Below, piece by piece: positions 1-64,000 of a stretch of DNA of 64,000 nucleotides. Under the pieces are notes generated by a model. The model worked only from the letters and a program-made list of their open reading frames with translations. It searched no databases and was not told where the DNA came from. Made by a program: the position numbers and the translations under genes. Position 1 is the first letter of the stretch; each line of letters opens with the position of its first letter. Origin of the DNA: Promethearchaeota archaeon Loki_b32 (lineage in GTDB: Archaea > Asgardarchaeota > Lokiarchaeia > Sigyniarchaeales > SOKP01); assembly GCA_005223125.1 (NCBI GenBank), contig NJBH01000009.1, forward strand, positions 1 through 64,000, written 5' to 3'.

Positions 1-44
1 GTCATTTATAAATATAAAAATTATCTAAAGAATAATACAACAAA

Positions 45-129
45 TGCGGGAAGAGGGATTTGAACCCTCGAACTCCTCTGAGACTGGATTCTAAGTCCAG
101 CGCCGTAGACCAGACTTGGCAATTCCCGC
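45..129 (-). tRNA. tRNA-Leu (anticodon TAG)
   Basis: Reverse complement GCGGGAA...TTCCCGC-A acceptor stem; anticodon arm CTGGA-CT-TAG-AA-TCCAG; long variable arm; GGTTCAAATCC T-loop; CCA not encoded. Confidence 0.95.
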
Positions 130-299
130 ATTAAAATAACAAATATTGTAATTGTTTTAGTATTTAAAGTTGGAAAGACTATTGTTGCTTTAGACTGAAT
201 AAAAATTTTGATTTGATTTTAGGATTTCTTTAGTTTTTTACTTATAAGAATTGCTACAAGAGAGAGAAAACCAAATCTAAAAAAAAATAAAAAAAAAGA

Positions 300-542
300 T
301 TAAATAGGATTAGTGTCATGATCATCTGCAAAGAGAAATACCTCATCGATTTTAGAGTTTAATGCTTTTGAGATTTTATGAGCTAGAACAAGAGAAGGAT
401 TATATTTTCCTTTTTCAATATAAAGGATTGTTTCGCGCCGGGCATTAACCATTTTAGCTAAATCACTCTGAGTCAGATTATATCTAGCCCGTAATTCCTT
501 GATTCTGGTAGTAAACTCCTCTTCTTTAGTTTTCTTCGCCAT
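300..542 (-). CDS. XRE/Cro-family helix-turn-helix transcriptional regulator
   Basis: [41 protein letters not shown], typical HTH_3 (COG1476-like). Confidence 0.92.
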
Positions 543-859
543 TAATCTTGACCTTTGTTTTTTAATTGGAATTTTATGATTGCATTAGTAATTACGTAAA
601 TAACTCCCATTACTATTAGTCCGCAATAGATATACCAATTGAAGGTGAACTCTGAAATTGACGCTAATATTAAGATAATAATCCAGAAAAGCCAAGATCC
701 CCAAAACGAAATTTCGCTAGATTTACGCATCATCTCACGGGTCATTTCATCTCTTAGAAGTATCCCTTTTTTCTTTACATATCTGAACACAAATAGAAAA
801 ATCAAAATTTGTGCCAGAAATATTCCTAGAATCAACAGAAAGATTATTCCTATGTCCAT
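542..859 (-). CDS. small membrane protein (DUF2178-like), partner of the XRE regulator
   Basis: 3 hydrophobic helices with RDE motif after TM1; stop overlaps regulator start (TAATG); start placed at MDIGII (859) because the ORF-track extension runs over the operator repeats. Confidence 0.7.
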
Positions 860-891
860 TTTTTCATCACGTGTTATATTTTTTTCGAATT

Positions 892-977
892 TGTTAGAAA
901 TAATTAACATATTATTAGAAATAATTAACATATATAAATGTTATGTTTTTATCACATTTTGTTAAATATTACTAACT
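892..977. promoter_or_regulatory. array of four imperfect palindromes TGTTA-N8-TAACA flanking a TATA box (putative XRE operator)
   Basis: Sites at 892-909, 913-930, 939-956, 960-977 (two pairs with 21-bp period); TTTATATA on minus strand at 931-938. Confidence 0.6.
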
Positions 978-1057
978 ATCTATTTAGAGTTATGTATTAT
1001 TAAAAGTTATTTTACTTATTCCCTTCAAATAGATGGGGCAAGAAATTAGGAAATTCT

Positions 1058-1147
1058 GGTTTTAACAATGCTGAATCCATCAAAGAAATTAGATGTAGGA
1101 TTCGCCGTTAAGAATGGACTCGAGTTTTTTTCAAGAAATTCGTTTTT
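1058..1147 (+). repeat. 90-bp exact direct repeat, copy 1
   Basis: GGTTTTAACAATGCTGAATCC...AAGAAATTCGTTTTT identical to 2952-3041. Confidence 0.92.
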
Positions 1148-1497
1148 GTCCTCGTTTTTTAGCCCTGAACAAAAATAGTTTGACAAAACTAAGAAATATA
1201 TCTCTGATTATTGGGAATTAATGCACTAGCATTAACTTGGATTATCTGTTAAATAGATCAAATAAAATTAAGCATCTTGATTAGAATGGAAAGGTAAATT
1301 CAGCGTCTGATTTCATTGAAAATTTCTTTGAAAAGGCTCTCTATTTTCGATATAACTAAAGATTATTATGCGAAAATTTCCGTTATGTAAAGAAGAACTT
1401 CACATACGAGGTTTTTTCGTTATTTCGAAAATTCAAGAGCAGATAGAAAGGTATAAAGGAGAAGAGCTTCGACTTGCATTTAAAATATGACCCATTT

Positions 1498-1532
1498 AAT
1501 TTCTTATGCTCTTCCGTTAAATCGGGGCTTAA
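1498..1532 (+). repeat. 35-bp copy of an internal segment of the downstream gene
   Basis: AATTTCTTATGCTCTTCCGTTAAATCGGGGCTTAA vs 1760-1794 (1 mismatch). Confidence 0.85.
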
Positions 1533-1613
1533 AGTTTATAATGGAGATAATCACTGGCGAATATTTTAATAAAACACTTCACTGTAACATTTAAACTAAT
1601 TAATTATAATGAG

Positions 1614-2714
1614 ATGATTAGGATTTCATTAAATGAAGAATTAAAGAAACTTCTCTTAGGAAAAGGAGCAATAAAAGTTGGATTTACTACTCTTGAAACC
1701 CTAGCGGGAGGTCCTCCGGGGTCAGACATAACTTATGTATTACCGGAAGCGCAATCCGCAATTTCTTATGCTCTTCCGTTAAATCGGGACTTAATACGCC
1801 CCTATTTAAAAAAAGAGCCTAATAGTAGAGTTAATCTCGAAAATGATAGATTTAACGTTACAATGAAAGCGTGGGATATCTCTAAAGAAGTTGCAGAGTT
1901 ATTAAGAAAAAAGGGATTTAAAGCGTTTGCAGTCATGTCTAATTTTAAATATCGAAAAGATTCGGAAGACTGGAATTATGAGTTGACTCCAGATATTTCT
2001 CTTAGATATTTAGCACTAAGAGGAGGTGTTGGTTCGTTCGGTTGGAGTGGTAATTTAGGACTTAAAGGTTATGGGCCACTCTTTACCTTAGGAGGAATTG
2101 TCACATCTGCAATGTTAGAACCAACCGATCCTATCCCTGAATCTGAGTCATTCTGCAATAAGTGTAAAGTATGCGTTAAAGTATGTGCATTTAGAATGTT
2201 CGACGAGGAAGAAGAAGTTACGATAAAAATTGGAGGACAAGAATATACACATGCTAAACGAATTGATAAAGGACGATGTCATATGGTGTGTGGGGGATAT
2301 TCGGGGTTAGATATCACGGGAAAATGGTCTACCTGGAGTGCGGGGCGCTATGAGCAACCGAAAACAAAACATGAGGCGATAGTATCGTTGATTCGGGCAC
2401 AAAAAAACTGGTTTAAACTACCTAAGAGAGAGGATGCCAAATTTTACGACTATAAGGACATCGAAGAACTTCAAAATGTCCCCTTCATAGGAAATAAAAC
2501 CGTAAAATTAGGAAATTATTTGCTATTTACCTGTGGACACTGTCAGATTGTATGTTGGGGCGATCCAAAGGAGACTAACGAAAATTACCGCTTGCTTAAA
2601 AATTCTGGCTGCGTAGTTCAGAAGGAAGATGGATCAATCGTGGTTCTTCCCCCCGTAGAAGCAAAAAAAGCTTTTGATAATTTGGATCCTGAACATAAAA
2701 AATTGTATCATTAA
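1614..2714 (+). CDS. epoxyqueuosine reductase (QueG)/reductive dehalogenase-like cobalamin and 4Fe-4S protein
   Basis: GAIKVGF, SLRYLALRGGVGSFGWSG, CxxCxxCxxxC (CNKCKVCVKVC) and TCGHCQIVC motifs. Confidence 0.8.
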   Translation: MIRISLNEELKKLLLGKGAIKVGFTTLETLAGGPPGSDITYVLPEAQSAISYALPLNRDLIRPYLKKEPNSRVNLENDRFNVTMKAWDISKEVAELLRKKGFKAFAVMSNFKYRKDSEDWNYELTPDISLRYLALRGGVGSFGWSGNLGLKGYGPLFTLGGIVTSAMLEPTDPIPESESFCNKCKVCVKVCAFRMFDEEEEVTIKIGGQEYTHAKRIDKGRCHMVCGGYSGLDITGKWSTWSAGRYEQPKTKHEAIVSLIRAQKNWFKLPKREDAKFYDYKDIEELQNVPFIGNKTVKLGNYLLFTCGHCQIVCWGDPKETNENYRLLKNSGCVVQKEDGSIVVLPPVEAKKAFDNLDPEHKKLYH

Positions 2715-2727
2715 AGTTTAATTTAAA

Positions 2728-3069
2728 TTGATTAAAATGACAGAGAAAGAAATTTTTAAAGGTAAGATTGGTTTTGAAGGACTTAGAACAAGAATCGAAG
2801 CATTTCATGATTTAATGGTTGGCAACAAGAAATCTAATCCATTGTTTAGAGATGCCAAGTATGTGGTCCCGGATGAAATAAAAAATATATATTTTAAGCC
2901 GAAATCCAATTTTGAATATTTCGTGTCTAGTATTGAAACACCAATGTCAAAGGTTTTAACAATGCTGAATCCATCAAAGAAATTAGATGTAGGATTCGCC
3001 GTTAAGAATGGACTCGAGTTTTTTTCAAGAAATTCGTTTTTTGGTATCGGATCTCTTTTTAACCTTTGA
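2728..3069 (+). pseudogene. chimeric remnant containing the C-terminus of a reductase-domain (PlsR/DUF2229-like) paralog
   Basis: GFEGLRTRIEAFHDLM matches SYEGMRTRLEAFVDLI near the C-terminus of 3362-4552; roughly the first 340 aa are absent. Confidence 0.65.
2952..3041 (+). repeat. 90-bp exact direct repeat, copy 2
   Basis: Identical to 1058-1147. Confidence 0.92.
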
Positions 3070-3083
3070 GAGGCTATTTTGTT

Positions 3084-3176
3084 ATGAAAGTTTCTTTTCC
3101 AAATATGGGCAATTCGTGGCCGGCGTTCAAGACTTTCTTCGAGTGTATGGGTGTCGAGGTGTGTTTAACTCTCTGA
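3084..3176 (+). pseudogene. 30-codon N-terminal fragment paralogous to 3362-4552
   Basis: MKVSFPNMGNSWPAFKTFFECMGVEVCLTL* vs MILSFPNMGPNWVAFKTLFEAL; preceded by GAGAGG SD-like motif. Confidence 0.8.
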
Positions 3177-3361
3177 AAATTATTAACCAAAACTAAGATT
3201 TTTAATAAGGACAATCATACTTTTGATAATCTGTTCATAATGGGTAATTTTTTATTGTTTGCTTTGTTATTTAAACAAAAGTTTATTTAAGTAAACGTCG
3301 ATTATAATCATTCTATAAATTTACAATAAACATTAATTAGATTTGAGGAGTTCAAGGATAC

Positions 3362-4552
3362 ATGATTCTCTCATTCCCGAACATGGGTCCCAACTGGGTA
3401 GCGTTCAAGACACTTTTCGAAGCTTTAGATCCGTCAATAAAAGTAATCTTACCCGACCCCACTAATAGGGAAGCCATTAAAGTCGGTGTAAAATACAGTC
3501 CGGAGTTTGTATGTTTTCCTTTTAAGGCAACATTAGGAGATTTTGTCAATGTTATCAAAAAGGGGGCCGATACTTTAGTAATGGCTATAGATTGCGGACC
3601 TTGTCGTTTTGGTTTTTATCATGCCGTCCAAGAGCGCCTATTACATGATATGGGTTATAAAAATGTAAGATTAATTCCATTAGATCAAGCAGATTTACTA
3701 GAATTTCATTGGGTAAAAACTCTTCAAGAAGTAAGTGGTAAAAGTGGTTTATTTTCATATCCTAAATTTGTAAAGGCAGTGATTTTTTTCTTGAAAAAAG
3801 CGAAGCTTTTGCAGGACATTCAGACTGCGGAAGGGTTGTTCCGTGCATATGAACGAAATCAGGGGGATACTACTGACGTTTTGAATAATATATTAATTAA
3901 ACTTGATCAAACTAATACTCTAAAGGAACTACGAAATTTTAAAAAAGTAATCAAGGAAGATTTTAATAAAATTGATGTTGATAAAACACGAACTCCTTTA
4001 CGGGTAGCCATATTTGGTGAGATTCATATAAGTTTAGAGCCATATGTTAATGTGGATATTAGACGTAAGCTTGGTGAAATGGGAGTGGAGATACATCAAA
4101 ATCTAAGTTTATGGGATTGGGTTTCCCATAAATTCCATTTAAATTTTCATCGAAGATGGCTAGAACACTTATCTCACCCATATGTTCCCATGGATATTGG
4201 AGGGGAATGCCAATGGGTTTTAGGAGAATACATTGATAGAGCTAAAAGTGGCTTCTCAGGTGCATGTCATGTGTACCCCTTTACCTGCATGCCCGAAGTG
4301 ACCGCAAGGACTATTATAACTAATAAATTAAAGAAAATGTATGATCTCCCTATAATATTCTTTTCCTTTGATGAAAATTATTCATATGAAGGAATGAGGA
4401 CAAGATTAGAAGCGTTTGTAGACCTAATAGAATCAAGACGTAAACATAAATTAGGAATAGAACGAATTTCCTATGAAGAGGAAAAGAATAATTTCTATAA
4501 ATCTAATGGTTCACATTTTTTTCAGGAATGTATTCAATTAATTCAGACATAA
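3362..4552 (+). CDS. 2-hydroxyacyl-CoA dehydratase-related Fe-S reductase domain protein (PlsR/COG3581-like)
   Basis: SPEFVCFPFK, GPCRFGFY, GEIH, GGEC, PFTCMPE, FDE..EGMRTRLEAF motifs. Confidence 0.8.
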   Translation: MILSFPNMGPNWVAFKTLFEALDPSIKVILPDPTNREAIKVGVKYSPEFVCFPFKATLGDFVNVIKKGADTLVMAIDCGPCRFGFYHAVQERLLHDMGYKNVRLIPLDQADLLEFHWVKTLQEVSGKSGLFSYPKFVKAVIFFLKKAKLLQDIQTAEGLFRAYERNQGDTTDVLNNILIKLDQTNTLKELRNFKKVIKEDFNKIDVDKTRTPLRVAIFGEIHISLEPYVNVDIRRKLGEMGVEIHQNLSLWDWVSHKFHLNFHRRWLEHLSHPYVPMDIGGECQWVLGEYIDRAKSGFSGACHVYPFTCMPEVTARTIITNKLKKMYDLPIIFFSFDENYSYEGMRTRLEAFVDLIESRRKHKLGIERISYEEEKNNFYKSNGSHFFQECIQLIQT

Positions 4553-4561
4553 GAGTGGTGC

Positions 4562-5590
4562 ATGAAAATAGTACAAGTTTCAGATAAAGTTGTTAAAGAA
4601 GATGGAAAGCTTGATGCTTTTCTTGGAATTGATATAGGAAGTGTTACATGTAAATTTGTGTTGATGGATATGGATGGTAATGTCCTTGAGAGTGTATTTT
4701 TACGTAACAGAGGATCTCCTATTGAGTCTGCTAAAGCGGGTATGGAAGATTTACGATTAAAAATAGAACAAAATGAACAAATCCAAGAATACGCAATACG
4801 TTGTTGTGGAACTACAGGCTCAGCGAGGTATTTAACAAAAGCTATTGTTGGTGGAGATCTTGCTAAAACAGAAATTATTGCACATGCAGTCGCAACTCAA
4901 TCTCTATATCCAGATGTAAGCACAATTTTAGAGATTGGAGGACAAGATTCGAAAATCATCATTTTGCGGGATGGGATAATTGTAGACTTTGCGATGAATT
5001 CTGTATGTGCTGCAGGTACTGGTTCTTTTCTTGATCATCAAGCTTCAAGGCTTGGAATTCCAATTGAGCAATTTGGAGATTATGCCATAAGATCGAAAAA
5101 TCCAGTGAGCATTGCAGGAAGATGTACCGTATTTGCAGAATCAGATATGATCCACAAGCAAAATGCTGGATATACTAAAGAAGATATAATTGCAGGTTTG
5201 TGCGACTCATTAGTTAGAAATTATATGAATAATTTGTCAAAAGGAAAAGAATTAGCAGAGCCTATAGTTTTTCAAGGAGGTGTATCCTATAATAAAGGGA
5301 TTATAGAAGCCTTTGAAAGACACTTGGGCTGTGAAGTAATCGTACCTAAATATAATGTTTTAATGGGAGCCTTAGGAATGGCAATACTCGTCAGAGATTA
5401 TTATTTAGACCACGCAACCGAAACGTTGTTCCGAGGTCTCGATGTAGGTGATATTGAATTCAAAACATCGACATTCCACTGTGGAGATTGTCCAAATAAT
5501 TGTGAAATTGTTCAAGTTAAAATGCCCCAAGACGAAAATAAGGTAATAGCTCGTTGGGGGAGTAGATGTGGAAAATGGGAGGTATTTTAA
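4562..5590 (+). CDS. CoA-substrate-specific enzyme activase (HgdC/BadFG ASKHA ATPase, 4Fe-4S)
   Basis: LGIDIGSVTCK, TTGS, EIGGQDSK, MNSVCAAGTGSFL, GRCTVFAESD, FQGGV; C-terminal CGDCPNNC...RCGKW. Confidence 0.93.
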   Translation: MKIVQVSDKVVKEDGKLDAFLGIDIGSVTCKFVLMDMDGNVLESVFLRNRGSPIESAKAGMEDLRLKIEQNEQIQEYAIRCCGTTGSARYLTKAIVGGDLAKTEIIAHAVATQSLYPDVSTILEIGGQDSKIIILRDGIIVDFAMNSVCAAGTGSFLDHQASRLGIPIEQFGDYAIRSKNPVSIAGRCTVFAESDMIHKQNAGYTKEDIIAGLCDSLVRNYMNNLSKGKELAEPIVFQGGVSYNKGIIEAFERHLGCEVIVPKYNVLMGALGMAILVRDYYLDHATETLFRGLDVGDIEFKTSTFHCGDCPNNCEIVQVKMPQDENKVIARWGSRCGKWEVF

Positions 5591-5594
5591 GAAT

Positions 5595-5789
5595 ATGGCA
5601 GAATTTATCAAACAAATGAAAGAGTTGGGTGAAGAGTTCCTTGAAACCCTTAAACATAAGACGAAATTAAGCACAATTTTCGACCTTTATACAGAAAAGG
5701 TAATCCCCACCTTTGTTTCAGAAAAAGATTTAAAAGAATATTATGAAAAAAGAATGGAAGAATTTAATAATTTTATAGATAAATTATAA
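5595..5789 (+). CDS. small helical hypothetical protein in operon
   Basis: ATG 4 nt after activase stop, GGAGGT upstream; 64 aa. Confidence 0.6.
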   Translation: MAEFIKQMKELGEEFLETLKHKTKLSTIFDLYTEKVIPTFVSEKDLKEYYEKRMEEFNNFIDKL

Positions 5790-5805
5790 TAAGAGGTAAT
5801 AAAAT

Positions 5806-6489
5806 ATGAGTGAAAGTACAAATCCAGAGATAAAGGAAGAAGGAGATAAATTAAATCCAAAATTACTCGCTTTTGATATGCTTTATGGTGCGGTAAAAGG
5901 ATTAAGTGGGTTATTCTTTAAGACTTTCATGGATTTAAAAATTGAAGGAAAGGACAACATTCCAATAAGAGGTAAAGCAATTTTAACAACCATTACACCA
6001 AACATTATTCGTGATATGCTAATAATAAGTCAGGTATCAGGGAGAAAAATTCATTTTATGCTTGATCCAAAGTTAATGAAGCATCAAATTGCAGGTCCCG
6101 TTTTGAAAAGTCTTGGAATGATTCGAGGAACTGAAAGTAAAGAAGACACTGAACCTATCGAAAAAATCTTTGAAATTTTAAATGAGAAAGGTGATCTTGT
6201 AGGAATGACACCTGAATCAAGGCATGATCGTGAAGTACAGATAAAATCCATGGCAGCAATAATAAAATTCGCAATTGTGGGGGAAGCGCCTATTATTCCA
6301 ATAGCGATTTTTACAGAAAAAGCGAAGATATTAAATATGTTTGACGGTGATGCCATAAAAGTAAAGATTGGAACACCTTTGCAAATCGAAAAAAGATTAA
6401 ATCGAGAGAAACATAGAGCTGAGCGCTATGAACTCGCCGAAGACATAATTAATATTATCGATTCCCTTAAAGAAACACCTGAAATTTAA
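5806..6489 (+). CDS. PlsC/lysophospholipid acyltransferase-fold protein lacking the catalytic His
   Basis: KIEGKDNIP..GKAIL, RKIHFM, GMTPES, APIIPIAI, VKIGTP blocks; NHxxxxD replaced by TITPNIIRD. Confidence 0.75.
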   Translation: MSESTNPEIKEEGDKLNPKLLAFDMLYGAVKGLSGLFFKTFMDLKIEGKDNIPIRGKAILTTITPNIIRDMLIISQVSGRKIHFMLDPKLMKHQIAGPVLKSLGMIRGTESKEDTEPIEKIFEILNEKGDLVGMTPESRHDREVQIKSMAAIIKFAIVGEAPIIPIAIFTEKAKILNMFDGDAIKVKIGTPLQIEKRLNREKHRAERYELAEDIINIIDSLKETPEI

Positions 6490-6549
6490 GAAAATTAATA
6501 ATAATACATAATTTTAGATTCTATTTTTTACTTTAATTTTAGCTATTTT

Positions 6550-7242
6550 TTACCAAATTCCTGGAAGTAATTTATAACGTGTTTTTTGAGCGTACTCTTT
6601 ATATCCTTCAAGTTGTTCATGTAAAATTTTATCTTCATAGGAAGTTCGGATAACAATAGTTATAATAACACCAGTACACGGTATCAAGGTGTAATGTGAA
6701 CCAAGTGCAAGGCAATGACATATATATAATACAATAACAGTGACATACATAGGATGACGAACGATTTTGTATGGTCCTGTTGTTATAACCCTGTGTCCTC
6801 GTTCTTCTTGAATCTCAACAACTCTTGAGAGATATGTATTTTCTCTATTAACCAAGAAAAATAAAATTAATGAGAGTCCCATTCCAATGAATCCAATGAA
6901 GTTAATTATAATAGAAACATGAGACCATTGGAACCTCACAGCATCAAAACCTGGAAGGATATACATTGCTATAATAAAAATTCCAGCAATAGCTCCAAGT
7001 TTTTTATCCCAACTTTCTATAGCTTTCGTTTTAGCCCTAGCTTTTAGCAATTCAGGATCCTTTTTCTTTAGATATGTCATAAATGTTATAGAGAAAGTGA
7101 TCATAAAAATTATGTAAATCCATCCTTGAAGCCAAAAAATGGTCCAAGCAGGTAAAAATAATGATAAAGCTATAATAATATACCTTAAAATAAATTTTAT
7201 AACCGGATTAGGATCAGATTTCCTTTTAGACATAAATTTCAC
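6550..7242 (-). CDS. isoprenylcysteine carboxyl methyltransferase (Ste14/PEMT) family membrane protein
   Basis: HRVITTGPYKIVRHPMY, ED..L, GYKEY..KTRYKLLPGIW. Confidence 0.9.
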   Translation of the reverse strand: MKFMSKRKSDPNPVIKFILRYIIIALSLFLPAWTIFWLQGWIYIIFMITFSITFMTYLKKKDPELLKARAKTKAIESWDKKLGAIAGIFIIAMYILPGFDAVRFQWSHVSIIINFIGFIGMGLSLILFFLVNRENTYLSRVVEIQEERGHRVITTGPYKIVRHPMYVTVIVLYICHCLALGSHYTLIPCTGVIITIVIRTSYEDKILHEQLEGYKEYAQKTRYKLLPGIW

Positions 7243-7587
7243 ATCATTATTTAGTCATGCCTAATAATCTAAGATGATTTTTAAGTTTGTTGATCAAATA
7301 TATTAAATTCTTGAATTTAAAATGATTAATTAAACAATTTTTTGATTGTTTTAAGCGTTTTAAGGTTATGTAATTGACTGAAAGATTTATTGAATATTTA
7401 TTCATTTTAGAAAAATATATATTAATATGCTAAATGTTATATCACTGATTCCTATTTGACGAAAATTATGAGCATAAAATCTTAGAAATGAGAGCTTTAG
7501 AGAGGATTACGTTAATTATACGCAAAAATTTAAAGAATTACCAACTTAGAGTGATGAGAAATTACCGAAAATAAGAAAGAAGAATCT

Positions 7588-9048
7588 TTGCTCAAATTTC
7601 TTTTAAGAGCAGTAGAACAAGCTTCTGAAGGAATTGCTATCGCTGATTTAAATGGAACTCTTAAATATTTAAATAAAGCATTTGCATCCAAGCATGGATA
7701 TAAACAAGAAAATTTGCTTGGTAAGAACTTATCGATATTCCACACTCAAGAACAAATGAAAAGTGTTGAAAAATCGAACCAAATAATTCAAACGGATGGG
7801 GAATTCTATGGAGAAATTTGGCATAAACGTAAGGATGGTACTATTTTCCCTACTTTAATGCATAATTCATTAATCCTAGATGATAATGGCAATAAAATGG
7901 GAATGATAGGTACATTCGTAGATATTACTGAACAAAAGAAACTAGGACAAAAATTAAGGGAATCTGAAGAATTGTTCCGTTCCGTTTTTGAAACTGCTGA
8001 GGACTGTATTTTTATTAAGAATCGATCCTTACAATACATACAGGTAAATAAAGCAATGGAAAAATTGTTTGATATGCCTGCTACTGAATTATTGGATAAA
8101 TCAGATGTAGACTTATTCGGAGAAGAAGCAGGAAAACATGTTATTGAAGTTGATGAGCGCGTTATTCAGGGTGAAATTATTGACGAAGAGTATACCAAAC
8201 CAATTCAAGGTGTCACCCATACATTCCATACAATAAAGATTCCACTTAAAGATTCGAAAGGCATCATTTATGGATTATGTGGTATTGCTAGAGATATTAC
8301 TGAACTAAAGAAAGCAGAGCAAAAATTAAAAGAATCAGAACAAAATTTTCGAAAGGCGTATCATCAGGTCAATTTTTATAAAGATCTTTTCACACATGAT
8401 ATAAATAACGTACTAAATAACATTTCAATTGCTATGAAACTTTGTACTGAAAAATTAGATAATCATGAAAAAATTAGTGATTACTTAAATTTAGCCAATG
8501 AAAGTATTAACAGAGGAAAAACTTTAGTTTCTAATGTCAGAAAGTTATCGCAATTAGAGGATGGTGAAGTCTTGCTAGAACCAATGGAACCACTTGGTGT
8601 GCTAAAGGAAACAATAGAATTCGTAAAGAAAAGTTTTCAAACCAAAGAAATTAATATAGATGTTGATCTAAAAAATACTCCAGTTATGATTTATGGTAAT
8701 GAATTATTATCTGATATATTTGAAAACATCCTAATTAATGCTATAAATCATAATATGAACCCTATTATTGATATTATAATTCGGGTTTCTAAAAGGAAAA
8801 GGAAGACGGTCAATTTTATTAAATTTGAATTTGCGGATAATGGAATTGGAATAACAGATGAGAGGAAGAAAGAAATTTTTGAAGGTGAATATAGAAGAGA
8901 TAGAGAAACAAAAGGTATGGGCTTTGGTTTATCATTAGTTAAAAAGATAATCACTTCTTATAATGGATTTATACGGGTTGAAAATAGAATCAAAGGAGAT
9001 TATTCTCAAGGTAGTAATTTTATTATTTTAATTCCAGAAGCAAAATGA
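7588..9048 (+). CDS. PAS-PAS sensor histidine kinase
   Basis: Two PAS domains ending DITE; H-box FTHDINN; N-box ENILINA; DNGIGI and GMGFGL. Confidence 0.93.
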   Translation: MLKFLLRAVEQASEGIAIADLNGTLKYLNKAFASKHGYKQENLLGKNLSIFHTQEQMKSVEKSNQIIQTDGEFYGEIWHKRKDGTIFPTLMHNSLILDDNGNKMGMIGTFVDITEQKKLGQKLRESEELFRSVFETAEDCIFIKNRSLQYIQVNKAMEKLFDMPATELLDKSDVDLFGEEAGKHVIEVDERVIQGEIIDEEYTKPIQGVTHTFHTIKIPLKDSKGIIYGLCGIARDITELKKAEQKLKESEQNFRKAYHQVNFYKDLFTHDINNVLNNISIAMKLCTEKLDNHEKISDYLNLANESINRGKTLVSNVRKLSQLEDGEVLLEPMEPLGVLKETIEFVKKSFQTKEINIDVDLKNTPVMIYGNELLSDIFENILINAINHNMNPIIDIIIRVSKRKRKTVNFIKFEFADNGIGITDERKKEIFEGEYRRDRETKGMGFGLSLVKKIITSYNGFIRVENRIKGDYSQGSNFIILIPEAK

Positions 9049-9244
9049 ACTCTATTCTCCAATAAGTCGGACATTCTTTAATATTTATAATAACCAATTT
9101 CCAATAAAAATTTCTATAGAAACTCAAAATTCAATTTTAGTCAATTTCTTGTTTAAATGTAGATCTAAAAAAAATGGGAAAAATTATACCTAAATCCTTT
9201 AAAACCTAAATTCTCTTTCGCATATGTAAGGAAAGGTTATTTAG

Positions 9245-9592
9245 ATGAAGGTTAAAAAAATTAGTATAACCCCAGAGAAGATAATCATAGATATAGTATT
9301 ATGTCCTAAAACTAATTTATACTTACAGAGTCTATACTGCCATAGATGTGGTTATTTTAAATCAGATGAGGACGCTAATATTAAATGTAATTATAAAAAA
9401 CCCCAATTAAACATTTCAGATCATCAAAAAGACGAATTAATAAAAATATTCTCAGAGATTAAAAATAGAAAAGAAGATTTCTCTCAACAATTAGAAGATA
9501 AAGAAAAAATTGAATCTAAAATAAATACTGAAATACTTCGAGAAGAACTTTTACGAGCGTTAAAGAAGAAGAAAGATGCAATTAATATATAG
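9245..9592 (+). CDS. hypothetical protein, 4-Cys N-terminal motif plus coiled coil
   Basis: CPK...CHRC...C followed by charged helix. Confidence 0.6.
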   Translation: MKVKKISITPEKIIIDIVLCPKTNLYLQSLYCHRCGYFKSDEDANIKCNYKKPQLNISDHQKDELIKIFSEIKNRKEDFSQQLEDKEKIESKINTEILREELLRALKKKKDAINI

Positions 9593-9673
9593 TGTAATTT
9601 ACATAGATTATAGAGAATTTAACCTATATTATGATTTTGTACTCTAATCCATTCTGATTTTAATGATTTTACA

Positions 9674-10300
9674 TCATGTATTTCTATATTGATTATTCCA
9701 ATGTACAAAGATCTGGAATTTAAAAGCTTTCCCTTTATATTCACCATCACTTATAGCTGAGAATTCAAATCCATTATACTCATGCCAATAAATAGATGCT
9801 TTGTTAAATAATGGTTTTTCTACAATAAAGGCAACAACTGGAGGATTCAGTTTTAATAAAGCTTCTTGAAAAATAGCAGTACCAACACCTTTACGTTTAT
9901 ATTCAGGCAAAATACTTACTTGATCTAAATAAGCAAATTCAGTTTTTTCATTAAGGAGTAAATCCTTGGTTCTTTCATTTTCGAAAGAAAGATTACCGAC
10001 AACATCACGAACTTTTATTATATTGTATTTTTTTCTATGAATGCTCGCAAAACCTACAATTTTACCATTATTATCTTTCGCTATATAAATATCGATAAAA
10101 GGATCTTCAATTAGTTTTTTGTAATAACCTATATCTACTTCTTTACGCAAAAACCCTTCATATTCTAACTCCTTTCTTTGTTTTTCTGAAATTTCATCAA
10201 CATTCCTTATTTCAATTAAATTTTGCTTAAGAGCATCAAATATCCCTTGAGCATCTTCTAAACTCGCAATTCCGACGTTAATGTCAATTTTTTCTGTCAT
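9674..10300 (-). CDS. GNAT-family N-acetyltransferase
   Basis: GKIVGFA; LDQVSILPEYKRKGVGT motif A; N.AS...HE..GF. Confidence 0.85.
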   Translation of the reverse strand: MTEKIDINVGIASLEDAQGIFDALKQNLIEIRNVDEISEKQRKELEYEGFLRKEVDIGYYKKLIEDPFIDIYIAKDNNGKIVGFASIHRKKYNIIKVRDVVGNLSFENERTKDLLLNEKTEFAYLDQVSILPEYKRKGVGTAIFQEALLKLNPPVVAFIVEKPLFNKASIYWHEYNGFEFSAISDGEYKGKAFKFQIFVHWNNQYRNT

Positions 10301-10475
10301 TTTTAATTATTGCCTTTTTATCCTTGCAATTTAAAAATTAAATTAATACTCTTAATAAAAAGAAAAAGTTTTATATTTTTTTGTGATAAAAATGGTATTG
10401 TAGTTTTTAATTAAATGAGATTATTTTAAATTTTTAAGAAATATAGTATATATTAACAATTTTTATGGGATATTT

Positions 10476-11876
10476 ATGACATCTACAACATCAGAAGAAG
10501 ATTATACATTTAAAGTAACCCTTGTATTTTGGAAATTCTACGAATTAGGGTTATACTTTGAGCAAACTCAAGTGAGAGAATTCTTGGAACAAGAAGGTTC
10601 TTTAAAACTCTATAAAGATTATCGGTTTAAAATTGACATGCCGGATGGTAGGAAAATCGATCAACCATTAAAGTGGATTTCTAGTCAATCACATAATTAT
10701 GCGCCTGTATGTTTCAAGATAGGGGAATCAGATAGATTTTCTTGTGCCACTACTTCAAATATAGTAGGAAAAATCAGATTAGAGGGACATATTCATTATG
10801 GTTCTGTACTAGTTATTCATTGCGAGCTGATATTTGATAATTATCATAAAATTGAGGAATTTATTGAAACTTCTCAGCCATCTAACATGATTCTTGAGAG
10901 TACAGGCAAACCTATAACTGAAAAGTTTATTGAGATAAGGGATAATGTTATAAGCATATTGAAAAAGGAAAATTATCCAGCTAAAACAAAATTGGAATCA
11001 GTTTTAGAACCTTGGCATCATACATGGATCATCTGGGATGCAAAACCAGATTTTAATCGAGCCGATTATCGATTCATTGGAAATGAAATTGGAAAAAATG
11101 CCAACTATTCAATTGGACTCACATTACGGACCGATAAATATCGAGAATTAGATCCCGTGGCTTATAGAGATCAAATTAATCTGAAGAATCTAGCTCCATA
11201 TAAAGATGAATTCGTTATGATTACGCATGCGGGTAATGTTGTAATTCCTGGCCCAGGCCTTTTAGATCCTTATACAATGAAAAATCTCCTTATAGATACT
11301 CTGTTTGGACCAGAAGTAGGCAATGTTCAAAGGTTTTTAATATTAATGCATATGGAGAATATTTTAGTTGTCGCTGAGAAATTTGATAGAATCATCTCAG
11401 AAACTCGAGCAATGGAAGAAGATCTAACTTTAAGAGATAAAATAGATAATCTGGAAGAATTAGAGACTGAATTAAATAGAATTATTCTCGAATTAAATAA
11501 AGATGTAATAATCTCAAAAATCACCCGTTTATTGTTTACAAGCACATTTAAAACGAGTATGTTCAACGAGCAAATTGAAAAATTAGATGGTTTTACATTC
11601 TCAAAAGCAACAGATGATGTTATTTCGAGGATTAGAAAAACTCTCAATAGGCAACGTAATACTCTGAATACTAAATCGTCAGCGATCGAAAACAAATTTC
11701 TAGCAATTCTTAATTATCTTGCTTTGTTTGAATTAGCTACTTTAGTGATTTCCTTAACTTTAGGCGATATTTTCGCAGAAGATCTTCCAGGTATTGGTAT
11801 TATTCAGATTATAGTAGCATTATCTATAGTTATAATAGCTATTATATTATTAAGAATGCAAGAAAGAAAGCTATAG
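10476..11876 (+). CDS. hypothetical protein with long helices and two C-terminal TM segments (CorA/RMD1-like architecture)
   Basis: Soluble N-domain, heptad helices, two hydrophobic helices at C-terminus; no GMN motif. Confidence 0.55.
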   Translation: MTSTTSEEDYTFKVTLVFWKFYELGLYFEQTQVREFLEQEGSLKLYKDYRFKIDMPDGRKIDQPLKWISSQSHNYAPVCFKIGESDRFSCATTSNIVGKIRLEGHIHYGSVLVIHCELIFDNYHKIEEFIETSQPSNMILESTGKPITEKFIEIRDNVISILKKENYPAKTKLESVLEPWHHTWIIWDAKPDFNRADYRFIGNEIGKNANYSIGLTLRTDKYRELDPVAYRDQINLKNLAPYKDEFVMITHAGNVVIPGPGLLDPYTMKNLLIDTLFGPEVGNVQRFLILMHMENILVVAEKFDRIISETRAMEEDLTLRDKIDNLEELETELNRIILELNKDVIISKITRLLFTSTFKTSMFNEQIEKLDGFTFSKATDDVISRIRKTLNRQRNTLNTKSSAIENKFLAILNYLALFELATLVISLTLGDIFAEDLPGIGIIQIIVALSIVIIAIILLRMQERKL

Positions 11877-11943
11877 AAAACTAAATGATTTTTTTTTCTT
11901 TATTTAAATATAAAGTGAAACATGTGAGTACTGAAAACTAAAA

Positions 11944-13092
11944 ATGGTTGATTTTATTAAAATAAGGGGAAATCCCACTGAAAGAGGATTCCAACAGGGA
12001 GAACAGCTGAAAGATAAAATTCACAACACATTTGATATTGTTTTCCATTCAAAAATGTTTTCAGAGGTAACCTCTAAATTAATACCACTCTCGATTATTA
12101 AGCTTGCTTTAGGTATAATGGGTAAGAAAAATTTAAAGAAATCATTACAGCAATTACTACCAAATCAGTATAAAAAGATGAAGGCTCTGAGTAGAGCAGC
12201 TGAAATAAAAGGAAGATTAATTTATGGAGTTTATTTTATAGAAGTAATGTCAGGAGACCCAAAATCTTTATACAAAAACCCTCCAGTTCAAGCTTGTTCA
12301 ATGATTTTTGCTCTTCCTGAAGCTACTTCAGATAAGTTGATGATATTTGGACGTAATTATGATTTTCCAAATGTTCTTCAACCATTCCAGGTGGTTCGTG
12401 AGGAAATACCTGATAATGCATATAAAAATTTAAATTTCACCCAATATCCTTTTATCGGTTGTCATATGGGAATGAATGAAAAGGGATTAGCGATCGGTTA
12501 TAATTATGGTCGTTCTTGGAAAAAAAAACCACTGGATTTTAGGTTAAAAGGTGTACCTGGTACTTTTATTGTACAGGAAGTTTTGGAAACTTGTGCAACA
12601 ACCCAAGAAGCTGTAGATTTTATTACTAAATTCACCGCACGAGCAAATGGTTGCCATTTTGGGCTTATGGATACTTCTGGAGATACTTGTGTTATTGAAA
12701 CTACCAGCACTCGCCACGCAATTCGTAAGCCTGAAGATGGAATTCTGGCTCACACTAACCATTACCAGACAGAAGAACTTAAAGATGCTAACCTACCTGA
12801 ATATGTAAGATTCAAAATGGATGATATGGATATCTCTCCTATTGAATCTCCTATAAGACGTTATCAAAGAGAAATTGAGCTTTTAGAGAAAAACAAAGGT
12901 CAAATTACCATGAATACAATTAAAAGCATTTTAAGCGATCATGAGAATAGAGAACCTGATGATTTTACAGTTTGTACTCACGGACCATCTGCGGGTACAT
13001 TAGGATCCATAATTGTACTTCCCACAAAAAGAGAATTTTGGGTTACTGATAATCATCCATGTAGTTCTGAATATGAGAAATTTGTATTATAA
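11944..13092 (+). CDS. peptidase C45 / acyl-CoA:6-APA acyltransferase-like Ntn hydrolase
   Basis: ACS nucleophile, GRNYD, GMNEKGL, HTNHY. Confidence 0.9.
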   Translation: MVDFIKIRGNPTERGFQQGEQLKDKIHNTFDIVFHSKMFSEVTSKLIPLSIIKLALGIMGKKNLKKSLQQLLPNQYKKMKALSRAAEIKGRLIYGVYFIEVMSGDPKSLYKNPPVQACSMIFALPEATSDKLMIFGRNYDFPNVLQPFQVVREEIPDNAYKNLNFTQYPFIGCHMGMNEKGLAIGYNYGRSWKKKPLDFRLKGVPGTFIVQEVLETCATTQEAVDFITKFTARANGCHFGLMDTSGDTCVIETTSTRHAIRKPEDGILAHTNHYQTEELKDANLPEYVRFKMDDMDISPIESPIRRYQREIELLEKNKGQITMNTIKSILSDHENREPDDFTVCTHGPSAGTLGSIIVLPTKREFWVTDNHPCSSEYEKFVL

Positions 13093-13105
13093 TTAAATAA
13101 TTGAA

Positions 13106-13558
13106 ATGGTAATTACTATTGTATTAATAGCAAAAACCAAAGATGATGTTGGAAAGGCTGCTATCGACGTTTTTAGTTTTAGTCACCTAATTTTTGGATA
13201 TTTATTATATCCTATCTTGCATTGCATCATTTATATATCAGTAAGGGTTTATTCTAATTTTGCTTGTTTACTTGGAACTATTTTAATGAGCTTATTCTGG
13301 GAAGCTATAGAAAATACATTACTCTACAGAAAAGGAATCAAGTTCGGCAATAGACGTGATAGTTTAAAAAATAGCTTGATGGATATTTACTTTTTCTCAT
13401 CCGGTGGTGTAATCTCCATGTATAATCTCACTCACGGTCTTATCTACTTTTTGATTAGCACTTTTATATTCTTAAATAGTCTATTATTTCTGATAATGGT
13501 ATACGCATTCAAGATCTTAGGATTTTCAAGTCCCTTATCAAAAATGAAGAAAAATTAA
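13106..13558 (+). CDS. membrane protein (DUF2585-like)
   Basis: D..SFSH..FG, FWE..EN, DSL.NS..D pattern with TM helices. Confidence 0.55.
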   Translation: MVITIVLIAKTKDDVGKAAIDVFSFSHLIFGYLLYPILHCIIYISVRVYSNFACLLGTILMSLFWEAIENTLLYRKGIKFGNRRDSLKNSLMDIYFFSSGGVISMYNLTHGLIYFLISTFIFLNSLLFLIMVYAFKILGFSSPLSKMKKN

Positions 13559-13585
13559 AAAAATTAAAATTAAAATTTGATATTA

Positions 13586-14392
13586 TCACCAATATTCTTC
13601 CTTAACGATACAATAGAAAATAGGGACACCGATCAAAAACGGAATAAGTAAAGTTCCAAACATTGGCCAAAATGCTTGGATCCCCCATTGGAATCCCGCA
13701 ACTATTATTGCTGAAATTATTAAATCACATACAATAGCAGAAATTAGAAGCCATATAAAGATTCTAAAAGCTCTTGATTCATAATATCGTTGATCTTTAG
13801 TAAATACTCCCGCTTTTTGTACCTCTTTAATTTGATCTCGCGGAATTTTACCTACTTTACCAATATCTAGTCGTTTAAGATTTCTTAAATGATCAACACC
13901 TTTTATTTCAGAAATAGAATTACCATTCAAATAAATCGCATTTAGTTTGTGTATATTCTCTAATCCCGTTATTTCGTTAATTTGATTTTGTTCAAGGAAG
14001 AGAGTCATTAAATCTTTAAGTGAATCTAATCCAGTAATTTCCCTAATAACGTTTCTATTCAATTTCAGAATTCTCAATCTCTTCAGATTTTCAAGTCCCG
14101 TAATCTGTGTAATATTATTTCCAGAAAGATCTAAAAAAACTAAATTTGGCAAGTTTTGAAGCCCGGTAATATCAGTTATAGCATTATTAGAGAGATCTAA
14201 ATGAACTAAATTTGGAAAATTATCAAGGCCTCTTATTTCCGCTATATGATTATTTGAGAGATCCAGATGTGCTAGGAAAGGCAGATTATTCAATCCTGAA
14301 ATCTCATCAAAGGTTGTAATTCTTTTATTTCTTAAGTTTAAAATATTTTTCTTTACCTTATATGTCTTATCTCTTATAGTTACAAATGACAT
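13586..14392 (-). CDS. leucine-rich repeat (SDS22-like) protein with two C-terminal TM helices
   Basis: About 7 repeats of LxxLxLSxNxIxxIxGL (22 aa). Confidence 0.92.
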   Translation of the reverse strand: MSFVTIRDKTYKVKKNILNLRNKRITTFDEISGLNNLPFLAHLDLSNNHIAEIRGLDNFPNLVHLDLSNNAITDITGLQNLPNLVFLDLSGNNITQITGLENLKRLRILKLNRNVIREITGLDSLKDLMTLFLEQNQINEITGLENIHKLNAIYLNGNSISEIKGVDHLRNLKRLDIGKVGKIPRDQIKEVQKAGVFTKDQRYYESRAFRIFIWLLISAIVCDLIISAIIVAGFQWGIQAFWPMFGTLLIPFLIGVPIFYCIVKEEYW

Positions 14393-14575
14393 TTAACTCA
14401 ATTATTCATATAATTATGGATTACTACTATAATTTATCAAGTAAGCCATGAATATATAACTATTTTGCCAAAAAGATTAAATATAAACTTGAATATTTAA
14501 AAATTAATCCAATTTTTTCGCATCAAGCGATAATTTGAATATTAGAATTATATTTATAAAAGGAAATTATTAATC

Positions 14576-15286
14576 ATGACTGGTAAGAAAATTTTAGTTG
14601 GTTACTCTAGTTTATATGGGTATGTAGAAGAAATCTCATTGGAGATCTCAAAGATTTTAGAGCAAAAAGGATTTTTAGTTCATCCGATAAATCTAAAAAA
14701 AGTGAGAAGTAGTAAATGGCCATATATCGGGGAATATACTGGTATATTAGTAGGTTCATCTTCAGAAATGGCGAGATATGCTCTTTCTAGGTATGGCCCT
14801 GGAAAAATTGTGAGGAGAGACCCCAAAAATTTCTTAAGAACAAACCTTAACGAAATAAGTCAAACCAACAAGATTCTAGGAATTTTTAGAAGCGACCCTT
14901 TAGATTTTTCTGTTATTTTAAATCCAGATCCCGCTGCGAATTTACTAGAAGAACTAATTATAAAAAAATTTGGTTATAAACCGTCAATATGTGCTTGGTT
15001 CGGCCCTGTTATTGATTTTAAGTCCAAAAAGTTTAGATATGATATAAAAAGATATATGAGACGGGAGTTAAAAAAGATAAGTAGAAAGACAGGACTTGAG
15101 TTTAATTTGAGAGGCCATAATGACTTTCGTGATTGGGAACGCATTAACGAATTTACAATGAGATTTGCTGAAATGGTAGATCCTTCATTAAAATCTTCTG
15201 GGGGTTCAGATACTTGTCCTGGTTGTGGCACAAAAATTAACCCATCCTGGAAATTCTGTGCAGATTGTAATTATAAGCTTAATTAA
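14576..15286 (+). CDS. flavodoxin-like (HemG-type) domain with C-terminal zinc ribbon
   Basis: ILVGYSSLYGYVEEI, DFRDWERI, CPGCG...FCADC. Confidence 0.75.
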   Translation: MTGKKILVGYSSLYGYVEEISLEISKILEQKGFLVHPINLKKVRSSKWPYIGEYTGILVGSSSEMARYALSRYGPGKIVRRDPKNFLRTNLNEISQTNKILGIFRSDPLDFSVILNPDPAANLLEELIIKKFGYKPSICAWFGPVIDFKSKKFRYDIKRYMRRELKKISRKTGLEFNLRGHNDFRDWERINEFTMRFAEMVDPSLKSSGGSDTCPGCGTKINPSWKFCADCNYKLN

Positions 15287-15354
15287 GTAAATAAACAATA
15301 AAGAACTTCATAAAAAGTATAAATAATAGAAAAAAGGAAAAAAATAATTTTTTT

Positions 15355-15843
15355 TTAATATCTCGTTCTGGTCGCTTGAATACGGAGTTTAGCTTTTGTA
15401 TTTTCTTTTTCGTCTTGTAAAATAACATATTGTGTTTTTGATGGCAGTTTTATCTCAAATTCTTGTTCAGCAACAGTTTCATCCTTTTTCAAGTGATCTC
15501 TTTCTCTTAGAATAACTTTAATTTTCTGTATAGCGGGTTTACCTACTCGAACGGTTTTAAATTGACTCCAGAGAGACATGTCCGCTCGACTGGTAAATTC
15601 TTGATTCTTTTGCAATTTTATAGTGCCTTTGTCTGGCCATCGTGCTTTGAACGTTTTTGGACCATCCACTTTGAAATAAAATTCTCCCCGCCATCCCATA
15701 ATATCATAATCTTTCAGAGTTTTCAAACTCATTAAACCTATACTAAGTAAATAGCGTTCTTTTTCTTCTCCTACTTGATCTTGCGTAAAACTTTGATCTT
15801 TCGCGTATGTCTTTTTAGATTTAGCATAATAACGTCTTGGAAT
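15355..15843 (-). CDS. C2-domain-like protein; probable ATT start
   Basis: KDYDIMGWRGEFYFKV and VILRERDHLKKDETV resemble C2 loops 1 and 3; frame open upstream of ATG 15732 to AGGTGA-N7-ATT (15843). Confidence 0.6.
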   Translation of the reverse strand: MPRRYYAKSKKTYAKDQSFTQDQVGEEKERYLLSIGLMSLKTLKDYDIMGWRGEFYFKVDGPKTFKARWPDKGTIKLQKNQEFTSRADMSLWSQFKTVRVGKPAIQKIKVILRERDHLKKDETVAEQEFEIKLPSKTQYVILQDEKENTKAKLRIQATRTRY

Positions 15844-16010
15844 CTTTTTCTCACCTTATAATTTTGATTAAATTTGATTTATTTTTTTAACTCTAATATA
15901 GTGCTAAAGTATATATGTTTTTTTTGTTAATTTATTAAAAACTTAATAGAAACATCAATATCAAATTGAACCCAGCAATTTTAAAATTAGATTAAATCCA
16001 ATTTTTTTTT

Positions 16011-16937
16011 TTATTTATAATTTATAATAAGTACCGCAACTAATACAATAATTCCACCAAGAATATTCACCAAAACAATTGTTTCACTTCTTTGAAGTAA
16101 CAACGAGAAGATAAGTGTAAGAAAAGGTTCGATATATAAGAATGAGGCCACATTAGAAGATTTTAATATCTTTTGCGAATTTTGCCAGATAAAATAACCT
16201 AAAACATAGCAACCAAGCCCTAGATATATTGCACAAATGAATAATAGAAAATTGGAGAAGTTATTAATGAAAATCATAAGTTCACCATTCAATATAATAA
16301 AAATTAATAATTCAATGGTACCAATATAAGCCACATATTTATTGATAGTGTTACTAGAGTTAGGTTTGGATATTTTTTTAGTAGCTGTCGAATAAACTGC
16401 CCATAATAATGGAGTCATTAATGCAAATAAATAACCTATAAAATAAGGAGATTCAGGGGTAAGTGTGGTAATATCTCCTCCTGTTACTAATAAGAATCCT
16501 CCAATTGTAGCAATTACAAATCCTATTATTTTAAAAGTATTTAGTTTTTCTTTAAAAAAAACTGATGCTAAAATTGTAATAATAACCGGTGTGATTAAAC
16601 AAACAAATAATGCTGGAAGAGATGGTCCGATTATTTCTATTGCTGAGTATTGAGCAAGGAAAAATAATGAAACTCCTGTAAAACTTGAGAGTATGATTAA
16701 AATCCAATCATTTTTTGAAAGTTTTTTGTTAGTAATCGCATCCTCTCTCACATGTATGACTTTTTTCTTCTTTATTTTAAAATAAAGATCAATTATGAGA
16801 AATGTACATGATGCGATTACGAACCGATATAATGCGATAGATAAGGGCGGAATAAATTCTACAGCAATATCGACCACTACAAACGAAAAGCCCCAAATAA
16901 TAACCATAAAAATTAATTCTAAATAAACACGTAGCAT
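16011..16937 (-). CDS. DMT/EamA family transporter
   Basis: IWGFSF, PPLSIALYRF, FFKEKL; 10 TM in two repeats. Confidence 0.92.
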   Translation of the reverse strand: MLRVYLELIFMVIIWGFSFVVVDIAVEFIPPLSIALYRFVIASCTFLIIDLYFKIKKKKVIHVREDAITNKKLSKNDWILIILSSFTGVSLFFLAQYSAIEIIGPSLPALFVCLITPVIITILASVFFKEKLNTFKIIGFVIATIGGFLLVTGGDITTLTPESPYFIGYLFALMTPLLWAVYSTATKKISKPNSSNTINKYVAYIGTIELLIFIILNGELMIFINNFSNFLLFICAIYLGLGCYVLGYFIWQNSQKILKSSNVASFLYIEPFLTLIFSLLLQRSETIVLVNILGGIIVLVAVLIINYK

Positions 16938-17048
16938 TTAATATCAAACAGTAATCAGTTAATAATCATTATTTTAACAAAAATTTCTACTTTGATGATT
17001 TATTAAAATAATTTAATAATAGAAAATTAAATACATTAATATTTATTT

Positions 17049-17648
17049 TTGGAAAGAAAATTCTTGAAGAAAATTAGCTATCGTTTACGGATTGGAATCA
17101 TCGGTAAGAAAGAACCATTAAAAGAAATTTTTCTTGAAAACTTAAGAAATTCTGCTATAGAATCTAATCTTTCTGATGATTTTTATGAATTTTTATTAGT
17201 TTTCAAACAAATTCCGATTAAAATTAAGATTTATTTATATGATACTGTTGAAAATTTAATTTATGATTTTGATAATATTCAGAAACTTGATATTATAATT
17301 CTTACTTTAAATTTATCCGAGCCAGATTCACTTAGTTCCATAAATAAACAATTAATAGAAGAATTTAATGAGATATTTTCATTTCAAGGAATATCAGTGC
17401 TAGTCGGTATGAATTTTGAACATATATTTAATAGAACATCTTCAAAGAAATTTAAAATAAGTAGATTTCAATTAGAAAAAATTACAAAAGATTTGAATCT
17501 GATATATTGTTTTGAAATTTTCAATAAAAATAGGGATGTAAATGAGATTTATAATACCCTATTTAATGATTTTATCCTAAGGTTTCAATTTTCGAGTCCA
17601 GAATTGTTTAAAACCGCAAAAGAGTATGGAAAAAGACTTTTGATCTAA
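17049..17648 (+). CDS. degenerate small-GTPase (Ras/Rab-like) fold protein
   Basis: Order of strands/helices matches Rab-like fold (RIGIIG.., IKIYLYDT, DIIILTLNLSEPDSL, VLVG, YCFE) but G1/G3/G4 motifs eroded. Confidence 0.5.
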   Translation: MERKFLKKISYRLRIGIIGKKEPLKEIFLENLRNSAIESNLSDDFYEFLLVFKQIPIKIKIYLYDTVENLIYDFDNIQKLDIIILTLNLSEPDSLSSINKQLIEEFNEIFSFQGISVLVGMNFEHIFNRTSSKKFKISRFQLEKITKDLNLIYCFEIFNKNRDVNEIYNTLFNDFILRFQFSSPELFKTAKEYGKRLLI

Positions 17649-17773
17649 TTGAATACTTTTACTTCATTATTTCAAAATAGATAGAAAATCGAAAAGTTAT
17701 AAAAATAATAAGATACAAATTTAAATATAATAAGTAAAATAGCCATATCTATGATGGAGTTGAATTAAGTAAA

Positions 17774-17965
17774 ATGGGAGAATCAAACGGTTTACTAACA
17801 ATTGAGAGAAGTGAAGGTCGTAGAAGGTGTCCAAGTTGTGGAGAAGAGAATAAGAATATGATTCACGAATCTACAGATAAAACAAATATAATTAGTGATT
17901 ATCCCCGTGTTTATGGGAAGAAAAATCGATGTGGGCGCTGTGGACAAGAATGGCGCGAAAAATAG
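17774..17965 (+). CDS. small Zn-ribbon protein
   Basis: RRRCPSCG...DYPRVYGKKNRCGRCGQEW; homologous to C-terminus of 56399-57193. Confidence 0.8.
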   Translation: MGESNGLLTIERSEGRRRCPSCGEENKNMIHESTDKTNIISDYPRVYGKKNRCGRCGQEWREK

Positions 17966-18144
17966 TTAAAAATTTCTTTTATTTTTTACTTTTTGTAATA
18001 ATTTCCAAGTTTCTTTTTCAATAATACGTTCTATTATTACTAAAAACAATTTTAATTCATAATATTATAAATGACAAAAAATTAGATTATATTAATATTA
18101 GACAAATAACTTCAAGTTTTTAATAGAAGGGGAATTTAAATATT

Positions 18145-18837
18145 ATGGATTTTGCCAGAATCGTTCAAATTTACTTTGTACAAGGCGGAGTTACCTTATT
18201 TTATCTATATATGGCATATATTGTTCTTAAAAGGGGGAGAAAGCCCCTTCATATTTACCTAAGTAGTTTCTATTTATCAACTACCATTGGGGGTATTATA
18301 AATATGATCTAAGCGATAATATTTGATCCTACAATTGTTTTTATAATGCATTTCTTGACTTATTATCTCTTTTGTTTTTCAATGGTTTTTCTTCTGATCT
18401 TTGTGTTAATTCTTGTAAAACCTGCTAAAAAAATCAAGTTTAAATTACAACTAGCAATTATGATTATTTTTGGAGTATTAATTTTTGGTCTTTTATTATT
18501 TCCTAGTGGAATAGTTATAAATGAGACAACAAATTGGAAACCGGATTGGAGTTGGAGTTTTTTTATATATTCTATTGTAGTTTGTACAAGTATTGTGATT
18601 TTACCAACTCTCTATTACTCGATAAGGATTTATATAAAATTCGAGAATGAGTTTTTAAAAAAAAAGTGGAAATATTTTTTGATTGGAATTTGTGCTTACT
18701 TTTTTATCTATTATGGGACTTCATTTTCCAACACATTAAATGATGATACCTTTAGGTTCATTTGGTCGCTTATATCGTTACCAACTCTTATATCATTATA
18801 TTTGATATATCATGGCGTAGGACGTCAACTCGAATAA
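18145..18837 (+). pseudogene. 7TM membrane protein with in-frame TAA at 18310-18312
   Basis: ATG 18145 frame aligns with 18988-19740 (VQG..LKR..FYLS..IG..INMI*A vs MNFIYA); both end GVGRQLE. Confidence 0.85.
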
Positions 18838-18987
18838 ATTCCTTTACTTAATTTTTTTGTAAATGCAAATAGAATAAGTAGTATTTTTCTATTAGGAAAA
18901 AAGCAACAATAATAAATATGGAATGATAAATTGTTACATTAACTAAATATATTTTAAAATAAAAATAGCGTTTGACGTGTTTTTACT

Positions 18988-19740
18988 ATGAGTCTATATC
19001 AAATGTCATTAACTAGAGCACTAACTGTGTATGTAGCTCAAGGATTTATTTGCTTCTTTTTTATATTTTTAGCATATAAAATCCTTAAAAGAGACAGAAA
19101 ACGATTAAACTTAATCTTTTCAGGATTCTATTTATCCGCTGCCATTGGATTATTGATGAATTTCATATATGCTCCACTCGATCCGCTGGAATTTGAACCT
19201 GCTATTTTATTTCTAAATTTTATAACGAATTTTGGGATTTTTTATTCATCAATATTTCTCGTAGTTTTTGACTTAATATTATTAAAATCAGAAAAAGTTA
19301 TTTCTCCCATTAAACAGTTAGTAATTCTTATAGTCTATGGTATCGCCATGTTTTGCATGATCTTTTTCGTCTATGTTGAAGGTATAGCATTTGACGGATC
19401 TTCTCGATTGGGTGTAGAGCTTGATCTCGACAGTTGGAGTCCAATTTGGAATCTTCCATTCTTCCTGTATTTACTAATTATAGAATCAATCCCAACCGGC
19501 TTTTTCTTCTACTTTTCCTTCCAAATATATAAAAAATTTGAAGATGAACAATTAAGAAAGAAGTGGAAATTTTTTATATTTGGAGCGACTGCTTTAATAA
19601 TCTTTATGTATGGAATTTTTGTATCGAACTTTTTGAATGATCCAACATTTAGGTTAGTAATGGGCGCAATAGGTTTGATTTTAGCGATTGCTGGTGGATA
19701 TTTAATGTATACTGGCGTAGGTCGCCAATTAGAGAAATAA
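18988..19740 (+). CDS. stand-alone 7TM protein (HisKA_7TM-like sensor domain without kinase)
   Basis: Seven hydrophobic helices; no cytoplasmic output domain. Confidence 0.7.
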   Translation: MSLYQMSLTRALTVYVAQGFICFFFIFLAYKILKRDRKRLNLIFSGFYLSAAIGLLMNFIYAPLDPLEFEPAILFLNFITNFGIFYSSIFLVVFDLILLKSEKVISPIKQLVILIVYGIAMFCMIFFVYVEGIAFDGSSRLGVELDLDSWSPIWNLPFFLYLLIIESIPTGFFFYFSFQIYKKFEDEQLRKKWKFFIFGATALIIFMYGIFVSNFLNDPTFRLVMGAIGLILAIAGGYLMYTGVGRQLEK

Positions 19741-19895
19741 ACTTTTTTTTTTATTTTTATTTACAGTTAATCATCTCAAATTTTATTTTGTCTAATTAAC
19801 ATTATTTATATATAATTAGATTCAATTTAACTTTAAAACTAGAATTTTCCTAAACAATAATTTTCCTCCATAAATCTTTAAATTGTGCTTTATTT

Positions 19896-20243
19896 ATGAT
19901 TGAAGAATTAATACGGGTAAGAGGTATTGGCCCCACCGCAGCAGAGAGATTGATGAATGCGGGAGTTAAATCTGTTGAGGAAATTGCTCATTCTAAACCT
20001 GAGGAATTAGCATGGATTAAAGGGATTGGTATAGTTTCAGCAAACAGTATTATTCAAAATGCTAATGAATTGCTAAATTTAGAAAAAGGAATTCAGAATG
20101 TATTAAATTCAATTAAAGAAAATTTTGCGAAAAGTTGCCCTAAATGTGGAGGAGATATGAACGAACGATTAATTATTCTAGGTCCCGAAAGGAGATTAAG
20201 AGCAAACCAGTGCATGTTATGTAAGTTTTATATGCCTATGTAA
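19896..20243 (+). CDS. helix-hairpin-helix protein with C-terminal zinc ribbon
   Basis: VRGIGPTAAERL, IKGIG, CPKCGG...CMLC. Confidence 0.8.
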   Translation: MIEELIRVRGIGPTAAERLMNAGVKSVEEIAHSKPEELAWIKGIGIVSANSIIQNANELLNLEKGIQNVLNSIKENFAKSCPKCGGDMNERLIILGPERRLRANQCMLCKFYMPM

Positions 20244-20303
20244 TAGATTTAACAAGAGATTATGTAAAGTAAAAATTACCATACGCTAATATTTTTTTAA
20301 ATA

Positions 20304-21278
20304 TTACACTCTCATCCAAAAAGTAAAAAGAAATATATATGACATAAAATAAAGCGAAATGAAAAAAATTCCTGCTTTTTTATCTACTTTTTTTCTTACT
20401 GCAATTGTTATAAAAACAATTAAACTTGCTATTAACGTGTATAAAACTGTGGGTACAGCAAGTGCTGCTGTTACCAAATTAGGGTTTTGATTAAATACGA
20501 CTTGCCCAATCCCAATAGAGAGTGTTGAATCCACGATACATGAACCTACAATATCTCCTATAGCGATTTGGTGGTGTCCTAATTTTAAGGCATTGATATC
20601 GACAGCCAATTCCGGGAGAGAAGTGCCCACCGCAACAATAAAGAAACTTATTATATATTCATGAATGTTTAAAACACTTGAAAGAATAATAACAGATTCG
20701 ACGATCATATAAGCTGCTAAGGCTACACCACCAAATCCTAATGCAGCTATTAAGATGTGAAACTTTTTACTTTTAGGTGCTTTTATTTTTTCAATCATTT
20801 CTACTCTTTGCAGTATACTATCCTTATTAGCGTTATATATTAACCAGATATAAAATCCTAAGCTTCCAACTAATAAAATTCCGTTGAATCTAGTGATATA
20901 TGCTTTCTCAACAATAGTAAAGATTAATGTTAATGATAAAATTTCGCAAGCACCTAAAACAATTATGTCCCTTCGATGAATATAAAACATTCCAGCAACT
21001 AATGGTAATATTCCAAACACTAAGGTAAGTTGTGTTAAATCTGAACCCACAGAATCACCAACATCAATATCACTATGCCCTAATGCACAAGACATAAGAG
21101 AATTAAAAATCTCTGAAATATCTGTACCTATAGAGACCAAAGTTATTCCAATTATTAAAGGTGAAACTCCGAGCGCAGCAGCAAGTATAGCAGAATGCTT
21201 TACGGCCTTCATGCTAGAGTAAATAATAAGAGCTATTCCACCAATAAGTGTTAATATTGCCAATAATAGTTGAATCAT
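20304..21278 (-). CDS. Na+/Ca2+ (CaCA, YrbG-like) antiporter
   Basis: alpha repeats SIGTDISE and AVGTSLPE, GDIVGS. Confidence 0.9.
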   Translation of the reverse strand: MIQLLLAILTLIGGIALIIYSSMKAVKHSAILAAALGVSPLIIGITLVSIGTDISEIFNSLMSCALGHSDIDVGDSVGSDLTQLTLVFGILPLVAGMFYIHRRDIIVLGACEILSLTLIFTIVEKAYITRFNGILLVGSLGFYIWLIYNANKDSILQRVEMIEKIKAPKSKKFHILIAALGFGGVALAAYMIVESVIILSSVLNIHEYIISFFIVAVGTSLPELAVDINALKLGHHQIAIGDIVGSCIVDSTLSIGIGQVVFNQNPNLVTAALAVPTVLYTLIASLIVFITIAVRKKVDKKAGIFFISLYFMSYIFLFTFWMRV

Positions 21279-21536
21279 TTTTTAACTATATTTCTTTAGT
21301 TTTTGATTTATCTTTTCTTATTTGAGAGTTAACGAGAAAATAAGGTAAACAATGGTTTCAAAACTACATTCTTGGATATGTTATTAATTTATCGTAAATA
21401 ATATGCGATAAACTCTTCTTTCAGTTCTAATAGATATTAGCCCCTATTTAAAATTATCCATTTTTTATCCAATAACATCCATAGAGAATCCAAAAAAGAG
21501 TAAACTTATTATATAAAAAGATTCAAAAAATAACTA

Positions 21537-21692
21537 ATGGATAATGAAAAACATGAATTTCACATATCAATAGAGAAAGAAGTCTTTGATAAATTAGAAT
21601 CTATCAAAGATTATCACGGAATAAAAAATGTTACTGAAATTATCAGATTTTTAATAACAAAGGAACATAGAGAAATAAAGAAATCTGAATAA
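21537..21692 (+). CDS. 51-aa ribbon-helix-helix (CopG-like) protein, not in ORF track
   Basis: MDNEKHEFHISIEKEVFDKLESIKDYHGIKNVTEIIRFLITKEHREIKKSE: beta strand, helix, G, helix. Confidence 0.7.
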   Translation: MDNEKHEFHISIEKEVFDKLESIKDYHGIKNVTEIIRFLITKEHREIKKSE

Positions 21693-21725
21693 ATTCAAAG
21701 ATTTATTATAAACTCTAAATTTATA

Positions 21726-22481
21726 TTAAGATTTTACTATTTTAAGCAACTCCGTAAATATTTCACCAGCACTACCCTTTAGAAAAACATCAGCTAAATC
21801 ATCCATAACTGTATTTTCTCGATTTATAAAAATAAGCTTAGCTCCATACTGTTTCGCTATTGATGGCATAAAATTTGCTGGTGAAACTAATAAAGAACTT
21901 CCAACAACAATTAAACAATCTGCATTAGTACACTCATTCATCGCACCTTCTAAAACACCATGAGGGAGGGGTTCACCAAATAATACTACTTTTGGTTTTA
22001 TATATCCTGAACATTCACATACAGGATATTTTACATCTTTAGTATCAATTTCTTCATAGTTAAATTCTTTATTGCATTTAATGCAATGAAGTTTCCCATA
22101 CTCTCCATGTAGCTGATAAATTCTAGCACCATTTATGCCACTTCCAGCTTTTTGATGTAACATATCAATATTTTGCGTAATCACAGCTTTTACTTTACCC
22201 ATTTTCTCTAATTCAGCGATAGCTAAATGTGCTTGATTAGGCGCAGCTGTACTTACTAAATCTTCTAAGCATCTGTGCATTTTCCAGAATTTACTAGGAT
22301 CCTGTAAAAAATACTGATAACTAGCATAAATTCCTGGATCATACCGCCCCCAAAGACCTCCAGGACTGCGGAAATCATCAATTCCAGATTCCGTTGAAAT
22401 ACCAGCTCCAGAGAATACTACAATATAATTAGAGTTTTTAATTAAGAGAGCTGCATCAAATATCTTTTCTTGATCAATCAT
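21726..22481 (-). CDS. cobB: NAD-dependent protein deacylase, Sir2 family
   Basis: GAGISTESGI.DFR, TQNID, HG, CxxC..CxC, VGSSL, FIN. Confidence 0.95.
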   Translation of the reverse strand: MIDQEKIFDAALLIKNSNYIVVFSGAGISTESGIDDFRSPGGLWGRYDPGIYASYQYFLQDPSKFWKMHRCLEDLVSTAAPNQAHLAIAELEKMGKVKAVITQNIDMLHQKAGSGINGARIYQLHGEYGKLHCIKCNKEFNYEEIDTKDVKYPVCECSGYIKPKVVLFGEPLPHGVLEGAMNECTNADCLIVVGSSLLVSPANFMPSIAKQYGAKLIFINRENTVMDDLADVFLKGSAGEIFTELLKIVKS

Positions 22482-22517
22482 AATGATAAAACAAAACTCT
22501 TAAAGAAATTATTTATA

Positions 22518-23192
22518 TTAAAAATTATAAAATTTACCCTTGTCCTTAAGTTGATAAAATCCAAATCTCTCTCTTCGTCTTCCTTTCATAGCTTCCGTCT
22601 GCCATTTCATATCTTTTGTATAGAATTGAGATTTATGTTTCTTTAATGCTTCATAAACTTTAAACCTTAAATCTCCTATTTTAATTTTTACGAGATTTTG
22701 CCCTTGAGCTTGCAATGGATTTTTTAGAGCATAAACATAAAATTTAAGATCCTCCATATTAAGTTCTTCTGCTACTTGAATCACAATATCATAAGTAGCC
22801 TGATGATCCTTGTGTTCGTTATTATTGCTTGGAATTACAAAGATATCCGCGTTTCTGACAATATTCTTAATTTTTTTCACAGCTTCGTCAATATGATTAA
22901 TTAACTCTTGATCATAAAATTTCAAAAAATGTCTTTTTTCTTTTTTTACACCTAAGAATTCACCTGCAATTTCTGCTTCAGTTAATCTAATTTTCGCTAA
23001 TTCCTCCTCTGAAATTCTTGATTCTTCACAATCGTCAAGAGTATTCTCTTCTCTTGATTTTCGATATCCTGCTCTACCGTCTGTCAACCAAATAATCTGA
23101 ACATCATGTCCTGTTTCAACCCATTTGATAATTGAACCCCCGGCACCATAACTTTCATCATCAGGATGAGGAGCAAAAACTATAATTTTGAA
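22518..23192 (-). CDS. PIG-L/LmbE family deacetylase; non-canonical start
   Basis: Upstream in-frame extension KIIVFAPHPDDE..GAGG..TDG plus HKDH; no ATG/GTG/TTG before the HPDDE motif. Confidence 0.85.
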   Translation of the reverse strand, partial: FKIIVFAPHPDDESYGAGGSIIKWVETGHDVQIIWLTDGRAGYRKSREENTLDDCEESRISEEELAKIRLTEAEIAGEFLGVKKEKRHFLKFYDQELINHIDEAVKKIKNIVRNADIFVIPSNNNEHKDHQATYDIVIQVAEELNMEDLKFYVYALKNPLQAQGQNLVKIKIGDLRFKVYEALKKHKSQFYTKDMKWQTEAMKGRRRERFGFYQLKDKGKFYNF

Positions 23193-23629
23193 AAGTGTTC
23201 ACCAATTTGATAGAAGTAGTATTTCTATATTTAGCATATCTAAATAATTATTTATTGCATTAAAATTAGATGATTATCTTTTTAAAAGCTTAAATTATGG
23301 TTTTATATCCTTAAGATCCTCCTAAATCTATATTTTTAAGTATACAAACCGTGTAGATTTAACTTATTGTAATATAGTTGGCAAATAGCTGGGTTTGGAG
23401 TGTATATTTACTCAGCAATTATTCCAGTTATGTTATTACTTAATAAAACAAACAATTTTAGAAATAAAATAATATTACACCGGACGAAGTAGCACCTAAT
23501 AAAGATAAATTAATAGAACTGGGGCTTTAAATTAAAATTTGGAATAATTTTTCAAATTTTTTTCTTTTCCTTAATTTGGAATAAAAAAATATGTAATAGA
23601 TGAAAAACTTTCATTAATCGTAAAAATGA

Positions 23630-24274
23630 GTGGTTTATATGGATGTTATGAAAAAATTACAAGAATTAAGATTAATCCCTGTTGTTACAATAGAAAATTC
23701 AGAGAATGCTATTCCTCTTGGTCAAGCCCTTATTGAAGCTGGACTTCCAATTATTGAAATAACTTTCCGGACTCTAGCTGCCGAGCAGTCAATTTCTGTA
23801 TTATCGAAGAATATGTCACATATCTTTGTTGGGGCTGGAACTGTTCTTACAATTGAACAAATAAAAAAGGCAGTAAATGCTGGAGCTCAATTCATAGTTA
23901 CTCCCGGTTTTAATCCAAAAATTATTGACTATTGCTTAAGTAATAAAATTCCGATAATTCCAGGTGTTAATACTCCTACTATGGTGGAGTGGGCTCTTGA
24001 TAGAGGATTAAAAGTCGTGAAATTCTTCCCCGCTAATCTTTCTGGAGGAACTAAGATGCTTGAAAGTTTGGCAGGACCCTATCCAGAAATGAAATTTGTG
24101 CCTACTGGCGGAATAAATAACGAATCATTAGTTGATTATTTAAAATTAAGTAATGTTCTTGCATGTGGTGGAAGTTGGATAGTAAAAAAAGATTTAATTT
24201 CTACTGGACAATTTGAGGAGATTAAAAATTTGACCAAAACGGCAATTTCATTAATTAATTCAGAAATTATATAA
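23630..24274 (+). CDS. eda: KDPG/KHG aldolase (bacterial Eda type)
   Basis: IEITFRT, VGAGTVL, FIVTPG, PGVNTPT, KFFPA, PTGGI. Confidence 0.93.
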   Translation: MVYMDVMKKLQELRLIPVVTIENSENAIPLGQALIEAGLPIIEITFRTLAAEQSISVLSKNMSHIFVGAGTVLTIEQIKKAVNAGAQFIVTPGFNPKIIDYCLSNKIPIIPGVNTPTMVEWALDRGLKVVKFFPANLSGGTKMLESLAGPYPEMKFVPTGGINNESLVDYLKLSNVLACGGSWIVKKDLISTGQFEEIKNLTKTAISLINSEII

Positions 24275-24276
24275 GG

Positions 24277-24456
24277 TTACCATCGATAATAAATATCCTC
24301 AGCATGTAGATCCCATTCTTTAATTCTTGACCATACCTTTCTAATATTTTCTTTATTATATTTTAATATTGGTTTTCTTGCCCAACCTTATTGTAGAAGG
24401 GAGCCATTTTTATTAAATACATTTGATGGTTCAATAATTTCGTTTTGCATTCCCAT
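24277..24456 (-). pseudogene. DUF2804-like N-terminal remnant with internal stop
   Basis: MQNEIIEPSNVFNKNGSLLQ*GWARKPILKYNKENI...RIKEWD; TAA at 24388-24390, truncated after KEWD. Confidence 0.65.
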
Positions 24457-24546
24457 ACTTTATTTAGTTTTATCCACTTTTTAAAAGATAATTTTAAAAA
24501 AGATTTGAAATAAGATAAAATATTTGGGAATTATAAAAAATTAAAT

Positions 24547-25818
24547 GTGAATTTAATGTCTTTAGAATTTGAAAAGAATTTGGAAAAATTTGCTGAAGTT
24601 ATAGTAAAAATCGGTCTGAATGTACAACCTGGACAACGTTTATTGATCGGAGGGCCCACTACATACTCCTTTGGAGCACCAATTGAATTAGCTCCTTTAG
24701 TTCGGTTAATTACAAAAAAGGCTTATCAGATTGGAGCTAGATTGGTTGAGGTAATGTGGGATGATAATCAATTGAGGTTAATTCGATTTCAACACGCTCC
24801 TCGAGATTCATTTGAAGAATATCCTACATGGCGAACCGATTGTCAATATAAATTTGGTAAAGTAGGAGATTCTGTGCTTCTTTTTGCTGCCTGGAATCCT
24901 GATTTACTCAAGGGACATGATACGGAATTGATGTCAACTGCACGTAATATGTATCTTAAACATCGAAAAACTTTCGGTGATTTAATTTCTCGAAGTGCAG
25001 TGAATTGGTCAGGAATAACAGCTCCAGTTGATGGTTGGGCAGAAAAAGTATTTCCTGATGTTGCTCCAGAGGATCAAAAAGCCAAATTTTGGGATATAAT
25101 TTTTGAAATATGTCGGGTGAAAAATGAAGATCCTATTACTGCCTGGGAGGATCATATCAAACAACTCGCAGCTAGGAGTAAATATTTGAATAAAAAGCGG
25201 TATGATTCATTAAAATTGGTTGCTCCTGGAACAGATCTCATAGTTGGGTTACCCAAAGGTCATATTTGGGGAAGTGCTCGATTTAGAACTCAAAGTGGTA
25301 TTGATTTTGTAGGTAATATACCCACCGAGGAGGTTTTTACAACAACAAATAAGGATAAAACCGAAGGTGTTGTGACTGCTACAAAACCTCTCCCCAGTGA
25401 TGTTATGATTAAAGATTTTAGTTTAACTTTTTCCAAGGGACAGGTTGTAGAAGCCACTGCGAGAAAAGGAGATGAATATTTACATAAAATTCTTGAAAGA
25501 GATGAAGGTGCTAGACGGTTAGGTGAGATTGCTCTTGTTCCTCACAGTTCGCCCATCTCAAAGTCAGGATTGCTTTTTTATAATGTTCTAATTGATGAAA
25601 ATGCTTCATCGCATATTGCTATAGGTCGAGGTTTTAAATTTGCTTTGAAAAACGGTGGAAATATGTCTGATGAGGAATTTTCTGCAGTTGGTGGTAATAT
25701 TAGTAAGACACACATTGATTTTATGATTGGATCAGACAAAATGGATGTTGACGGAATTACAGAAGATGGGAAAACAGAACCTATAATGAGAAAAGGAGAA
25801 TGGGCTTTTAATGTTTAA
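24547..25818 (+). CDS. M29 aminopeptidase (AmpS/PepS/AmpT)
   Basis: GLNVQPGQ, NIPTEEVFT, LGEIALV, DENASSHIAIG, HIDFMIG. Confidence 0.95.
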   Translation: MNLMSLEFEKNLEKFAEVIVKIGLNVQPGQRLLIGGPTTYSFGAPIELAPLVRLITKKAYQIGARLVEVMWDDNQLRLIRFQHAPRDSFEEYPTWRTDCQYKFGKVGDSVLLFAAWNPDLLKGHDTELMSTARNMYLKHRKTFGDLISRSAVNWSGITAPVDGWAEKVFPDVAPEDQKAKFWDIIFEICRVKNEDPITAWEDHIKQLAARSKYLNKKRYDSLKLVAPGTDLIVGLPKGHIWGSARFRTQSGIDFVGNIPTEEVFTTTNKDKTEGVVTATKPLPSDVMIKDFSLTFSKGQVVEATARKGDEYLHKILERDEGARRLGEIALVPHSSPISKSGLLFYNVLIDENASSHIAIGRGFKFALKNGGNMSDEEFSAVGGNISKTHIDFMIGSDKMDVDGITEDGKTEPIMRKGEWAFNV

Positions 25819-25821
25819 AGT

Positions 25822-27231
25822 TCATTCGATTTTTTGGCATATCTTATCAATTTTTTTTATTGTATCATCAACAATTTCATCAGAATGAAGCATACAGGTA
25901 TAAAATCTGCTGCCAGCTACAGAAATTATCTCTTGATCGACTAATGCCGCGCCCATTTCATCCATGAAGTCTTTTCGAATTTTAATTTGCCCTGATTGTT
26001 TTGGATCGTTTAAATCCAAGCCAAAAACACAACTTGTATGAAAATGGACAGTTCCACCAAAATTATATGAAAACCATGGTAAATTATATTTCTCAAATAC
26101 TTCATTTAAACCATGTGATAATCGAGAAGCAGCTCGTCCTGCTTTCTCTGTAGCTTTTGTTTCTTCTACGTATTTCATAGCCCAATAGGCAGCTGCGCAT
26201 GTTAAAGGGTTTGCTGCTAATGTACCTCCACAATACGCCCTTTTAGCACCACCTCCAACTCCTGCTGCAACAGTCGCCATAATATCTGCTCGACCACCTA
26301 AAGCTGCTGCAGAGGGATATCCATGACCAACAATTTTCCCAAAGACAGATAAATCTGGATTATATCCAAAATATCCTTGCCCTCCAGACATGTGTAATCG
26401 AAATGCGCAAACAACTTCATCAGAAATTAATAACGTTCCATTATTATGGCATAATTCTTCTACCTCCTTATTAAAACCCAATCTAACGGGATTAGCCCCT
26501 GATTCACCACCCATTGGTTCAATAATAACAGCTGCAACTTTCTTTTTCTCTTTAAATATTTGTTCCAAAGCTTCAATATCATTAGGTGGAATGGAATCAA
26601 TATATTTATAGATTTCTTTTGGTATTCCATGAGATTCTAGCCTCTTAGTCCCAGAAATATGCATGTCAAAAACCAATTGATCAGACCACCCATGATAACT
26701 TCCACCAATTTTAATAATGTGTTTTCTACCTGTAAATATACGTGCTACACGGATTGCTAACATGTCAGCTTCAGTGCCAGATTGCAACCACCTAATAATT
26801 TCACAAGATGGAAAATGTTTTTGTAATTGTTCAGCAGCTAAATATTCATATTCATTAGTTAATCCGTGACAAGGTCCAAATTCTTGAATAACCTCACCAA
26901 CTTTATCGATTAAGGGTTTATATTGATGACCTAAAATGATAGGACCTCCACACATTAAATAATCTGTTAAAACTACTTCATCTATAGTCTCCATATAACA
27001 AGCATACACGCGCTTACTAGCGAGCGGAAAGGGGTGATTAAAAGCAAGATTATGTTCTACACCACCAGGGATAATTTTGCGTGCTCTTTCATATGCTTCT
27101 TTAGATTTTGGGTGATTATTATGATACCTTTCAATAATCCCTTTCAATTCCTTTGGTTTAAATTTTCTAATTGGTTGATTCACAATGTTTTCAATTCTAG
27201 CTCTCATATCTTCATATTTCATACTAGACAT
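25822..27231 (-). CDS. class III PLP aminotransferase, glutamate-1-semialdehyde aminomutase-like
   Basis: IPGGV, GPIILGH, SGTEA, GSYHGW, DEVV..FR, FGKIVGHG, GTLAANP. Confidence 0.9.
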   Translation of the reverse strand: MSSMKYEDMRARIENIVNQPIRKFKPKELKGIIERYHNNHPKSKEAYERARKIIPGGVEHNLAFNHPFPLASKRVYACYMETIDEVVLTDYLMCGGPIILGHQYKPLIDKVGEVIQEFGPCHGLTNEYEYLAAEQLQKHFPSCEIIRWLQSGTEADMLAIRVARIFTGRKHIIKIGGSYHGWSDQLVFDMHISGTKRLESHGIPKEIYKYIDSIPPNDIEALEQIFKEKKKVAAVIIEPMGGESGANPVRLGFNKEVEELCHNNGTLLISDEVVCAFRLHMSGGQGYFGYNPDLSVFGKIVGHGYPSAAALGGRADIMATVAAGVGGGAKRAYCGGTLAANPLTCAAAYWAMKYVEETKATEKAGRAASRLSHGLNEVFEKYNLPWFSYNFGGTVHFHTSCVFGLDLNDPKQSGQIKIRKDFMDEMGAALVDQEIISVAGSRFYTCMLHSDEIVDDTIKKIDKICQKIE

Positions 27232-27533
27232 ATTAAATCAAAAATAGCATTTTTTTGGTAACTAAACTAAGTAGTAAATTGTAACATCAAAAATTAAGTT
27301 TGTTTTTTAAAGAATCAAATAGTTTTACTCAGATTTCATTGAGATTATATTTGTATCTTCTAGTAATTAATGGGAATGATTAATTTATGATTAATAAGAG
27401 CTTCAATTATATCTATAATGGTGTCTTCATTTTTGTGATTCAATTTTTCTATTAAGGTCATTAGTTTAAATATATTTTTTATTGACTTTAACTCAGAAAA
27501 TCTTTATTTGTATTAACATCATTTATATAAAAT

Positions 27534-29156
27534 ATGTCTAATTCACAAAGAAAATATATCCTAGCAATTGATCATGGTACTGGTGGTCCAAAATCCGCTA
27601 TAGTATCTACACAAGGGGAGGTTCTCGAATGGGCTTTTCAAGAAGTATCTTTACATGTAGAAAAAGGTGGGGCAGTAGAACAAGATCCTGATGATTGGTG
27701 GAAAGCTATTTTGAAAACTTCCAAGCAAGTTATTGATAATAGTAGAGTTTCAGTTGATGATATTGTAGGTGTGTGCAACACAAGCCAATGGAGCGGAACT
27801 GTAGCAGTTGATAAAGATGGAAATCATTTAATGAATTCAATAATTTGGATGGATACAAGGGGGTCAAAATACATTGAAAAATTTTATAAGAGCTTAATTC
27901 AAGTATCCGGATATTCTTTATCTAAAATTTTAAAATGGATAAAACGAACTGGGGGAGGTCCTAGTCAAAGTGGGAAGGATCCGATCGCACATATATTATG
28001 GATTAAGAATGAACTCCCTGAGATTTATAATAAGACTTTCAAATTCTTAGAACCTCAAGATTTTATTAATGCAAAACTTACAGGGAAATATGCTGCTTCA
28101 CCAGTTTCAATTCACCTCCATTGGGTAACAGATATAAGAGATATTAATAATGTGAAATATTCAAAAAAACTAATTAAAGGCTTAAAAATCGACCCACAGA
28201 AATTACCAGAAATTAAATCTTCAATTGATATACTCGGACCATTAAAAAATAATGTAGCTGATGAATTAGGACTTAATAGAGGAGTTAAGGTCGTTGTAGG
28301 CGCACCAGATGTGCCATCTGCGACAGTTGGATCTGGTGCTGTTAATAACTATGAAGCACATATTTATATTGGCACATCTGATTGGTTAACGTGCCACGTT
28401 CCCCATAAAAAAACAGATCTTACTCATAATATGGCTAGCGTTCCATCCGCAATTCCGGGAAGATATATTATTGGCAATGAACAAGAAATAGCTGGAGGGG
28501 CACTATCATTTCTTAGAGATAACATTTTATACCATAAAGATGAGTTATTAAAAGAAGAAGCTGTTCCCGATGTGTATAAAATATTCGATAGAATAGTGGA
28601 AAATGTTCCTGCTGGTTCAAACAATCTTATTTTTACTCCTTGGCTTATAGGAGAAAGGACTCCGATTGAAGATCATACTATAAGAGGCGGCCTATATAAT
28701 CTATCGTTAGAAATGACTCGCGAACACATAATCCGAGCAATTTTTGAAGGTGTAGCATATAATATACGATGGTTATTTATGTATATAGAGAAATTTGTTC
28801 AAAAATGGAAAATGAAAGAAAACCCGAGTATGACAAAGCAGGATATTATAATCCCTGAACTTAATATTATCGGGGGTGGAGCTCAGAGTAATATATGGTG
28901 TCAGATTTTTGCTGATGTTCTTAACAGAAACATAAAACAAGTATCAAATCCAATTCAAGCAAATGCTCGTGGAGCTGCGTTTATTGGTTCTGTAGGACTG
29001 GGATATCTTAAATGGGATGAGATCCAAAGATGTTGTGAGATTTCAAATATCTTTACACCTAATCCAGAAAACAGAGAAGTATATGATAAGCTATTCAAGG
29101 AATATTTGAATATATATAAAATTATGAGAAAACCCTTTAAACGCTTAAATGAATAA
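27534..29156 (+). CDS. FGGY carbohydrate kinase (xylulokinase-like)
   Basis: IDHGT, EQDP..WW, WMDTR, GTS, PWLIGERTP, GGGAQS. Confidence 0.92.
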   Translation: MSNSQRKYILAIDHGTGGPKSAIVSTQGEVLEWAFQEVSLHVEKGGAVEQDPDDWWKAILKTSKQVIDNSRVSVDDIVGVCNTSQWSGTVAVDKDGNHLMNSIIWMDTRGSKYIEKFYKSLIQVSGYSLSKILKWIKRTGGGPSQSGKDPIAHILWIKNELPEIYNKTFKFLEPQDFINAKLTGKYAASPVSIHLHWVTDIRDINNVKYSKKLIKGLKIDPQKLPEIKSSIDILGPLKNNVADELGLNRGVKVVVGAPDVPSATVGSGAVNNYEAHIYIGTSDWLTCHVPHKKTDLTHNMASVPSAIPGRYIIGNEQEIAGGALSFLRDNILYHKDELLKEEAVPDVYKIFDRIVENVPAGSNNLIFTPWLIGERTPIEDHTIRGGLYNLSLEMTREHIIRAIFEGVAYNIRWLFMYIEKFVQKWKMKENPSMTKQDIIIPELNIIGGGAQSNIWCQIFADVLNRNIKQVSNPIQANARGAAFIGSVGLGYLKWDEIQRCCEISNIFTPNPENREVYDKLFKEYLNIYKIMRKPFKRLNE

Positions 29157-29219
29157 TCAAATATAATCTTCTACAACGCAATTAAAACTCATTTTTCTTA
29201 TTCTTTTCTCTAGAATTTC

Positions 29220-30083
29220 TTAATCATTGATTTTTTTCGCTAATTCGGGAGAAATTCTTCTGTGAACGAATTCTTTTATGAAACTTATATAGTTTTTTGA
29301 AACTGTTGAGGTAATTGCGATTTCTTTTAATTTTTTAATTAAATCCTTCTTTGAGATTTTTTTAACAGATTTTACAATTATTAGAGTTTTCTCAACATCT
29401 TCTAAAAACTTAGAAATATAGAAAGCTATAAATTTTAGTTGTTCATTTTTATCATCTTTACTTAAAGCAGAATTAATAATTGATTGTTCTAGTTCTAAGC
29501 CTGTTATCCAAGGCATTTGGACTATATATTTGCGGTTGTTCATAAGAAAAGCAGTTTTTCTCTTAATTTTAACCAAAGCATAGAAATATGTGACTAATGG
29601 ATAAATATCCCCGTCATATTTAAAAGTTTTTAAACTTCTTGTGTTTTTATACATTTCTGGCATTAAGTCATCAAGAACATTATTTATTACATCCAAATTT
29701 ACTTTAAATTCATTTTTAACAATAATATACAACGGATAATTAAACAACTTTGCATGAATTAAACCAGCGAAACATTGAAATCCCATTATATCGATAAATT
29801 CTTTTAAACTTATTGTTTTACCATCTTCTCGTGTTTTAATATCAGCTAGTGACAATATTGACAAATCGACAGTTTCGTATCCAATAATTCTTCCCTGAAC
29901 ATCTAGAAATACAATAAATATATGATCTTGACATACAGCACCTTTAGGTACCTGTATTTTTACATGACCAAATTTTTTTTCAGAAAATAAAGTTATAGGA
30001 ACTGGTACAGATTTTTCTGCGCCACAACTTGGACAAGTAACATGAATTGATTTATATTGTACTTGCATCATATACCCCACCAA
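29220..30083 (-). CDS. hypothetical protein with N-terminal Zn-ribbon (CPSC...CQDH)
   Basis: Long ORF; motif type common in Lokiarchaeia hypotheticals. Confidence 0.7.
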   Translation of the reverse strand: MVGYMMQVQYKSIHVTCPSCGAEKSVPVPITLFSEKKFGHVKIQVPKGAVCQDHIFIVFLDVQGRIIGYETVDLSILSLADIKTREDGKTISLKEFIDIMGFQCFAGLIHAKLFNYPLYIIVKNEFKVNLDVINNVLDDLMPEMYKNTRSLKTFKYDGDIYPLVTYFYALVKIKRKTAFLMNNRKYIVQMPWITGLELEQSIINSALSKDDKNEQLKFIAFYISKFLEDVEKTLIIVKSVKKISKKDLIKKLKEIAITSTVSKNYISFIKEFVHRRISPELAKKIND

Positions 30084-30238
30084 AAATTAGAATTATTAAA
30101 AACGTACATTTAAACACGTGACTTTTTACAAATATAAATCTATCCCAATTTAAAAGATGTTCAGATATCTACACAATATAAGTAAAAGCCAATATAAAAA
30201 ATAAAATAATATTTAAAAAAAGAGAAAAAAACTAACAC

Positions 30239-30763
30239 TTATCGATTTTCTTCTTTTTCGTGGTGTAACATAACTACAATACCTAGTATCAACATCGCCG
30301 AGTCATCTGAAACCGCAGGATTTATCTTCACACCATAGGTTCCTTTTATTTTAAATAATTTTTTGCTTATTTCAGCAACTTCTTTACCATCTTTTATAAT
30401 TTTATATTTTAAAGCCCAAATATTACCTTTCATCTTAAATAGCTTTGTTTCATTCGGGGCCTCAAACCAATAATTAGGTTTTACAGATACTAATTTCCTT
30501 TTAAGCTTACCAATTAATTTATCTTCATCTTCTTCTCCACCTTCATAAAATTTATAGGTGGAGCGCATAGAAACAACTTTCTCATGAACCGTTAATAATG
30601 CGTTATCACTGAGATCCCTCAAACGATAAGTATTACCAATTTTTATTAATTTTCCCTTAAAATAGCCAAGTTCTTCTCTATCTGGAGTCATTACCTTAAC
30701 TTTATCTTTAAAAGACATTAGTTTCTCTTGAAGTAAAAATTCTCTTTGTTTAGTTAATTCCAT
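30239..30763 (-). CDS. LURP-one / Tubby-C / scramblase-like protein
   Basis: EKLMSF, KGNIW..KYKI..DG.EVAEISKK, TYGV. Confidence 0.85.
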   Translation of the reverse strand: MELTKQREFLLQEKLMSFKDKVKVMTPDREELGYFKGKLIKIGNTYRLRDLSDNALLTVHEKVVSMRSTYKFYEGGEEDEDKLIGKLKRKLVSVKPNYWFEAPNETKLFKMKGNIWALKYKIIKDGKEVAEISKKLFKIKGTYGVKINPAVSDDSAMLILGIVVMLHHEKEENR

Positions 30764-30881
30764 CCATACCTCAACTTAATTTTATAATACTTTTTTTAAT
30801 AAAATATTGAAATTCAAGTTTAAAAATATATGTACTTGACAAAAAAATAAAAAAGAATAAAGGAATTTTGATAAAATAAAG

Positions 30882-32753
30882 TTAACCTTTAATTGATTTT
30901 CCCTGTTCAAGTTTAGTAAAATCTTTTTCTTGAAGTTCACGTCGCTGAACTTTACCAGTCATACTAACTGGCATTTTTCTTACAAATTCAATATATTTTG
31001 GCGATTTCCATTTAGCCATATTTTCTCTTGCCCACTCTTTCAACTGCTCACTTGTAATATCTCTATCTGCTTTAAAACCTTTCTTTAAGGTTACCCAGGC
31101 TTTAACCGCTTCACCAGTCATTTCATCAGGTAATCCGGCCACCGCAACTTCATCTATTTTTTCATGATGTCCCATAAGTTCTTCAACCTCTTTTGGAAAT
31201 ACAGAATGTCCTGAAACTTTAATTAAGGATTTTTTGCGATCTCGTATCTCGACCCATCCATGCTCGTCCATAAACCCAATATCACCTGTAAGTAACCAAC
31301 GTTTTCCACTCCAATATTTCAAATTATCTTCTTGTTCTTTTTGTTTTCCTAGATATCCTAACATGATATGCGGCCCTGCACAACAAATTTCTCCCGTATT
31401 CTCGATACCAAAACCTCCTCTTTCTTTTGTACCATCACAAATTGGTCCTGCTTCAAAATTATCTGAAGGGAAAATAGCCCAATCTGCGCCTGGTAATGGT
31501 AATCCCAGTTTTCCAGACTTGGTTGGCCCCCAGAAAGGAGCCACACTCTGTACAGGCGAAGTTTCCGTTAATCCATAACCAGCGCGTATTGGGCAAAAAA
31601 TTGACTCAAAAGGATCCTTTACATAAGAATGCAATGGACCTGCTCCTTGTGTGGCATATCTCAGTTTCTTCCACAAATCATATTTCTTTTTAAATTCATC
31701 AACACCCATTTGTTGTACAAAATCTGTAAACCTTTTAAACCACATTTCGACTCCTGTATATATTATTCCTTCAGGAGTATCTATCTTATTGATTGCTTCG
31801 CATAGAACATCATCTGAAGGTGGTTTTGGGAATAGAAGCATAACCATTCCTATACCAAGAGCAGCATTCATGACACAAGTCATACCAAAGCTATGAAAAA
31901 AGGGAATTGATCCTATAGTTACCACACCTGGCCCTAGATTTGTCCAAGGTTTAATCATATTTAGATTAGCACTTAGATTAGCATGTGAAAGCATTGCAAC
32001 TTTAGGTAGTCCAGTAGTACCTCCAGTCATGAGATATATCGCAGGATCTATCCAAGGATCAATATCAACCTTAATTTCTTCTGGCTGTGTTTCTTGAATA
32101 ATTTTATCCATCCAGTATACTTTATAATTTTCAGTTTCATCGGGTATTTTGTCTCGAGCACTTGGTACACCTAACTTCTCAATTGTATCCTCATCTGCAG
32201 TGAAAAAATCTACAAAATTTGAAGGTATTAAAAATTTTACAGCAGTTTTAGGGAGTACGTCTTTAGGACCAGCAATATATAACATATCCATCATAACAAA
32301 TACTTTTGCTTTAGTCATATTTAAGGAATGCAAAAGCTCCATTGGTCTATAAGTAGGATTAATACCCTGGGCAATAGCACCAATATACTGACAACCCATA
32401 TAAGCAACCACAAAATTGATAGAATTTGGTAGATCAATAGCAACAATATCACCTTTTCTAATCCCAAGAGTTTGATGAAGAAACGTCCCAAAGCGTTTTC
32501 CATAATCAAATATAGTTCTTAATTTTACACGCTCTATATATGGACCATACACGAAAATACAGATATCATTGTCCAATGTCCCATATAACTCTGTAGCTTT
32601 TAAAAAGTATTCCCACATTGGTAAAATTTCTACATCTTCAACGTCTCTTAGTTGTTTTGGCACACCTTCAGGCCAATAACCTCCTTCTTCAGGACTTACG
32701 AACCAAACTTTTTTTTCGTCAACTAAAAATTCTGGATCATCTAAACTTTTCAT
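30882..32753 (-). CDS. long-chain-fatty-acid--CoA ligase
   Basis: TGGTTGLPK, GYGLTE, TGDIG, RDRKK, GK. Confidence 0.92.
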   Translation of the reverse strand: MKSLDDPEFLVDEKKVWFVSPEEGGYWPEGVPKQLRDVEDVEILPMWEYFLKATELYGTLDNDICIFVYGPYIERVKLRTIFDYGKRFGTFLHQTLGIRKGDIVAIDLPNSINFVVAYMGCQYIGAIAQGINPTYRPMELLHSLNMTKAKVFVMMDMLYIAGPKDVLPKTAVKFLIPSNFVDFFTADEDTIEKLGVPSARDKIPDETENYKVYWMDKIIQETQPEEIKVDIDPWIDPAIYLMTGGTTGLPKVAMLSHANLSANLNMIKPWTNLGPGVVTIGSIPFFHSFGMTCVMNAALGIGMVMLLFPKPPSDDVLCEAINKIDTPEGIIYTGVEMWFKRFTDFVQQMGVDEFKKKYDLWKKLRYATQGAGPLHSYVKDPFESIFCPIRAGYGLTETSPVQSVAPFWGPTKSGKLGLPLPGADWAIFPSDNFEAGPICDGTKERGGFGIENTGEICCAGPHIMLGYLGKQKEQEDNLKYWSGKRWLLTGDIGFMDEHGWVEIRDRKKSLIKVSGHSVFPKEVEELMGHHEKIDEVAVAGLPDEMTGEAVKAWVTLKKGFKADRDITSEQLKEWARENMAKWKSPKYIEFVRKMPVSMTGKVQRRELQEKDFTKLEQGKSIKG

Positions 32754-32868
32754 TTTAAATATCCTTTTTTTATTGTATTTTAAAATATTATTTCTTTTTA
32801 AAATGATGGTTAATTAAAAAGAATAATTGTATTCACAATTAAATCGAAGAATGGTTTATAGATAATAA

Positions 32869-33726
32869 ATGAGTTTTAAAAAAAAACTTGCTGAAAAGTT
32901 AAATAATACGTTAGATGAGGGGGAGCTCTCACTTCTTCCACGAGGTTTTCAGACTTTGGGGAAAATTATTATTATAAAATTAAATTCAAAATTATTTGAT
33001 AAAAAAGATATCATTGCCCAAGCATACCTAGATTTACTTCCTAAAATGAGAGCAGTTTACTTAAATATGGGTAGAATTGTAGGAACATGTAGAGAACCAG
33101 AAAATATTGAATACATCATGGGAGAAGATGATCCTATTGTTGAACATAAAGAACACGATGTAATTTACAGGTTCAATATAACTAAAATCATGTTTAGTAA
33201 GGGAAATATTAATGAAAGAAAATATCTCGCAACCTTAGTTAAAAATGGAGAAATAATTGTTGATATGTTTGCGGGAATAGGATATTTTTCACTTCCTATT
33301 GCAAAACACTCTGGTGTAGAAAGAATTTATAGCATTGAACTAAATCCTGAATCATACAAATTTTTCCTGGAAAATATTAAACTTAATCATTTAGAAAAAA
33401 TAATTTTTCCAATTAAGGGGGATTGCAAGATCGAGGTTGTAAAACTTAGTGAATCGGGAATTAGAGCTGATAGAGTCATCATGGGTGTTTTTCCTGCTCC
33501 TAAGGATTACATAAGAGAAGCATTATCTTTAGTAAAAGATAAAGGAACGATGTTTCACTATGAAGGGGTGGTAGAGAAAGATAATTTCTTTCCTCTATTT
33601 GAAGAATTTAAAGAAATAACACTTAAGGAAGGATACAAATGTGAATTAAATTCACATAGATTTGTTAAAAGTTATGGTCCTCACTTAAATCATGTTGTTT
33701 TAGATAATTTTGTCTTTAAAATTTAG
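32869..33726 (+). CDS. Trm5/Taw2 (Met-10+) family SAM-dependent tRNA-modifying enzyme
   Basis: MFSKGNINER, DMFAGIGYF, ELNPES, ADRVIMG, HY, VKSYGP. Confidence 0.9.
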   Translation: MSFKKKLAEKLNNTLDEGELSLLPRGFQTLGKIIIIKLNSKLFDKKDIIAQAYLDLLPKMRAVYLNMGRIVGTCREPENIEYIMGEDDPIVEHKEHDVIYRFNITKIMFSKGNINERKYLATLVKNGEIIVDMFAGIGYFSLPIAKHSGVERIYSIELNPESYKFFLENIKLNHLEKIIFPIKGDCKIEVVKLSESGIRADRVIMGVFPAPKDYIREALSLVKDKGTMFHYEGVVEKDNFFPLFEEFKEITLKEGYKCELNSHRFVKSYGPHLNHVVLDNFVFKI

Positions 33727-33776
33727 ATAATTTTATTTATAGAATAGAAGAAATATATCTTATATAGAAGTGAAGA

Positions 33777-35039
33777 GTGAACCATAAAATGATTGGTTTA
33801 GATTATAGTCATAATAATTTTTTAGTATTAGAATCGTCTAGTTTTGGCGAATTTACGCAGTTCCTGTTTACATCTGGATATAAATTAGGTAAAATCGAGA
33901 CTGGATTTAATTCTTTAGACAATTTAGATAAGTACAATGTAATAATACTCTCAACTCCTCGAAATACGAGTTTAAAATTGAATGAGATTAAAATACTTGA
34001 GAAATATGTAAAAAATGGAGGAAGTCTTTTAATTGTCAGTTCTAGTGGAGGAGATTATACAAATAGTACGAATTTAAATGATTTAACACAAAAATTTGGA
34101 TTTGAATTTGTATCAGATGAGATATATGATTCAGTGAATTATGTCAATCTTCAAAAAAGACCTATTATCACTAAAATTAAACCTCATGTAATAACAGACC
34201 AAATTAAAAAAATTGTTTTTTCAAGTACTTGTTCTACAAAAATCTTAGATTTTATCGAGGATGAGAAGAATGTAAAAATACAGGGTGTAATGCAATCTGG
34301 ATTAAATTGTTGGCGTAAACGTTATGATGGAGAATATTGGGTTGAAGAAGACAGTCCCAAGATTCAATTGATGGTTGTTGTGGAATATTTTAAGGGTAAA
34401 GTTGTTGGTTTTGGAAATCTTAGTATATTTTCATCTCTTGCCCGTGAGTATGGTTTTTCTGCTTTTGATAATGATATTTTAATAGCAAATATTCTGAGTT
34501 TTTTAATAGGAAGTTTAGAATCTGAAGGAAAACCGGTGACAATTGAATTAAATTTAGATTTATATTATTGGGTTGAAGGTATTGTTAAAAAAGAAAAATG
34601 GGATAATGTTTCAGATCTTATTAATGTAAGTCTTAAATACTTTAAAGATAATTACGATACTATTATAAAGGAAATTAAAAAATTACGATTAGAGAGATTA
34701 GAGAAAAGGAAAGCATACAAAAAAACGATAGAAGAAAAAGAAAGAAAAGAAATTCCTGAGGATGATGTGATAGATAAAGTTCCGGTTTTAGTAAGAAAGA
34801 AAGAAGATCTTGAAGATATTATGGATGCTTTAGGAGATTTAACTGGTGAAAAATATGAAATTTCCATTGAATTGGATGATGAAGAAGGAAATTTACCTGG
34901 AAAGAAATCACTATTAGATTATACAGATGATGATATAGATGAATTTGAGAAGGGATTTCCTAAAAAAGCAATTTGGCACGGAAAACCAACCATCGCATTT
35001 AAAGAGTGGTTGGATAAAAAATATAAAAATCAAAATTAG
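33777..35039 (+). CDS. GldG/IFT52-like (class I GATase-like) domain + RHH-like segment + coiled coil + acidic tail
   Basis: LDKYNVIILSTP, EIKILEKYVKNGGSLLI, LNDLTQKFG, GKVVGFG, DN..LIANI. Confidence 0.65.
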   Translation: MNHKMIGLDYSHNNFLVLESSSFGEFTQFLFTSGYKLGKIETGFNSLDNLDKYNVIILSTPRNTSLKLNEIKILEKYVKNGGSLLIVSSSGGDYTNSTNLNDLTQKFGFEFVSDEIYDSVNYVNLQKRPIITKIKPHVITDQIKKIVFSSTCSTKILDFIEDEKNVKIQGVMQSGLNCWRKRYDGEYWVEEDSPKIQLMVVVEYFKGKVVGFGNLSIFSSLAREYGFSAFDNDILIANILSFLIGSLESEGKPVTIELNLDLYYWVEGIVKKEKWDNVSDLINVSLKYFKDNYDTIIKEIKKLRLERLEKRKAYKKTIEEKERKEIPEDDVIDKVPVLVRKKEDLEDIMDALGDLTGEKYEISIELDDEEGNLPGKKSLLDYTDDDIDEFEKGFPKKAIWHGKPTIAFKEWLDKKYKNQN

Positions 35040-35081
35040 TCTAACACTAAAATAGATATTAAATCTATTATTCTATTTCTT

Positions 35082-36488
35082 ATGCATCATTTCTTATTCG
35101 TGTTAGGCTCCAATTGGCGTTTAAGTTTAGCAGAATTAGACAACTATCTTAAATATTCTCAAAATAAAGGAAAAATTGTAGATTATTCTGCTAATATTGC
35201 TATAGTAGAGTTTGAAAAACTTCACCAAGATAGACAGTATATAAATAAACTCATGGAGATCCAATTCATTTTAGGAGGTTGTCAAAAGATTGCTGAAATT
35301 TATGATTTTATTGATATTAAGACCATCCAAGATGCATTTCCAATACAAATCAATAAGTTTCGTTATGTAGAAAAATCTAGGAAGAAGATCCTTCATATTA
35401 TTGACAACTTAATTATTGGAAAACAAGGAATTTTCCCTAAAGTTTATGAGAGTATGTTTTTTGCTACCTCTATTTATCCAAATCTTTATGATGATAAATA
35501 TTATTCTGATATTTTGGTTAAACATTTCTTACCGTTTCTAAATAAAGAAATCATGGAAATTCTCAAACAAAAAGGTGCTGAAAAGGCATTATATTATCAA
35601 TATCCTGAAAAAAATATAAAATCAGGTAATTTGAATCCAATTTTTCCACATCATATAATTAAATATGAATTACTAAGTCAAAATAGAGCGGAAATAATTT
35701 TTGGGTTTACAGAAGAAGGAGTATATATAGCAAGAACATTTACTACAGATGACCCCAATTTTAAAAAGAGGATTGATGAAGAACGACCATATAAGGAATT
35801 TGAAAGTGCTATTTCTCCAAAATTAGCAGTGATAATGCTAAACTTCCTGAATTTATTTGAAAATAGAGAAAATAAAAAAATCCTTGATCCCTTTATTGGA
35901 AATGGGACAATTGGATTGTTTGCTATTCTACAAGATTTTCAAATACATGGTTCAGATATTAATAATCAGAAAGTTAAAAACACAATCCGTAATTTTTATT
36001 GGCTATTAGAATTATTGGAAGAAGAAATACCTCCATTTATTAACAAAAGAGTTTTGAATCATGATGCAAGAAATTTATCTGATGCTTTTGAACTAGATTT
36101 CTTTGATGGTATATCTACTGAACCAAATTTAGGTCCTTTTTACAAAAAAAAACCTTATTACACACAAGCTAAAGAATTATTAGATATGGAATTAGAACCC
36201 TTATATGATGAATTCTTTAGAGAAGCTTATCAAATTTTAAAACCTAATTGTAGGATATGTTTTGTTTCTCCGATCATTAGTACTGTTGATGGGAACGACA
36301 TTCAAGTAAATATCGAAAAACTAGCGCGTAAAAATAAATTTAGGCTTGTACCATTATTAGATCTTAATCGGATAAATAACAAAATTAATCAAAAACTTAA
36401 ATTTGGAAAACAGCATGTAAAAACTTTAATTGATGCTAAAAAAGGACAAATCATTAAAAGAAAATTGTATGTATTAGAAAAACAATGA
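35082..36488 (+). CDS. Trm11/UPF0020-like RNA methyltransferase
   Basis: LG....LSLAEL, ERP, ISPKLA..MLN, LDPFIGNGT, GSDIN, DA, TEPNLGP. Confidence 0.8.
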   Translation: MHHFLFVLGSNWRLSLAELDNYLKYSQNKGKIVDYSANIAIVEFEKLHQDRQYINKLMEIQFILGGCQKIAEIYDFIDIKTIQDAFPIQINKFRYVEKSRKKILHIIDNLIIGKQGIFPKVYESMFFATSIYPNLYDDKYYSDILVKHFLPFLNKEIMEILKQKGAEKALYYQYPEKNIKSGNLNPIFPHHIIKYELLSQNRAEIIFGFTEEGVYIARTFTTDDPNFKKRIDEERPYKEFESAISPKLAVIMLNFLNLFENRENKKILDPFIGNGTIGLFAILQDFQIHGSDINNQKVKNTIRNFYWLLELLEEEIPPFINKRVLNHDARNLSDAFELDFFDGISTEPNLGPFYKKKPYYTQAKELLDMELEPLYDEFFREAYQILKPNCRICFVSPIISTVDGNDIQVNIEKLARKNKFRLVPLLDLNRINNKINQKLKFGKQHVKTLIDAKKGQIIKRKLYVLEKQ

Positions 36489-36494
36489 GATAAA

Positions 36495-37166
36495 ATGGAA
36501 TTTAGTGAAATTTTCGACAAAATCGAAGAACAATTAGAAGGAGAAGCTCATTTAGATGAATTAGCTAGAAAAAAACAAGATCCATTTAAAATTTTAATAT
36601 CAACGATATTGTCAGCACGAACGAGAGATGCAAATACTAGAATTGCTACTGAAAAATTATTTGCTAAATTCAGTACGCCAAAAACTATAGCTGAAGCTAA
36701 TCTTGATGAAATTGAACTACTTATAAGATCATCAGGATTCTATAAAGTTAAAGCTGCTCGAATTAAAGATGTCTCAAGAATATTAGTTGAAAGATATAAT
36801 AGCAATGTCCCTGATAATTATGAGGAATTAATAAGTTTACCTGGCGTAGGGAGTAAAACTGCTAATTGTGTGTTAGTATATGCTTATAAAGTGCCTGCAA
36901 TTCCAGTAGATGTACATGTACATAGAATTTCGAATAGATTGGGTTGGGTAAAAACCAAAACGCCTCCCAAAACAGAAGTAGCTCTAAAAAATACAATCCC
37001 CAAAGAACTTTGGTTAAAATTAAATAGATTAATTGTAAGATTTGGACAGCAAATATGCATATCAATCAAACCAAAGTGTGAAAGCTGCTCTATTAATAAT
37101 ATATGCCCTAAAGATTTTTCCATGGAATTGGCTATTAAAAAAAAAATAAAAAATAAATATAATTAA
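36495..37166 (+). CDS. nth: endonuclease III
   Basis: PFKILISTILS, LPGVGSKTA, VDVHVHR, C-x6-C-x2-C-x5-C. Confidence 0.95.
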   Translation: MEFSEIFDKIEEQLEGEAHLDELARKKQDPFKILISTILSARTRDANTRIATEKLFAKFSTPKTIAEANLDEIELLIRSSGFYKVKAARIKDVSRILVERYNSNVPDNYEELISLPGVGSKTANCVLVYAYKVPAIPVDVHVHRISNRLGWVKTKTPPKTEVALKNTIPKELWLKLNRLIVRFGQQICISIKPKCESCSINNICPKDFSMELAIKKKIKNKYN

Positions 37167-37175
37167 GGTGTTATT

Positions 37176-37318
37176 ATGAATTCAAGATATGATTCTTATT
37201 ATGATTTGTATTGGGTGCTTGTGAAATATGTCTCATGAATGAAATAGGTAAAATTGAAGCCAAAGCGAAAGAATGGGATATGAAATTAGATAAAGTGAAA
37301 TGTTTTGGCTGCAAAAAT
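37176..37318 (+). pseudogene. decayed DUF3795-like gene
   Basis: AGGTG SD, MNSRYDSYYDLY then frameshift to GACEICLMNE...KEWDMK..VKCFGCK; truncated at rhomboid 3' end. Confidence 0.6.
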
Positions 37319-37903
37319 TTAATACGTAAGTCTATTTCGCTTTCGAGTGTAGAATAAATATCCAAAAGCAATTCCTGCTAATAAACCAAATATATGAGCC
37401 CAAAAGTTTATACCAGGTAAAAATGAAGTGACTATAAAAAATACGATATAGAAAAATGCAAAAAATAAGAGTGTTGGCTCATCTGTTGCGATCATTGTAA
37501 AAACAACACCAAGCAACCCAAAAATGGCTCCTGAAGCACCTAAACTGATATCTGTTGGTGAAAGGAGGAATAAAGAAAATAAATTGCCAATTAAACCTGA
37601 AAGAAAATAGATAAGTAAAAATTGTATTTTGGAAATGTCTTTATTGTTTTCGATAGTTGCTCCAAACAAAAGTAGACCAAACATATTTGAAAATAAATGT
37701 AAAATATCACCGTGAAGGAACATCGCAGTTATGAGCCTCCAGACTTCATATTCATTGATTATGTTTCTATTGATTTGCACTAAGAAAAGTATCACTTCCT
37801 CTGGCGCAGCTAAATTTATGAGAAAGAAACTTAGAATATTAACGAAAATTAAAGTTAATGTTATCCTAGCATCTTTTAAACTCTCAATATCTAAAACCAT
37901 CAT
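37319..37903 (-). CDS. rhomboid family intramembrane serine protease
   Basis: WRLITAMFLH, HLFSNM, GASG, AHIFG. Confidence 0.95.
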   Translation of the reverse strand: MMVLDIESLKDARITLTLIFVNILSFFLINLAAPEEVILFLVQINRNIINEYEVWRLITAMFLHGDILHLFSNMFGLLLFGATIENNKDISKIQFLLIYFLSGLIGNLFSLFLLSPTDISLGASGAIFGLLGVVFTMIATDEPTLLFFAFFYIVFFIVTSFLPGINFWAHIFGLLAGIAFGYLFYTRKRNRLTY

Positions 37904-37999
37904 ATGAATAAACCGCTATTAGAACAGTTTATAATTATTATAACAAAGTATAATAATTTGTTTTTATATTATTTTTTTAATATAAAAAGTTGATATTAA

Positions 38000-39223
38000 T
38001 TGGAAAGAAACATAAGAACCAAGGACAAATTTAAACTAAAGAAAAAAAGGTTATTAGATGCCCTTATTTTAAATAATATCTTAAAGGATAAACGTTTAAT
38101 GAAAGCTTTTATGGACGTTCCCTTAGAACAATTTATTCCTGAAAAATTCGTCAATGTCGTCAAACTTTATGAGGATGTACCAAATTTATTTTATTATGAT
38201 GAACAGAATCCAAATAAGTATAGAACGATTTCTGCTCCTCATATGATAACTATTATGCTTCAAGGTCTTTCTTTAACTGAAGACGATGATTTATTGATAT
38301 TAGGAGCAAAAAGTGGATATATTGCGACTCTAGCACATAAACTAGCACCAAAGGGAGAGATCATAATTCTTGAGGCACACTCTGAAATCGCTAAACTTAC
38401 ATCTGAAAACTTAAAGAGATTAAAATTAGATAGTAATATCTCAATAATTGTTAAAAACCCACTTAATGGAATGCCAGAATTAAGCCCTTGGCAAAAAATT
38501 TTAGTAACTGGATCAATTGAACAGCCTAAGATACATCCTTTATTAAATCAGCTTGATGATAATGGAGGAGTTTTATTCGCGCCAATTGGTCCGGAGTTTG
38601 TACAAATGTATACCCAAATTCTAAGACAGAATAATGAATATTTTGGAAAGAAAAAATTGCAGGTAAAATTTTCTCCCTTAATCACGCAAGTTGAATTAGA
38701 TGAGATTGAACTGATAACTGATCTTGATGATTATGAAATAATCGATGACTTTAATAAAGTAAATAGTACTTTAGGTCAATTTCCAACCAGAGTTCAAATC
38801 AAATATACTTCAGATATAGTTGATAATGTGACACCAGAATCGCATTTTAAAATTGAATCGATAGACAAGGAACAACAAAAATTAGTTATAACTTATCTAA
38901 AGAGCATAGAACTAACGATTAAGAATTTAAAGAAAGAGTATAATATCGATAAATGTTTCAATTATGTCGAAGATGTTGAAATAAAGCTCGAAGATCTAAA
39001 AAAATTTAAAAAATTATTTCAAATTAAGATAAAAAGGATGCAAAATATCTTAAATCAAATAAGAGCATATAATATTATAAGAAAAGAATTAGAGAAAAAA
39101 AAATTATCAGACGATAAAATATTAAATAAAAAGGTTGAAATTATCAACAAACAAATTGAACAAATTAACAACTTTTTAGAAATCCTTAAAGAGGATATAA
39201 GTAACGTTAAAACCTTATATTAA
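38000..39223 (+). CDS. protein-L-isoaspartate O-methyltransferase-like protein with long C-terminal coiled coil
   Basis: AFMDVPLEQF, TISAPHM, LILGAKSGY (variant of EIGTGSGY), QL..GG.L.APIG. Confidence 0.75.
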   Translation: MERNIRTKDKFKLKKKRLLDALILNNILKDKRLMKAFMDVPLEQFIPEKFVNVVKLYEDVPNLFYYDEQNPNKYRTISAPHMITIMLQGLSLTEDDDLLILGAKSGYIATLAHKLAPKGEIIILEAHSEIAKLTSENLKRLKLDSNISIIVKNPLNGMPELSPWQKILVTGSIEQPKIHPLLNQLDDNGGVLFAPIGPEFVQMYTQILRQNNEYFGKKKLQVKFSPLITQVELDEIELITDLDDYEIIDDFNKVNSTLGQFPTRVQIKYTSDIVDNVTPESHFKIESIDKEQQKLVITYLKSIELTIKNLKKEYNIDKCFNYVEDVEIKLEDLKKFKKLFQIKIKRMQNILNQIRAYNIIRKELEKKKLSDDKILNKKVEIINKQIEQINNFLEILKEDISNVKTLY

Positions 39224-39250
39224 ATATTCAAATCTTTATTCTATATAGAT

Positions 39251-39763
39251 TTATTTTTGATGTTCAAGAAATTCTAAAACAGCTTTCATAAAATCTGGTA
39301 AATCACTTGGCATTCGTGAAGTAATCAAATTATTATCAATCACAACTGAAGAATCTACGAATATAGCACCAGCATTTAACATATCATCTTTTATTGCAAA
39401 ATAACTAGTTGCCTTACGACCTCGCACTATTTTTGCAGATATTAAAACCCATCCAGCATGGCAAATAGCACCTACTAATTTTCCCTGTTCATTGATTTTA
39501 GAAACGAAATCAAGGATATCCTTATCTCTTCTAAGATAATCAGGATTTTTAGTACCTCCGGGTATTATCACACCATTATAATCATTAGGATTTACTTCTT
39601 TTATCAATTTATCCGGTTTTATTGGATATCCGTGTTTTCCTTTAATTTCTCTTCTATGTAAACTAATTAATTCGGTTTCATAACCAGCTTCGTTCAACCT
39701 AATACGGGGATAGTGAAGTTCAAGATCCTCATACCCATCTGTAGCTATAATTGCTATTTTAAT
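39251..39763 (-). CDS. pfpI: PfpI/DJ-1 family intracellular protease/deglycase; ATT start
   Basis: (M)KIAIIATDGYEDLELHYP, IPGG, AICHA, TSR.P.DL; GAGGTGA-N6-ATT at 39763. Confidence 0.9.
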   Translation of the reverse strand: MKIAIIATDGYEDLELHYPRIRLNEAGYETELISLHRREIKGKHGYPIKPDKLIKEVNPNDYNGVIIPGGTKNPDYLRRDKDILDFVSKINEQGKLVGAICHAGWVLISAKIVRGRKATSYFAIKDDMLNAGAIFVDSSVVIDNNLITSRMPSDLPDFMKAVLEFLEHQK

Positions 39764-39785
39764 CTTAGTTCACCTCTTTAAATCA

Positions 39786-40430
39786 TTAAAAACTCATAAT
39801 ATTTAAGAATCCTATATAGACTACTATAATCCCCATAATTGTAAATACATAATTATAAGGAGGTGATATTAACCTATATGGGGTCTTTTTCTTGTATTGT
39901 TCGTAGTTTTTTCCAAAGTTTGGGATATTTACATATTTTTCTTCTAAAAAGCATAACAAATCTGTTAAAATAATCAAGATTGGAGAAAATACTATAGCTA
40001 TAAATGAGTCAAATATGAATGTGATTCCTAAATAAAATAATAGCCATGATAAATATTGAGGATGCCTCATAATCTCATAAACGCCCTTTTTTAACAATTT
40101 TGGGCTCTCTTTCTCATAATTTGCTTTTTTTAACAATTTTATAGTTAGTGAATGGATTTTCATTCCAAATACAATTAAAATTATGCCTATTAGTATAAAC
40201 CATAACCAATATTTATAAAAATAACTTATATTTTCACTAAAAAAGGGTTGGAAAAAGCTTGAATTTGCGATTGGGATTAGAGCTATGCAAATAATCCAAA
40301 TTACAGGAAAAATCTTCTTATACCACTCACTAAATTTAGGTTTAATAGATTTATATCCAGATAAGATTATCCAATTAATAACAAAATTTATCAGAAAGAT
40401 AAGAATTAAAATCAATATTATAATTAGCAT
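39786..40430 (-). CDS. Ste14/PEMT family methyltransferase-like membrane protein
   Basis: KGVYEIMRHPQY, EE..., FG..YEQYKKKTP. Confidence 0.8.
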   Translation of the reverse strand: MLIIILILILIFLINFVINWIILSGYKSIKPKFSEWYKKIFPVIWIICIALIPIANSSFFQPFFSENISYFYKYWLWFILIGIILIVFGMKIHSLTIKLLKKANYEKESPKLLKKGVYEIMRHPQYLSWLLFYLGITFIFDSFIAIVFSPILIILTDLLCFLEEKYVNIPNFGKNYEQYKKKTPYRLISPPYNYVFTIMGIIVVYIGFLNIMSF

Positions 40431-40585
40431 AAGATCCTCAAGTCTATATTATTACTTTATAACGCTAAATAGTATAAAATAGTCATCAATATAAAAAATA
40501 ATTTATTTTTATCATTCTTGATGAGATAAAGATAATTAAAAAAAAGAAGAAAAAAAGAATTTGTATTTATAAATATTTAAAAAAA

Positions 40586-42697
40586 TTAATCATATTTGCT
40601 TTTAAAATCCTTCAACTTGTTCATTACTTCATCATATAATGAACCGACAATAATTTTTTCTCCAAGAGCTTTTAGTTCCTTTGCATACGCTAGAATTTGA
40701 TGAAGAACTGGTCCAGGTGGAAATTCATCTCTTTTTCTTTCTAATAAATTTCCAAAAACTTCACTAGTTGGGGCGCGATCAACAGTTTTGTATAGTTCGA
40801 TAAATAGATCATGGATTTTTCCCGCTTGAGAGCTCGCAACATGAGCTTTTGGGGTTTCTGTGCCTGCTGGAGGTGCATCTGAAGAGGTTGAGGTTTCTCC
40901 TCCACCTCTACCTAAAACAATAATAACAGGTTCTGATCGAGGATAATGACCCGAACCAGAGCAAATATAGTTAATACTCACAGAAGCACCACCTTTTATC
41001 TCAGTGACTCTTACATGTAATTCTGATAGATCACCTACTTGCACTACTTCATGAGTTGCTCCCTCTGGAGGTTTAAATTCAGTTAAACTAAAACTCGAAG
41101 GAATAATATCCTTAACTAATACATTTTCTAATTCGACGTCTCCTTTGTTTTGAACTCTAACTCCAATGCTAAATTCACCCTCAGTTAGTCCAGGTTTAAT
41201 ACTTTTAAGGGTTTTTAATTTGCGCTTAACGTATCTTACCTTTAATTCTGGTTCCTCATCAGGAGATCTAACAAATGATTTACCTTCTACAGGACTATTA
41301 ATATCAATTTTCACCGGAGTCATGTACTTTGTTTCAGTAGGGGGTCTTGGATTCCTTGCTAAGAGAGGGTATGAAATTACCATTTGTTTTCCTGGAAGAA
41401 ACTCATTCGAGAGATTGAATAATTCAACGTATATTTGATGTTTTTTAGAAAAATCTTGATCACTTGGATCGATCAGAATTTTTTGGACGAATTCTTCTCT
41501 TGAACTTATATCAATATCAGCTAATAAAATTTTTATTTCTTTTACTAAAGGAGGAATAAAATCAGGAGGAAGCTCATCTGATAAGAAAAATTTATCAATT
41601 AGAGATGAACCATCATTTACGATCGTATTTGTTATTGTCATATTAGTATTTGCATATGCATCTACTTCAGGTGGATCTATAGTTTTTTCAATAGTTGCAC
41701 TTAAAACTTCGTAAACCGTAGATTCTTTTATAATTTCACCGATAACTCTTGGAATCACTACAAACAATGGTGTACATCCAATTTCAGAACTTAGTTCTGG
41801 TACGTCCTTAGCTTCAACTTGAAAATCAAAATCCCATGATTCGTCAGGATTTAAAACTCTATCAGGTGTTTGAGAAACTACTGTCTCAACTCCTGTCGTT
41901 ATTGTTTGTGAAACTTTTACATCTTCAAGCTTTACTTGAAATCCAGATTCATTAATAAATTCAACATTACAATCCCATATACCAGGTTGAGAACCCTCAT
42001 CTCTATCGATTCCACTCATTGAATCGGTAAGTCCTCTAACTTCAGGGTTCATCATTGTTAATTTATAATTATTAATTAAATAATTTACAGTCAAAACTCC
42101 AAGCTCTTGTGAGGTCAACTCTTTCATATTAACTGTGAAGAAAATCTCAAGTTCAGCTTTGTTTTCTGCATCTAAAGATGTTAACTCCCAAGAAAGTATT
42201 TGCTTCCTATCCTCTTCTTTTAAATTTGCTTCCCCATTAGATGGATTTCTCATTTCAATTTCTTGAATAAATGCTGGCATGTCTCTTTTAACTTTTATAT
42301 CTAGGATAGGTAAGTTCAATGGATTTGTTAGAATGAGTTTTAAACTACATTTATTATCTTTTTTATAGAGAAACGCATTATTTACTTTTCCTGAGTCTGA
42401 CTTATCCGTATCAAATATTTCCTCAACTTTTAAAGAGGAATCTTTAAGATCTTTTATTTCATATTCTTTACTAAAATCTTGGGCAGGGTTTAATGTTCCT
42501 ACTGTAAGTTCTTTCGATTCCAATGAAGTATTAACATTTTCTTTAACATCACACATTAAATTCCATAATCTACTTCTTTGTGTTGGATTTTTCACTACAA
42601 GTGTTCCTTTACCAGAGACTTCTTTAAGATTTTGCGAACCATCGAGAATTATGTGTTCACGGTCGGTTACGTCTATAATAACTAAATTTTCAGACAT
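40586..42697 (-). CDS. large cytoplasmic multi-beta-sandwich protein (Ig-like / possible mu-homology domains)
   Basis: 703 aa acidic, repeated V.N.G...L.NV.V.D.IP..F motifs, no signal peptide, helical C-terminus after P/S/T linker. Confidence 0.6.
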   Translation of the reverse strand: MSENLVIIDVTDREHIILDGSQNLKEVSGKGTLVVKNPTQRSRLWNLMCDVKENVNTSLESKELTVGTLNPAQDFSKEYEIKDLKDSSLKVEEIFDTDKSDSGKVNNAFLYKKDNKCSLKLILTNPLNLPILDIKVKRDMPAFIQEIEMRNPSNGEANLKEEDRKQILSWELTSLDAENKAELEIFFTVNMKELTSQELGVLTVNYLINNYKLTMMNPEVRGLTDSMSGIDRDEGSQPGIWDCNVEFINESGFQVKLEDVKVSQTITTGVETVVSQTPDRVLNPDESWDFDFQVEAKDVPELSSEIGCTPLFVVIPRVIGEIIKESTVYEVLSATIEKTIDPPEVDAYANTNMTITNTIVNDGSSLIDKFFLSDELPPDFIPPLVKEIKILLADIDISSREEFVQKILIDPSDQDFSKKHQIYVELFNLSNEFLPGKQMVISYPLLARNPRPPTETKYMTPVKIDINSPVEGKSFVRSPDEEPELKVRYVKRKLKTLKSIKPGLTEGEFSIGVRVQNKGDVELENVLVKDIIPSSFSLTEFKPPEGATHEVVQVGDLSELHVRVTEIKGGASVSINYICSGSGHYPRSEPVIIVLGRGGGETSTSSDAPPAGTETPKAHVASSQAGKIHDLFIELYKTVDRAPTSEVFGNLLERKRDEFPPGPVLHQILAYAKELKALGEKIIVGSLYDEVMNKLKDFKSKYD

Positions 42698-42893
42698 TCT
42701 ATATTCTTCTCATATTTGTATTATTTAAATTTAGAAATTTCTTATACAAAATTTGTTATCAAAATTATATATAAATAATAAAAAAATAAAGTATAGATTT
42801 TTATATCTTTTCTAAAGAAAAAATAATAATAAATTTTTATATACTAATCATTCTTGTATCAGATGAATTATAACTAAATAACGACAAAATATT

Positions 42894-43697
42894 GTGAATC
42901 GTAATAGGTTTTGGGAAATTATTGAAGGATATAATTATTTAATGAGTTCAGCAATCGGAGGTCCAAATTGCTTAGATGTATGCAATGGTGATTGTTGTTC
43001 CATCAAGATCAATATTCCAAAAATATTAGCTCAAGAATATATTAAAAAAGGATATGCAACTAAAGAAGATTTCATTAGAGGGGATGTCTTCAGTTTCAAA
43101 TTAAGATTTGATGATGAAAAAGGAAAATGTTTTCTATATAACAAAGAAATTAATGGGTGTTTAGTTCATAATTCAGGAATTAAACCACCACAATGTTGGA
43201 TTTATCCTACGAAATTTTCTAATCCAGATAATAAAGAGATAAGTTGTAAAAGGGCTAAAGGTTGGAAGATAATTGATTCTGAAAAGACAAAGGAAGCGGA
43301 AAGATTACTCAAATATTATACTTTTCTTTGTCAACTTGAAGCTAAGAAAGAACTTAAAGACATTAAGAAACGCTTTAATGATAATTCATCCAGAAATCAT
43401 TTAATAGAATTATTAAAATTAACACCTCCAAGTCAACTGGCTGGTTTTAGGGACACTTGGCAGGGGATTACAACTTTATCAGCTCAAGGAGTATCATTAC
43501 AAATGAAAAAATTCTGTAAAAAATTTAATAACAAATGTGGTTTCAATTATTTATCCTGCAAGTCAATTTGTGATAAAGTAATCCAAGGATTGTTAGACTT
43601 TTTACAACAAAATTTATGGAAATTTGTACAAAAAAATGGTCCTGATGGTGAAGGAGCCTACCCATTTTTTAAGTTAGCTGAATTTTTTATTAATTAA
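42894..43697 (+). CDS. YkgJ-like CxxCxxCC cysteine-cluster protein
   Basis: CLDVCNGDCC, CFLY, C.VH...KP.QC.IYP. Confidence 0.8.
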   Translation: MNRNRFWEIIEGYNYLMSSAIGGPNCLDVCNGDCCSIKINIPKILAQEYIKKGYATKEDFIRGDVFSFKLRFDDEKGKCFLYNKEINGCLVHNSGIKPPQCWIYPTKFSNPDNKEISCKRAKGWKIIDSEKTKEAERLLKYYTFLCQLEAKKELKDIKKRFNDNSSRNHLIELLKLTPPSQLAGFRDTWQGITTLSAQGVSLQMKKFCKKFNNKCGFNYLSCKSICDKVIQGLLDFLQQNLWKFVQKNGPDGEGAYPFFKLAEFFIN

Positions 43698-43869
43698 GAT
43701 TTCATTAGCGTAAGGATTCTATGAAATCCTTTTTGTGGTTTGTTTTTCTTGTCTCTAAATAAAATAGACATAATCATGTTACAGACGTAATATAATATCT
43801 TAAATAAAATTTGAATATATCCGTATATAATACATTAAAACCACTTTATTATAGAAAATTGGGAGTGTC

Positions 43870-44238
43870 ATGTCATTAGGAAATAAAAATTTAGTTGATT
43901 TAGCTAAAAACGTTTTTTCTGAGAAATATGAGTTTATTGAAGGCCCTGTGAAAAATAAAGGAGTGTCTGGTAAGTCTTGGACTTTTGATGCCATTGTAAA
44001 AAATAACCTTAGTACATACGGAATATTCATTCGTGACTGGAAAAGAGAAATATCAATCACTCAATTACGACAATTACATAAAGCGTGTATTGATACAAAT
44101 ATTGAAGGGGGAATTATGATTTGTAATGTTATTACTGATTTTTCTCGGGATTATAGCTCCCAATTTGGAATCCAACTTCTCTCAAGGGGACATCTTATTT
44201 CCACATTAAGAAGAAGAAGATTTCAAAACGATTTTTAA
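43870..44238 (+). CDS. Mrr-like restriction endonuclease-fold protein (degenerate active site)
   Basis: GVSGKSWTFDAIV, W.REI....RQL, GIMI...., FS......GIQL. Confidence 0.65.
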   Translation: MSLGNKNLVDLAKNVFSEKYEFIEGPVKNKGVSGKSWTFDAIVKNNLSTYGIFIRDWKREISITQLRQLHKACIDTNIEGGIMICNVITDFSRDYSSQFGIQLLSRGHLISTLRRRRFQNDF

Positions 44239-44449
44239 AATTCTTATTACCTAAACACTTTATCTAAGCAAAATCCTTATTCAACATGCTCTTTTTGTAT
44301 CTGAGATTTGAGATTCTGTCGAAATAGATAATTAAAATTCTAATATCTATTTATGAATTTCATAAAAAGTTGATATAAAATGTTTAAAATTTATAAATCA
44401 ATAAGATAAAGATAATATAAGATAAGGAAGAAATTCAAGTGATTTAATT

Positions 44450-44743
44450 TTGATATTTATTTATCAATTTAAAGAAGAATTAGAAGATTTTGAAGAAATC
44501 GAAGTGGTGGAAAATGTTCCTTTATTTGAATTGTTAGATTCAGATAAAATTCTACTTTTTGTTGACATGCATGAGAGTAAAGTATGGATTTGGGAAGGAA
44601 AAAATACAAATACTCGAATGAAATTTATTGCAGCACAAGCCGCACTTCATATTCGAGATAAACATGACATTTCCTTTACAATTACATCTGTAGATGATAA
44701 AGATGAAACTAATGCTTTTAAATTATTTGTAGGTTTAGTATAA
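44450..44743 (+). CDS. single-domain gelsolin-like protein (Asgard type)
   Basis: LLDSDKILLFVD....VWIWEGKN....MKFIAA...VDD.DET..F. Confidence 0.8.
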   Translation: MIFIYQFKEELEDFEEIEVVENVPLFELLDSDKILLFVDMHESKVWIWEGKNTNTRMKFIAAQAALHIRDKHDISFTITSVDDKDETNAFKLFVGLV

Positions 44744-44884
44744 AGATAATTATCTAATTTGTAGAACAAAATATATCTATCATTTTAGTTCTTAAAATTT
44801 ATTAAATTCTCTCACATGAATTATTTTTTAGTAATTTCTTATTATTTCATATATTAAAATGAGAAATAAAAAAAAAGCAAAACT

Positions 44885-47020
44885 TTGAGCAATAAGAAAA
44901 AGAATAAAGAAGAGGAATATGTATTTGAGTTCTATGACAACGATTTTGCTGAATCTCTAGAAGTTGTCCCGTCAAAATTCAAAGAACAATATAAAGAAAT
45001 CAATTTTGAGGATGATTTAAACGAAGAACAGCTTAAAATCATTAATAATATAGAGGGTCCAATGTTAGTGATAGCTGGTGCAGGAAGTGGAAAAACAAGA
45101 ACGATTGTATATTCTGTTGCAAAATTACTATTATCTGGTAAAAAACCTAGTGAAATAATGTTAGTTACATTTACAAATAAAGCAGCTAATGAAATGATTA
45201 AGCGAGTAGAAATTCTTTTAGGGAAGCGTCCCAAAGGAATATGGGCGGGAACATTCCATTCTATAGCAAATCGTTTTATCCGAAAATATGCAAAAATGTT
45301 AGGACTGAAAACAAATTATATTATAATGGATGAAACTGATGCTAAGACACTCATGAAACTCTCAATAGAAAAAGCTAATATGAAAGAAATCGAAGAGCGT
45401 TTTCCTAATTCTAAGATGGCTAAATCTATTTTATCCTATTCTTTTAATTGTAATAAATCGATTCGAGATGTAATATTATGGAAGTATAATCAATTTGATA
45501 ATGAAAATATTATTCAAAAATTAGAAGAAGTATTCAAGATTTACAAAGCTAAGAAAGCAAAAGATAATTTAGTAGATTTCGATGATTTATTGATATATTG
45601 GAATCAATTATTAGATGAGAGAGCTGTTGCTCAATTAATTGCCAAGAATATAAAATATGTTCTTGTAGATGAATATCAAGATACAAATTATGTTCAGGAT
45701 GAAATAATATATAAAATTGTTAAACAGAATCCAGAACATAATATTATGGCGGTAGGAGATGACGCGCAAAGTATTTACGCATTTAGAGGTGCTAATTTTC
45801 AAAACATATTGAATTTCGAGAAAAAGAATAAAGATTGTAAGAGATATACGATAACCTATAATTATAGAAGTGTTCCTGAGATATTAAATTTGGCAAATGA
45901 CTCAATAAAGCATAATGAAAATCAATTTAAGAAATCTATGCGCTCAACTCGCCCTGAAGGAGTATTACCATTTCATGTGAATTTAGGTGATGATACAGAT
46001 CAAGCAAGATTTATTGCAAATCAAATTTTAAAATTACGCTCAGATGGATATGAGTTAAACGAAATTGCTATACTTGTTAGAGCTGCATCTCATTCCCTCA
46101 GAATAGAACTAGAGTTGAGAGCGAAAAATATACCGTATGAAGTTCGAGCGGGTGTTGGTTTTTTCGAAAGAGCTCATATTAAAGATATATTAGCTCATTT
46201 AAGAATAATTGAGAATGCATATGACGAAGTTTCATGGGCGAGAATTTTTTCAATAATTCAGGGGATAGGAACTACATCTGGTTCTAAAATTTTCGAAGCA
46301 ATTTCGAACATTGAACATCCAATCGATGCTTTAATCAATAAGATGTTCTATGCAGAAAAATTAAAAGGGTCACGTATATCTAAAGAAGGTATAAGAAATT
46401 TAATCTCATATATAAAAAACTTAATCGATTTTTCCCCTGAGGATAATCCCTCAGAAGTCATTAAAAATTTAGTCAAAGTTCTTGAAGAACATCTAAAATC
46501 TAAATATGATAATTGGCAAGAAAGGATAGAAGATCTAAATCAATTAAGTTTATATGCACAAAATTTTCCAACCATTCGGAAATTTTTAGAAAATTTAAGT
46601 TTAAATTTATCTAACCTAGAATCAAAAACTGTTCATTCCAGTGAGCAAGCAGAGGAAGAAAACCCTTTAGTCTTATCTACAGTACATAGAGCAAAAGGAC
46701 TTGAATGGCGAGTTATATTTATCCCTATGCTATGCGAGGACTCATTTCCTTCTGGTAGAAGTATAGGCGATCCAGATGCGTTTGAAGAAGAACGCAGAGT
46801 ATTTTATGTTGCAATAACAAGAGCAAAAGATCAATTGTATCTTATTACTCCTTCGATTAAACCTGCCTACCGAGGTCCTCAAATTGTACGGGCATCTCAA
46901 TTTGTTTCCGAATTAAATCCTAAGGTTTATAAAAAATCTTCAGTTCAATTTAAATCACAGAATAAAAAAGAGAAAATGGATAAAAAAGATTTATTTAAAT
47001 CAGCAATAGATCTTTTATAG
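44885..47020 (+). CDS. UvrD/PcrA/Rep superfamily I helicase
   Basis: AGAGSGKT, TFTNKAA, VDEYQD, VGDDAQSIYAFRGA, NYRS, STVHRAKGLE, EERRVFYVAITRA. Confidence 0.96.
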   Translation: MSNKKKNKEEEYVFEFYDNDFAESLEVVPSKFKEQYKEINFEDDLNEEQLKIINNIEGPMLVIAGAGSGKTRTIVYSVAKLLLSGKKPSEIMLVTFTNKAANEMIKRVEILLGKRPKGIWAGTFHSIANRFIRKYAKMLGLKTNYIIMDETDAKTLMKLSIEKANMKEIEERFPNSKMAKSILSYSFNCNKSIRDVILWKYNQFDNENIIQKLEEVFKIYKAKKAKDNLVDFDDLLIYWNQLLDERAVAQLIAKNIKYVLVDEYQDTNYVQDEIIYKIVKQNPEHNIMAVGDDAQSIYAFRGANFQNILNFEKKNKDCKRYTITYNYRSVPEILNLANDSIKHNENQFKKSMRSTRPEGVLPFHVNLGDDTDQARFIANQILKLRSDGYELNEIAILVRAASHSLRIELELRAKNIPYEVRAGVGFFERAHIKDILAHLRIIENAYDEVSWARIFSIIQGIGTTSGSKIFEAISNIEHPIDALINKMFYAEKLKGSRISKEGIRNLISYIKNLIDFSPEDNPSEVIKNLVKVLEEHLKSKYDNWQERIEDLNQLSLYAQNFPTIRKFLENLSLNLSNLESKTVHSSEQAEEENPLVLSTVHRAKGLEWRVIFIPMLCEDSFPSGRSIGDPDAFEEERRVFYVAITRAKDQLYLITPSIKPAYRGPQIVRASQFVSELNPKVYKKSSVQFKSQNKKEKMDKKDLFKSAIDLL

Positions 47021-47176
47021 ACTACTAAACTCATTAAGTCTCTTCACTTTATATATTAAGACAAATATTACATTCAAAAGACTATAACGCAAATTTAAGT
47101 TTAGATTAACATAATTTTTTATTTATTTAAATTGAATAATATTAATAATTAGTAAGAGATAGGATTAAAGATAAAA

Positions 47177-48919
47177 ATGATAATTAAAATAAATTCTCTT
47201 GAAAGTATAATTGAAATTTTTTACGAAAAATATATTCATCTTCATGGATTTATTAAACTCGAAGCTGAAAGTGTTGATAAAAATTATTTTATCATAATTC
47301 AAATATTAAATGAACAAACTATTTTAGATTATGTCTTAACAAGGCAAAAATTAAAAAATGTAAGAATTACTGAGTACATTACAGCAGAATTAGAATCCGA
47401 ATTACAATACGTAATCCAAGGACGTCCAATCATCTGTACAGAAATTGACAAGAAAACTAGGCAAAAAACCGATCATATAGTAAATGTATTTTTCATTATT
47501 GAAGATTTAATGGAAAAAGAAATTTTAAAACCTCATTCGATGAAAATATCGAAAGATCAAGATGATAAATCAGAGTTCTTAAAAATAATCTTCAATCCTG
47601 AAGGTATTTTTATGGGAAATCTGGCTTCAGAAGCAAGAGTTAACGTTTTTTTTCCTTTTAAATATCTAATGTACCATTTTTTTATTGCTGGAGCAACAGG
47701 AATGGGAAAATCAAATTTAAATCAAGTTTTTATTGATGGTTTGCTTCAACACAATGCCAACGTTATTTTGAATGGAAAGGGAACAAAGATCTCTATGTTA
47801 GCAATAGATATGCATGATGAATATGCTCTTGGATGCATTGATTATGGTATCAATGATATATGTAAAGCAGCCCAATATAACAAGAATCTATTTGGGAAGT
47901 GGTTCTATCTTTACCCAAATAAGGGAATACCTCCTAGTGAAGTTAAAAGCATGGCAGAACCATGTGTGATTAATTATCAAGAAATAAAACCGGAAGATCT
48001 TTTTGCTACAGGAAGTTTTAATGACTTACAAGTTGGAGCTATTTTTTCAGCTTATAGAAATGATCCAGATAACTATATAGATAATCTATTAACTGATGGT
48101 TATAAACCCCCAGGAGGCCATGATGATAAAACAATGGCAGCAATTAGAAGAAGAATGCATTGGTTGGAATATTCAGACATGTTTCAATCCAATGTAATTA
48201 GCAAATTGCCCAAAATAGTAAAGAAGTTAGAAAAGGGAGGAGTAATTATCTTTAACTGTTCAATGATTTCTGATTTGGAACAATTCTTGTTCAATGGTGT
48301 TTTAGCAAGGACCTTATTTGATATCAGAAAAGCTCTTAAATCTTCAACTGATTTACCTACATTAGAGAAAAAACTAGAGCATACTTTACCAAAAAATTTC
48401 CATGATAATTATAAAGCCAATATTCAGAAGAATTATGTGAAAACAGGTACATCAATAAAGGATCCTACTGAAATGCCAATAATTATTTTCACAATTGAAG
48501 AAGCTCCAAGCATTTTAAGGCCAGAGATGATGAAACATAGTAATGTATTCAAAGATATATCACGCCAAGGAAGGAAGTTTAATTTGGGGTTAGAGGTAAT
48601 TTCACAACAATATTCTCCAATTGATGATACTATTTTATCAAATATGAATACTGTGATAAATTTACCTCTAAGATCTGATACAGAAAAAACTGTAGCAGCT
48701 AAAACCTTGGGGGGAGGTATCCAACATAGTGATCTTGAATCCTTGACTGGAACCAGAGGAATTGCCTTAATTTCAGGGATTTGGCTCACTAATTTTCAGA
48801 AGTTAAGAATCCCCCTATATGATGATTATTTTAGGAATATTTCAAAAAAATTTTATGAAGATTTCGCAAAAAAGATGGCTTCCCAAGGTAATAATCCACC
48901 TCCAACGGGACTCCCTTAA
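47177..48919 (+). CDS. herA: HerA helicase/ATPase
   Basis: HFFIAGATGMGKS, IDMHDEY, IEEAP, RQGRKF, SQ; operon context. Confidence 0.9.
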   Translation: MIIKINSLESIIEIFYEKYIHLHGFIKLEAESVDKNYFIIIQILNEQTILDYVLTRQKLKNVRITEYITAELESELQYVIQGRPIICTEIDKKTRQKTDHIVNVFFIIEDLMEKEILKPHSMKISKDQDDKSEFLKIIFNPEGIFMGNLASEARVNVFFPFKYLMYHFFIAGATGMGKSNLNQVFIDGLLQHNANVILNGKGTKISMLAIDMHDEYALGCIDYGINDICKAAQYNKNLFGKWFYLYPNKGIPPSEVKSMAEPCVINYQEIKPEDLFATGSFNDLQVGAIFSAYRNDPDNYIDNLLTDGYKPPGGHDDKTMAAIRRRMHWLEYSDMFQSNVISKLPKIVKKLEKGGVIIFNCSMISDLEQFLFNGVLARTLFDIRKALKSSTDLPTLEKKLEHTLPKNFHDNYKANIQKNYVKTGTSIKDPTEMPIIIFTIEEAPSILRPEMMKHSNVFKDISRQGRKFNLGLEVISQQYSPIDDTILSNMNTVINLPLRSDTEKTVAAKTLGGGIQHSDLESLTGTRGIALISGIWLTNFQKLRIPLYDDYFRNISKKFYEDFAKKMASQGNNPPPTGLP

Positions 48920-48952
48920 GAAATATTTAAAATTTATTAAAGGTGAATAATA

Positions 48953-50152
48953 ATTTCTTTCGATTTTGAATTAATTTCACTGGAAAAATCTTTTGAGGAA
49001 AGACCTAACAGATCAATAGATGAGGAAGTTAAAAAATTCAAAGAATATATTCAAGAAAGAAGAGTTAAATGGACTGAAGAAGAAAAGATTGAATTAGAGA
49101 CCGATAAGTTTGATAACGACGAAAGTCTTAAAAATACTAATTCTATTTTTGTTGAAATGCCTCATCACATAATTAAGGGTGAATTAACTGAATACATAGA
49201 TGATGGTTATAAAATTATTGGTTTTGATGAGAGCTCGAATACACTCAGCGGTACATATGCCAAATTGGCATCGTTTAAATTTGGAGAATGCCAAGTAATG
49301 TTTAAGAATAGTGAGTATTATATAGAAAAAATCATGTATAAACCAATAAATACATACATTGAAGATAATGAACATAAACTTATCATTTACCAAACTGTTA
49401 TTGAAAATTTCATAAAAACTATAAAGAGAGACTTCTATGTAGGAGCCTTAAAGGCTAAAATAGATAAATTAATTAATTGGTATAACTCAACCTACAGACA
49501 AAAAATTGAAAAGCATATAAATGCACATGATTTCTATTATCCAACTTTAGCACATGTTATAGATAGAATAAGAACTGCCGATGAAATTCTAAAGACTCTA
49601 ATTAGAATCAAAGATGAGAGTAATTGGGGTAAAAAAGAAAATATTGTGTTTCTTGGTGATGGAATACAAATGTTTCGTCAACATATCTTTCCACCAAGTG
49701 CTTTTACTGAATTCTTCTATAAATTTATTGAAACGTATAATATAAAATATTATTCTTTCTCAAAAACATGTCGTTTACGCGATGCTCAAGGTAATTTTAT
49801 ATTACCGATTTGGGCAGAAATTTTAGATAAACGGAATTTCTTAATAGAATTACCAGATCTCTCAGTTTATACCAAGAGTAAAGCGTTTATTACAAGAATA
49901 CAAGAAGAAAGTTCTGCTCTTAGATTTGATATTTGTGATTATTTAGATACGAAAGATGCCATAAACACCCTTAAAAATCTAATCCCATATACTCCACGGG
50001 GATATCCATTAAGTTTAAATGGAGCACATGAAGCAAGTACTCTACTTGTTTCAGAATATAATAAATTTGAAGCTGCATTTTTAGAACTCCAATACAACAA
50101 AAAAACAAAAAAATATACACAAGAATGGAGGAAAAAAGTTTTAGGAGAATAA
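48953..50152 (+). CDS. nurA: NurA 5'-3' nuclease; probable ATT start
   Basis: IIGFDES, LGDG, FSK, GYPLSL..AHE; frame open 68 codons upstream of ATG 49157 to AGGTGA-N6-ATT. Confidence 0.8.
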   Translation: MSFDFELISLEKSFEERPNRSIDEEVKKFKEYIQERRVKWTEEEKIELETDKFDNDESLKNTNSIFVEMPHHIIKGELTEYIDDGYKIIGFDESSNTLSGTYAKLASFKFGECQVMFKNSEYYIEKIMYKPINTYIEDNEHKLIIYQTVIENFIKTIKRDFYVGALKAKIDKLINWYNSTYRQKIEKHINAHDFYYPTLAHVIDRIRTADEILKTLIRIKDESNWGKKENIVFLGDGIQMFRQHIFPPSAFTEFFYKFIETYNIKYYSFSKTCRLRDAQGNFILPIWAEILDKRNFLIELPDLSVYTKSKAFITRIQEESSALRFDICDYLDTKDAINTLKNLIPYTPRGYPLSLNGAHEASTLLVSEYNKFEAAFLELQYNKKTKKYTQEWRKKVLGE

Positions 50153-50194
50153 TTTGTATTACAGATAATAAATTGATAAATGGAGGGTATTTAA

Positions 50195-51502
50195 ATGGTT
50201 AAATTTGTTCATATGTCCGACACTCATCTGGGATATAGAGCCAGAAGAGGAACAACAAACAAGTGGGCAATTGAGAATTATTCAAAACCTTATGAACAGG
50301 AAATCTATGATTGTTTTTTAAAAGTTATGATTGATGTTTCTAAAATTAAAGATCTTGATTATTTAGTTCATTGTGGAGATATATTTCACCATCCTTCTAA
50401 ATATGGTTCATATCCCCCTCCTGAACCTGCAAGAAGAATACTAAAACAAGGTTTGCAAATCTTTTTTGAAAATACAAGTAATCAAGTTCCCTTTATTTAT
50501 ATAGAAGGAAATCATGGAATTTTTAGGGGATATGAATACACTCCATTTGAATCTCATATTAATAAAGATCAATACCCAAATTTATATTATTTTAAAGAAA
50601 GAGATCTTATAGAAGCAATCAAATCAGATAAACCTCTAAATTTAGAATTTCCTGATAAAAAAGTAAGGTTTTATTTGTTTCCCTTTTTCGAATTTAAAAG
50701 TTTTGAGACTTATACATCTGCTTATAATAATTGGATAAAAAATCAACAACCAAAAGATAATGAATATATAAATATTGCTGTAGCTCATGGTTCTGCAGGT
50801 GATGAAACTCTACACAGTAAGGTTAATTCCGATGATTTTAACTATGATTATGTTGCTTTAGGGCATGAACATGGTTTTAAAAAAGTATCACGAAATCACT
50901 ACTATTCTGGAGGCTTATTACCACTGAATTTTAAAGAAAGACATGAAAATCAAGCTTACCTAATTGTAAATATTGATGATAAAACTAGAGAATTAACTAG
51001 AAAAACTAAATTCACTGATAAAGAAATAAAGAGAGTTTTTGAAATTATTAAAATCGATGTTTCTCCACAAGATTCTTCAGAAGATTTGATAAAAAAAATC
51101 AAAAATGAGTTAAATAAGTATGTCTTAAATGGGGGTTTCAATCATAATACTTCAGCGAGATTAAAATTTAATTTTGAAGGTGAAATTGCATTCGAAAAAA
51201 ATTGGCAAATAAATGATTTGATGTTAAAAATTAGAAGGAGCTGTTTCTCTCAACCCGATAAATATAATATGTTACAGTTGATTTGGAAAATTTCTGATAT
51301 ATCTGAGACTCGTGAGGATGATATAAGTGCTGGAGTAATCCAAGATTATATCCTTGAAAAACCAGATGATGAGTTTAAAACGTTTGTAAATGAAAAATTA
51401 AGTGAAGATAAAACGGAATATAATGTGGATAAATTAACTGAATTTGGAATGAAAGCAATTAAAAAGGCACTAAGAATAATGGAGAAAGAGAAAGAGGTGT
51501 AA
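50195..51502 (+). CDS. mre11: Mre11 nuclease
   Basis: SDTHLG, GDIFH, GNH, AHG, YVALGHEH, YSG. Confidence 0.92.
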   Translation: MVKFVHMSDTHLGYRARRGTTNKWAIENYSKPYEQEIYDCFLKVMIDVSKIKDLDYLVHCGDIFHHPSKYGSYPPPEPARRILKQGLQIFFENTSNQVPFIYIEGNHGIFRGYEYTPFESHINKDQYPNLYYFKERDLIEAIKSDKPLNLEFPDKKVRFYLFPFFEFKSFETYTSAYNNWIKNQQPKDNEYINIAVAHGSAGDETLHSKVNSDDFNYDYVALGHEHGFKKVSRNHYYSGGLLPLNFKERHENQAYLIVNIDDKTRELTRKTKFTDKEIKRVFEIIKIDVSPQDSSEDLIKKIKNELNKYVLNGGFNHNTSARLKFNFEGEIAFEKNWQINDLMLKIRRSCFSQPDKYNMLQLIWKISDISETREDDISAGVIQDYILEKPDDEFKTFVNEKLSEDKTEYNVDKLTEFGMKAIKKALRIMEKEKEV

Positions 51503-53605
51503 TTATCCACGCATATCACTAAATTAAATTTCAAAAATTTCATGGGGTATAAGCATTTGAATTTACCTAAAGATAATGATGAATTTCCTGAAGGATTGAT
51601 TCTAGTAAGTGGAAAGAACTCCTATGGAAAATCAACGATATTGGAAGGGGTTCTTTTTGCTTTTTTTGGGCCTCGGATTTTTAGAGGAAGAAATGCAGAG
51701 TCTTTTATTACATATGGAGTTCAAGAAAAAGCTGAGATATATGTATATTTCATATTTGATAAAAAAAAATATTATATTTATCGAAAGTGGGGTAGAACAG
51801 GAAGTATTATAACAAAATTATTTGAATGGGTGAAGAATAGGAAAGTTTACCAAGAAGTAAAAAGATTTAATACTGAGAAATTTTTTGAAATCTCTTCAGA
51901 ACAAGCCATGAATACTGTCTTCGTGAGACAAGGTGAGGTAGAAGAATTAGCAAATAAAAGAGGGGCAGAATTACGAGAGATGATTATTGACTTATTTAGA
52001 TTGAATATAATTGATGATGCACTTTCTTTTTTAGATAATGAATCTAAAGGAAAAAAATATGAAAAAGAAAATCTTGAGAAATTAAGAGTCCCTATTGAGA
52101 GGATTAATAACGACATTAATCGTATTGAAAAAGAAAATTCTCAGTTAAGAAAACTAATTACAGAACAAGAAAAGAAAAAAGTGAATTATGAACAAAAAAT
52201 TAATGATTTACCTTCAAATGAATTAATATCTCAATTAGAGAATTTATATAATCAACTGAAAAGTACAAATGATAAATTCTTATCATATAAAAACGATTTT
52301 AAAGTTAAAATTAAAAAGACAGATTTAAGTATAGGAGATTTTGAATCGCAAGATACAATTATCAATAGAATAAAAACATACACCGAAAATAAAATAAAGC
52401 TAAAAAAAGAGAAGAATGAACTAGATAAGAAAAGAGAGGCTACAATTAAGGGTTTAGGGAAAACTAATGGAAGAATAGAAGACATAAAAAAATCTATTAA
52501 TAAAATGGAAAAAAGTCTGAAATTTACGATAAAGAAAGAGGGAAAGAAAATAGCATTATGTCCCACTTGTCAAAATGAGTTAACAAAGGAACATTATGAC
52601 GAAATGATTCAAAAATTCACTAATGATATTAAATTAAACCAAAATAAAGTCAAATCTATTTCACAGATATTAACGAGTTTCAATAACAACATAAAAAACT
52701 CTCAAGATAAATTAGATGCAATAAAAGAAAACATAACAATCCATCAAGGATTAAAACTGGATTTCGAGAATTATAAAAAATATGAATCAGAATTAAGAAA
52801 AATTGAAAAGGAACTTAAAAGTTTCCTTTCTGCATACGGAACTCAGTTTAAAAATTTAAGTATTGAAGGAATAAAAGAATTATCTTCTGAAAAGGAAAAA
52901 GTTTCTGTAGAATTAAAAGCACTAACAAATAGTTTGGATGAGAAAAAAGCTAAACTTCAAGCGGAACAAGAAAGAATTGGACAATTACGTAATGAAATTT
53001 TAAAAATGAAAGATTTAGAAAAAAAAATTGGAGATTATGAAGTCGATATTGACCATATAAATAAAGCTAAGGAATTTGTTCGAAGATTTGTAACTGAATA
53101 TATGGTTGTAAAACGATTAGTGAAAAATATTGCTTTAACTACTGATAAATATATTAAAGATTTCACCTCTGGGCAATATAGTGATTTACTCCTTGATTTA
53201 AGCGGAACGAGAAAAACTGGCTTATCTCTAAGAATTAAAGATAATTACAATGGTGAATACGAATCAACTGAGGTTTTATCAGGAGGAGATCGCACTGCCT
53301 TAGGAATTGCGTTACGTCTTGCAATATCAGAATTAATGAGTTCAATTCGGCCAACTAAGGACTCACCAAAAAGAAATCCAAAAATTGACTTTCTACTGTT
53401 AGATGAACCTTTAGCCGCATTGGATGAAACTCGAAGAGAAAGAATTCTAAAGCATCTAATAAAATCGAAATCATTTTCTCAAATATTTCTCATTACGCAT
53501 ACAACAATTCCCCCTGATATTCACGCCCATAAAATAATTGTTGATAAAGATATATCTACTGGAATAAGCAAAGCGAGATTTGAAAAACCCACAGTTATTA
53601 TTTAA
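51503..53605 (+). CDS. rad50: Rad50 ATPase; true start lies upstream of ATG 51542
   Basis: HITKLNFKNFMGY first strand, Walker A GKNSYGKST, Q-loop, CPTC hook, LSGGD, LLDEP, ITH. Confidence 0.92.
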   Translation, partial: LSTHITKLNFKNFMGYKHLNLPKDNDEFPEGLILVSGKNSYGKSTILEGVLFAFFGPRIFRGRNAESFITYGVQEKAEIYVYFIFDKKKYYIYRKWGRTGSIITKLFEWVKNRKVYQEVKRFNTEKFFEISSEQAMNTVFVRQGEVEELANKRGAELREMIIDLFRLNIIDDALSFLDNESKGKKYEKENLEKLRVPIERINNDINRIEKENSQLRKLITEQEKKKVNYEQKINDLPSNELISQLENLYNQLKSTNDKFLSYKNDFKVKIKKTDLSIGDFESQDTIINRIKTYTENKIKLKKEKNELDKKREATIKGLGKTNGRIEDIKKSINKMEKSLKFTIKKEGKKIALCPTCQNELTKEHYDEMIQKFTNDIKLNQNKVKSISQILTSFNNNIKNSQDKLDAIKENITIHQGLKLDFENYKKYESELRKIEKELKSFLSAYGTQFKNLSIEGIKELSSEKEKVSVELKALTNSLDEKKAKLQAEQERIGQLRNEILKMKDLEKKIGDYEVDIDHINKAKEFVRRFVTEYMVVKRLVKNIALTTDKYIKDFTSGQYSDLLLDLSGTRKTGLSLRIKDNYNGEYESTEVLSGGDRTALGIALRLAISELMSSIRPTKDSPKRNPKIDFLLLDEPLAALDETRRERILKHLIKSKSFSQIFLITHTTIPPDIHAHKIIVDKDISTGISKARFEKPTVII

Positions 53606-53672
53606 TAGGTATATGTTAACCTTAATAAGAAGTATAAAATTAAAAAAAAATTAGGTTTAAAAGCAAGTGAGT

Positions 53673-53873
53673 TTATAAATCTCTTGCCTTTACTGTCTTT
53701 CTACCATTTTGTTGTGCTCGTCTAACTGCGTTATCAAGCAGATCCATGATGATGCTATTAAAAGTGTCCCCATCAAGAACACCACTGCTAGTATTGCACC
53801 CTTTCCCTTTGATATACTCCCTTACTTTTGATTTAACAAATAAAGGTTCTATTCTTGCCTCTTTTTTTGCCAT
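53673..53873 (-). CDS. short histone-fold protein (truncated alpha3, non-HMf type)
   Basis: LFVKSKVREYIK..., AVRRAQQNGRKTVKARDL*. Confidence 0.85.
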   Translation of the reverse strand: MAKKEARIEPLFVKSKVREYIKGKGCNTSSGVLDGDTFNSIIMDLLDNAVRRAQQNGRKTVKARDL

Positions 53874-54620
53874 TTTTATCTTCCTCTTTTAGAATTTTTA
53901 GGTTGATTTTATTTAAAATCGGATTTAAAATTGAAACAAATTATTTTTTTGTTAATTATTTATTTCCTAACTGTATTATTAAATGTTTTGTTATTTCACA
54001 CTAAATTTCTTATTTCCTTTTTGTCTTAAGAAATTGAAGGATAGAATCGACAATATTGATTTGTTAATAGGATTATTAACAAGAGAATATCTTCTAAATT
54101 AATAACACATTAATATACTACCTTATTTTCTTCTTTCAAAAATAAAGTTAAATCAAAATTTTCTTACAATTTTGATTTTTAAAAAAAAAATTAAGAATTA
54201 AAACTAAATTGTTATGAAATTCATAAGAAGAAGAATAAAAATTAGATTAAATCAGCGAAGAATTATATTGAAAAGATGTGATATTAATTTTTATTGACAT
54301 TAAGATTTAAATAGGAAACAATACAACGATGCTTTACATACTTTCTTATTCTTTATTACTTTTAACTAAATTTACTCTTTTATAATTCCCTTAATAACTA
54401 TAAGGTTTTTTCCTAAATAAAAAATATTTTCACGTTAATAACATTTAATAATTCTTTAATATTCTATTAATACAGACTTTAGATAAGTTCTGAAGCTTAG
54501 AGTCTAGAATTATATATTTGTAGAACTAATATTGAAAAAAAAACTAAGATACAAATTAGATTAATCAAAACAATGAAATATTGAAAGAAATTAAATAAAA
54601 TTAGCAAAGGTGTAAATATA

Positions 54621-54902
54621 TTGTCGAATAGAGATGAAAACGCAGTATTTGTGGGTCGTAGACCCACAATGAACTACGTCATGGCCACTATGATGATTCT
54701 CAATAAAGGAGAAGAATGTACAGTGAAAGCTCGAGGTAGAGCCATTTCACATGCCGTTGACGTGTGTGAAATCCTTAGAAACAGATTCCTTAAAGGAACC
54801 GAGTACAAGGATATCAGACTTTCCACCGAACAATTAGAAGGAGAAAATGGTCAAAGCAATAACGTTTCAAGCATTGAAATTGTACTTACTCCTCCAAAAT
54901 AA
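54621..54902 (+). CDS. albA: DNA/RNA-binding protein Alba
   Basis: VFVGRRPTMNYV, KARGRAISHAVDV, VSSIEIVL. Confidence 0.96.
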   Translation: MSNRDENAVFVGRRPTMNYVMATMMILNKGEECTVKARGRAISHAVDVCEILRNRFLKGTEYKDIRLSTEQLEGENGQSNNVSSIEIVLTPPK

Positions 54903-55128
54903 GCTAACAAGTTCGGTAATACATCAATACAATAAAACTACTTTTTTTTATTTATTTTTATTATTGTTTAAATTGTAAATTGTTTAGAACTTATAAACAA
55001 TAAAAGAATATAATTTTAGATAAATTGCACCAACTATGTAAGGAAATTATCTTTCATACTTTTCAAAAAAATTATGAGATTTTAGTAGTTAGAACTTTTT
55101 TAAAAAAAAAGAATTTTTATGTATTGAA

Positions 55129-55347
55129 TTAAAAGCCTTTCAATTTAACACCAAGGTAGAAGAAAAACCATGTAAGAAAAAATAGTATCAAAGCAATAAC
55201 AAACCATCCATTATATCCAAACAAATCAAATGTGGGTAAGAAAGGATCCCAAATGTCCATTACAATGTCCATGAAGATAAATATCCCGAGTACCATACAA
55301 AGAAATGTAAGTATAACACAAAATTTACTTGGAGGAGTCCATCCCAT
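55129..55347 (-). CDS. small two-TM membrane protein
   Basis: AGGTGA SD; two hydrophobic helices; ends KLKGF. Confidence 0.7.
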   Translation of the reverse strand: MGWTPPSKFCVILTFLCMVLGIFIFMDIVMDIWDPFLPTFDLFGYNGWFVIALILFFLTWFFFYLGVKLKGF

Positions 55348-55467
55348 TTATTAATCACCTAATTTTTTATTAGAATTTTTTGTTATGATAAAATAAAATA
55401 ACATAATTGAAAGTATAATAAAATAAGATTGACTCCTTTTTAAAGTAGATAGATTGGTCTTTATGTT

Positions 55468-56181
55468 TTAGGAATCCAATTCATCGTATTTAGTATAATC
55501 TAATTCGAGTTCTTGTACTGTATCTTCATCATTAGCCTTTGGACTATAGATAAATTTTTGGTCTCCTTTCTTTTTACTTTTAACCTCAACATCTTCTTTT
55601 TTAACAATATCCCATATAATACTAATTATGAGTAAAGCCGATACAATAACTAAAAGCGGAATTAATAATCCTGAATCCGTTAAAACAATCTTTACCCACC
55701 CTATATAAGGAATTCTTCCACATACAAGACCTAAAATTCTACCCTCTGGAACCCAAGCATCATCTGGAAATGGATTAGCATCTCCTTTAGTTAGGAAAAA
55801 CCAACCGTTGTCATACATTTTATCAACAACTCGATGAACAATTGGATCATTTGGGGCATGTATCCAAAGATCACGAGCATTAAATACGATTACATCCCCC
55901 TCTTTTCCCTCAATAGTTCCATTCTTAATTGTGGCAGGATCTTTTCCCTTTAGAAACAATAAATCCCCCTTAAGTAAATTTGGTTCCATAGAACCCGAAA
56001 CCACGACAACCATGGGAGTTTTAGTATTTAAAGTGATTTGCATAATAAAATAGATTAAAAAAGATCCTGAAAACGCTAAAACTATTAACACAACCGCAAT
56101 GATTATTTTTTTCTTTGAGGTTTGTTCTTTCTTCTTTAATTTTTTCTCATTAAAAGCCTTTCTAAAATCCTCTTTTTCCAT
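55468..56181 (-). CDS. signal peptidase I (Sec11/S26B type)
   Basis: VVVSGSMEP, GD, PIVHRV, TKGDAN, IPYIG; start placed at MEKEDF. Confidence 0.93.
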   Translation of the reverse strand: MEKEDFRKAFNEKKLKKKEQTSKKKIIIAVVLIVLAFSGSFLIYFIMQITLNTKTPMVVVVSGSMEPNLLKGDLLFLKGKDPATIKNGTIEGKEGDVIVFNARDLWIHAPNDPIVHRVVDKMYDNGWFFLTKGDANPFPDDAWVPEGRILGLVCGRIPYIGWVKIVLTDSGLLIPLLVIVSALLIISIIWDIVKKEDVEVKSKKKGDQKFIYSPKANDEDTVQELELDYTKYDELDS

Positions 56182-56398
56182 AACAAAAAAATCAGCTATT
56201 CTATGGTCAAAATAAATAAAAATACCAATATAAATTTTCTTAGCATAACAGATCAAATTTGGAATAATAATATTCTCAATTTACTAATTTACAGAATAAA
56301 CGATATCAGAAGAGTAACATTTTAAATAAAAAAATCTAGAATAAAATTATCCATATTGAAGGAAAAGAGTTATTTTAAATAGGGTTAAGAACATTAAA

Positions 56399-57193
56399 AT
56401 GTTAGAACGAAGCCACTCATTTGAATTAAGAGATAAAAATTACGATGATATCCAAAGAATAATGGAAAATGTTTTAGAAAAAGACTTATCCTTTTCAACT
56501 GATTCTAAGAGAGTGGGAAGATCCTTACTCAGAATAAATTATTTTGATACTAATGTAGATAAGGAGCAACAAAAAAATAATAGAATTACAATATTAAAAG
56601 AGTCTGAAAAAAGAATTTATATTCAAATAAATGGAAAATTAACAGATTCACAAGTAGAACATTTATGGAACGAATTTGAGAAAAATCTGAATAATTCTAT
56701 GAAAGTAGAGAAGGTTACAAAACCAATACCTTCAAAAGATAAAATTGTTCAGGAAATTAAAAATCTAATTGATGAGAGAGGATACATAGTTCAAAATGAA
56801 GATGTTCAAGAATTTTTTGAAAATTTTATAGAAAAATACACTAGATTTCCACGGGAGGATGAAATTAATTCAATAGTTAAGGGTTATATCATGATGGTAA
56901 ACGATGAAAAACTATTTGATGAGAAAGATATTGATAAAACAATAAATGAAAAGAAATTAGATATTTCCGAACCCGTTTTAGGAACAACTCAAAGAGAAAT
57001 ATCACTAACCTCTACTGATAATACTGTTTTAGCAATGTCAGAGGGAGTTGGACGTAGAAAATGTCCAGCTTGTGGAAATGATGGGTTAATACATGAAATG
57101 GATGATAAAAGCGTGATTCTCATGGATTATCCTAAGATTTATGCGAAGAAAAATTGTTGTTCACAATGCGGATATGAATGGAGAACTCATTAA
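56399..57193 (+). CDS. hypothetical protein with C-terminal Zn ribbon
   Basis: GRRKCPACG...DYPKIYAKKNCCSQCGYEW. Confidence 0.75.
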   Translation: MLERSHSFELRDKNYDDIQRIMENVLEKDLSFSTDSKRVGRSLLRINYFDTNVDKEQQKNNRITILKESEKRIYIQINGKLTDSQVEHLWNEFEKNLNNSMKVEKVTKPIPSKDKIVQEIKNLIDERGYIVQNEDVQEFFENFIEKYTRFPREDEINSIVKGYIMMVNDEKLFDEKDIDKTINEKKLDISEPVLGTTQREISLTSTDNTVLAMSEGVGRRKCPACGNDGLIHEMDDKSVILMDYPKIYAKKNCCSQCGYEWRTH

Positions 57194-57294
57194 ATTTAAA
57201 CACTTCTTCTAAATATTAATTAAAAATAGTTTTAAATAGTATATAATTTAAAATATTGATTAAGCTATTTTGAATAAATAAATTACTATAAAAT

Positions 57295-58260
57295 TTGATA
57301 AATATGGAAGATTATGCTATTATTTATAATCCTATTGCTGGTATAGCAGAAAAGACACAGGAAGATATTGAATATGCATGCCAATGCTTAGATAATTTAA
57401 AGGTTTCGTATAAGTTGTTTAAAAGTGAATATGCAGGTCACACATTAGAATTAGCTAATCAACTTGCAAAAGATGGGTATCGTGTGATAGGAGTTGGTGG
57501 AGATGGTACGTGTAATGAAGTATTCCATGGAGTCATAACCTCTGACTCTGGTGCATTATGTGGATTCATACCTATGGGATCTGGAAATGATATTCCTGCG
57601 GTAATTGGTATAATACCAAATATTAAAAGAGCGTGTGAAATAATTGCGGAAGGCCATTCTAGCAAATCTGATATTGGGTTTGCTAATACCGATGAGGGTG
57701 TCGAACGCTATTTTTTAGGAATAGGAAGTCAAGGTTTTGATAGTGAAGTGGCAAGACGGGTTAATGAAGAGGACGTGAAAAATTATAATATGATGGTCCT
57801 GAAAACAATATTCTCTTGGAAAAATAGAGAAATTATTGTGAAGATGGATAACAACAATTACGAGGGCTATGCAAACTTGGTAGCGGTTGGAAATGGAGGT
57901 TCTTATGGAGGGGGAATGTATATTTGTCAAAGAGCACGAATAGATGACGGTTTATTTGATATCAGTGTTGCAAATATTGGTAAATTAAAGCTGATATTGC
58001 AGTTTAAGAGAATGTATTCGGCATCATTACTACCTCACCCTAATGTGACTGAATATCGGAGTAAAAAAGTTAGAATAGAAATGAAAAATTCTAATGATTT
58101 ACCTTATCTATGTCAAGTTGATGGTGAAATTCTTGGTCCTTTACCGGTAACCTATGAAACTATTAAAAATGGTTATGAATTTATACACCCGAAGACTGAT
58201 GAAGTAGCAGAAGCTTTTAAGGTTAAATATGGAAGATATTTTTATGAGTATTCCCACTAA
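57295..58260 (+). CDS. diacylglycerol/lipid kinase family (YegS/DagK)
   Basis: NPIAG, GGDGT, PMGSGND, GFD, GNG..YGGG, DDG.FD, DGE. Confidence 0.92.
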   Translation: MINMEDYAIIYNPIAGIAEKTQEDIEYACQCLDNLKVSYKLFKSEYAGHTLELANQLAKDGYRVIGVGGDGTCNEVFHGVITSDSGALCGFIPMGSGNDIPAVIGIIPNIKRACEIIAEGHSSKSDIGFANTDEGVERYFLGIGSQGFDSEVARRVNEEDVKNYNMMVLKTIFSWKNREIIVKMDNNNYEGYANLVAVGNGGSYGGGMYICQRARIDDGLFDISVANIGKLKLILQFKRMYSASLLPHPNVTEYRSKKVRIEMKNSNDLPYLCQVDGEILGPLPVTYETIKNGYEFIHPKTDEVAEAFKVKYGRYFYEYSH

Positions 58261-58301
58261 CTATTTTTTTAAAACTTAATTCGAAAAAGTAATTATTAAC
58301 T

Positions 58302-58925
58302 ATGTCCGAATGGGACCAGATTTTCTCTGAAAAAGGTAAAGTTTTCACGGAACCTCATCCTGACATAGAGAGAATAATTAAATTTTTCAAAGAAAAAGGA
58401 GTTAGACGAGTTTTAGACCTTGGATGTGGAACAGGTCGTCACCTAATTTATTTATCTAAAAAAGGATTTGAAGTATTTGGTTTAGATGCCTCACCTAAAG
58501 CTTTAGAGATTTCAGAGAAATGGCTCAACGAGGAAAAAGAAAAAGCAATATTACAATTACATAGAATAGAACATGAATTTCCTTATGAAAATGGTTTTTT
58601 TGATGCTATAATTTCAATTCAAGTAATCCATCATAATTTAATGAAAGACATTATATTTACAATCAATGAAATTGAAAGAATCTTAAAGTCTAAAGGTATA
58701 ATATATATTACTTTTCCAAGACTAGGAGGGGGATCAAAAATAGATAATTGGGAATTAAAAGAAATTGAGAAAGGTACATATATTCCACAAGCAGGTCGAG
58801 AAAAAGGGCTTCCTCATCATTTCTTTACTATAGAAGAAATTAATGAAGTATTCAAATCATTTAATTTATTAGAGATCTATGATGACAGAACGAACCATCG
58901 GGCAATCCTTGGGATTAAGAAGTAG
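58302..58925 (+). CDS. class I SAM-dependent methyltransferase
   Basis: VLDLGCGTGRH, GLDAS, FDAIIS..VIHH. Confidence 0.92.
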   Translation: MSEWDQIFSEKGKVFTEPHPDIERIIKFFKEKGVRRVLDLGCGTGRHLIYLSKKGFEVFGLDASPKALEISEKWLNEEKEKAILQLHRIEHEFPYENGFFDAIISIQVIHHNLMKDIIFTINEIERILKSKGIIYITFPRLGGGSKIDNWELKEIEKGTYIPQAGREKGLPHHFFTIEEINEVFKSFNLLEIYDDRTNHRAILGIKK

Positions 58926-60096
58926 ATAATAAATTCTTTCCTTCAATAAGTTTATTTTTTTCTTTTGAAACTCCTCTTGAAACGATCAGTATTACTACAA
59001 TTACACCCGCAAATGCGATTACAACTACAATAGTTATTTTTGTTTCATTATCTATAACATTAATATCCTCATTCCAAGGAAAATCTCCTTGATATTGGTT
59101 ATTAGGGTCATTATTGTAATTATTATGCATAAATTGTTCTACAGTTTTACCAGTAACATCAAGACTGGAATTGGAAATATGATTAATATCATCTTGTGTA
59201 GTATGATGATATGACCATTCGGGATTATTCCAAAAATTAATAATTAGATCAGCTGAAGGGGTACCATTATTTATAAATGCTCTGTGATCGTCTATTATTG
59301 AAGCACTATCTGGATTTGATGGAAATTGAGAAGTAAACCCTAGTTGCCTTCCGATAGCAAATAATTCATCTAATAATGAAGAAGTAGAATACTGTTCATT
59401 GATAAATCGTAAACTTTCTCCTCCTACCATATCTAATAAAATCATACAATCAAGGGTCTCTGTTGCAGAATTATAAAAATTATTTATTTCACTAACAAAT
59501 TCTTGAGAGCCCTCGCACCAATCCCAACCATCTATTCCATAAGCATTATCTCTTCCTTGATCTTCAGCATCAAAAAACAAAAACCAGATTTGGCAAGCTA
59601 AATTCGCTCTTTGATCATAAAGAACTCTAGCAAGCTCTATAAGAACAGCACTTCCACTAGCTCCATCATTAGCGCCTGGAACAGGACTATCTCTATTTGT
59701 TAAGACAGGATCTTTAGTAGCTTTTGCGCGAGAATCGTAATGCGTTCCTAGTATTACAATATTTGATTTATGTTCATTTAGTTTAAAAAGCACATTTTGA
59801 CATTCAGTTAGATGAGCAGTAAAGTTATGCAAAAGATAAGTGAAATTACTATCAATTTGTTCAAATTTGGATATAAAATAATTTGCACAATCCTTACGCT
59901 CCTGTGTTCCAGGAATTCGAAAACCAATATCTAGCTGATCTTGAACATAAGAATAAGCATTATTACCATTAAATTGTAAATCTACGTCATAATTTTTGAT
60001 ATTTAAATTTTTTGAAGGGAAATATAAATAGATAATAGAAAGTATTAGAATTAATAAAAAGATGCTTGAAATAAAGATACTGTATCTTTTTTTTAT
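58915..60096 (-). CDS. M28 peptidase / glutaminyl cyclase-like secreted protein; probable ATA start
   Basis: HYDSR, GANDGASG, FFDAED, LLDMVG, DDH, HT..D; upstream extension gives N-terminal TM and FNG.NAY..VQ.Q...G.RIPG; GGTGA-N6-ATA at 60096; C-terminal TM. Confidence 0.85.
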   Translation of the reverse strand: MKKRYSIFISSIFLLILILSIIYLYFPSKNLNIKNYDVDLQFNGNNAYSYVQDQLDIGFRIPGTQERKDCANYFISKFEQIDSNFTYLLHNFTAHLTECQNVLFKLNEHKSNIVILGTHYDSRAKATKDPVLTNRDSPVPGANDGASGSAVLIELARVLYDQRANLACQIWFLFFDAEDQGRDNAYGIDGWDWCEGSQEFVSEINNFYNSATETLDCMILLDMVGGESLRFINEQYSTSSLLDELFAIGRQLGFTSQFPSNPDSASIIDDHRAFINNGTPSADLIINFWNNPEWSYHHTTQDDINHISNSSLDVTGKTVEQFMHNNYNNDPNNQYQGDFPWNEDINVIDNETKITIVVVIAFAGVIVVILIVSRGVSKEKNKLIEGKNLLSTS

Positions 60097-60186
60097 GCAA
60101 ATTCACCAAATTATGACAAAAATAATAGAAATATAATATTATAAAACGTAAAATTAAAAAATAAAAATATAATTAATTTTTAGATT

Positions 60187-60615
60187 CTAAACGGGCTCAA
60201 AGCCAAGATCCACCCTTATTTCTCCACCTTGTAATTCCGTCTCTAAGAATGTTACTTGGACAGGGGTATTTATTTTAATGTCATCTGGTTTAGTTTCATC
60301 AACACCAACCAATTGTCCTGAAATCATTGGTCCTTCATTAAGTTCTATTACAGAGAAACAATAAGGTTTTTTCATCGAATAACCTTTATTTACCATAAAA
60401 GAAGTTCCTACACCAATACAAGAAAAAGCTGCGATTTTACCTTTCCCTGACATTTCAACCCATTCCATATCAGTAGAGTTGCATTTTATACATAATTTTC
60501 TTGGAGGAACATCAAATGTACCACATTTTTTACACTTAGAGCCCATCAATTTCTTATTGTTAATATAATCCAGATAATTTTGAACAGTTATTTCTTTTTC
60601 TTCTGGCATATTCAA
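60187..60615 (-). CDS. DUF35 Zn-ribbon/OB-fold protein (thiolase partner)
   Basis: CKKCG...PPR..C..C, SGKG, PY, L.EGP. Confidence 0.93.
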   Translation of the reverse strand: MNMPEEKEITVQNYLDYINNKKLMGSKCKKCGTFDVPPRKLCIKCNSTDMEWVEMSGKGKIAAFSCIGVGTSFMVNKGYSMKKPYCFSVIELNEGPMISGQLVGVDETKPDDIKINTPVQVTFLETELQGGEIRVDLGFEPV

Positions 60616-60630
60616 CTTTTCACCTTTTTT

Positions 60631-61890
60631 TTATTTTTCATAGATTGTAACCACACATGTGGCACCAGATCCTCCTAAATTATGAGTTAGGGCCTTTTCA
60701 ACATCAAATTTTACTTGTCTATTTCTTTCAGCAATACCACGCATTTGTTTAAAGGTTTCTACTGCCATAGCGGCTCCGGTCGCACCAACAGGATGTCCTT
60801 TCGATTTTAATCCTCCAGAAGTGTTAATTGGTCTTATTCCATCTCTCTTTGTTTCACCGTTTTTAATAGCTTCTGCTGCTTTACCCTTCTCATAAAAACC
60901 TAAATCTTCTAATGCGATTAACTCTGCAATTGTAAAACAGTCATGTACTTCGGCAATCTGTATATCTTTTGGTCCTAAGCCCGACATTTCATAAGCCTGT
61001 CTAGCTGCCTCTCGAGCTGCTATAAAACCAGTAATCTCACCTCGATCATGTAAAGAAAGCGCCGCACTTCCTTGTCCAGAGCCAGTTATCCAGATCGGTG
61101 TGTCAGTATACTTCTTTGCAACATCTTCCGCTGCCAAAAATACGCAAGCCGCCCCATCTGTAACTAATGAGCAATCAAATAATCTTAGGGGAGAAGCAAT
61201 CATAGGATTTGACGAGCTTCCTAAGAAATCCATTTCGTCTTTCCAATCAGGTATATCTCTTCCTTGAGATTCGAATTTCTTTATTTTACTCGCCATTATC
61301 TCTTTTAAGGATTGTTGCATTTGAGCATATGGATTTTCTTTTCCATTTTCATGGTTTTTTATCGCAATTCGCTTTAAATCATCGTGTGTAGTACCATATT
61401 TGTGGAAATGTGCAGAAGCTGCTGCTGCATATAATCCTGGAAAAGTGGCACCTGCAGGATATTCAAATAAATTATCTGAAGCGGTTGCTAAAGTATCAGT
61501 TACTAATGTAGTAGATACTTCTGTCATACACTCTACACCACTTATAGCTACAATATCGTGTACACCTGAAGCAATTGCTAATATCCCTTGACGAAACGCA
61601 ACACCGCTGCTAGCACATGCACCCTCAAATCTCGCAGCGGGTTTTGGAGTTAATCCAACCAAATTAGCCATTTGAGGTCCTAAATGTCCCTGATGGTTAA
61701 ACAAATCTGAGGAGTAATTTCCAACATAACATGCATCAATATCCTTAGGTTCAATACCATTGTCTACTCTATTCACAGCATCAATCCAAGCATCAACCCA
61801 CATATCGGGATTACGCTTAAGAGGAAAATTCCGTCCGAATTTACACATTCCAGCACCAATAATAGCGACTTTTCTAGCTAGTTTTCCCAT
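60631..61890 (-). CDS. acetyl-CoA acetyltransferase (SCP-x-type thiolase)
   Basis: EGACASSG, DCS..TDGA, EVHDCF, NTSGGL.SKGHPVGATG. Confidence 0.95.
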   Translation of the reverse strand: MGKLARKVAIIGAGMCKFGRNFPLKRNPDMWVDAWIDAVNRVDNGIEPKDIDACYVGNYSSDLFNHQGHLGPQMANLVGLTPKPAARFEGACASSGVAFRQGILAIASGVHDIVAISGVECMTEVSTTLVTDTLATASDNLFEYPAGATFPGLYAAAASAHFHKYGTTHDDLKRIAIKNHENGKENPYAQMQQSLKEIMASKIKKFESQGRDIPDWKDEMDFLGSSSNPMIASPLRLFDCSLVTDGAACVFLAAEDVAKKYTDTPIWITGSGQGSAALSLHDRGEITGFIAAREAARQAYEMSGLGPKDIQIAEVHDCFTIAELIALEDLGFYEKGKAAEAIKNGETKRDGIRPINTSGGLKSKGHPVGATGAAMAVETFKQMRGIAERNRQVKFDVEKALTHNLGGSGATCVVTIYEK

Positions 61891-61991
61891 AATTTCACCA
61901 TTTTTTGATATTAATCTTTATTATTTTTGAATTTAAAGAATTGAATTATCTAAAAATTATATTTCTTATTATTTTATCAAAAAGTTAACAC

Positions 61992-63224
61992 TTAATCATG
62001 AAAAAACCTAAGGAGGAACAATAGTTCAATTATTATTCCTATAGCACTAAAAATAAAAGGTGCAATATAATGAACATTTTCAACAATTAATCCGGCTATG
62101 ATTCCAGTAGGTATAAGTCCAATACCTCTAAAGAATGAGATTATACCGTAAGATTCCGCTTTCTGTTCTTCACCTAAATTAGTCATAATTATTTGTTCAG
62201 CAGGTATAAATGTACATACAGATAATGCAAATAAAATAAATCCAATACTTAGAGTAATGAATATTGTTTGTCTAATTTGATTCATCCATAAAATCACAGT
62301 TAATATATTCATAAAGAAAAAACCAAACCCAAAAAATTGACTCAAGATTAATGTTGTTTTATTGCCAATTTTATCAGTGATGCGTCCAGCAGGAATTTGA
62401 AAAAGAGCATTTCCTATATTAAACCATAAGTAAATGAAAGCAATATCAGCTTTAGTTAAATTGTAATACTTATATAAACCACCAGTATAAATTGATAGAG
62501 AAATGCTATATACGAAAATATCTAAAGTAAAGAAAATTAAAATGGATCTTGAAGTCTTGGTTGTTAAAATTTTCACCCATATATTATTCTTTTTCTTTTC
62601 AAGATTCTTATTTGGCATAGTTCGATTTTGAGAATCTATAGATTGAGCAGAAATAAAGAATGTAAAGATTATTCCCTCAATAACTAATAAAAGAATAAAA
62701 AACATAAAATAAAATCTTGAATTGATTATTTGAGTAAGAATTATGAATAAGGATCCAGCAATTGTTCCCGCAAAATAGGAAAAAAACATAAATCCGAAAA
62801 TCAAACCTTTCGATTTATTACTATTCTCAGCAACTAAAAATTGAGTATTTAGATTATTAATTATAAAACCTAAAAAGTAGAGCAATATTCCTAAAATGAC
62901 ATAATTTAAGCTATTCGGACTAGCTAAGATTAACAGGAAGAGTCCTAAGATATAGAGGGGAATACTTGAAATGAGTAAATATTTGCGGTTAAATTTATCA
63001 GAGAATTTACCTATTATAGGCATTGGTAAAAATTGCATTACTGTTCCAATTGAAATAATCAAACCCGTTAAGACTATTGAATTTGTGAGTTCCAGTAAAA
63101 AGGGTTGATATACTATGGTAAACATACCAGTACCAAAACCATGAATAAGTTTAGTTATGGCTAAAGCGATTAAATTTCTACGTTTACTTTTATCTAAACT
63201 ATTAAATACCATTGAAATATCCAA
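61992..63224 (-). CDS. MFS transporter
   Basis: GKFSDKFNRK and GRITDKIGNK motif A; 12 TM. Confidence 0.92.
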   Translation of the reverse strand: MDISMVFNSLDKSKRRNLIALAITKLIHGFGTGMFTIVYQPFLLELTNSIVLTGLIISIGTVMQFLPMPIIGKFSDKFNRKYLLISSIPLYILGLFLLILASPNSLNYVILGILLYFLGFIINNLNTQFLVAENSNKSKGLIFGFMFFSYFAGTIAGSLFIILTQIINSRFYFMFFILLLVIEGIIFTFFISAQSIDSQNRTMPNKNLEKKKNNIWVKILTTKTSRSILIFFTLDIFVYSISLSIYTGGLYKYYNLTKADIAFIYLWFNIGNALFQIPAGRITDKIGNKTTLILSQFFGFGFFFMNILTVILWMNQIRQTIFITLSIGFILFALSVCTFIPAEQIIMTNLGEEQKAESYGIISFFRGIGLIPTGIIAGLIVENVHYIAPFIFSAIGIIIELLFLLRFFHD

Positions 63225-63349
63225 TAAACTCTATTTTAATTTTAATAATTTTAATGTAGAAAATACATAATTAAACAAGAATATTATTTTTCTATATTAA
63301 TTTAGAATGATTAAACTCCCAAATTTGGAGAAGTTATAAAATAATGTGT

Positions 63350-63745
63350 TTACTTTTCTTTTTTTTTCATTTTTTTAAGGTTATTTAAAGCTATCTTGTA
63401 TCCTTTATTCTTATTTGCTCTATCTTCTAATCCAGTGCAGGGAAACTCTTGGCATTGATAACAATATTCCAATTTCTTATCATTTATACAACAATCTCTA
63501 ATCCAACATTCTTTTGTCCAACACTCAGAAAGTTCACCCCTACAAGTACTACAATGAAAATCTTCTGGCTTTACATTATCCCACATCTTATCAAATATTC
63601 TAACTAATTTAGAAGCAATTCTGGGGTTAATTGGGGCTTGATAGATCTGACAATTACTGCAATCTAAACCACAAACCGAAATTATTTTTTGAATTCGAAA
63701 AGTTTTCACATCTTTCATGATTTTGATAATCCTTTCCTTTAACAA
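63350..63745 (-). CDS. DUF3795 cysteine-rich protein
   Basis: CGLDCSNC, CSTC, CWIRDCC, CYQCQEFPC. Confidence 0.85.
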   Translation of the reverse strand: MLKERIIKIMKDVKTFRIQKIISVCGLDCSNCQIYQAPINPRIASKLVRIFDKMWDNVKPEDFHCSTCRGELSECWTKECWIRDCCINDKKLEYCYQCQEFPCTGLEDRANKNKGYKIALNNLKKMKKKEK

Positions 63746-63810
63746 AAACCTCTCAATAAAGTGTCTAGATTAATATCTTTATCTAAATAATAAAGTTGAT
63801 TTATGTCCAT

Positions 63811-64000
63811 TTAATATTCAATACCATATCTAGCTGTTATTCCTTGGGAGGAATAATAATGTTTTATCATTCTCATTTCAGTTACTAAATCTGCTAATTC
63901 CTTTATTTTAGGGTGCATTTTTGGCCCTCCTGTAAGTATTAATTCTACTCGACTTGGTTTCCTTTTAATAAGATTTAAAACCGGTTCAACTGTTATCACA
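63811..64000 (-). CDS. cob(I)alamin adenosyltransferase (CobA/CobO/BtuR), C-terminal part, truncated by window edge
   Basis: ELILTG, ADLVTEM..IKHYY..G..AR.GIEY. Confidence 0.85.
   Translation of the reverse strand, partial: VITVEPVLNLIKRKPSRVELILTGGPKMHPKIKELADLVTEMRMIKHYYSSQGITARYGIEY

Follow-up and report, generated by a model that had tools for sequence, protein, structure and literature searches.

Organization of the Red2–activase locus

Between positions 3362 and 6489 of the window (i.e., the whole 64,000-nucleotide stretch of Lokiarchaeial DNA that was analysed), four co-oriented ORFs are separated by intergenic gaps of only 9, 4, and 16 nt, which confirms the tight spacing described in the initial annotation. 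The first ORF (3362..4552, + strand) encodes a 396-aa protein, Red2, a predicted PlsR-like reduction/dehydration subunit as judged from its Pfam DUF2229/HGD-D matches, Cys motifs, and AlphaFold model. It is followed by a single ASKHA-type ATP-dependent activase (4562..5590, +; 342 aa), recognized by a TIGR00241 score above cut-off, its C-terminal extension and its position in the activase tree, by a conserved 64-aa protein without known family (5595..5789, +; delineated in a 32-sequence alignment), and by a pseudo-PlsC (5806..6489, +; 227 aa, PF01553), i.e., a protein with the glycerolipid acyltransferase fold in which the His of the HX4D motif is lost. The motifs initially read from these ORFs (CFP, GPCR, GE, PFTCMP, and a CxxCxNNC...GxRC tail) were all borne out. 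Promoter and terminator scans gave results at chance level.

Two gene remnants lie upstream on the same strand. The segment at 2761..3069 (+) corresponds to the last 102 codons of a 444-aa Red2 from a second, paralogous cassette, and shares 85–97% aa and 93–98% nt identity with the 3′ end of the paralogous Red2 gene in other genomes. In relatives, this paralogous cassette (FAD-binding::Red1, Act, Red2) is situated directly upstream of the operon. Its FAD domain was considered as a possible AGPS-like domain and rejected as such, since it is of the VAO/PCMH type, with cytokinin dehydrogenases as best matches and a weak AGPS score. The other remnant (3084..3176, +) is a 30-codon N-terminal piece of another Red2 copy, with 64% identity to the N-terminus of the window Red2 and 89–92% identity to comparable fragments in relatives.

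The window also encodes an AMP-binding ligase, a DAGK/YegS kinase, and two PEMT/ICMT genes, all unlinked to the operon, in agreement with the acyl-CoA ligase, lipid kinase, and PEMT/Ste14-like genes listed initially. One PEMT gene (6550–7242, minus strand) is absent beside the operon in related loci and was not counted as an operon member.

Red2, its Red1 partner, and the activase

Red2 displays Pfam DUF2229 at residues 8–72, next to a weak HGD-D match (below cut-off). Its residues C51, C81, and C309 are invariant among 126 sequences and are likely ligands of a [4Fe-4S] cluster. While a sequence search of the PDB with Red2 returned no match, the AlphaFold model (pLDDT 96) found its best PDB matches in HadBC, BzdNO/MbdON, and DCCP, at 10–15% identity. 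The Red2 motifs agree with those in the Red2 part of PlsA-type proteins.

The DUF2229 subunit Red1 is missing from the window. A search for it, as proposed in the initial annotation, located the Red1 gene on contig C59 of the same genome, behind a tandem PlsC gene. Its conserved Cys residues are C63, C101, and C289, so that Red1 and Red2 carry three each.

The activase also matches Pfam BcrAD_BadFG, and has C149 and C188 as its cluster Cys residues. Its C-terminal extension (CxxCxNxC...GxRC, with C307, C310, C314, and C336) resembles the second activase domain of PlsA. This extension, a feature derived in the present analysis from PlsA-architecture proteins and not from a published motif list, was present in 56/56 activase orthologues and in PlsA-type Act2, and in none of the HgdC/Bcr/YjiL-type activases tested. 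A second PlsA-type activase was not found in the window genome.

A Lokiarchaeial operon in three pieces

In relatives, the unbroken operon reads HAD phosphatase–PlsC–PlsC–Red1–Red2–Act–64aa–pseudo-PlsC. In the window genome it is spread over three pieces, with the HAD gene on contig C63, PlsC-PlsC and Red1 on contig C59, and the remainder in the window; no contig-end overlap joining C58, C59, and C63 was found. The proposed four-gene operon is thus correct in its order and incomplete in its extent, with Red1 and the motif-intact PlsC residing on C59. The operon is taken to be ancestral to Lokiarchaeia, and the window holds its 3′ half.

The order from PlsC-PlsC through pseudo-PlsC is complete in nine loci, a tandem PlsC lies 5′ of Red1 in about 20 loci, and the HAD phosphatase is found directly upstream in 16 loci of the family, as well as in f3 and Helarchaeota-type loci. 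Of the related loci, 44 extend 2.5 kb or more 3′ of the activase; the 64-aa gene is present in 41 of them and a PlsC-fold gene in 42, so the arrangement is not due to chance. In the window genome's family, both the 64-aa protein and the pseudo-PlsC are operon members. The linkage to PlsC-family genes is kept across Lokiarchaeia and proved stronger than initially claimed, extending to the cultured strains P. syntrophicum MK-D1 (DSAG12_00862–00859) and L. ossiferum (NEF87_002902 region), to H. repetitus, and to Helarchaeota. For MK-D1, a 2020 RNA-seq run contains the whole operon, although such a run can hold it as DNA, and the published RPKM of the four genes (234–278) equals that of neighbouring genes and is thus uninformative.

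The PlsC-linked cassette was found in Lokiarchaeia only. Heimdallarchaeia copies form a different clade. In one genus of this group the cassette follows DegV-PlsY and in another it follows DegV, so that a fatty-acyl context exists there independently; lipid-gene neighbours are missing from most Heimdallarchaeia copies and from every PlsC-less Loki paralogue. At E 1e-30, no match was obtained in other Asgard families, and a PlsC neighbour was seen in no bacterial or unassigned cassette that was examined. Moreover, some near-complete congeners (e.g., G002 and G030) yielded no Red2 and the operon is split in the window genome, so that it is dispensable there.

PlsC-type proteins and the 64-aa protein

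The window PlsC-fold protein matches Pfam Acyltransferase (PF01553) with an E-value of 4.6e-7, and scores far under the TIGR00530 cut-off. The catalytic His of HX4D is lacking in all aligned homologues: across 57 sequences, position 65 is P, D, K, or S and never H, while D70 is invariant. The block I Asp and block III Pro-Glu are kept, and the Gly-Thr of EGTR is lost. Its homologue in Helarchaeota-type loci is the third domain of an 872–876-aa triple-PlsC protein. In contrast, the tandem PlsC on contig C59 passes TIGR00530 and has two HX4D motifs and the [PA]EGT[RT] motifs intact. The acyltransferase fold assigned initially therefore stands, whereas the window copy is a predicted pseudo-enzyme and the motif-intact PlsC lies upstream of Red1. 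In the window genome, G006, and G060, all PF01553 domains found belong to this operon.

The 64-aa protein aligns without gaps over its 32 sequences (mean column identity of 83%), and its conservation extends into a second family. It received no Pfam, NCBIfam, or Atlas assignment, and showed no match to the 876-aa triple-PlsC fusion.

A single-activase branch of the DUF2229 superfamily

In the activase tree, the HgdC/Bcr activases make up one side of a 100/100 branch, and in the Red2-subunit tree HAD/BCR subunits (HAD here denoting 2-hydroxyacyl-CoA dehydratases) split off with an SH-aLRT of 97. The comparison with HgdABC and BcrABCD called for by the initial annotation thus placed the subunits apart from both. 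The Red2 copies of Lokiarchaeia group in a clade of their own (SH-aLRT 100). The single-activase cassette emerged as the sister group of the two-activase PlsA architecture and is not nested within the PlsA/PlsR clade, with Listeria, Fusobacterium, and similar proxies standing in for the C. perfringens, E. faecalis, and T. maritima sequences; the Listeria protein serves as an architecture proxy only, as no paper confirming a plasmalogen synthase role for it was found. Consequently, the initial PlsA/PlsR/Ger-like label holds for superfamily membership (by motifs and trees) and fails as a grouping with the two-activase PlsA/Ger architecture. On the same evidence, the cassette belongs to a widespread single-activase subfamily of the DUF2229 (PlsA/PlsR/Ger) superfamily. 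The window subunits scored far below cut-off for TIGR02259/03192/02261.

PlsA/PlsR (C. perfringens CPE1195/1194; fused PlsA in E. faecalis EF1327 and Lactococcus) has the same four kinds of module motif as the cassette. The motifs common to the PlsA type, checked on complete proteins with the PlsA architecture (from Listeria, Fusobacterium, and others), are CxxCxNxC...GxRC in the activase, CxP...SFxCG in Red1, and CxP...GxCR...PFxCxP in Red2. However, PlsA has two fused activase domains where the cassette has one activase gene, and the cassette consists of three separate genes (Red1-Red2-Act) in an operon with PlsC, with a Red2 clade apart from the PlsR type and an activity that is predicted. 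With Ger (T. maritima Tmari_0479, Desulfatibacillum alkenivorans) the cassette shares its PF01869, PF09989, and PF06050(-like) content, Red1 being contributed by contig C59. Ger starts with BBD, i.e., two activase domains fused to Red1, a start conserved in all alkyl-ether producers (PMC13159169), whereas the cassette has a single B, in the window the 342-aa activase.

The single-activase DUF2229 cassettes of Bacillota, Nitrospirota, and others (e.g., Monoglobus pectinilyticus) match the Loki cassette in gene order, sizes, and motifs, fall in the same activase clade (94/94), and have 32–40% Red2 identity to it. In the loci examined, the PlsC, HAD phosphatase, 64-aa, and pseudo-PlsC neighbours occur on the Lokiarchaeia side only. 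No biochemical test of such a three-gene cassette was found in the literature, and in Bacillota single-activase homologues correlate with plasmalogen production (PMC13274423).

Homologues of ester-to-ether enzymes are not new to Asgard archaea, since Ger homologues have already been reported in Lokiarchaeota including MK-D1 (PMC13159169). These published matches probably include separate, fused genes of 1,410–1,480 aa, which are distinct from the cassette. Fused Asgard genes of 1,430–1,480 aa are nearer relatives of the two-activase PlsA/Ger architecture than the cassette is.

Proposed function and alternative readings

While the parts of the cassette, their order, cluster-ligand motifs, and family are established at the sequence level, its activity is a matter of interpretation. 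On balance, and with modest confidence, we read the cassette as an ATP-driven reductase of acyl-glycerolipid esters, with vinyl ethers as its probable products. In favour are the motif match of each module to two-activase PlsA-type proteins, the separation from HgdC/Bcr types in the trees, the conserved PlsC and HAD phosphatase linkage, and the DegV and PlsY neighbours of the Heimdallarchaeia clade. The characterised family members are ester-to-ether lipid enzymes (PMC13274423, PMC8788747), and the ester-reductase mechanism is summarised in PMC8788747. From family knowledge, the PlsC domains would use acyl-CoA as donor for acylating either glycerol phosphate or a lyso-lipid, and the HAD enzyme may take off the phosphate. 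The activase homodimer, with its bridging [4Fe-4S] cluster, would use ATP to drive single low-potential electrons into the Red1/Red2 heterodimer, where two-electron reduction of the lipid ester carbonyl, protonation, and water loss would give a vinyl ether (plasmalogen type), perhaps reduced further to an alkyl ether. The pseudo-PlsC would most likely pair with the acyltransferases and bind lipid or acyl groups without being catalytic itself. In the window genome, which carries a GGR-GGGPS-DGGGPS cluster, one would expect a non-isoprenoid or mixed ether lipid as product, either minor or made conditionally.

The initial proposal of an archaeon converting fatty-acyl esters to ethers is not supported as stated, since after ether cleavage the lipids of the MK-D1 co-culture are phytane and biphytanes only (PMC7015854, PMC11316595). 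Next to these isoprenoid-only lipids, points against the ester-to-ether reading are the placement of the cassette outside the two-activase PlsA clade, the split operon, the PlsC-less bacterial cassettes, the Heimdallarchaeia copies and Loki paralogues lacking lipid neighbours, and the fact that neither PlsY nor GpsA was found in the window genome, in which a glycerol-kinase-like match fell below the family cut-off.

The lack of n-alkyl chains after MK-D1 ether cleavage would fit together with the PlsC, HAD phosphatase, and DegV context if scavenged bacterial glycerolipids or acyl chains were remodelled or degraded without any membrane ether lipid accumulating, for instance by cleaving the ester reductively to give an aldehyde or an alcohol, or by radical dehydration of a hydroxy-acyl chain. 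A GDPD gene near the f3 locus and the fold shared with 2-hydroxyacyl-CoA dehydratases point the same way. Nevertheless, PlsC enzymes in which the HX4D and PEGT motifs are intact are normally biosynthetic and the characterised enzymes with these reductase motifs produce ethers, and we consider such remodelling rather unlikely. Alternatively, the substrate might be no lipid at all but a soluble CoA ester or cofactor intermediate, with the PlsC adjacency being one ancient inherited juxtaposition. Indeed, the PlsC-linked Red2 copies all fall in one clade, indicating that the link arose once; the three-gene cassette is also seen with no lipid genes beside it in bacteria, in Heimdallarchaeia, and among Loki paralogues, and members of the wider family sit in que and ABC-transporter contexts. 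We still deem this unlikely, given that the PlsC link persists 5′ as well as 3′ of the cassette, whether the genes are fused or split, and across orders, and that a separate clade independently adjoins DegV and PlsY. Fused two-activase PlsA-type genes are likewise without a PlsC neighbour in the records examined, so a missing neighbour is no argument against a lipid substrate. HadBC/HgdAB with HadI/HgdC, class I benzoyl-CoA reductases, and DCCP/DCCP-R have the reductase fold, activase family, and ATP-driven single-electron transfer in common with the cassette, but a classical amino-acid-fermentation dehydratase (HgdABC/HadBCI) or class I benzoyl-CoA reductase is highly improbable: Red2 shares only the aforementioned 10–15% identity with those structures, the Cys motifs differ, the activase extension is missing in them, the trees largely refute this assignment with separate, well-supported branches, and HAD-like (C18) and BCR-like (C67) clusters of its own are encoded elsewhere in the genome.

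A more far-reaching scenario is that, in lineages without the canonical archaeal entry steps, PlsC puts a fatty or isoprenoid acyl chain on G3P and the reductase turns the ester into an ether, replacing GGGP synthase as the source of the main membrane ethers. GGGPS (PF01884) was not above cut-off in 12 of the 24 genomes outside the window's genus, 11 of which have the cassette. These GGGPS-negative genomes include single-contig MK-D1 (for which the absence is already published), L. ossiferum, and H. repetitus, although the last is a scaffold of two contigs. An EgsA-type G1P dehydrogenase was not found in these three, while GpsA is present (E about 1e-53) and adjoins a PlsC in L. ossiferum; in H. 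repetitus no DGGGPS-like gene was found. Yet the cassette and GGGPS-DGGGPS coexist in the window genome and in most members of its genus, MK-D1 may take archaeal lipids from its partner, and the GGGPS-negative genomes are kin, so that the pattern may stem from one or two losses. Such a replacement as the main supply is therefore distinctly improbable, and it is only slightly less doubtful that some Lokiarchaeia (including MK-D1 and L. ossiferum) use the operon to make membrane ethers in this manner on a G3P backbone. If true, the stereochemistry of their membranes would be bacterial in part or for the most part, and the ether bonds would derive from esters.

Significance

It is an open question how the archaeal host of eukaryogenesis exchanged isoprenoid G1P ethers for fatty-acyl G3P lipids, and for most Asgard archaea the lipids have yet to be measured (PMC12993045). 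In Lokiarchaeota, homologues of PlsC and Ger were already known as scattered genes without an assigned pathway, and are now joined in one class-wide operon, for which no earlier description was found. As far as homology goes, this operon brings lipid acyltransferases of bacterial type together with a relative of membrane ester-to-ether enzymes. Because it is present in cultured Asgard strains with named genes, the question of bacterial-type ether lipids becomes directly testable against a defined lipid target. A lipid role, if true, would moreover be the first function for the widespread single-activase DUF2229 cassette.

A split operon with a proposed role in forming and reducing ester lipids

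The window carries half an operon. Four co-oriented genes on the plus strand, whose coordinates in the initial annotation were borne out, are separated by 9, 4 and 16 nt and encode a DUF2229/HGD-D-like reductase subunit (Red2, 3362–4552; Pfam/NCBIfam), an acyl-CoA dehydratase-type activase (Act, 4562–5590; TIGR00241 above cut-off), a 64-aa protein without a Pfam/NCBIfam family (5595–5789), and a weakly matching acyltransferase of the PlsC fold (5806–6489; Pfam/NCBIfam). Near-identical relatives lie in Promethearchaeota (Lokiarchaeia) MAGs. Of 44 informative loci, 41 have the 64-aa gene after the activase gene and 42 the PlsC-fold gene, so the four-gene unit is real.

The genome's sole strong DUF2229 gene, encoding the other reductase subunit (Red1), is located on contig C59 (6153–7220, minus strand), preceded by an 80-aa ORF and, before that, by a tandem PlsC of 555 aa in which both HX4D motifs are intact. 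Nine loci of relatives show the contiguous order PlsC-PlsC-Red1-Red2-Act-64aa-pseudo-PlsC (pseudo-PlsC being the window's PlsC-fold protein), about 20 have a tandem PlsC upstream of Red1, and 16 loci of the window's family have a HAD phosphatase directly upstream of the operon, the orthologue of which is on contig C63 in the window's genome. Because no overlaps between contig ends connect the operon-bearing contigs, and the genes after Red1 on C59 are unrelated to the operon, the separation looks like a real rearrangement.

The Red1–Red2 interval is a hotspot, where many relatives hold a paralogous cassette directly upstream of the resident Red2 (i.e., a VAO-type FAD-binding domain fused to Red1, an activase and a 444-aa Red2; L077:2965–7825, also L062 and L102), and window positions 2761–3176 are a leftover of this cassette. 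The paralogous Red2 is 88–95% identical between genomes (vs. 73–90% for their resident Red2), and the paralogous activase clusters with the Helarchaeota type while its Red2 clusters with the MK-D1 family; this higher identity and discordant grouping suggest recent spread and a mosaic origin. A 90-nt part of the remnant is present in two exact copies (1058–1147 and 2952–3041), ca. 0.9 kb from a tRNA-Leu gene (44–130, minus strand), and between the copies lies a QueG/reductive-dehalogenase-like Fe-S protein gene (1614–2714, plus strand; below both family cut-offs). This duplicate and a 35-nt one (at 1498 and 1760) may have been left by a rearrangement or may reflect misassembly. An intergenic element of ca. 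55 nt (1280–1334), with 87–94% identical copies on contigs C13 (twice), C64, C3, C45, C28, C10 and C33, could be a short repeat or the end of a mobile element. Several congeners also carry a divergent two-activase PlsA-type gene (865–985 aa) near operon pieces (L148:2635–5592, L149:14775–17732, L151:3241–5838); none was detected in the window's genome.

Conservation of the PlsC link

Other families of the order have one or two PlsC genes upstream of Red1-Red2-Act, among them the genomes of P. syntrophicum MK-D1 (DSAG12_00862–00859), Ca. H. repetitus and Ca. L. ossiferum (NEF87_002902 region). Helarchaeota-type genomes encode an 872–876-aa fusion of two PlsC domains and a pseudo-PlsC domain, after which come a LarA-like gene (not in all loci), a HAD gene and then Red1-Red2-Act. 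The LarA (lactate racemase)-family gene occurs in two of four such loci (L119:11480–12862, L122:4111–5487); a racemase inside a glycerolipid operon could bear on the stereochemistry of the backbone. One genome (G049) has a co-oriented PEMT/ICMT-family gene within the operon, between the PlsC pair and Red1 (L125:4114–4890).

An alignment of 57 pseudo-PlsC sequences has P, D, K or S where the catalytic His should be, with a fully conserved Asp and high identity overall. The window's protein is therefore, as judged from its sequence, a pseudo-enzyme. In Helarchaeota-type loci it is fused to two PlsC domains, which points to a role as a non-catalytic acyltransferase partner. The proposed link to the PlsC family is conserved in Lokiarchaeia, but the lipid argument thus depends on the upstream PlsC genes rather than on the window's own. 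Every PF01553 domain detected in the window's genome, G006 and G060 lies in the operon, whereas one or two additional domains of this kind lie outside it in MK-D1, L. ossiferum and H. repetitus.

Among 200 Asgard genomes, the PlsC-linked clade was detected in Lokiarchaeia only, two Heimdallarchaeia families hold a separate, 30–37% identical cassette clade, and the remaining families gave no cassette match at E 1e-30. Heimdallarchaeia cassettes are located 3′ of DegV (fatty-acid-binding) and PlsY genes at L179, L195, L198 and L191 (DegV-PlsY directly upstream in three genomes of one genus, DegV in one genome of another); most copies have no neighbouring lipid gene. No PlsC gene adjoins any bacterial or unassigned cassette inspected; one of these does have genes for a lipid A-type acyltransferase and an MGDG synthase within a short distance upstream (a few genes).

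Family placement of the cassette

The three cassette genes correspond to modules of two-activase PlsA-type proteins. Orthologues of the cassette activase (56/56) share with the second activase domain of PlsA a CxxCxNxC...GxRC tail that is missing from the tested activases of the HgdC, Bcr and YjiL types. Red1 carries CxP...SFxCG and Red2 CxP...GxCR...PFxCxP, with three invariant Cys per subunit, and the AlphaFold model of Red2 (pLDDT 96) adopts the HadBC/BzdNO/DCCP fold, with no more than 10–15% sequence identity.

A 100/100 branch sets the HgdC/Bcr activases apart, and a quick Red2 tree, rooted on HAD/BCR subunits, separates these at support 97, so that the branching with 2-hydroxyacyl-CoA dehydratases that would have spoken against the initial annotation was not seen; by contrast, the dehydratase-like genes on C18 and the benzoyl-CoA-reductase-like genes on C67 of the same genome do belong to these outgroups. 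The window proteins cluster with single-activase three-gene cassettes, e.g., of Monoglobus (activase 94/94; Red2 grouping 86), outside the PlsA/PlsR-type clade as represented by Listeria/Fusobacterium-type proxies for the characterised enzymes. Among Asgard proteins, those closest to that type come from separate fused genes (1,430–1,480 aa). The cassette lacks the fusion of two activase domains and Red1 (BBD) that defines characterised PlsA/Ger enzymes (PMC13159169). The suggested PlsA/PlsR/Ger-like identity therefore stands at the level of the superfamily, of which the cassette is by motifs and trees a member resembling PlsA/Ger in anatomy, but not at that of the clade.

Lipid-gene background

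The window's genome has GGR-GGGPS-DGGGPS-like genes clustered on C44 and a glycerol-kinase-like gene scoring below cut-off; PlsY and GpsA were not found in it. Of the 37 genomes of its genus, 34 gave a GGGPS match but none an EgsA-type G1P dehydrogenase at E 1e-20; in Helarchaeota-type genomes, by contrast, EgsA scores above cut-off. In the MK-D1 family, 11 of 14 genomes lacked GGGPS above cut-off, as already published for MK-D1. Five of these (MK-D1, L. ossiferum, H. repetitus, G037 and G040; L215–L219) have a strong GpsA (G3P dehydrogenase) with EgsA not found either; in L. ossiferum, gpsA and a plsC with intact motifs face each other convergently (L219), and no DGGGPS-like gene was found in H. 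repetitus. The published claim that MK-D1 is without ester-lipid genes contradicts its own DSAG12_00862 annotation.

Proposed function

The PlsC domains would, from family knowledge, form acyl-glycerophosphate esters, which the HAD phosphatase could dephosphorylate. An activase homodimer would hydrolyse ATP and pass single electrons via a cluster on C149 and C188 to the Red1/Red2 clusters, for two-electron reduction of the ester followed by protonation and dehydration to a vinyl ether, cf. the PlsA mechanism (summarised in PMC8788747). A vinyl ether is favoured as the product since, in Bacillota, the occurrence of single-activase homologues correlates with that of plasmalogens and of alkyl ethers in minor amounts (PMC13274423). 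We consider this PlsC acylation with ATP-driven ester reduction to a vinyl ether somewhat more probable than its negation, although ether cleavage of MK-D1 co-cultures gave phytane and biphytanes only (PMC7015854, PMC11316595).

That the cassette performs another lipid reaction, which would also account for the PlsC link, seems unlikely, and a non-lipid substrate, to which the Heimdallarchaeia copies lacking lipid neighbours would lend some room, quite unlikely. A route replacing GGGPS appears improbable: the cassette is present in 11 of 12 GGGPS-negative genomes outside the window's genus, but as these are kin and several are incomplete, the pattern is a lead rather than a statistic. A classical dehydratase, which Red2 recalls in fold, is very improbable given the trees.

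Ger homologues in Lokiarchaeota, with a proposal of bacterial-like ether lipids (PMC13159169), PlsC and chimeric-lipid ideas (PMC6737245), and a mosaic of ester-lipid genes (PMC8813620) have been described; in the literature covered, outside which most subscription papers fall, no paper was found on the operon, pseudo-PlsC or an archaeal single-activase cassette. The proposed function of the operon is likely rather than established, and it is directly testable in cultured strains.

Follow-up and report, generated by a model that had tools for sequence, protein, structure and literature searches.

Conserved near-cognate codons behind Shine-Dalgarno motifs as probable translation starts in a Lokiarchaeal family

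The 64,000-nt stretch of DNA analysed here (the window) comes from Promethearchaeota archaeon Loki_b32 (GCA_005223125.1, NJBH01000009.1:1-64000), an uncultured Loki-type Asgard archaeon represented by a MAG. An initial annotation had proposed that six of its genes begin at non-canonical codons behind a Shine-Dalgarno (SD) motif. Read directly, all six sites are present (Table 1), as is the canonical GGTGA-N7-ATG site that had been cited for its similar spacing of 6-7 nt. Comparison of other window genes (35082, 32753-, 56399 and 47177) with syntenic relatives indicated ordinary ATG starts.

Table 1. Sites of candidate non-canonical initiation in the window, with one canonical control.
Feature	Coordinates	Strand	SD	Spacer	Start or aligned codon
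PfpI/DJ-1 family gene	39251..39763	-	GAGGTGA 39776-39770	actaag (6 nt)	ATT 39763-39761
NurA-like gene	48941..50152	+	AGGTGA 48941-48946	ataata	ATT 48953-48955
M28 peptidase, N-terminal membrane anchor	58915..60107	-	GGTGA 60107-60103	atttgc	ATA 60096-60094
Unnamed 162-aa gene (C2-like)	15355..15856	-	AGGTGA 15856-15851	gaaaaag	ATT 15843-15841
Rad50	51494..53605	+	GAGGTG 51494-51499, overlapping mre11 stop		ACG 51509-51511 (probable)
PIG-L/LmbE-type deacetylase	22518..23203	-	GGTGA 23203-23199	acactt	TTC 23192 (ATG in orthologs)
Canonical control site	55345..55359	-	GGTGA 55359-55355	ttaataa	ATG 55347-55345

Four of the genes have a candidate ATT or ATA start. The PfpI gene has an in-frame TGA within its SD, and its first TTG lies 22 codons downstream of the ATT. 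TIGR01382 positions 1-169 align to residues 2-167 of the extended protein, and PF01965 also aligns from residue 2. The aligned codon is ATT or ATA in the 8 closest relatives and ATG, TTG, ATC or ATT in more distant ones. The NurA-like gene, located between herA and mre11, contains 68 codons after the ATT without ATG, GTG or TTG, the first ATG being at 49157. Among 37 species the start codon is ATT in 28, ATA in 4, ATC in 3 and ATG in 2, with the SD spacing fixed and the spacer sequence free. The window protein itself had no Pfam or NCBIfam match, with Pfam searched even at E<5; homologs with 38-67% identity are named NurA or have a PF09376 match. In the M28 gene, 88 codons without a canonical start separate the ATA from the first TTG. 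Across 23 species this codon is ATA in 21, ATT in 2 and ATG in none, and all have GGTGA-N6. The C2-like gene has 37 codons after the ATT without ATG, GTG or TTG. The aligned codon is ATT in two relatives and ATG in one, behind GGTGA or AGTGA at N6, and the protein matched no family (Pfam at E<5 was also empty). Thus, conservation of the codon in relatives, a check that the initial annotation had suggested, was borne out for all four genes. By sequence comparison, protein conservation and codon periodicity both set in exactly at the candidate ATT or ATA.

These proteins could instead start at the first downstream ATG, GTG or TTG, with the upstream frame an untranslated leader conserved for other reasons. 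Gene callers choose these downstream codons, and the M28 Pfam domain (PF04389, residues 101-322) remains intact after truncation. However, the extensions behave as coding sequence: in the NurA-like alignment, entropy at the three codon positions is 0.45/0.09/1.03 from codon 2 on, and three-base periodicity begins exactly at the ATT. The extension frames remain open across species, and the SD precedes the ATH codon (ATT, ATC or ATA) rather than the downstream codon. Moreover, the extensions hold the PfpI first strand, the PIG-L PHPDDE motif region, the Rad50 N-terminus and the zinc knuckle of the initiation factor aIF1 (see below). The claim that the PfpI, PIG-L and Rad50 extensions are family-conserved stands: the profile N-terminus coincides with the proposed codon or lies no more than 3 residues from it. 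It also holds for M28, whose extension lies upstream of the domain and yet is kept in orthologs. We regard initiation at the downstream codons as very unlikely.

The remaining two sites differ from these four. The Rad50 site reads GAGGTG-TAA-TTA-TCC-ACG, with alternative starts at ATC 51515 and ATG 51542, and residue 5 of the frame matches position 3 of the NF003034 profile. In all 14 relatives, ATG stands in place of the ACG. The ACG start given in the initial annotation is plausible, though seen in this single genome. Genome-wide, there are 3 cases of ACG behind GGTG where 0.2 would be expected. In the PIG-L gene, counting from the TTC puts the start of PF02585 at residue 4, and the sole near-cognates nearby are ATT 23186 and ATA 23183. 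Its orthologs mostly have ATG, one has GTG and two have ATT (in one case directly preceded by an ATG), and one same-genus species has TTT behind GGTGA-N6 at the start position. TTC has two mismatches to ATG, unlike the one-mismatch codons of the PfpI, NurA-like, M28, C2-like, aIF1 and Rad50 genes. The proposal of TTC as a start type found no support: behind SDs, neither TTC nor TTT shows enrichment. Both the Rad50 ACG and the PIG-L TTC may equally be recent mutations.

These two genes are what best fits the view that the true starts are ATG or TTG and that the genes were damaged in the MAG by sequencing or assembly error or by recent pseudogenisation. Genuine fragments do occur in the genome, among them a GTPase gene containing an in-frame TAA and one frameshifted gene. 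By contrast, the same ATH codons, with intact frames, occur in 20-37 independently assembled species genomes, and this recurrence refutes error or decay for the PfpI, NurA-like, M28, C2-like and aIF1 genes. Contigs from four public runs cover the stretch, including an RNA-library contig running from herA across the NurA start, but none of the differences among the matches listed bears on the critical start bases, so these contigs speak neither for nor against read support, editing or transcription. Over the NurA start region, contigs from another sample of the same study match with 0-1 differences. Enrichment specific to codon and spacing, described next, also argues against damage, and we consider it highly improbable as an account of the set.

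Across the genome, 87 of 2772 coding-like ORFs have start-less 5' ends of at least 40 codons (~13 expected) and 42 have such ends of at least 60 codons (~1 expected). Of the 110 open-frame starts at 7 nt behind GGTG, 40 are ATT, ATA or ATC, compared with a background share of ~10%. ATH outnumbers canonical codons at this position by 40 to 32 in the Loki_b32 genome and by 16 to 6 in a same-genus genome. Near-cognates are about as common as ATG, GTG and TTG at 6-8 nt behind the strict GGTG core. The ATH enrichment persists with GGTG[CGT], so an in-frame TGA is not required for it. Besides the canonical three, the codons enriched behind SDs are exactly ATT, ATA, ATC, CTG and ACG; AAG, AGG, TTY and GTH showed no enrichment behind SDs genome-wide.

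The initial annotation had put such starts at roughly a tenth of genes, which proved to be the upper end of our estimates. Strictly defined SD-led near-cognate starts number at least 79, or ~3% of genes (2.8%). Conserved extensions of at least 15 codons were found in 50 of 580 ortholog pairs, with ~27 credible after triage, and this comparison suggests a share of ~5-9%; 11-13% is an upper-bound extrapolation.

Position within operons offers a further explanation, in which ribosomes terminate and reinitiate at weak codons. The PfpI, NurA-like and Rad50 starts do lie 8-30 nt after an upstream gene. Genome-wide, however, only 11% of SD-led near-cognate starts are within 30 nt of the end of an upstream same-strand gene, compared to 33% of SD-led canonical starts and 16% of all ATG starts. 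Coupling was rejected as a general cause on this basis, and we judge reinitiation the least probable of the alternatives.

We compared relatives in Loki_b32's own Lokiarchaeal family (f1) and in the sister families f2 and f4. While near-cognate codons are kept across 20-37 species, the sequence between SD and codon varies freely; GGTG(A) 6-8 nt upstream is both conserved across species and enriched genome-wide. The codons also turn over: ATG and ATH, and TTG and ATA, replace one another at aligned ortholog N-termini (in PfpI, C2-like and genome-wide orthologs). The same-genus genome has the same start-codon statistics. In f2 and f4, the near-cognate signal was not evident in the one 0.4-Mb stretch sampled from each. 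Conservation, ATG/ATH swaps and same-genus statistics thus agree with the proposal of relaxed, SD-driven start choice, which is largely upheld, and they support near-cognate starts as a property of the lineage rather than of error or decay.

How these codons would be read bears on the cause. An initiator tRNA, located by pattern only, has the anticodon CAT and A1:U72; with the anticodon normal, an altered anticodon was rejected as cause. Mitochondrial-type reassignment was rejected because, in addition, ATA interchanges with ATT and ATC at conserved internal Ile positions. The starts could be genuine and yet decoded differently, by a second initiator-like or Ile-tRNA (giving N-terminal Ile), by a tRNAi modified at C34 or by AUH-to-AUG editing. 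The nearly free third base is in keeping with this, ATG being no commoner than the 9% G at four-fold sites, as in mitochondrial AUN starts. Furthermore, aragorn and Rfam found ~21-23 tRNAs in the MAG, tRNA-Ile(UAU) among them, and with only ~21 assembled the set is incomplete. Against it, the one initiator tRNA that was located is standard. CTG and ACG are also enriched, as is more readily explained by one-mismatch pairing to CAU than by a reader specific for Ile. We know of no mRNA editing in archaea. Altogether, we think other decoding improbable. The 16S rRNA is absent from the MAG assembly, so the anti-SD is assumed.

The gene for aIF1 is itself among those affected. It has no ATG, GTG or TTG for 57 codons, and the start is ATT, ATC or ATA in 22 of 22 f1 genomes from 6 genera, preceded by a highly conserved leader, AAAGGTTGTGAAAAAAGAGT. 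Outside f1, the start is TTG in f2 and ATG or GTG in other Asgard families. The initial annotation had suggested looking for changes in aIF1 fidelity residues, but the sequence comparison revealed no correlate of lowered fidelity. The basic loop 1 motif RRKWGR is unchanged in f1, and the other substitutions (ITF for IEG, CASGGT) are common to f1 and f2. Fidelity residues thus offered no explanation, the near-cognate signal not being evident in the f2 stretch sampled. The conserved ATH start of aIF1 may, in turn, give concrete form to the idea that weak starts act as a regulatory layer.

To our knowledge, archaea have been thought limited to AUG, GUG and UUG starts. The explanation that we hold with high confidence is SD-led near-cognate initiation at AUU, AUA and AUC, and more rarely CUG and ACG, with family-wide low stringency and aIF1 made from its own AUH codon. 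The SD (core GGUG, usually GGUGA) would pair with the 16S rRNA 3' end and set the codon ~7 nt downstream into the P site, where the ordinary initiator Met-tRNA (anticodon CAU) would be accepted despite one mismatch. We infer this decoding by Met-tRNAi, the lowered stringency and aIF1 autoregulation. Stringency would be set low, heritably, in one Lokiarchaeal (Promethearchaeota) family, and synthesis of aIF1, which rejects AUU in other archaea, from its own AUU, AUC or AUA could provide infC-like feedback on stringency. A broader form of this model is more tentative, and we stop a little short of favouring it: that any one-mismatch codon bar AAG and AGG is usable behind GGUG throughout f1, that strong SDs largely serve such codons, and that the AUH start of aIF1 holds the set-point, an archaeal counterpart of the infC and eIF1 loops that arose at the base of the family.

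Genetic code table 11 lists ATT, ATC, ATA and CTG among initiators. In bacteria, the AUU starts of infC (encoding IF3) and pcnB are near-cognates behind an SD, as here; infC is autoregulated via AUU and, like aIF1 in f1, is a fidelity factor's own gene with a weak codon (PMC4705826). Such starts are confined to a handful of bacterial genes, whereas in f1 they would account for ~3-9% of genes and, behind strict GGTG, for roughly every second start. Bacteria use IF3, while the f1 machinery is archaeal and eukaryote-type (aIF1, aIF2), with any aIF1 autoregulation being putative here. Eukaryotic non-AUG initiation involves the same factor family (aIF1/eIF1), and eIF1 autoregulates through a weak start in poor context (PMC4705826, PMC5666671). 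Eukaryotes and f1 both accept one-mismatch near-cognates and exclude AAG and AGG. Eukaryotes rely on scanning and Kozak context; in f1 an SD 6-8 nt upstream would set the register, and the main ORFs of ordinary proteins would begin with the weak codons, unlike in eukaryotic non-AUG initiation. Animal mitochondrial AUN starts share the nearly free third base (AUU, AUA, AUC), but there AUA is Met and tRNA-Met is modified, whereas in f1 internal ATA is Ile and CTG and ACG also serve as starts.

Among archaea, Sulfolobus aIF1 blocks binding of AUU mRNA (PMC4705826). In vitro work on S. solfataricus is reported to show that archaeal 30S, aIF2 and Met-tRNAi can bind SD-led AUU mRNA without aIF1 (cited in PMC4705826 and PMC6237735). 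What is an in vitro artefact of aIF1 omission in that work is proposed here as the normal state in f1. For ATT starts in Asgard archaea, a single anecdotal 'rare ATT start' came up in our literature search, in atubA of Kariarchaeaceae (Heimdall-type; bioRxiv 10.64898/2026.02.15.705738; Sci Adv PMC13394414). As here, an annotation-truncated Asgard gene was rescued by an upstream ATT at plausible RBS distance. That case concerns one gene of another Asgard class, was taken as a rarity and came without conservation or genome-wide analysis.

Routine AUH use together with aIF1's own AUH start makes the setting of start-selection stringency testable, and the f1 case bears on how stringency evolved between SD-guided and scanning systems. 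Lokiarchaeia are among the closest archaeal relatives of eukaryotes, and Asgard proteomes have been mined heavily for eukaryote-like proteins; nearly all of them derive from MAGs whose gene callers admit only ATG, GTG and TTG. If 3-9% of f1 genes start at ATH, CTG or ACG, their N-termini, with signal anchors, first strands and zinc knuckles, are absent from databases or given incorrectly, affecting structure prediction, localisation calls and expression constructs. With near-cognate starts in a few percent of intact genes, standard gene finders would shorten these proteins. Such truncation, anticipated in the initial annotation, was evident in public data: 47 of 64 NurA-like cluster representatives (73%) begin downstream of the conserved start. 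Finally, at spacing 6 the GTG within GGTG is in frame, and a minority of genes may actually start there.

All six sites at which the initial annotation had placed a non-canonical start behind a Shine-Dalgarno (SD) sequence were confirmed exactly as written. They lie in the opening 64 kb of a 126-kb contig from a 4.13-Mb MAG (30% G+C, 95.5% complete), and the relatives of the window's genes come from sediment and cold-seep Asgard archaea of the Lokiarchaeia type. At the PfpI, NurA-like, M28, and PIG-L sites the in-frame stop is the TGA within GGTGA, an automatic consequence of the 6-nt spacer. The claim that the extensions carry family N-terminal sequence held by profile for three proteins: with ATT as residue 1, PfpI aligned to positions 1-169 of TIGR01382; counted from TTC, the PIG-L Pfam domain begins at residue 4; and position 3 of the Rad50 profile falls on residue 5, which puts position 1 on ACG. 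The M28 extension lies upstream of its Pfam domain, which begins only at residue 101, and adds to the protein an N-terminus rich in lysine, a hydrophobic anchor, and ~60 more residues. The NurA-like and C2-like window proteins matched no Pfam or NCBIfam model; homologs of the former carry the name NurA or PF09376. The evidence is solid for four of the six sites; ACG is a probable start for Rad50, and TTC a doubtful one for PIG-L.

Coordinates of the start sites and other loci discussed (C3, C4, C38, and C48 are contigs of the Loki_b32 MAG, G000)
Feature	Location	Position	Strand	First codon
C2-like gene	window	15843		ATT
PIG-L	window	23183-23203 (codon at 23192)		TTC (doubtful)
PfpI	window	39763		ATT
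NurA-like	window	48953-50152		ATT
mre11-rad50 junction	window	51500-51542 (codon at 51509)		ACG (probable)
String upstream of gene 56399	window	56360-56398
M28 peptidase	window	60096		ATA
aIF1	G000:C48, outside window	127289-127606	-	ATT (candidate)
Initiator tRNA	G000:C48, outside window	~102824-102990	+
tRNA-Ile	G000:C38, outside window	42157-42260	-
381-codon ORF	G000:C4	31333	+
Translational GTPase	G000:C3	75833	+

Comparison with relatives showed that the near-cognate codon (one mismatch from ATG) is kept in 35 of 37 NurA-like orthologs and in 23 of 23 M28 species. Among the NurA-like orthologs, from 37 species-level genomes at 63-92% identity, the aligned first codon is ATT in 28, ATA in 4, ATC in 3, and ATG in 2; the distance to GGTG(A) is constant while the 6-nt spacer varies nearly everywhere. 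Column entropy at this codon is 0/0/1.17 bits, and the mean over codons 2-20 is 0.45/0.09/1.03 for codon positions 1/2/3, indicating that coding constraint starts exactly there. The M28 codon is ATA in 21 of 23 species and ATT in two, with GGTGA and a 6-nt spacer in all, and the triplet right behind TGA (ATT in the window) varies. PfpI has ATT or ATA in its eight closest relatives, behind GAGGTGA or GAGTTGA; distant species have ATG one codon upstream, behind GGAGGT, with TTG, ATC, and ATT in one case each, a variety that implies repeated turnover of the start codon. The C2-like codon is ATT in two relatives and ATG in one. The objection that close relatives carry ATG applies to Rad50 (14 of 14) and to most PIG-L orthologs, among which GTG occurs once and ATT twice, in one case with ATG immediately upstream; it does not apply to M28 (0 of 23) or the NurA-like gene (2 of 37).

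The NurA-like gene lies between herA and mre11 and probably represents a diverged branch of NurA whose N-terminal extension, 68 residues long, is conserved; the window protein lacks a match to the NurA model, and more distant homologs match it. In PIG-L, two species of the genus place a codon two mismatches from AUG at perfect SD spacing, exactly 6 nt from GGTGA, where orthologs have ATG: TTC in the window and TTT in G005 (locus L268). Finally, mre11 and rad50 share a reading frame with one TAA between them, which looks like coincidence rather than read-through because the stop is sometimes out of frame in relatives.

Near-cognate codons were also over-represented genome-wide. The count took in each GGTG ahead of an open frame 100 codons or longer, provided that a stop lay no more than 12 codons upstream and that no canonical codon (ATG, GTG, or TTG) came earlier. 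At spacings of 6, 7, and 8 nt, ATT, ATA, or ATC (ATH) occurred 9, 40, and 15 times and canonical codons 13, 32, and 21 times, respectively; the ATH background at the remaining spacings was ~10%. An in-frame TGA within GGTGA does not account for this enrichment, since GGTG followed by C, G, or T shows it too. When 1.2 Mb from another genome of the genus was added to the MAG, observed and expected counts at 6-8 nt were 43 vs 11.4 for ATG, 28 vs 5.0 for TTG, 8 vs 1.5 for GTG, 45 vs 17.5 for ATT, 34 vs 14.9 for ATA, 10 vs 5.4 for ATC, 6 vs 0.2 for CTG, and 3 vs 0.2 for ACG. In this set TTT, TTC, TTA, GTT, GTA, AAG, AGG, AAA, and AAT showed no excess over expectation at these spacings. As judged from codon counts, the predicted set of accepted starts is AUG and its one-mismatch neighbours minus AAG and AGG. 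Near-cognates lie at 6-8 nt behind the SD in 82% of cases, a narrower range than the broad 5-9 nt of canonical codons; the filter loses some cases of either class at spacings 6 and 9, which bring the SD's own GTG into frame. Separately, a 381-codon ORF that is free of canonical starts over 46 codons carries AAG 6 nt downstream of AGATGA, as does its ortholog in the same-genus genome G006, and has no accepted near-cognate nearby.

The gene for aIF1, the sole SUI1 gene (C48:127289-127600, minus strand), itself appears to use such a start. It has 57 codons without ATG, GTG, or TTG, so its start must precede the CPxC zinc knuckle; the candidate ATT lies 9 nt behind GTGA. In 22 genomes covering six genera of the family (f1), the codon at this position is ATT, ATC, or ATA; it is TTG in one sister-family genome and ATG or GTG in seven genomes from four other Asgard families. 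The 20-nt leader before it, AAAGGTTGTGAAAAAAGAGT, is nearly invariant in most of the family's genomes and may be a regulatory element, as its conservation exceeds the need of an SD alone. Codon counts 7 nt behind GGTG match this distribution: ATH 16 vs canonical 6 in a same-genus genome, 2 vs 10 in sister family f2, and 4 vs 14 of 110 in the GC-rich f4, the latter two being small samples of 0.4 Mb each in which the start-less tail was also close to expectation. Collectively, these sequence comparisons argue that near-cognate initiation is real and lineage-wide.

The initiator tRNA has A1:U72, a G:C-rich anticodon stem, anticodon CAT, and an encoded CCA. Aragorn and Rfam scans of the MAG, in which only ~21 tRNAs were detectable, missed this gene, which apparently has two introns, one after position 37/38 and one in the T arm region. 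AUA is read in most archaea by a modified CAU tRNA; this MAG encodes an intron-containing tRNA-Ile whose anticodon is TAT. A check of aIF1 for changes in fidelity residues found the basic loop unchanged, and near-cognate starts showed no concentration behind upstream genes genome-wide. ATG occurs at 2 of 82 conserved ATH starts, close to expectation for a free third base since G occupies only 9% of four-fold sites; ATG seems to have no strong advantage at SD-led ATH positions. In published work, the Sulfolobus 30S subunit with aIF1A, aIF2, and Met-tRNAi binds AUU mRNA unless aIF1 is there too (PMC4705826; PMC6237735), and weak starts of their own autoregulate IF3 (via AUU) and eIF1 (via poor context) (PMC4705826). 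Drawing on these published data and on our tRNA, aIF1, operon, and third-base observations, we propose that the SD would fix the codon register, that effective aIF1 stringency may be low, and that aIF1 itself may be under feedback.

The initial estimate of roughly a tenth of genes survives only as an upper bound. Under strict criteria, which required an SD core in register with a near-cognate codon and excluded any canonical codon upstream of it or among the next 8 codons, 79 genes qualified, or 2.8% of 2772 coding-like ORFs, vs 376 SD-led canonical starts; of plain ATG starts, only 16% are preceded by such a core. Among 580 ortholog pairs with G006, 50 genes of the MAG align at least 15 codons upstream of the first canonical codon, of which triage by eye classed ~27 as credible ATH or CTG starts and ~14 as shadow ORFs or fragments, with the others in neither group. 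Canonical codons account for 3.57% of all codons in coding sequence, and correction for a chance one in the first 15 codons gave ~8% (range 5-9%). The start-less 5' tail extrapolates to 11-13%, an upper bound because broken genes are counted in it. Standard annotation does truncate these proteins: 47 of 64 close public NurA-like cluster representatives start 4-69 residues late, among them the 331-aa form of the cluster to which the window protein belongs. Another 11 begin 2-3 codons early, within the SD or spacer, and 6 begin at the conserved position. Reviews describe SDs as rare in Lokiarchaea (PMC12993045). Our search of the full-text literature found no systematic report of such starts; the only printed hint was a single Heimdall-type tubulin gene to which a 'rare ATT start codon' had been assigned by inference (bioRxiv 10.64898/2026.02.15.705738).

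Within 15355-60096, syntenic comparison added no near-cognate cases to the six; four further suspects in the window proved to be ordinary ATG starts. Upstream of the ATG gene at 56399, the string ATTAGGGTTAAG is kept in four relatives and may be a leader element, the region being non-coding by its stops. Lastly, in a translational GTPase of 720 codons (IDHGKTT motif), a TAA interrupts the frame just before the G1 motif, at a position that encodes His in the same-genus ortholog; the copy could be broken, the TAA could be a population variant, or the assembly could be in error.
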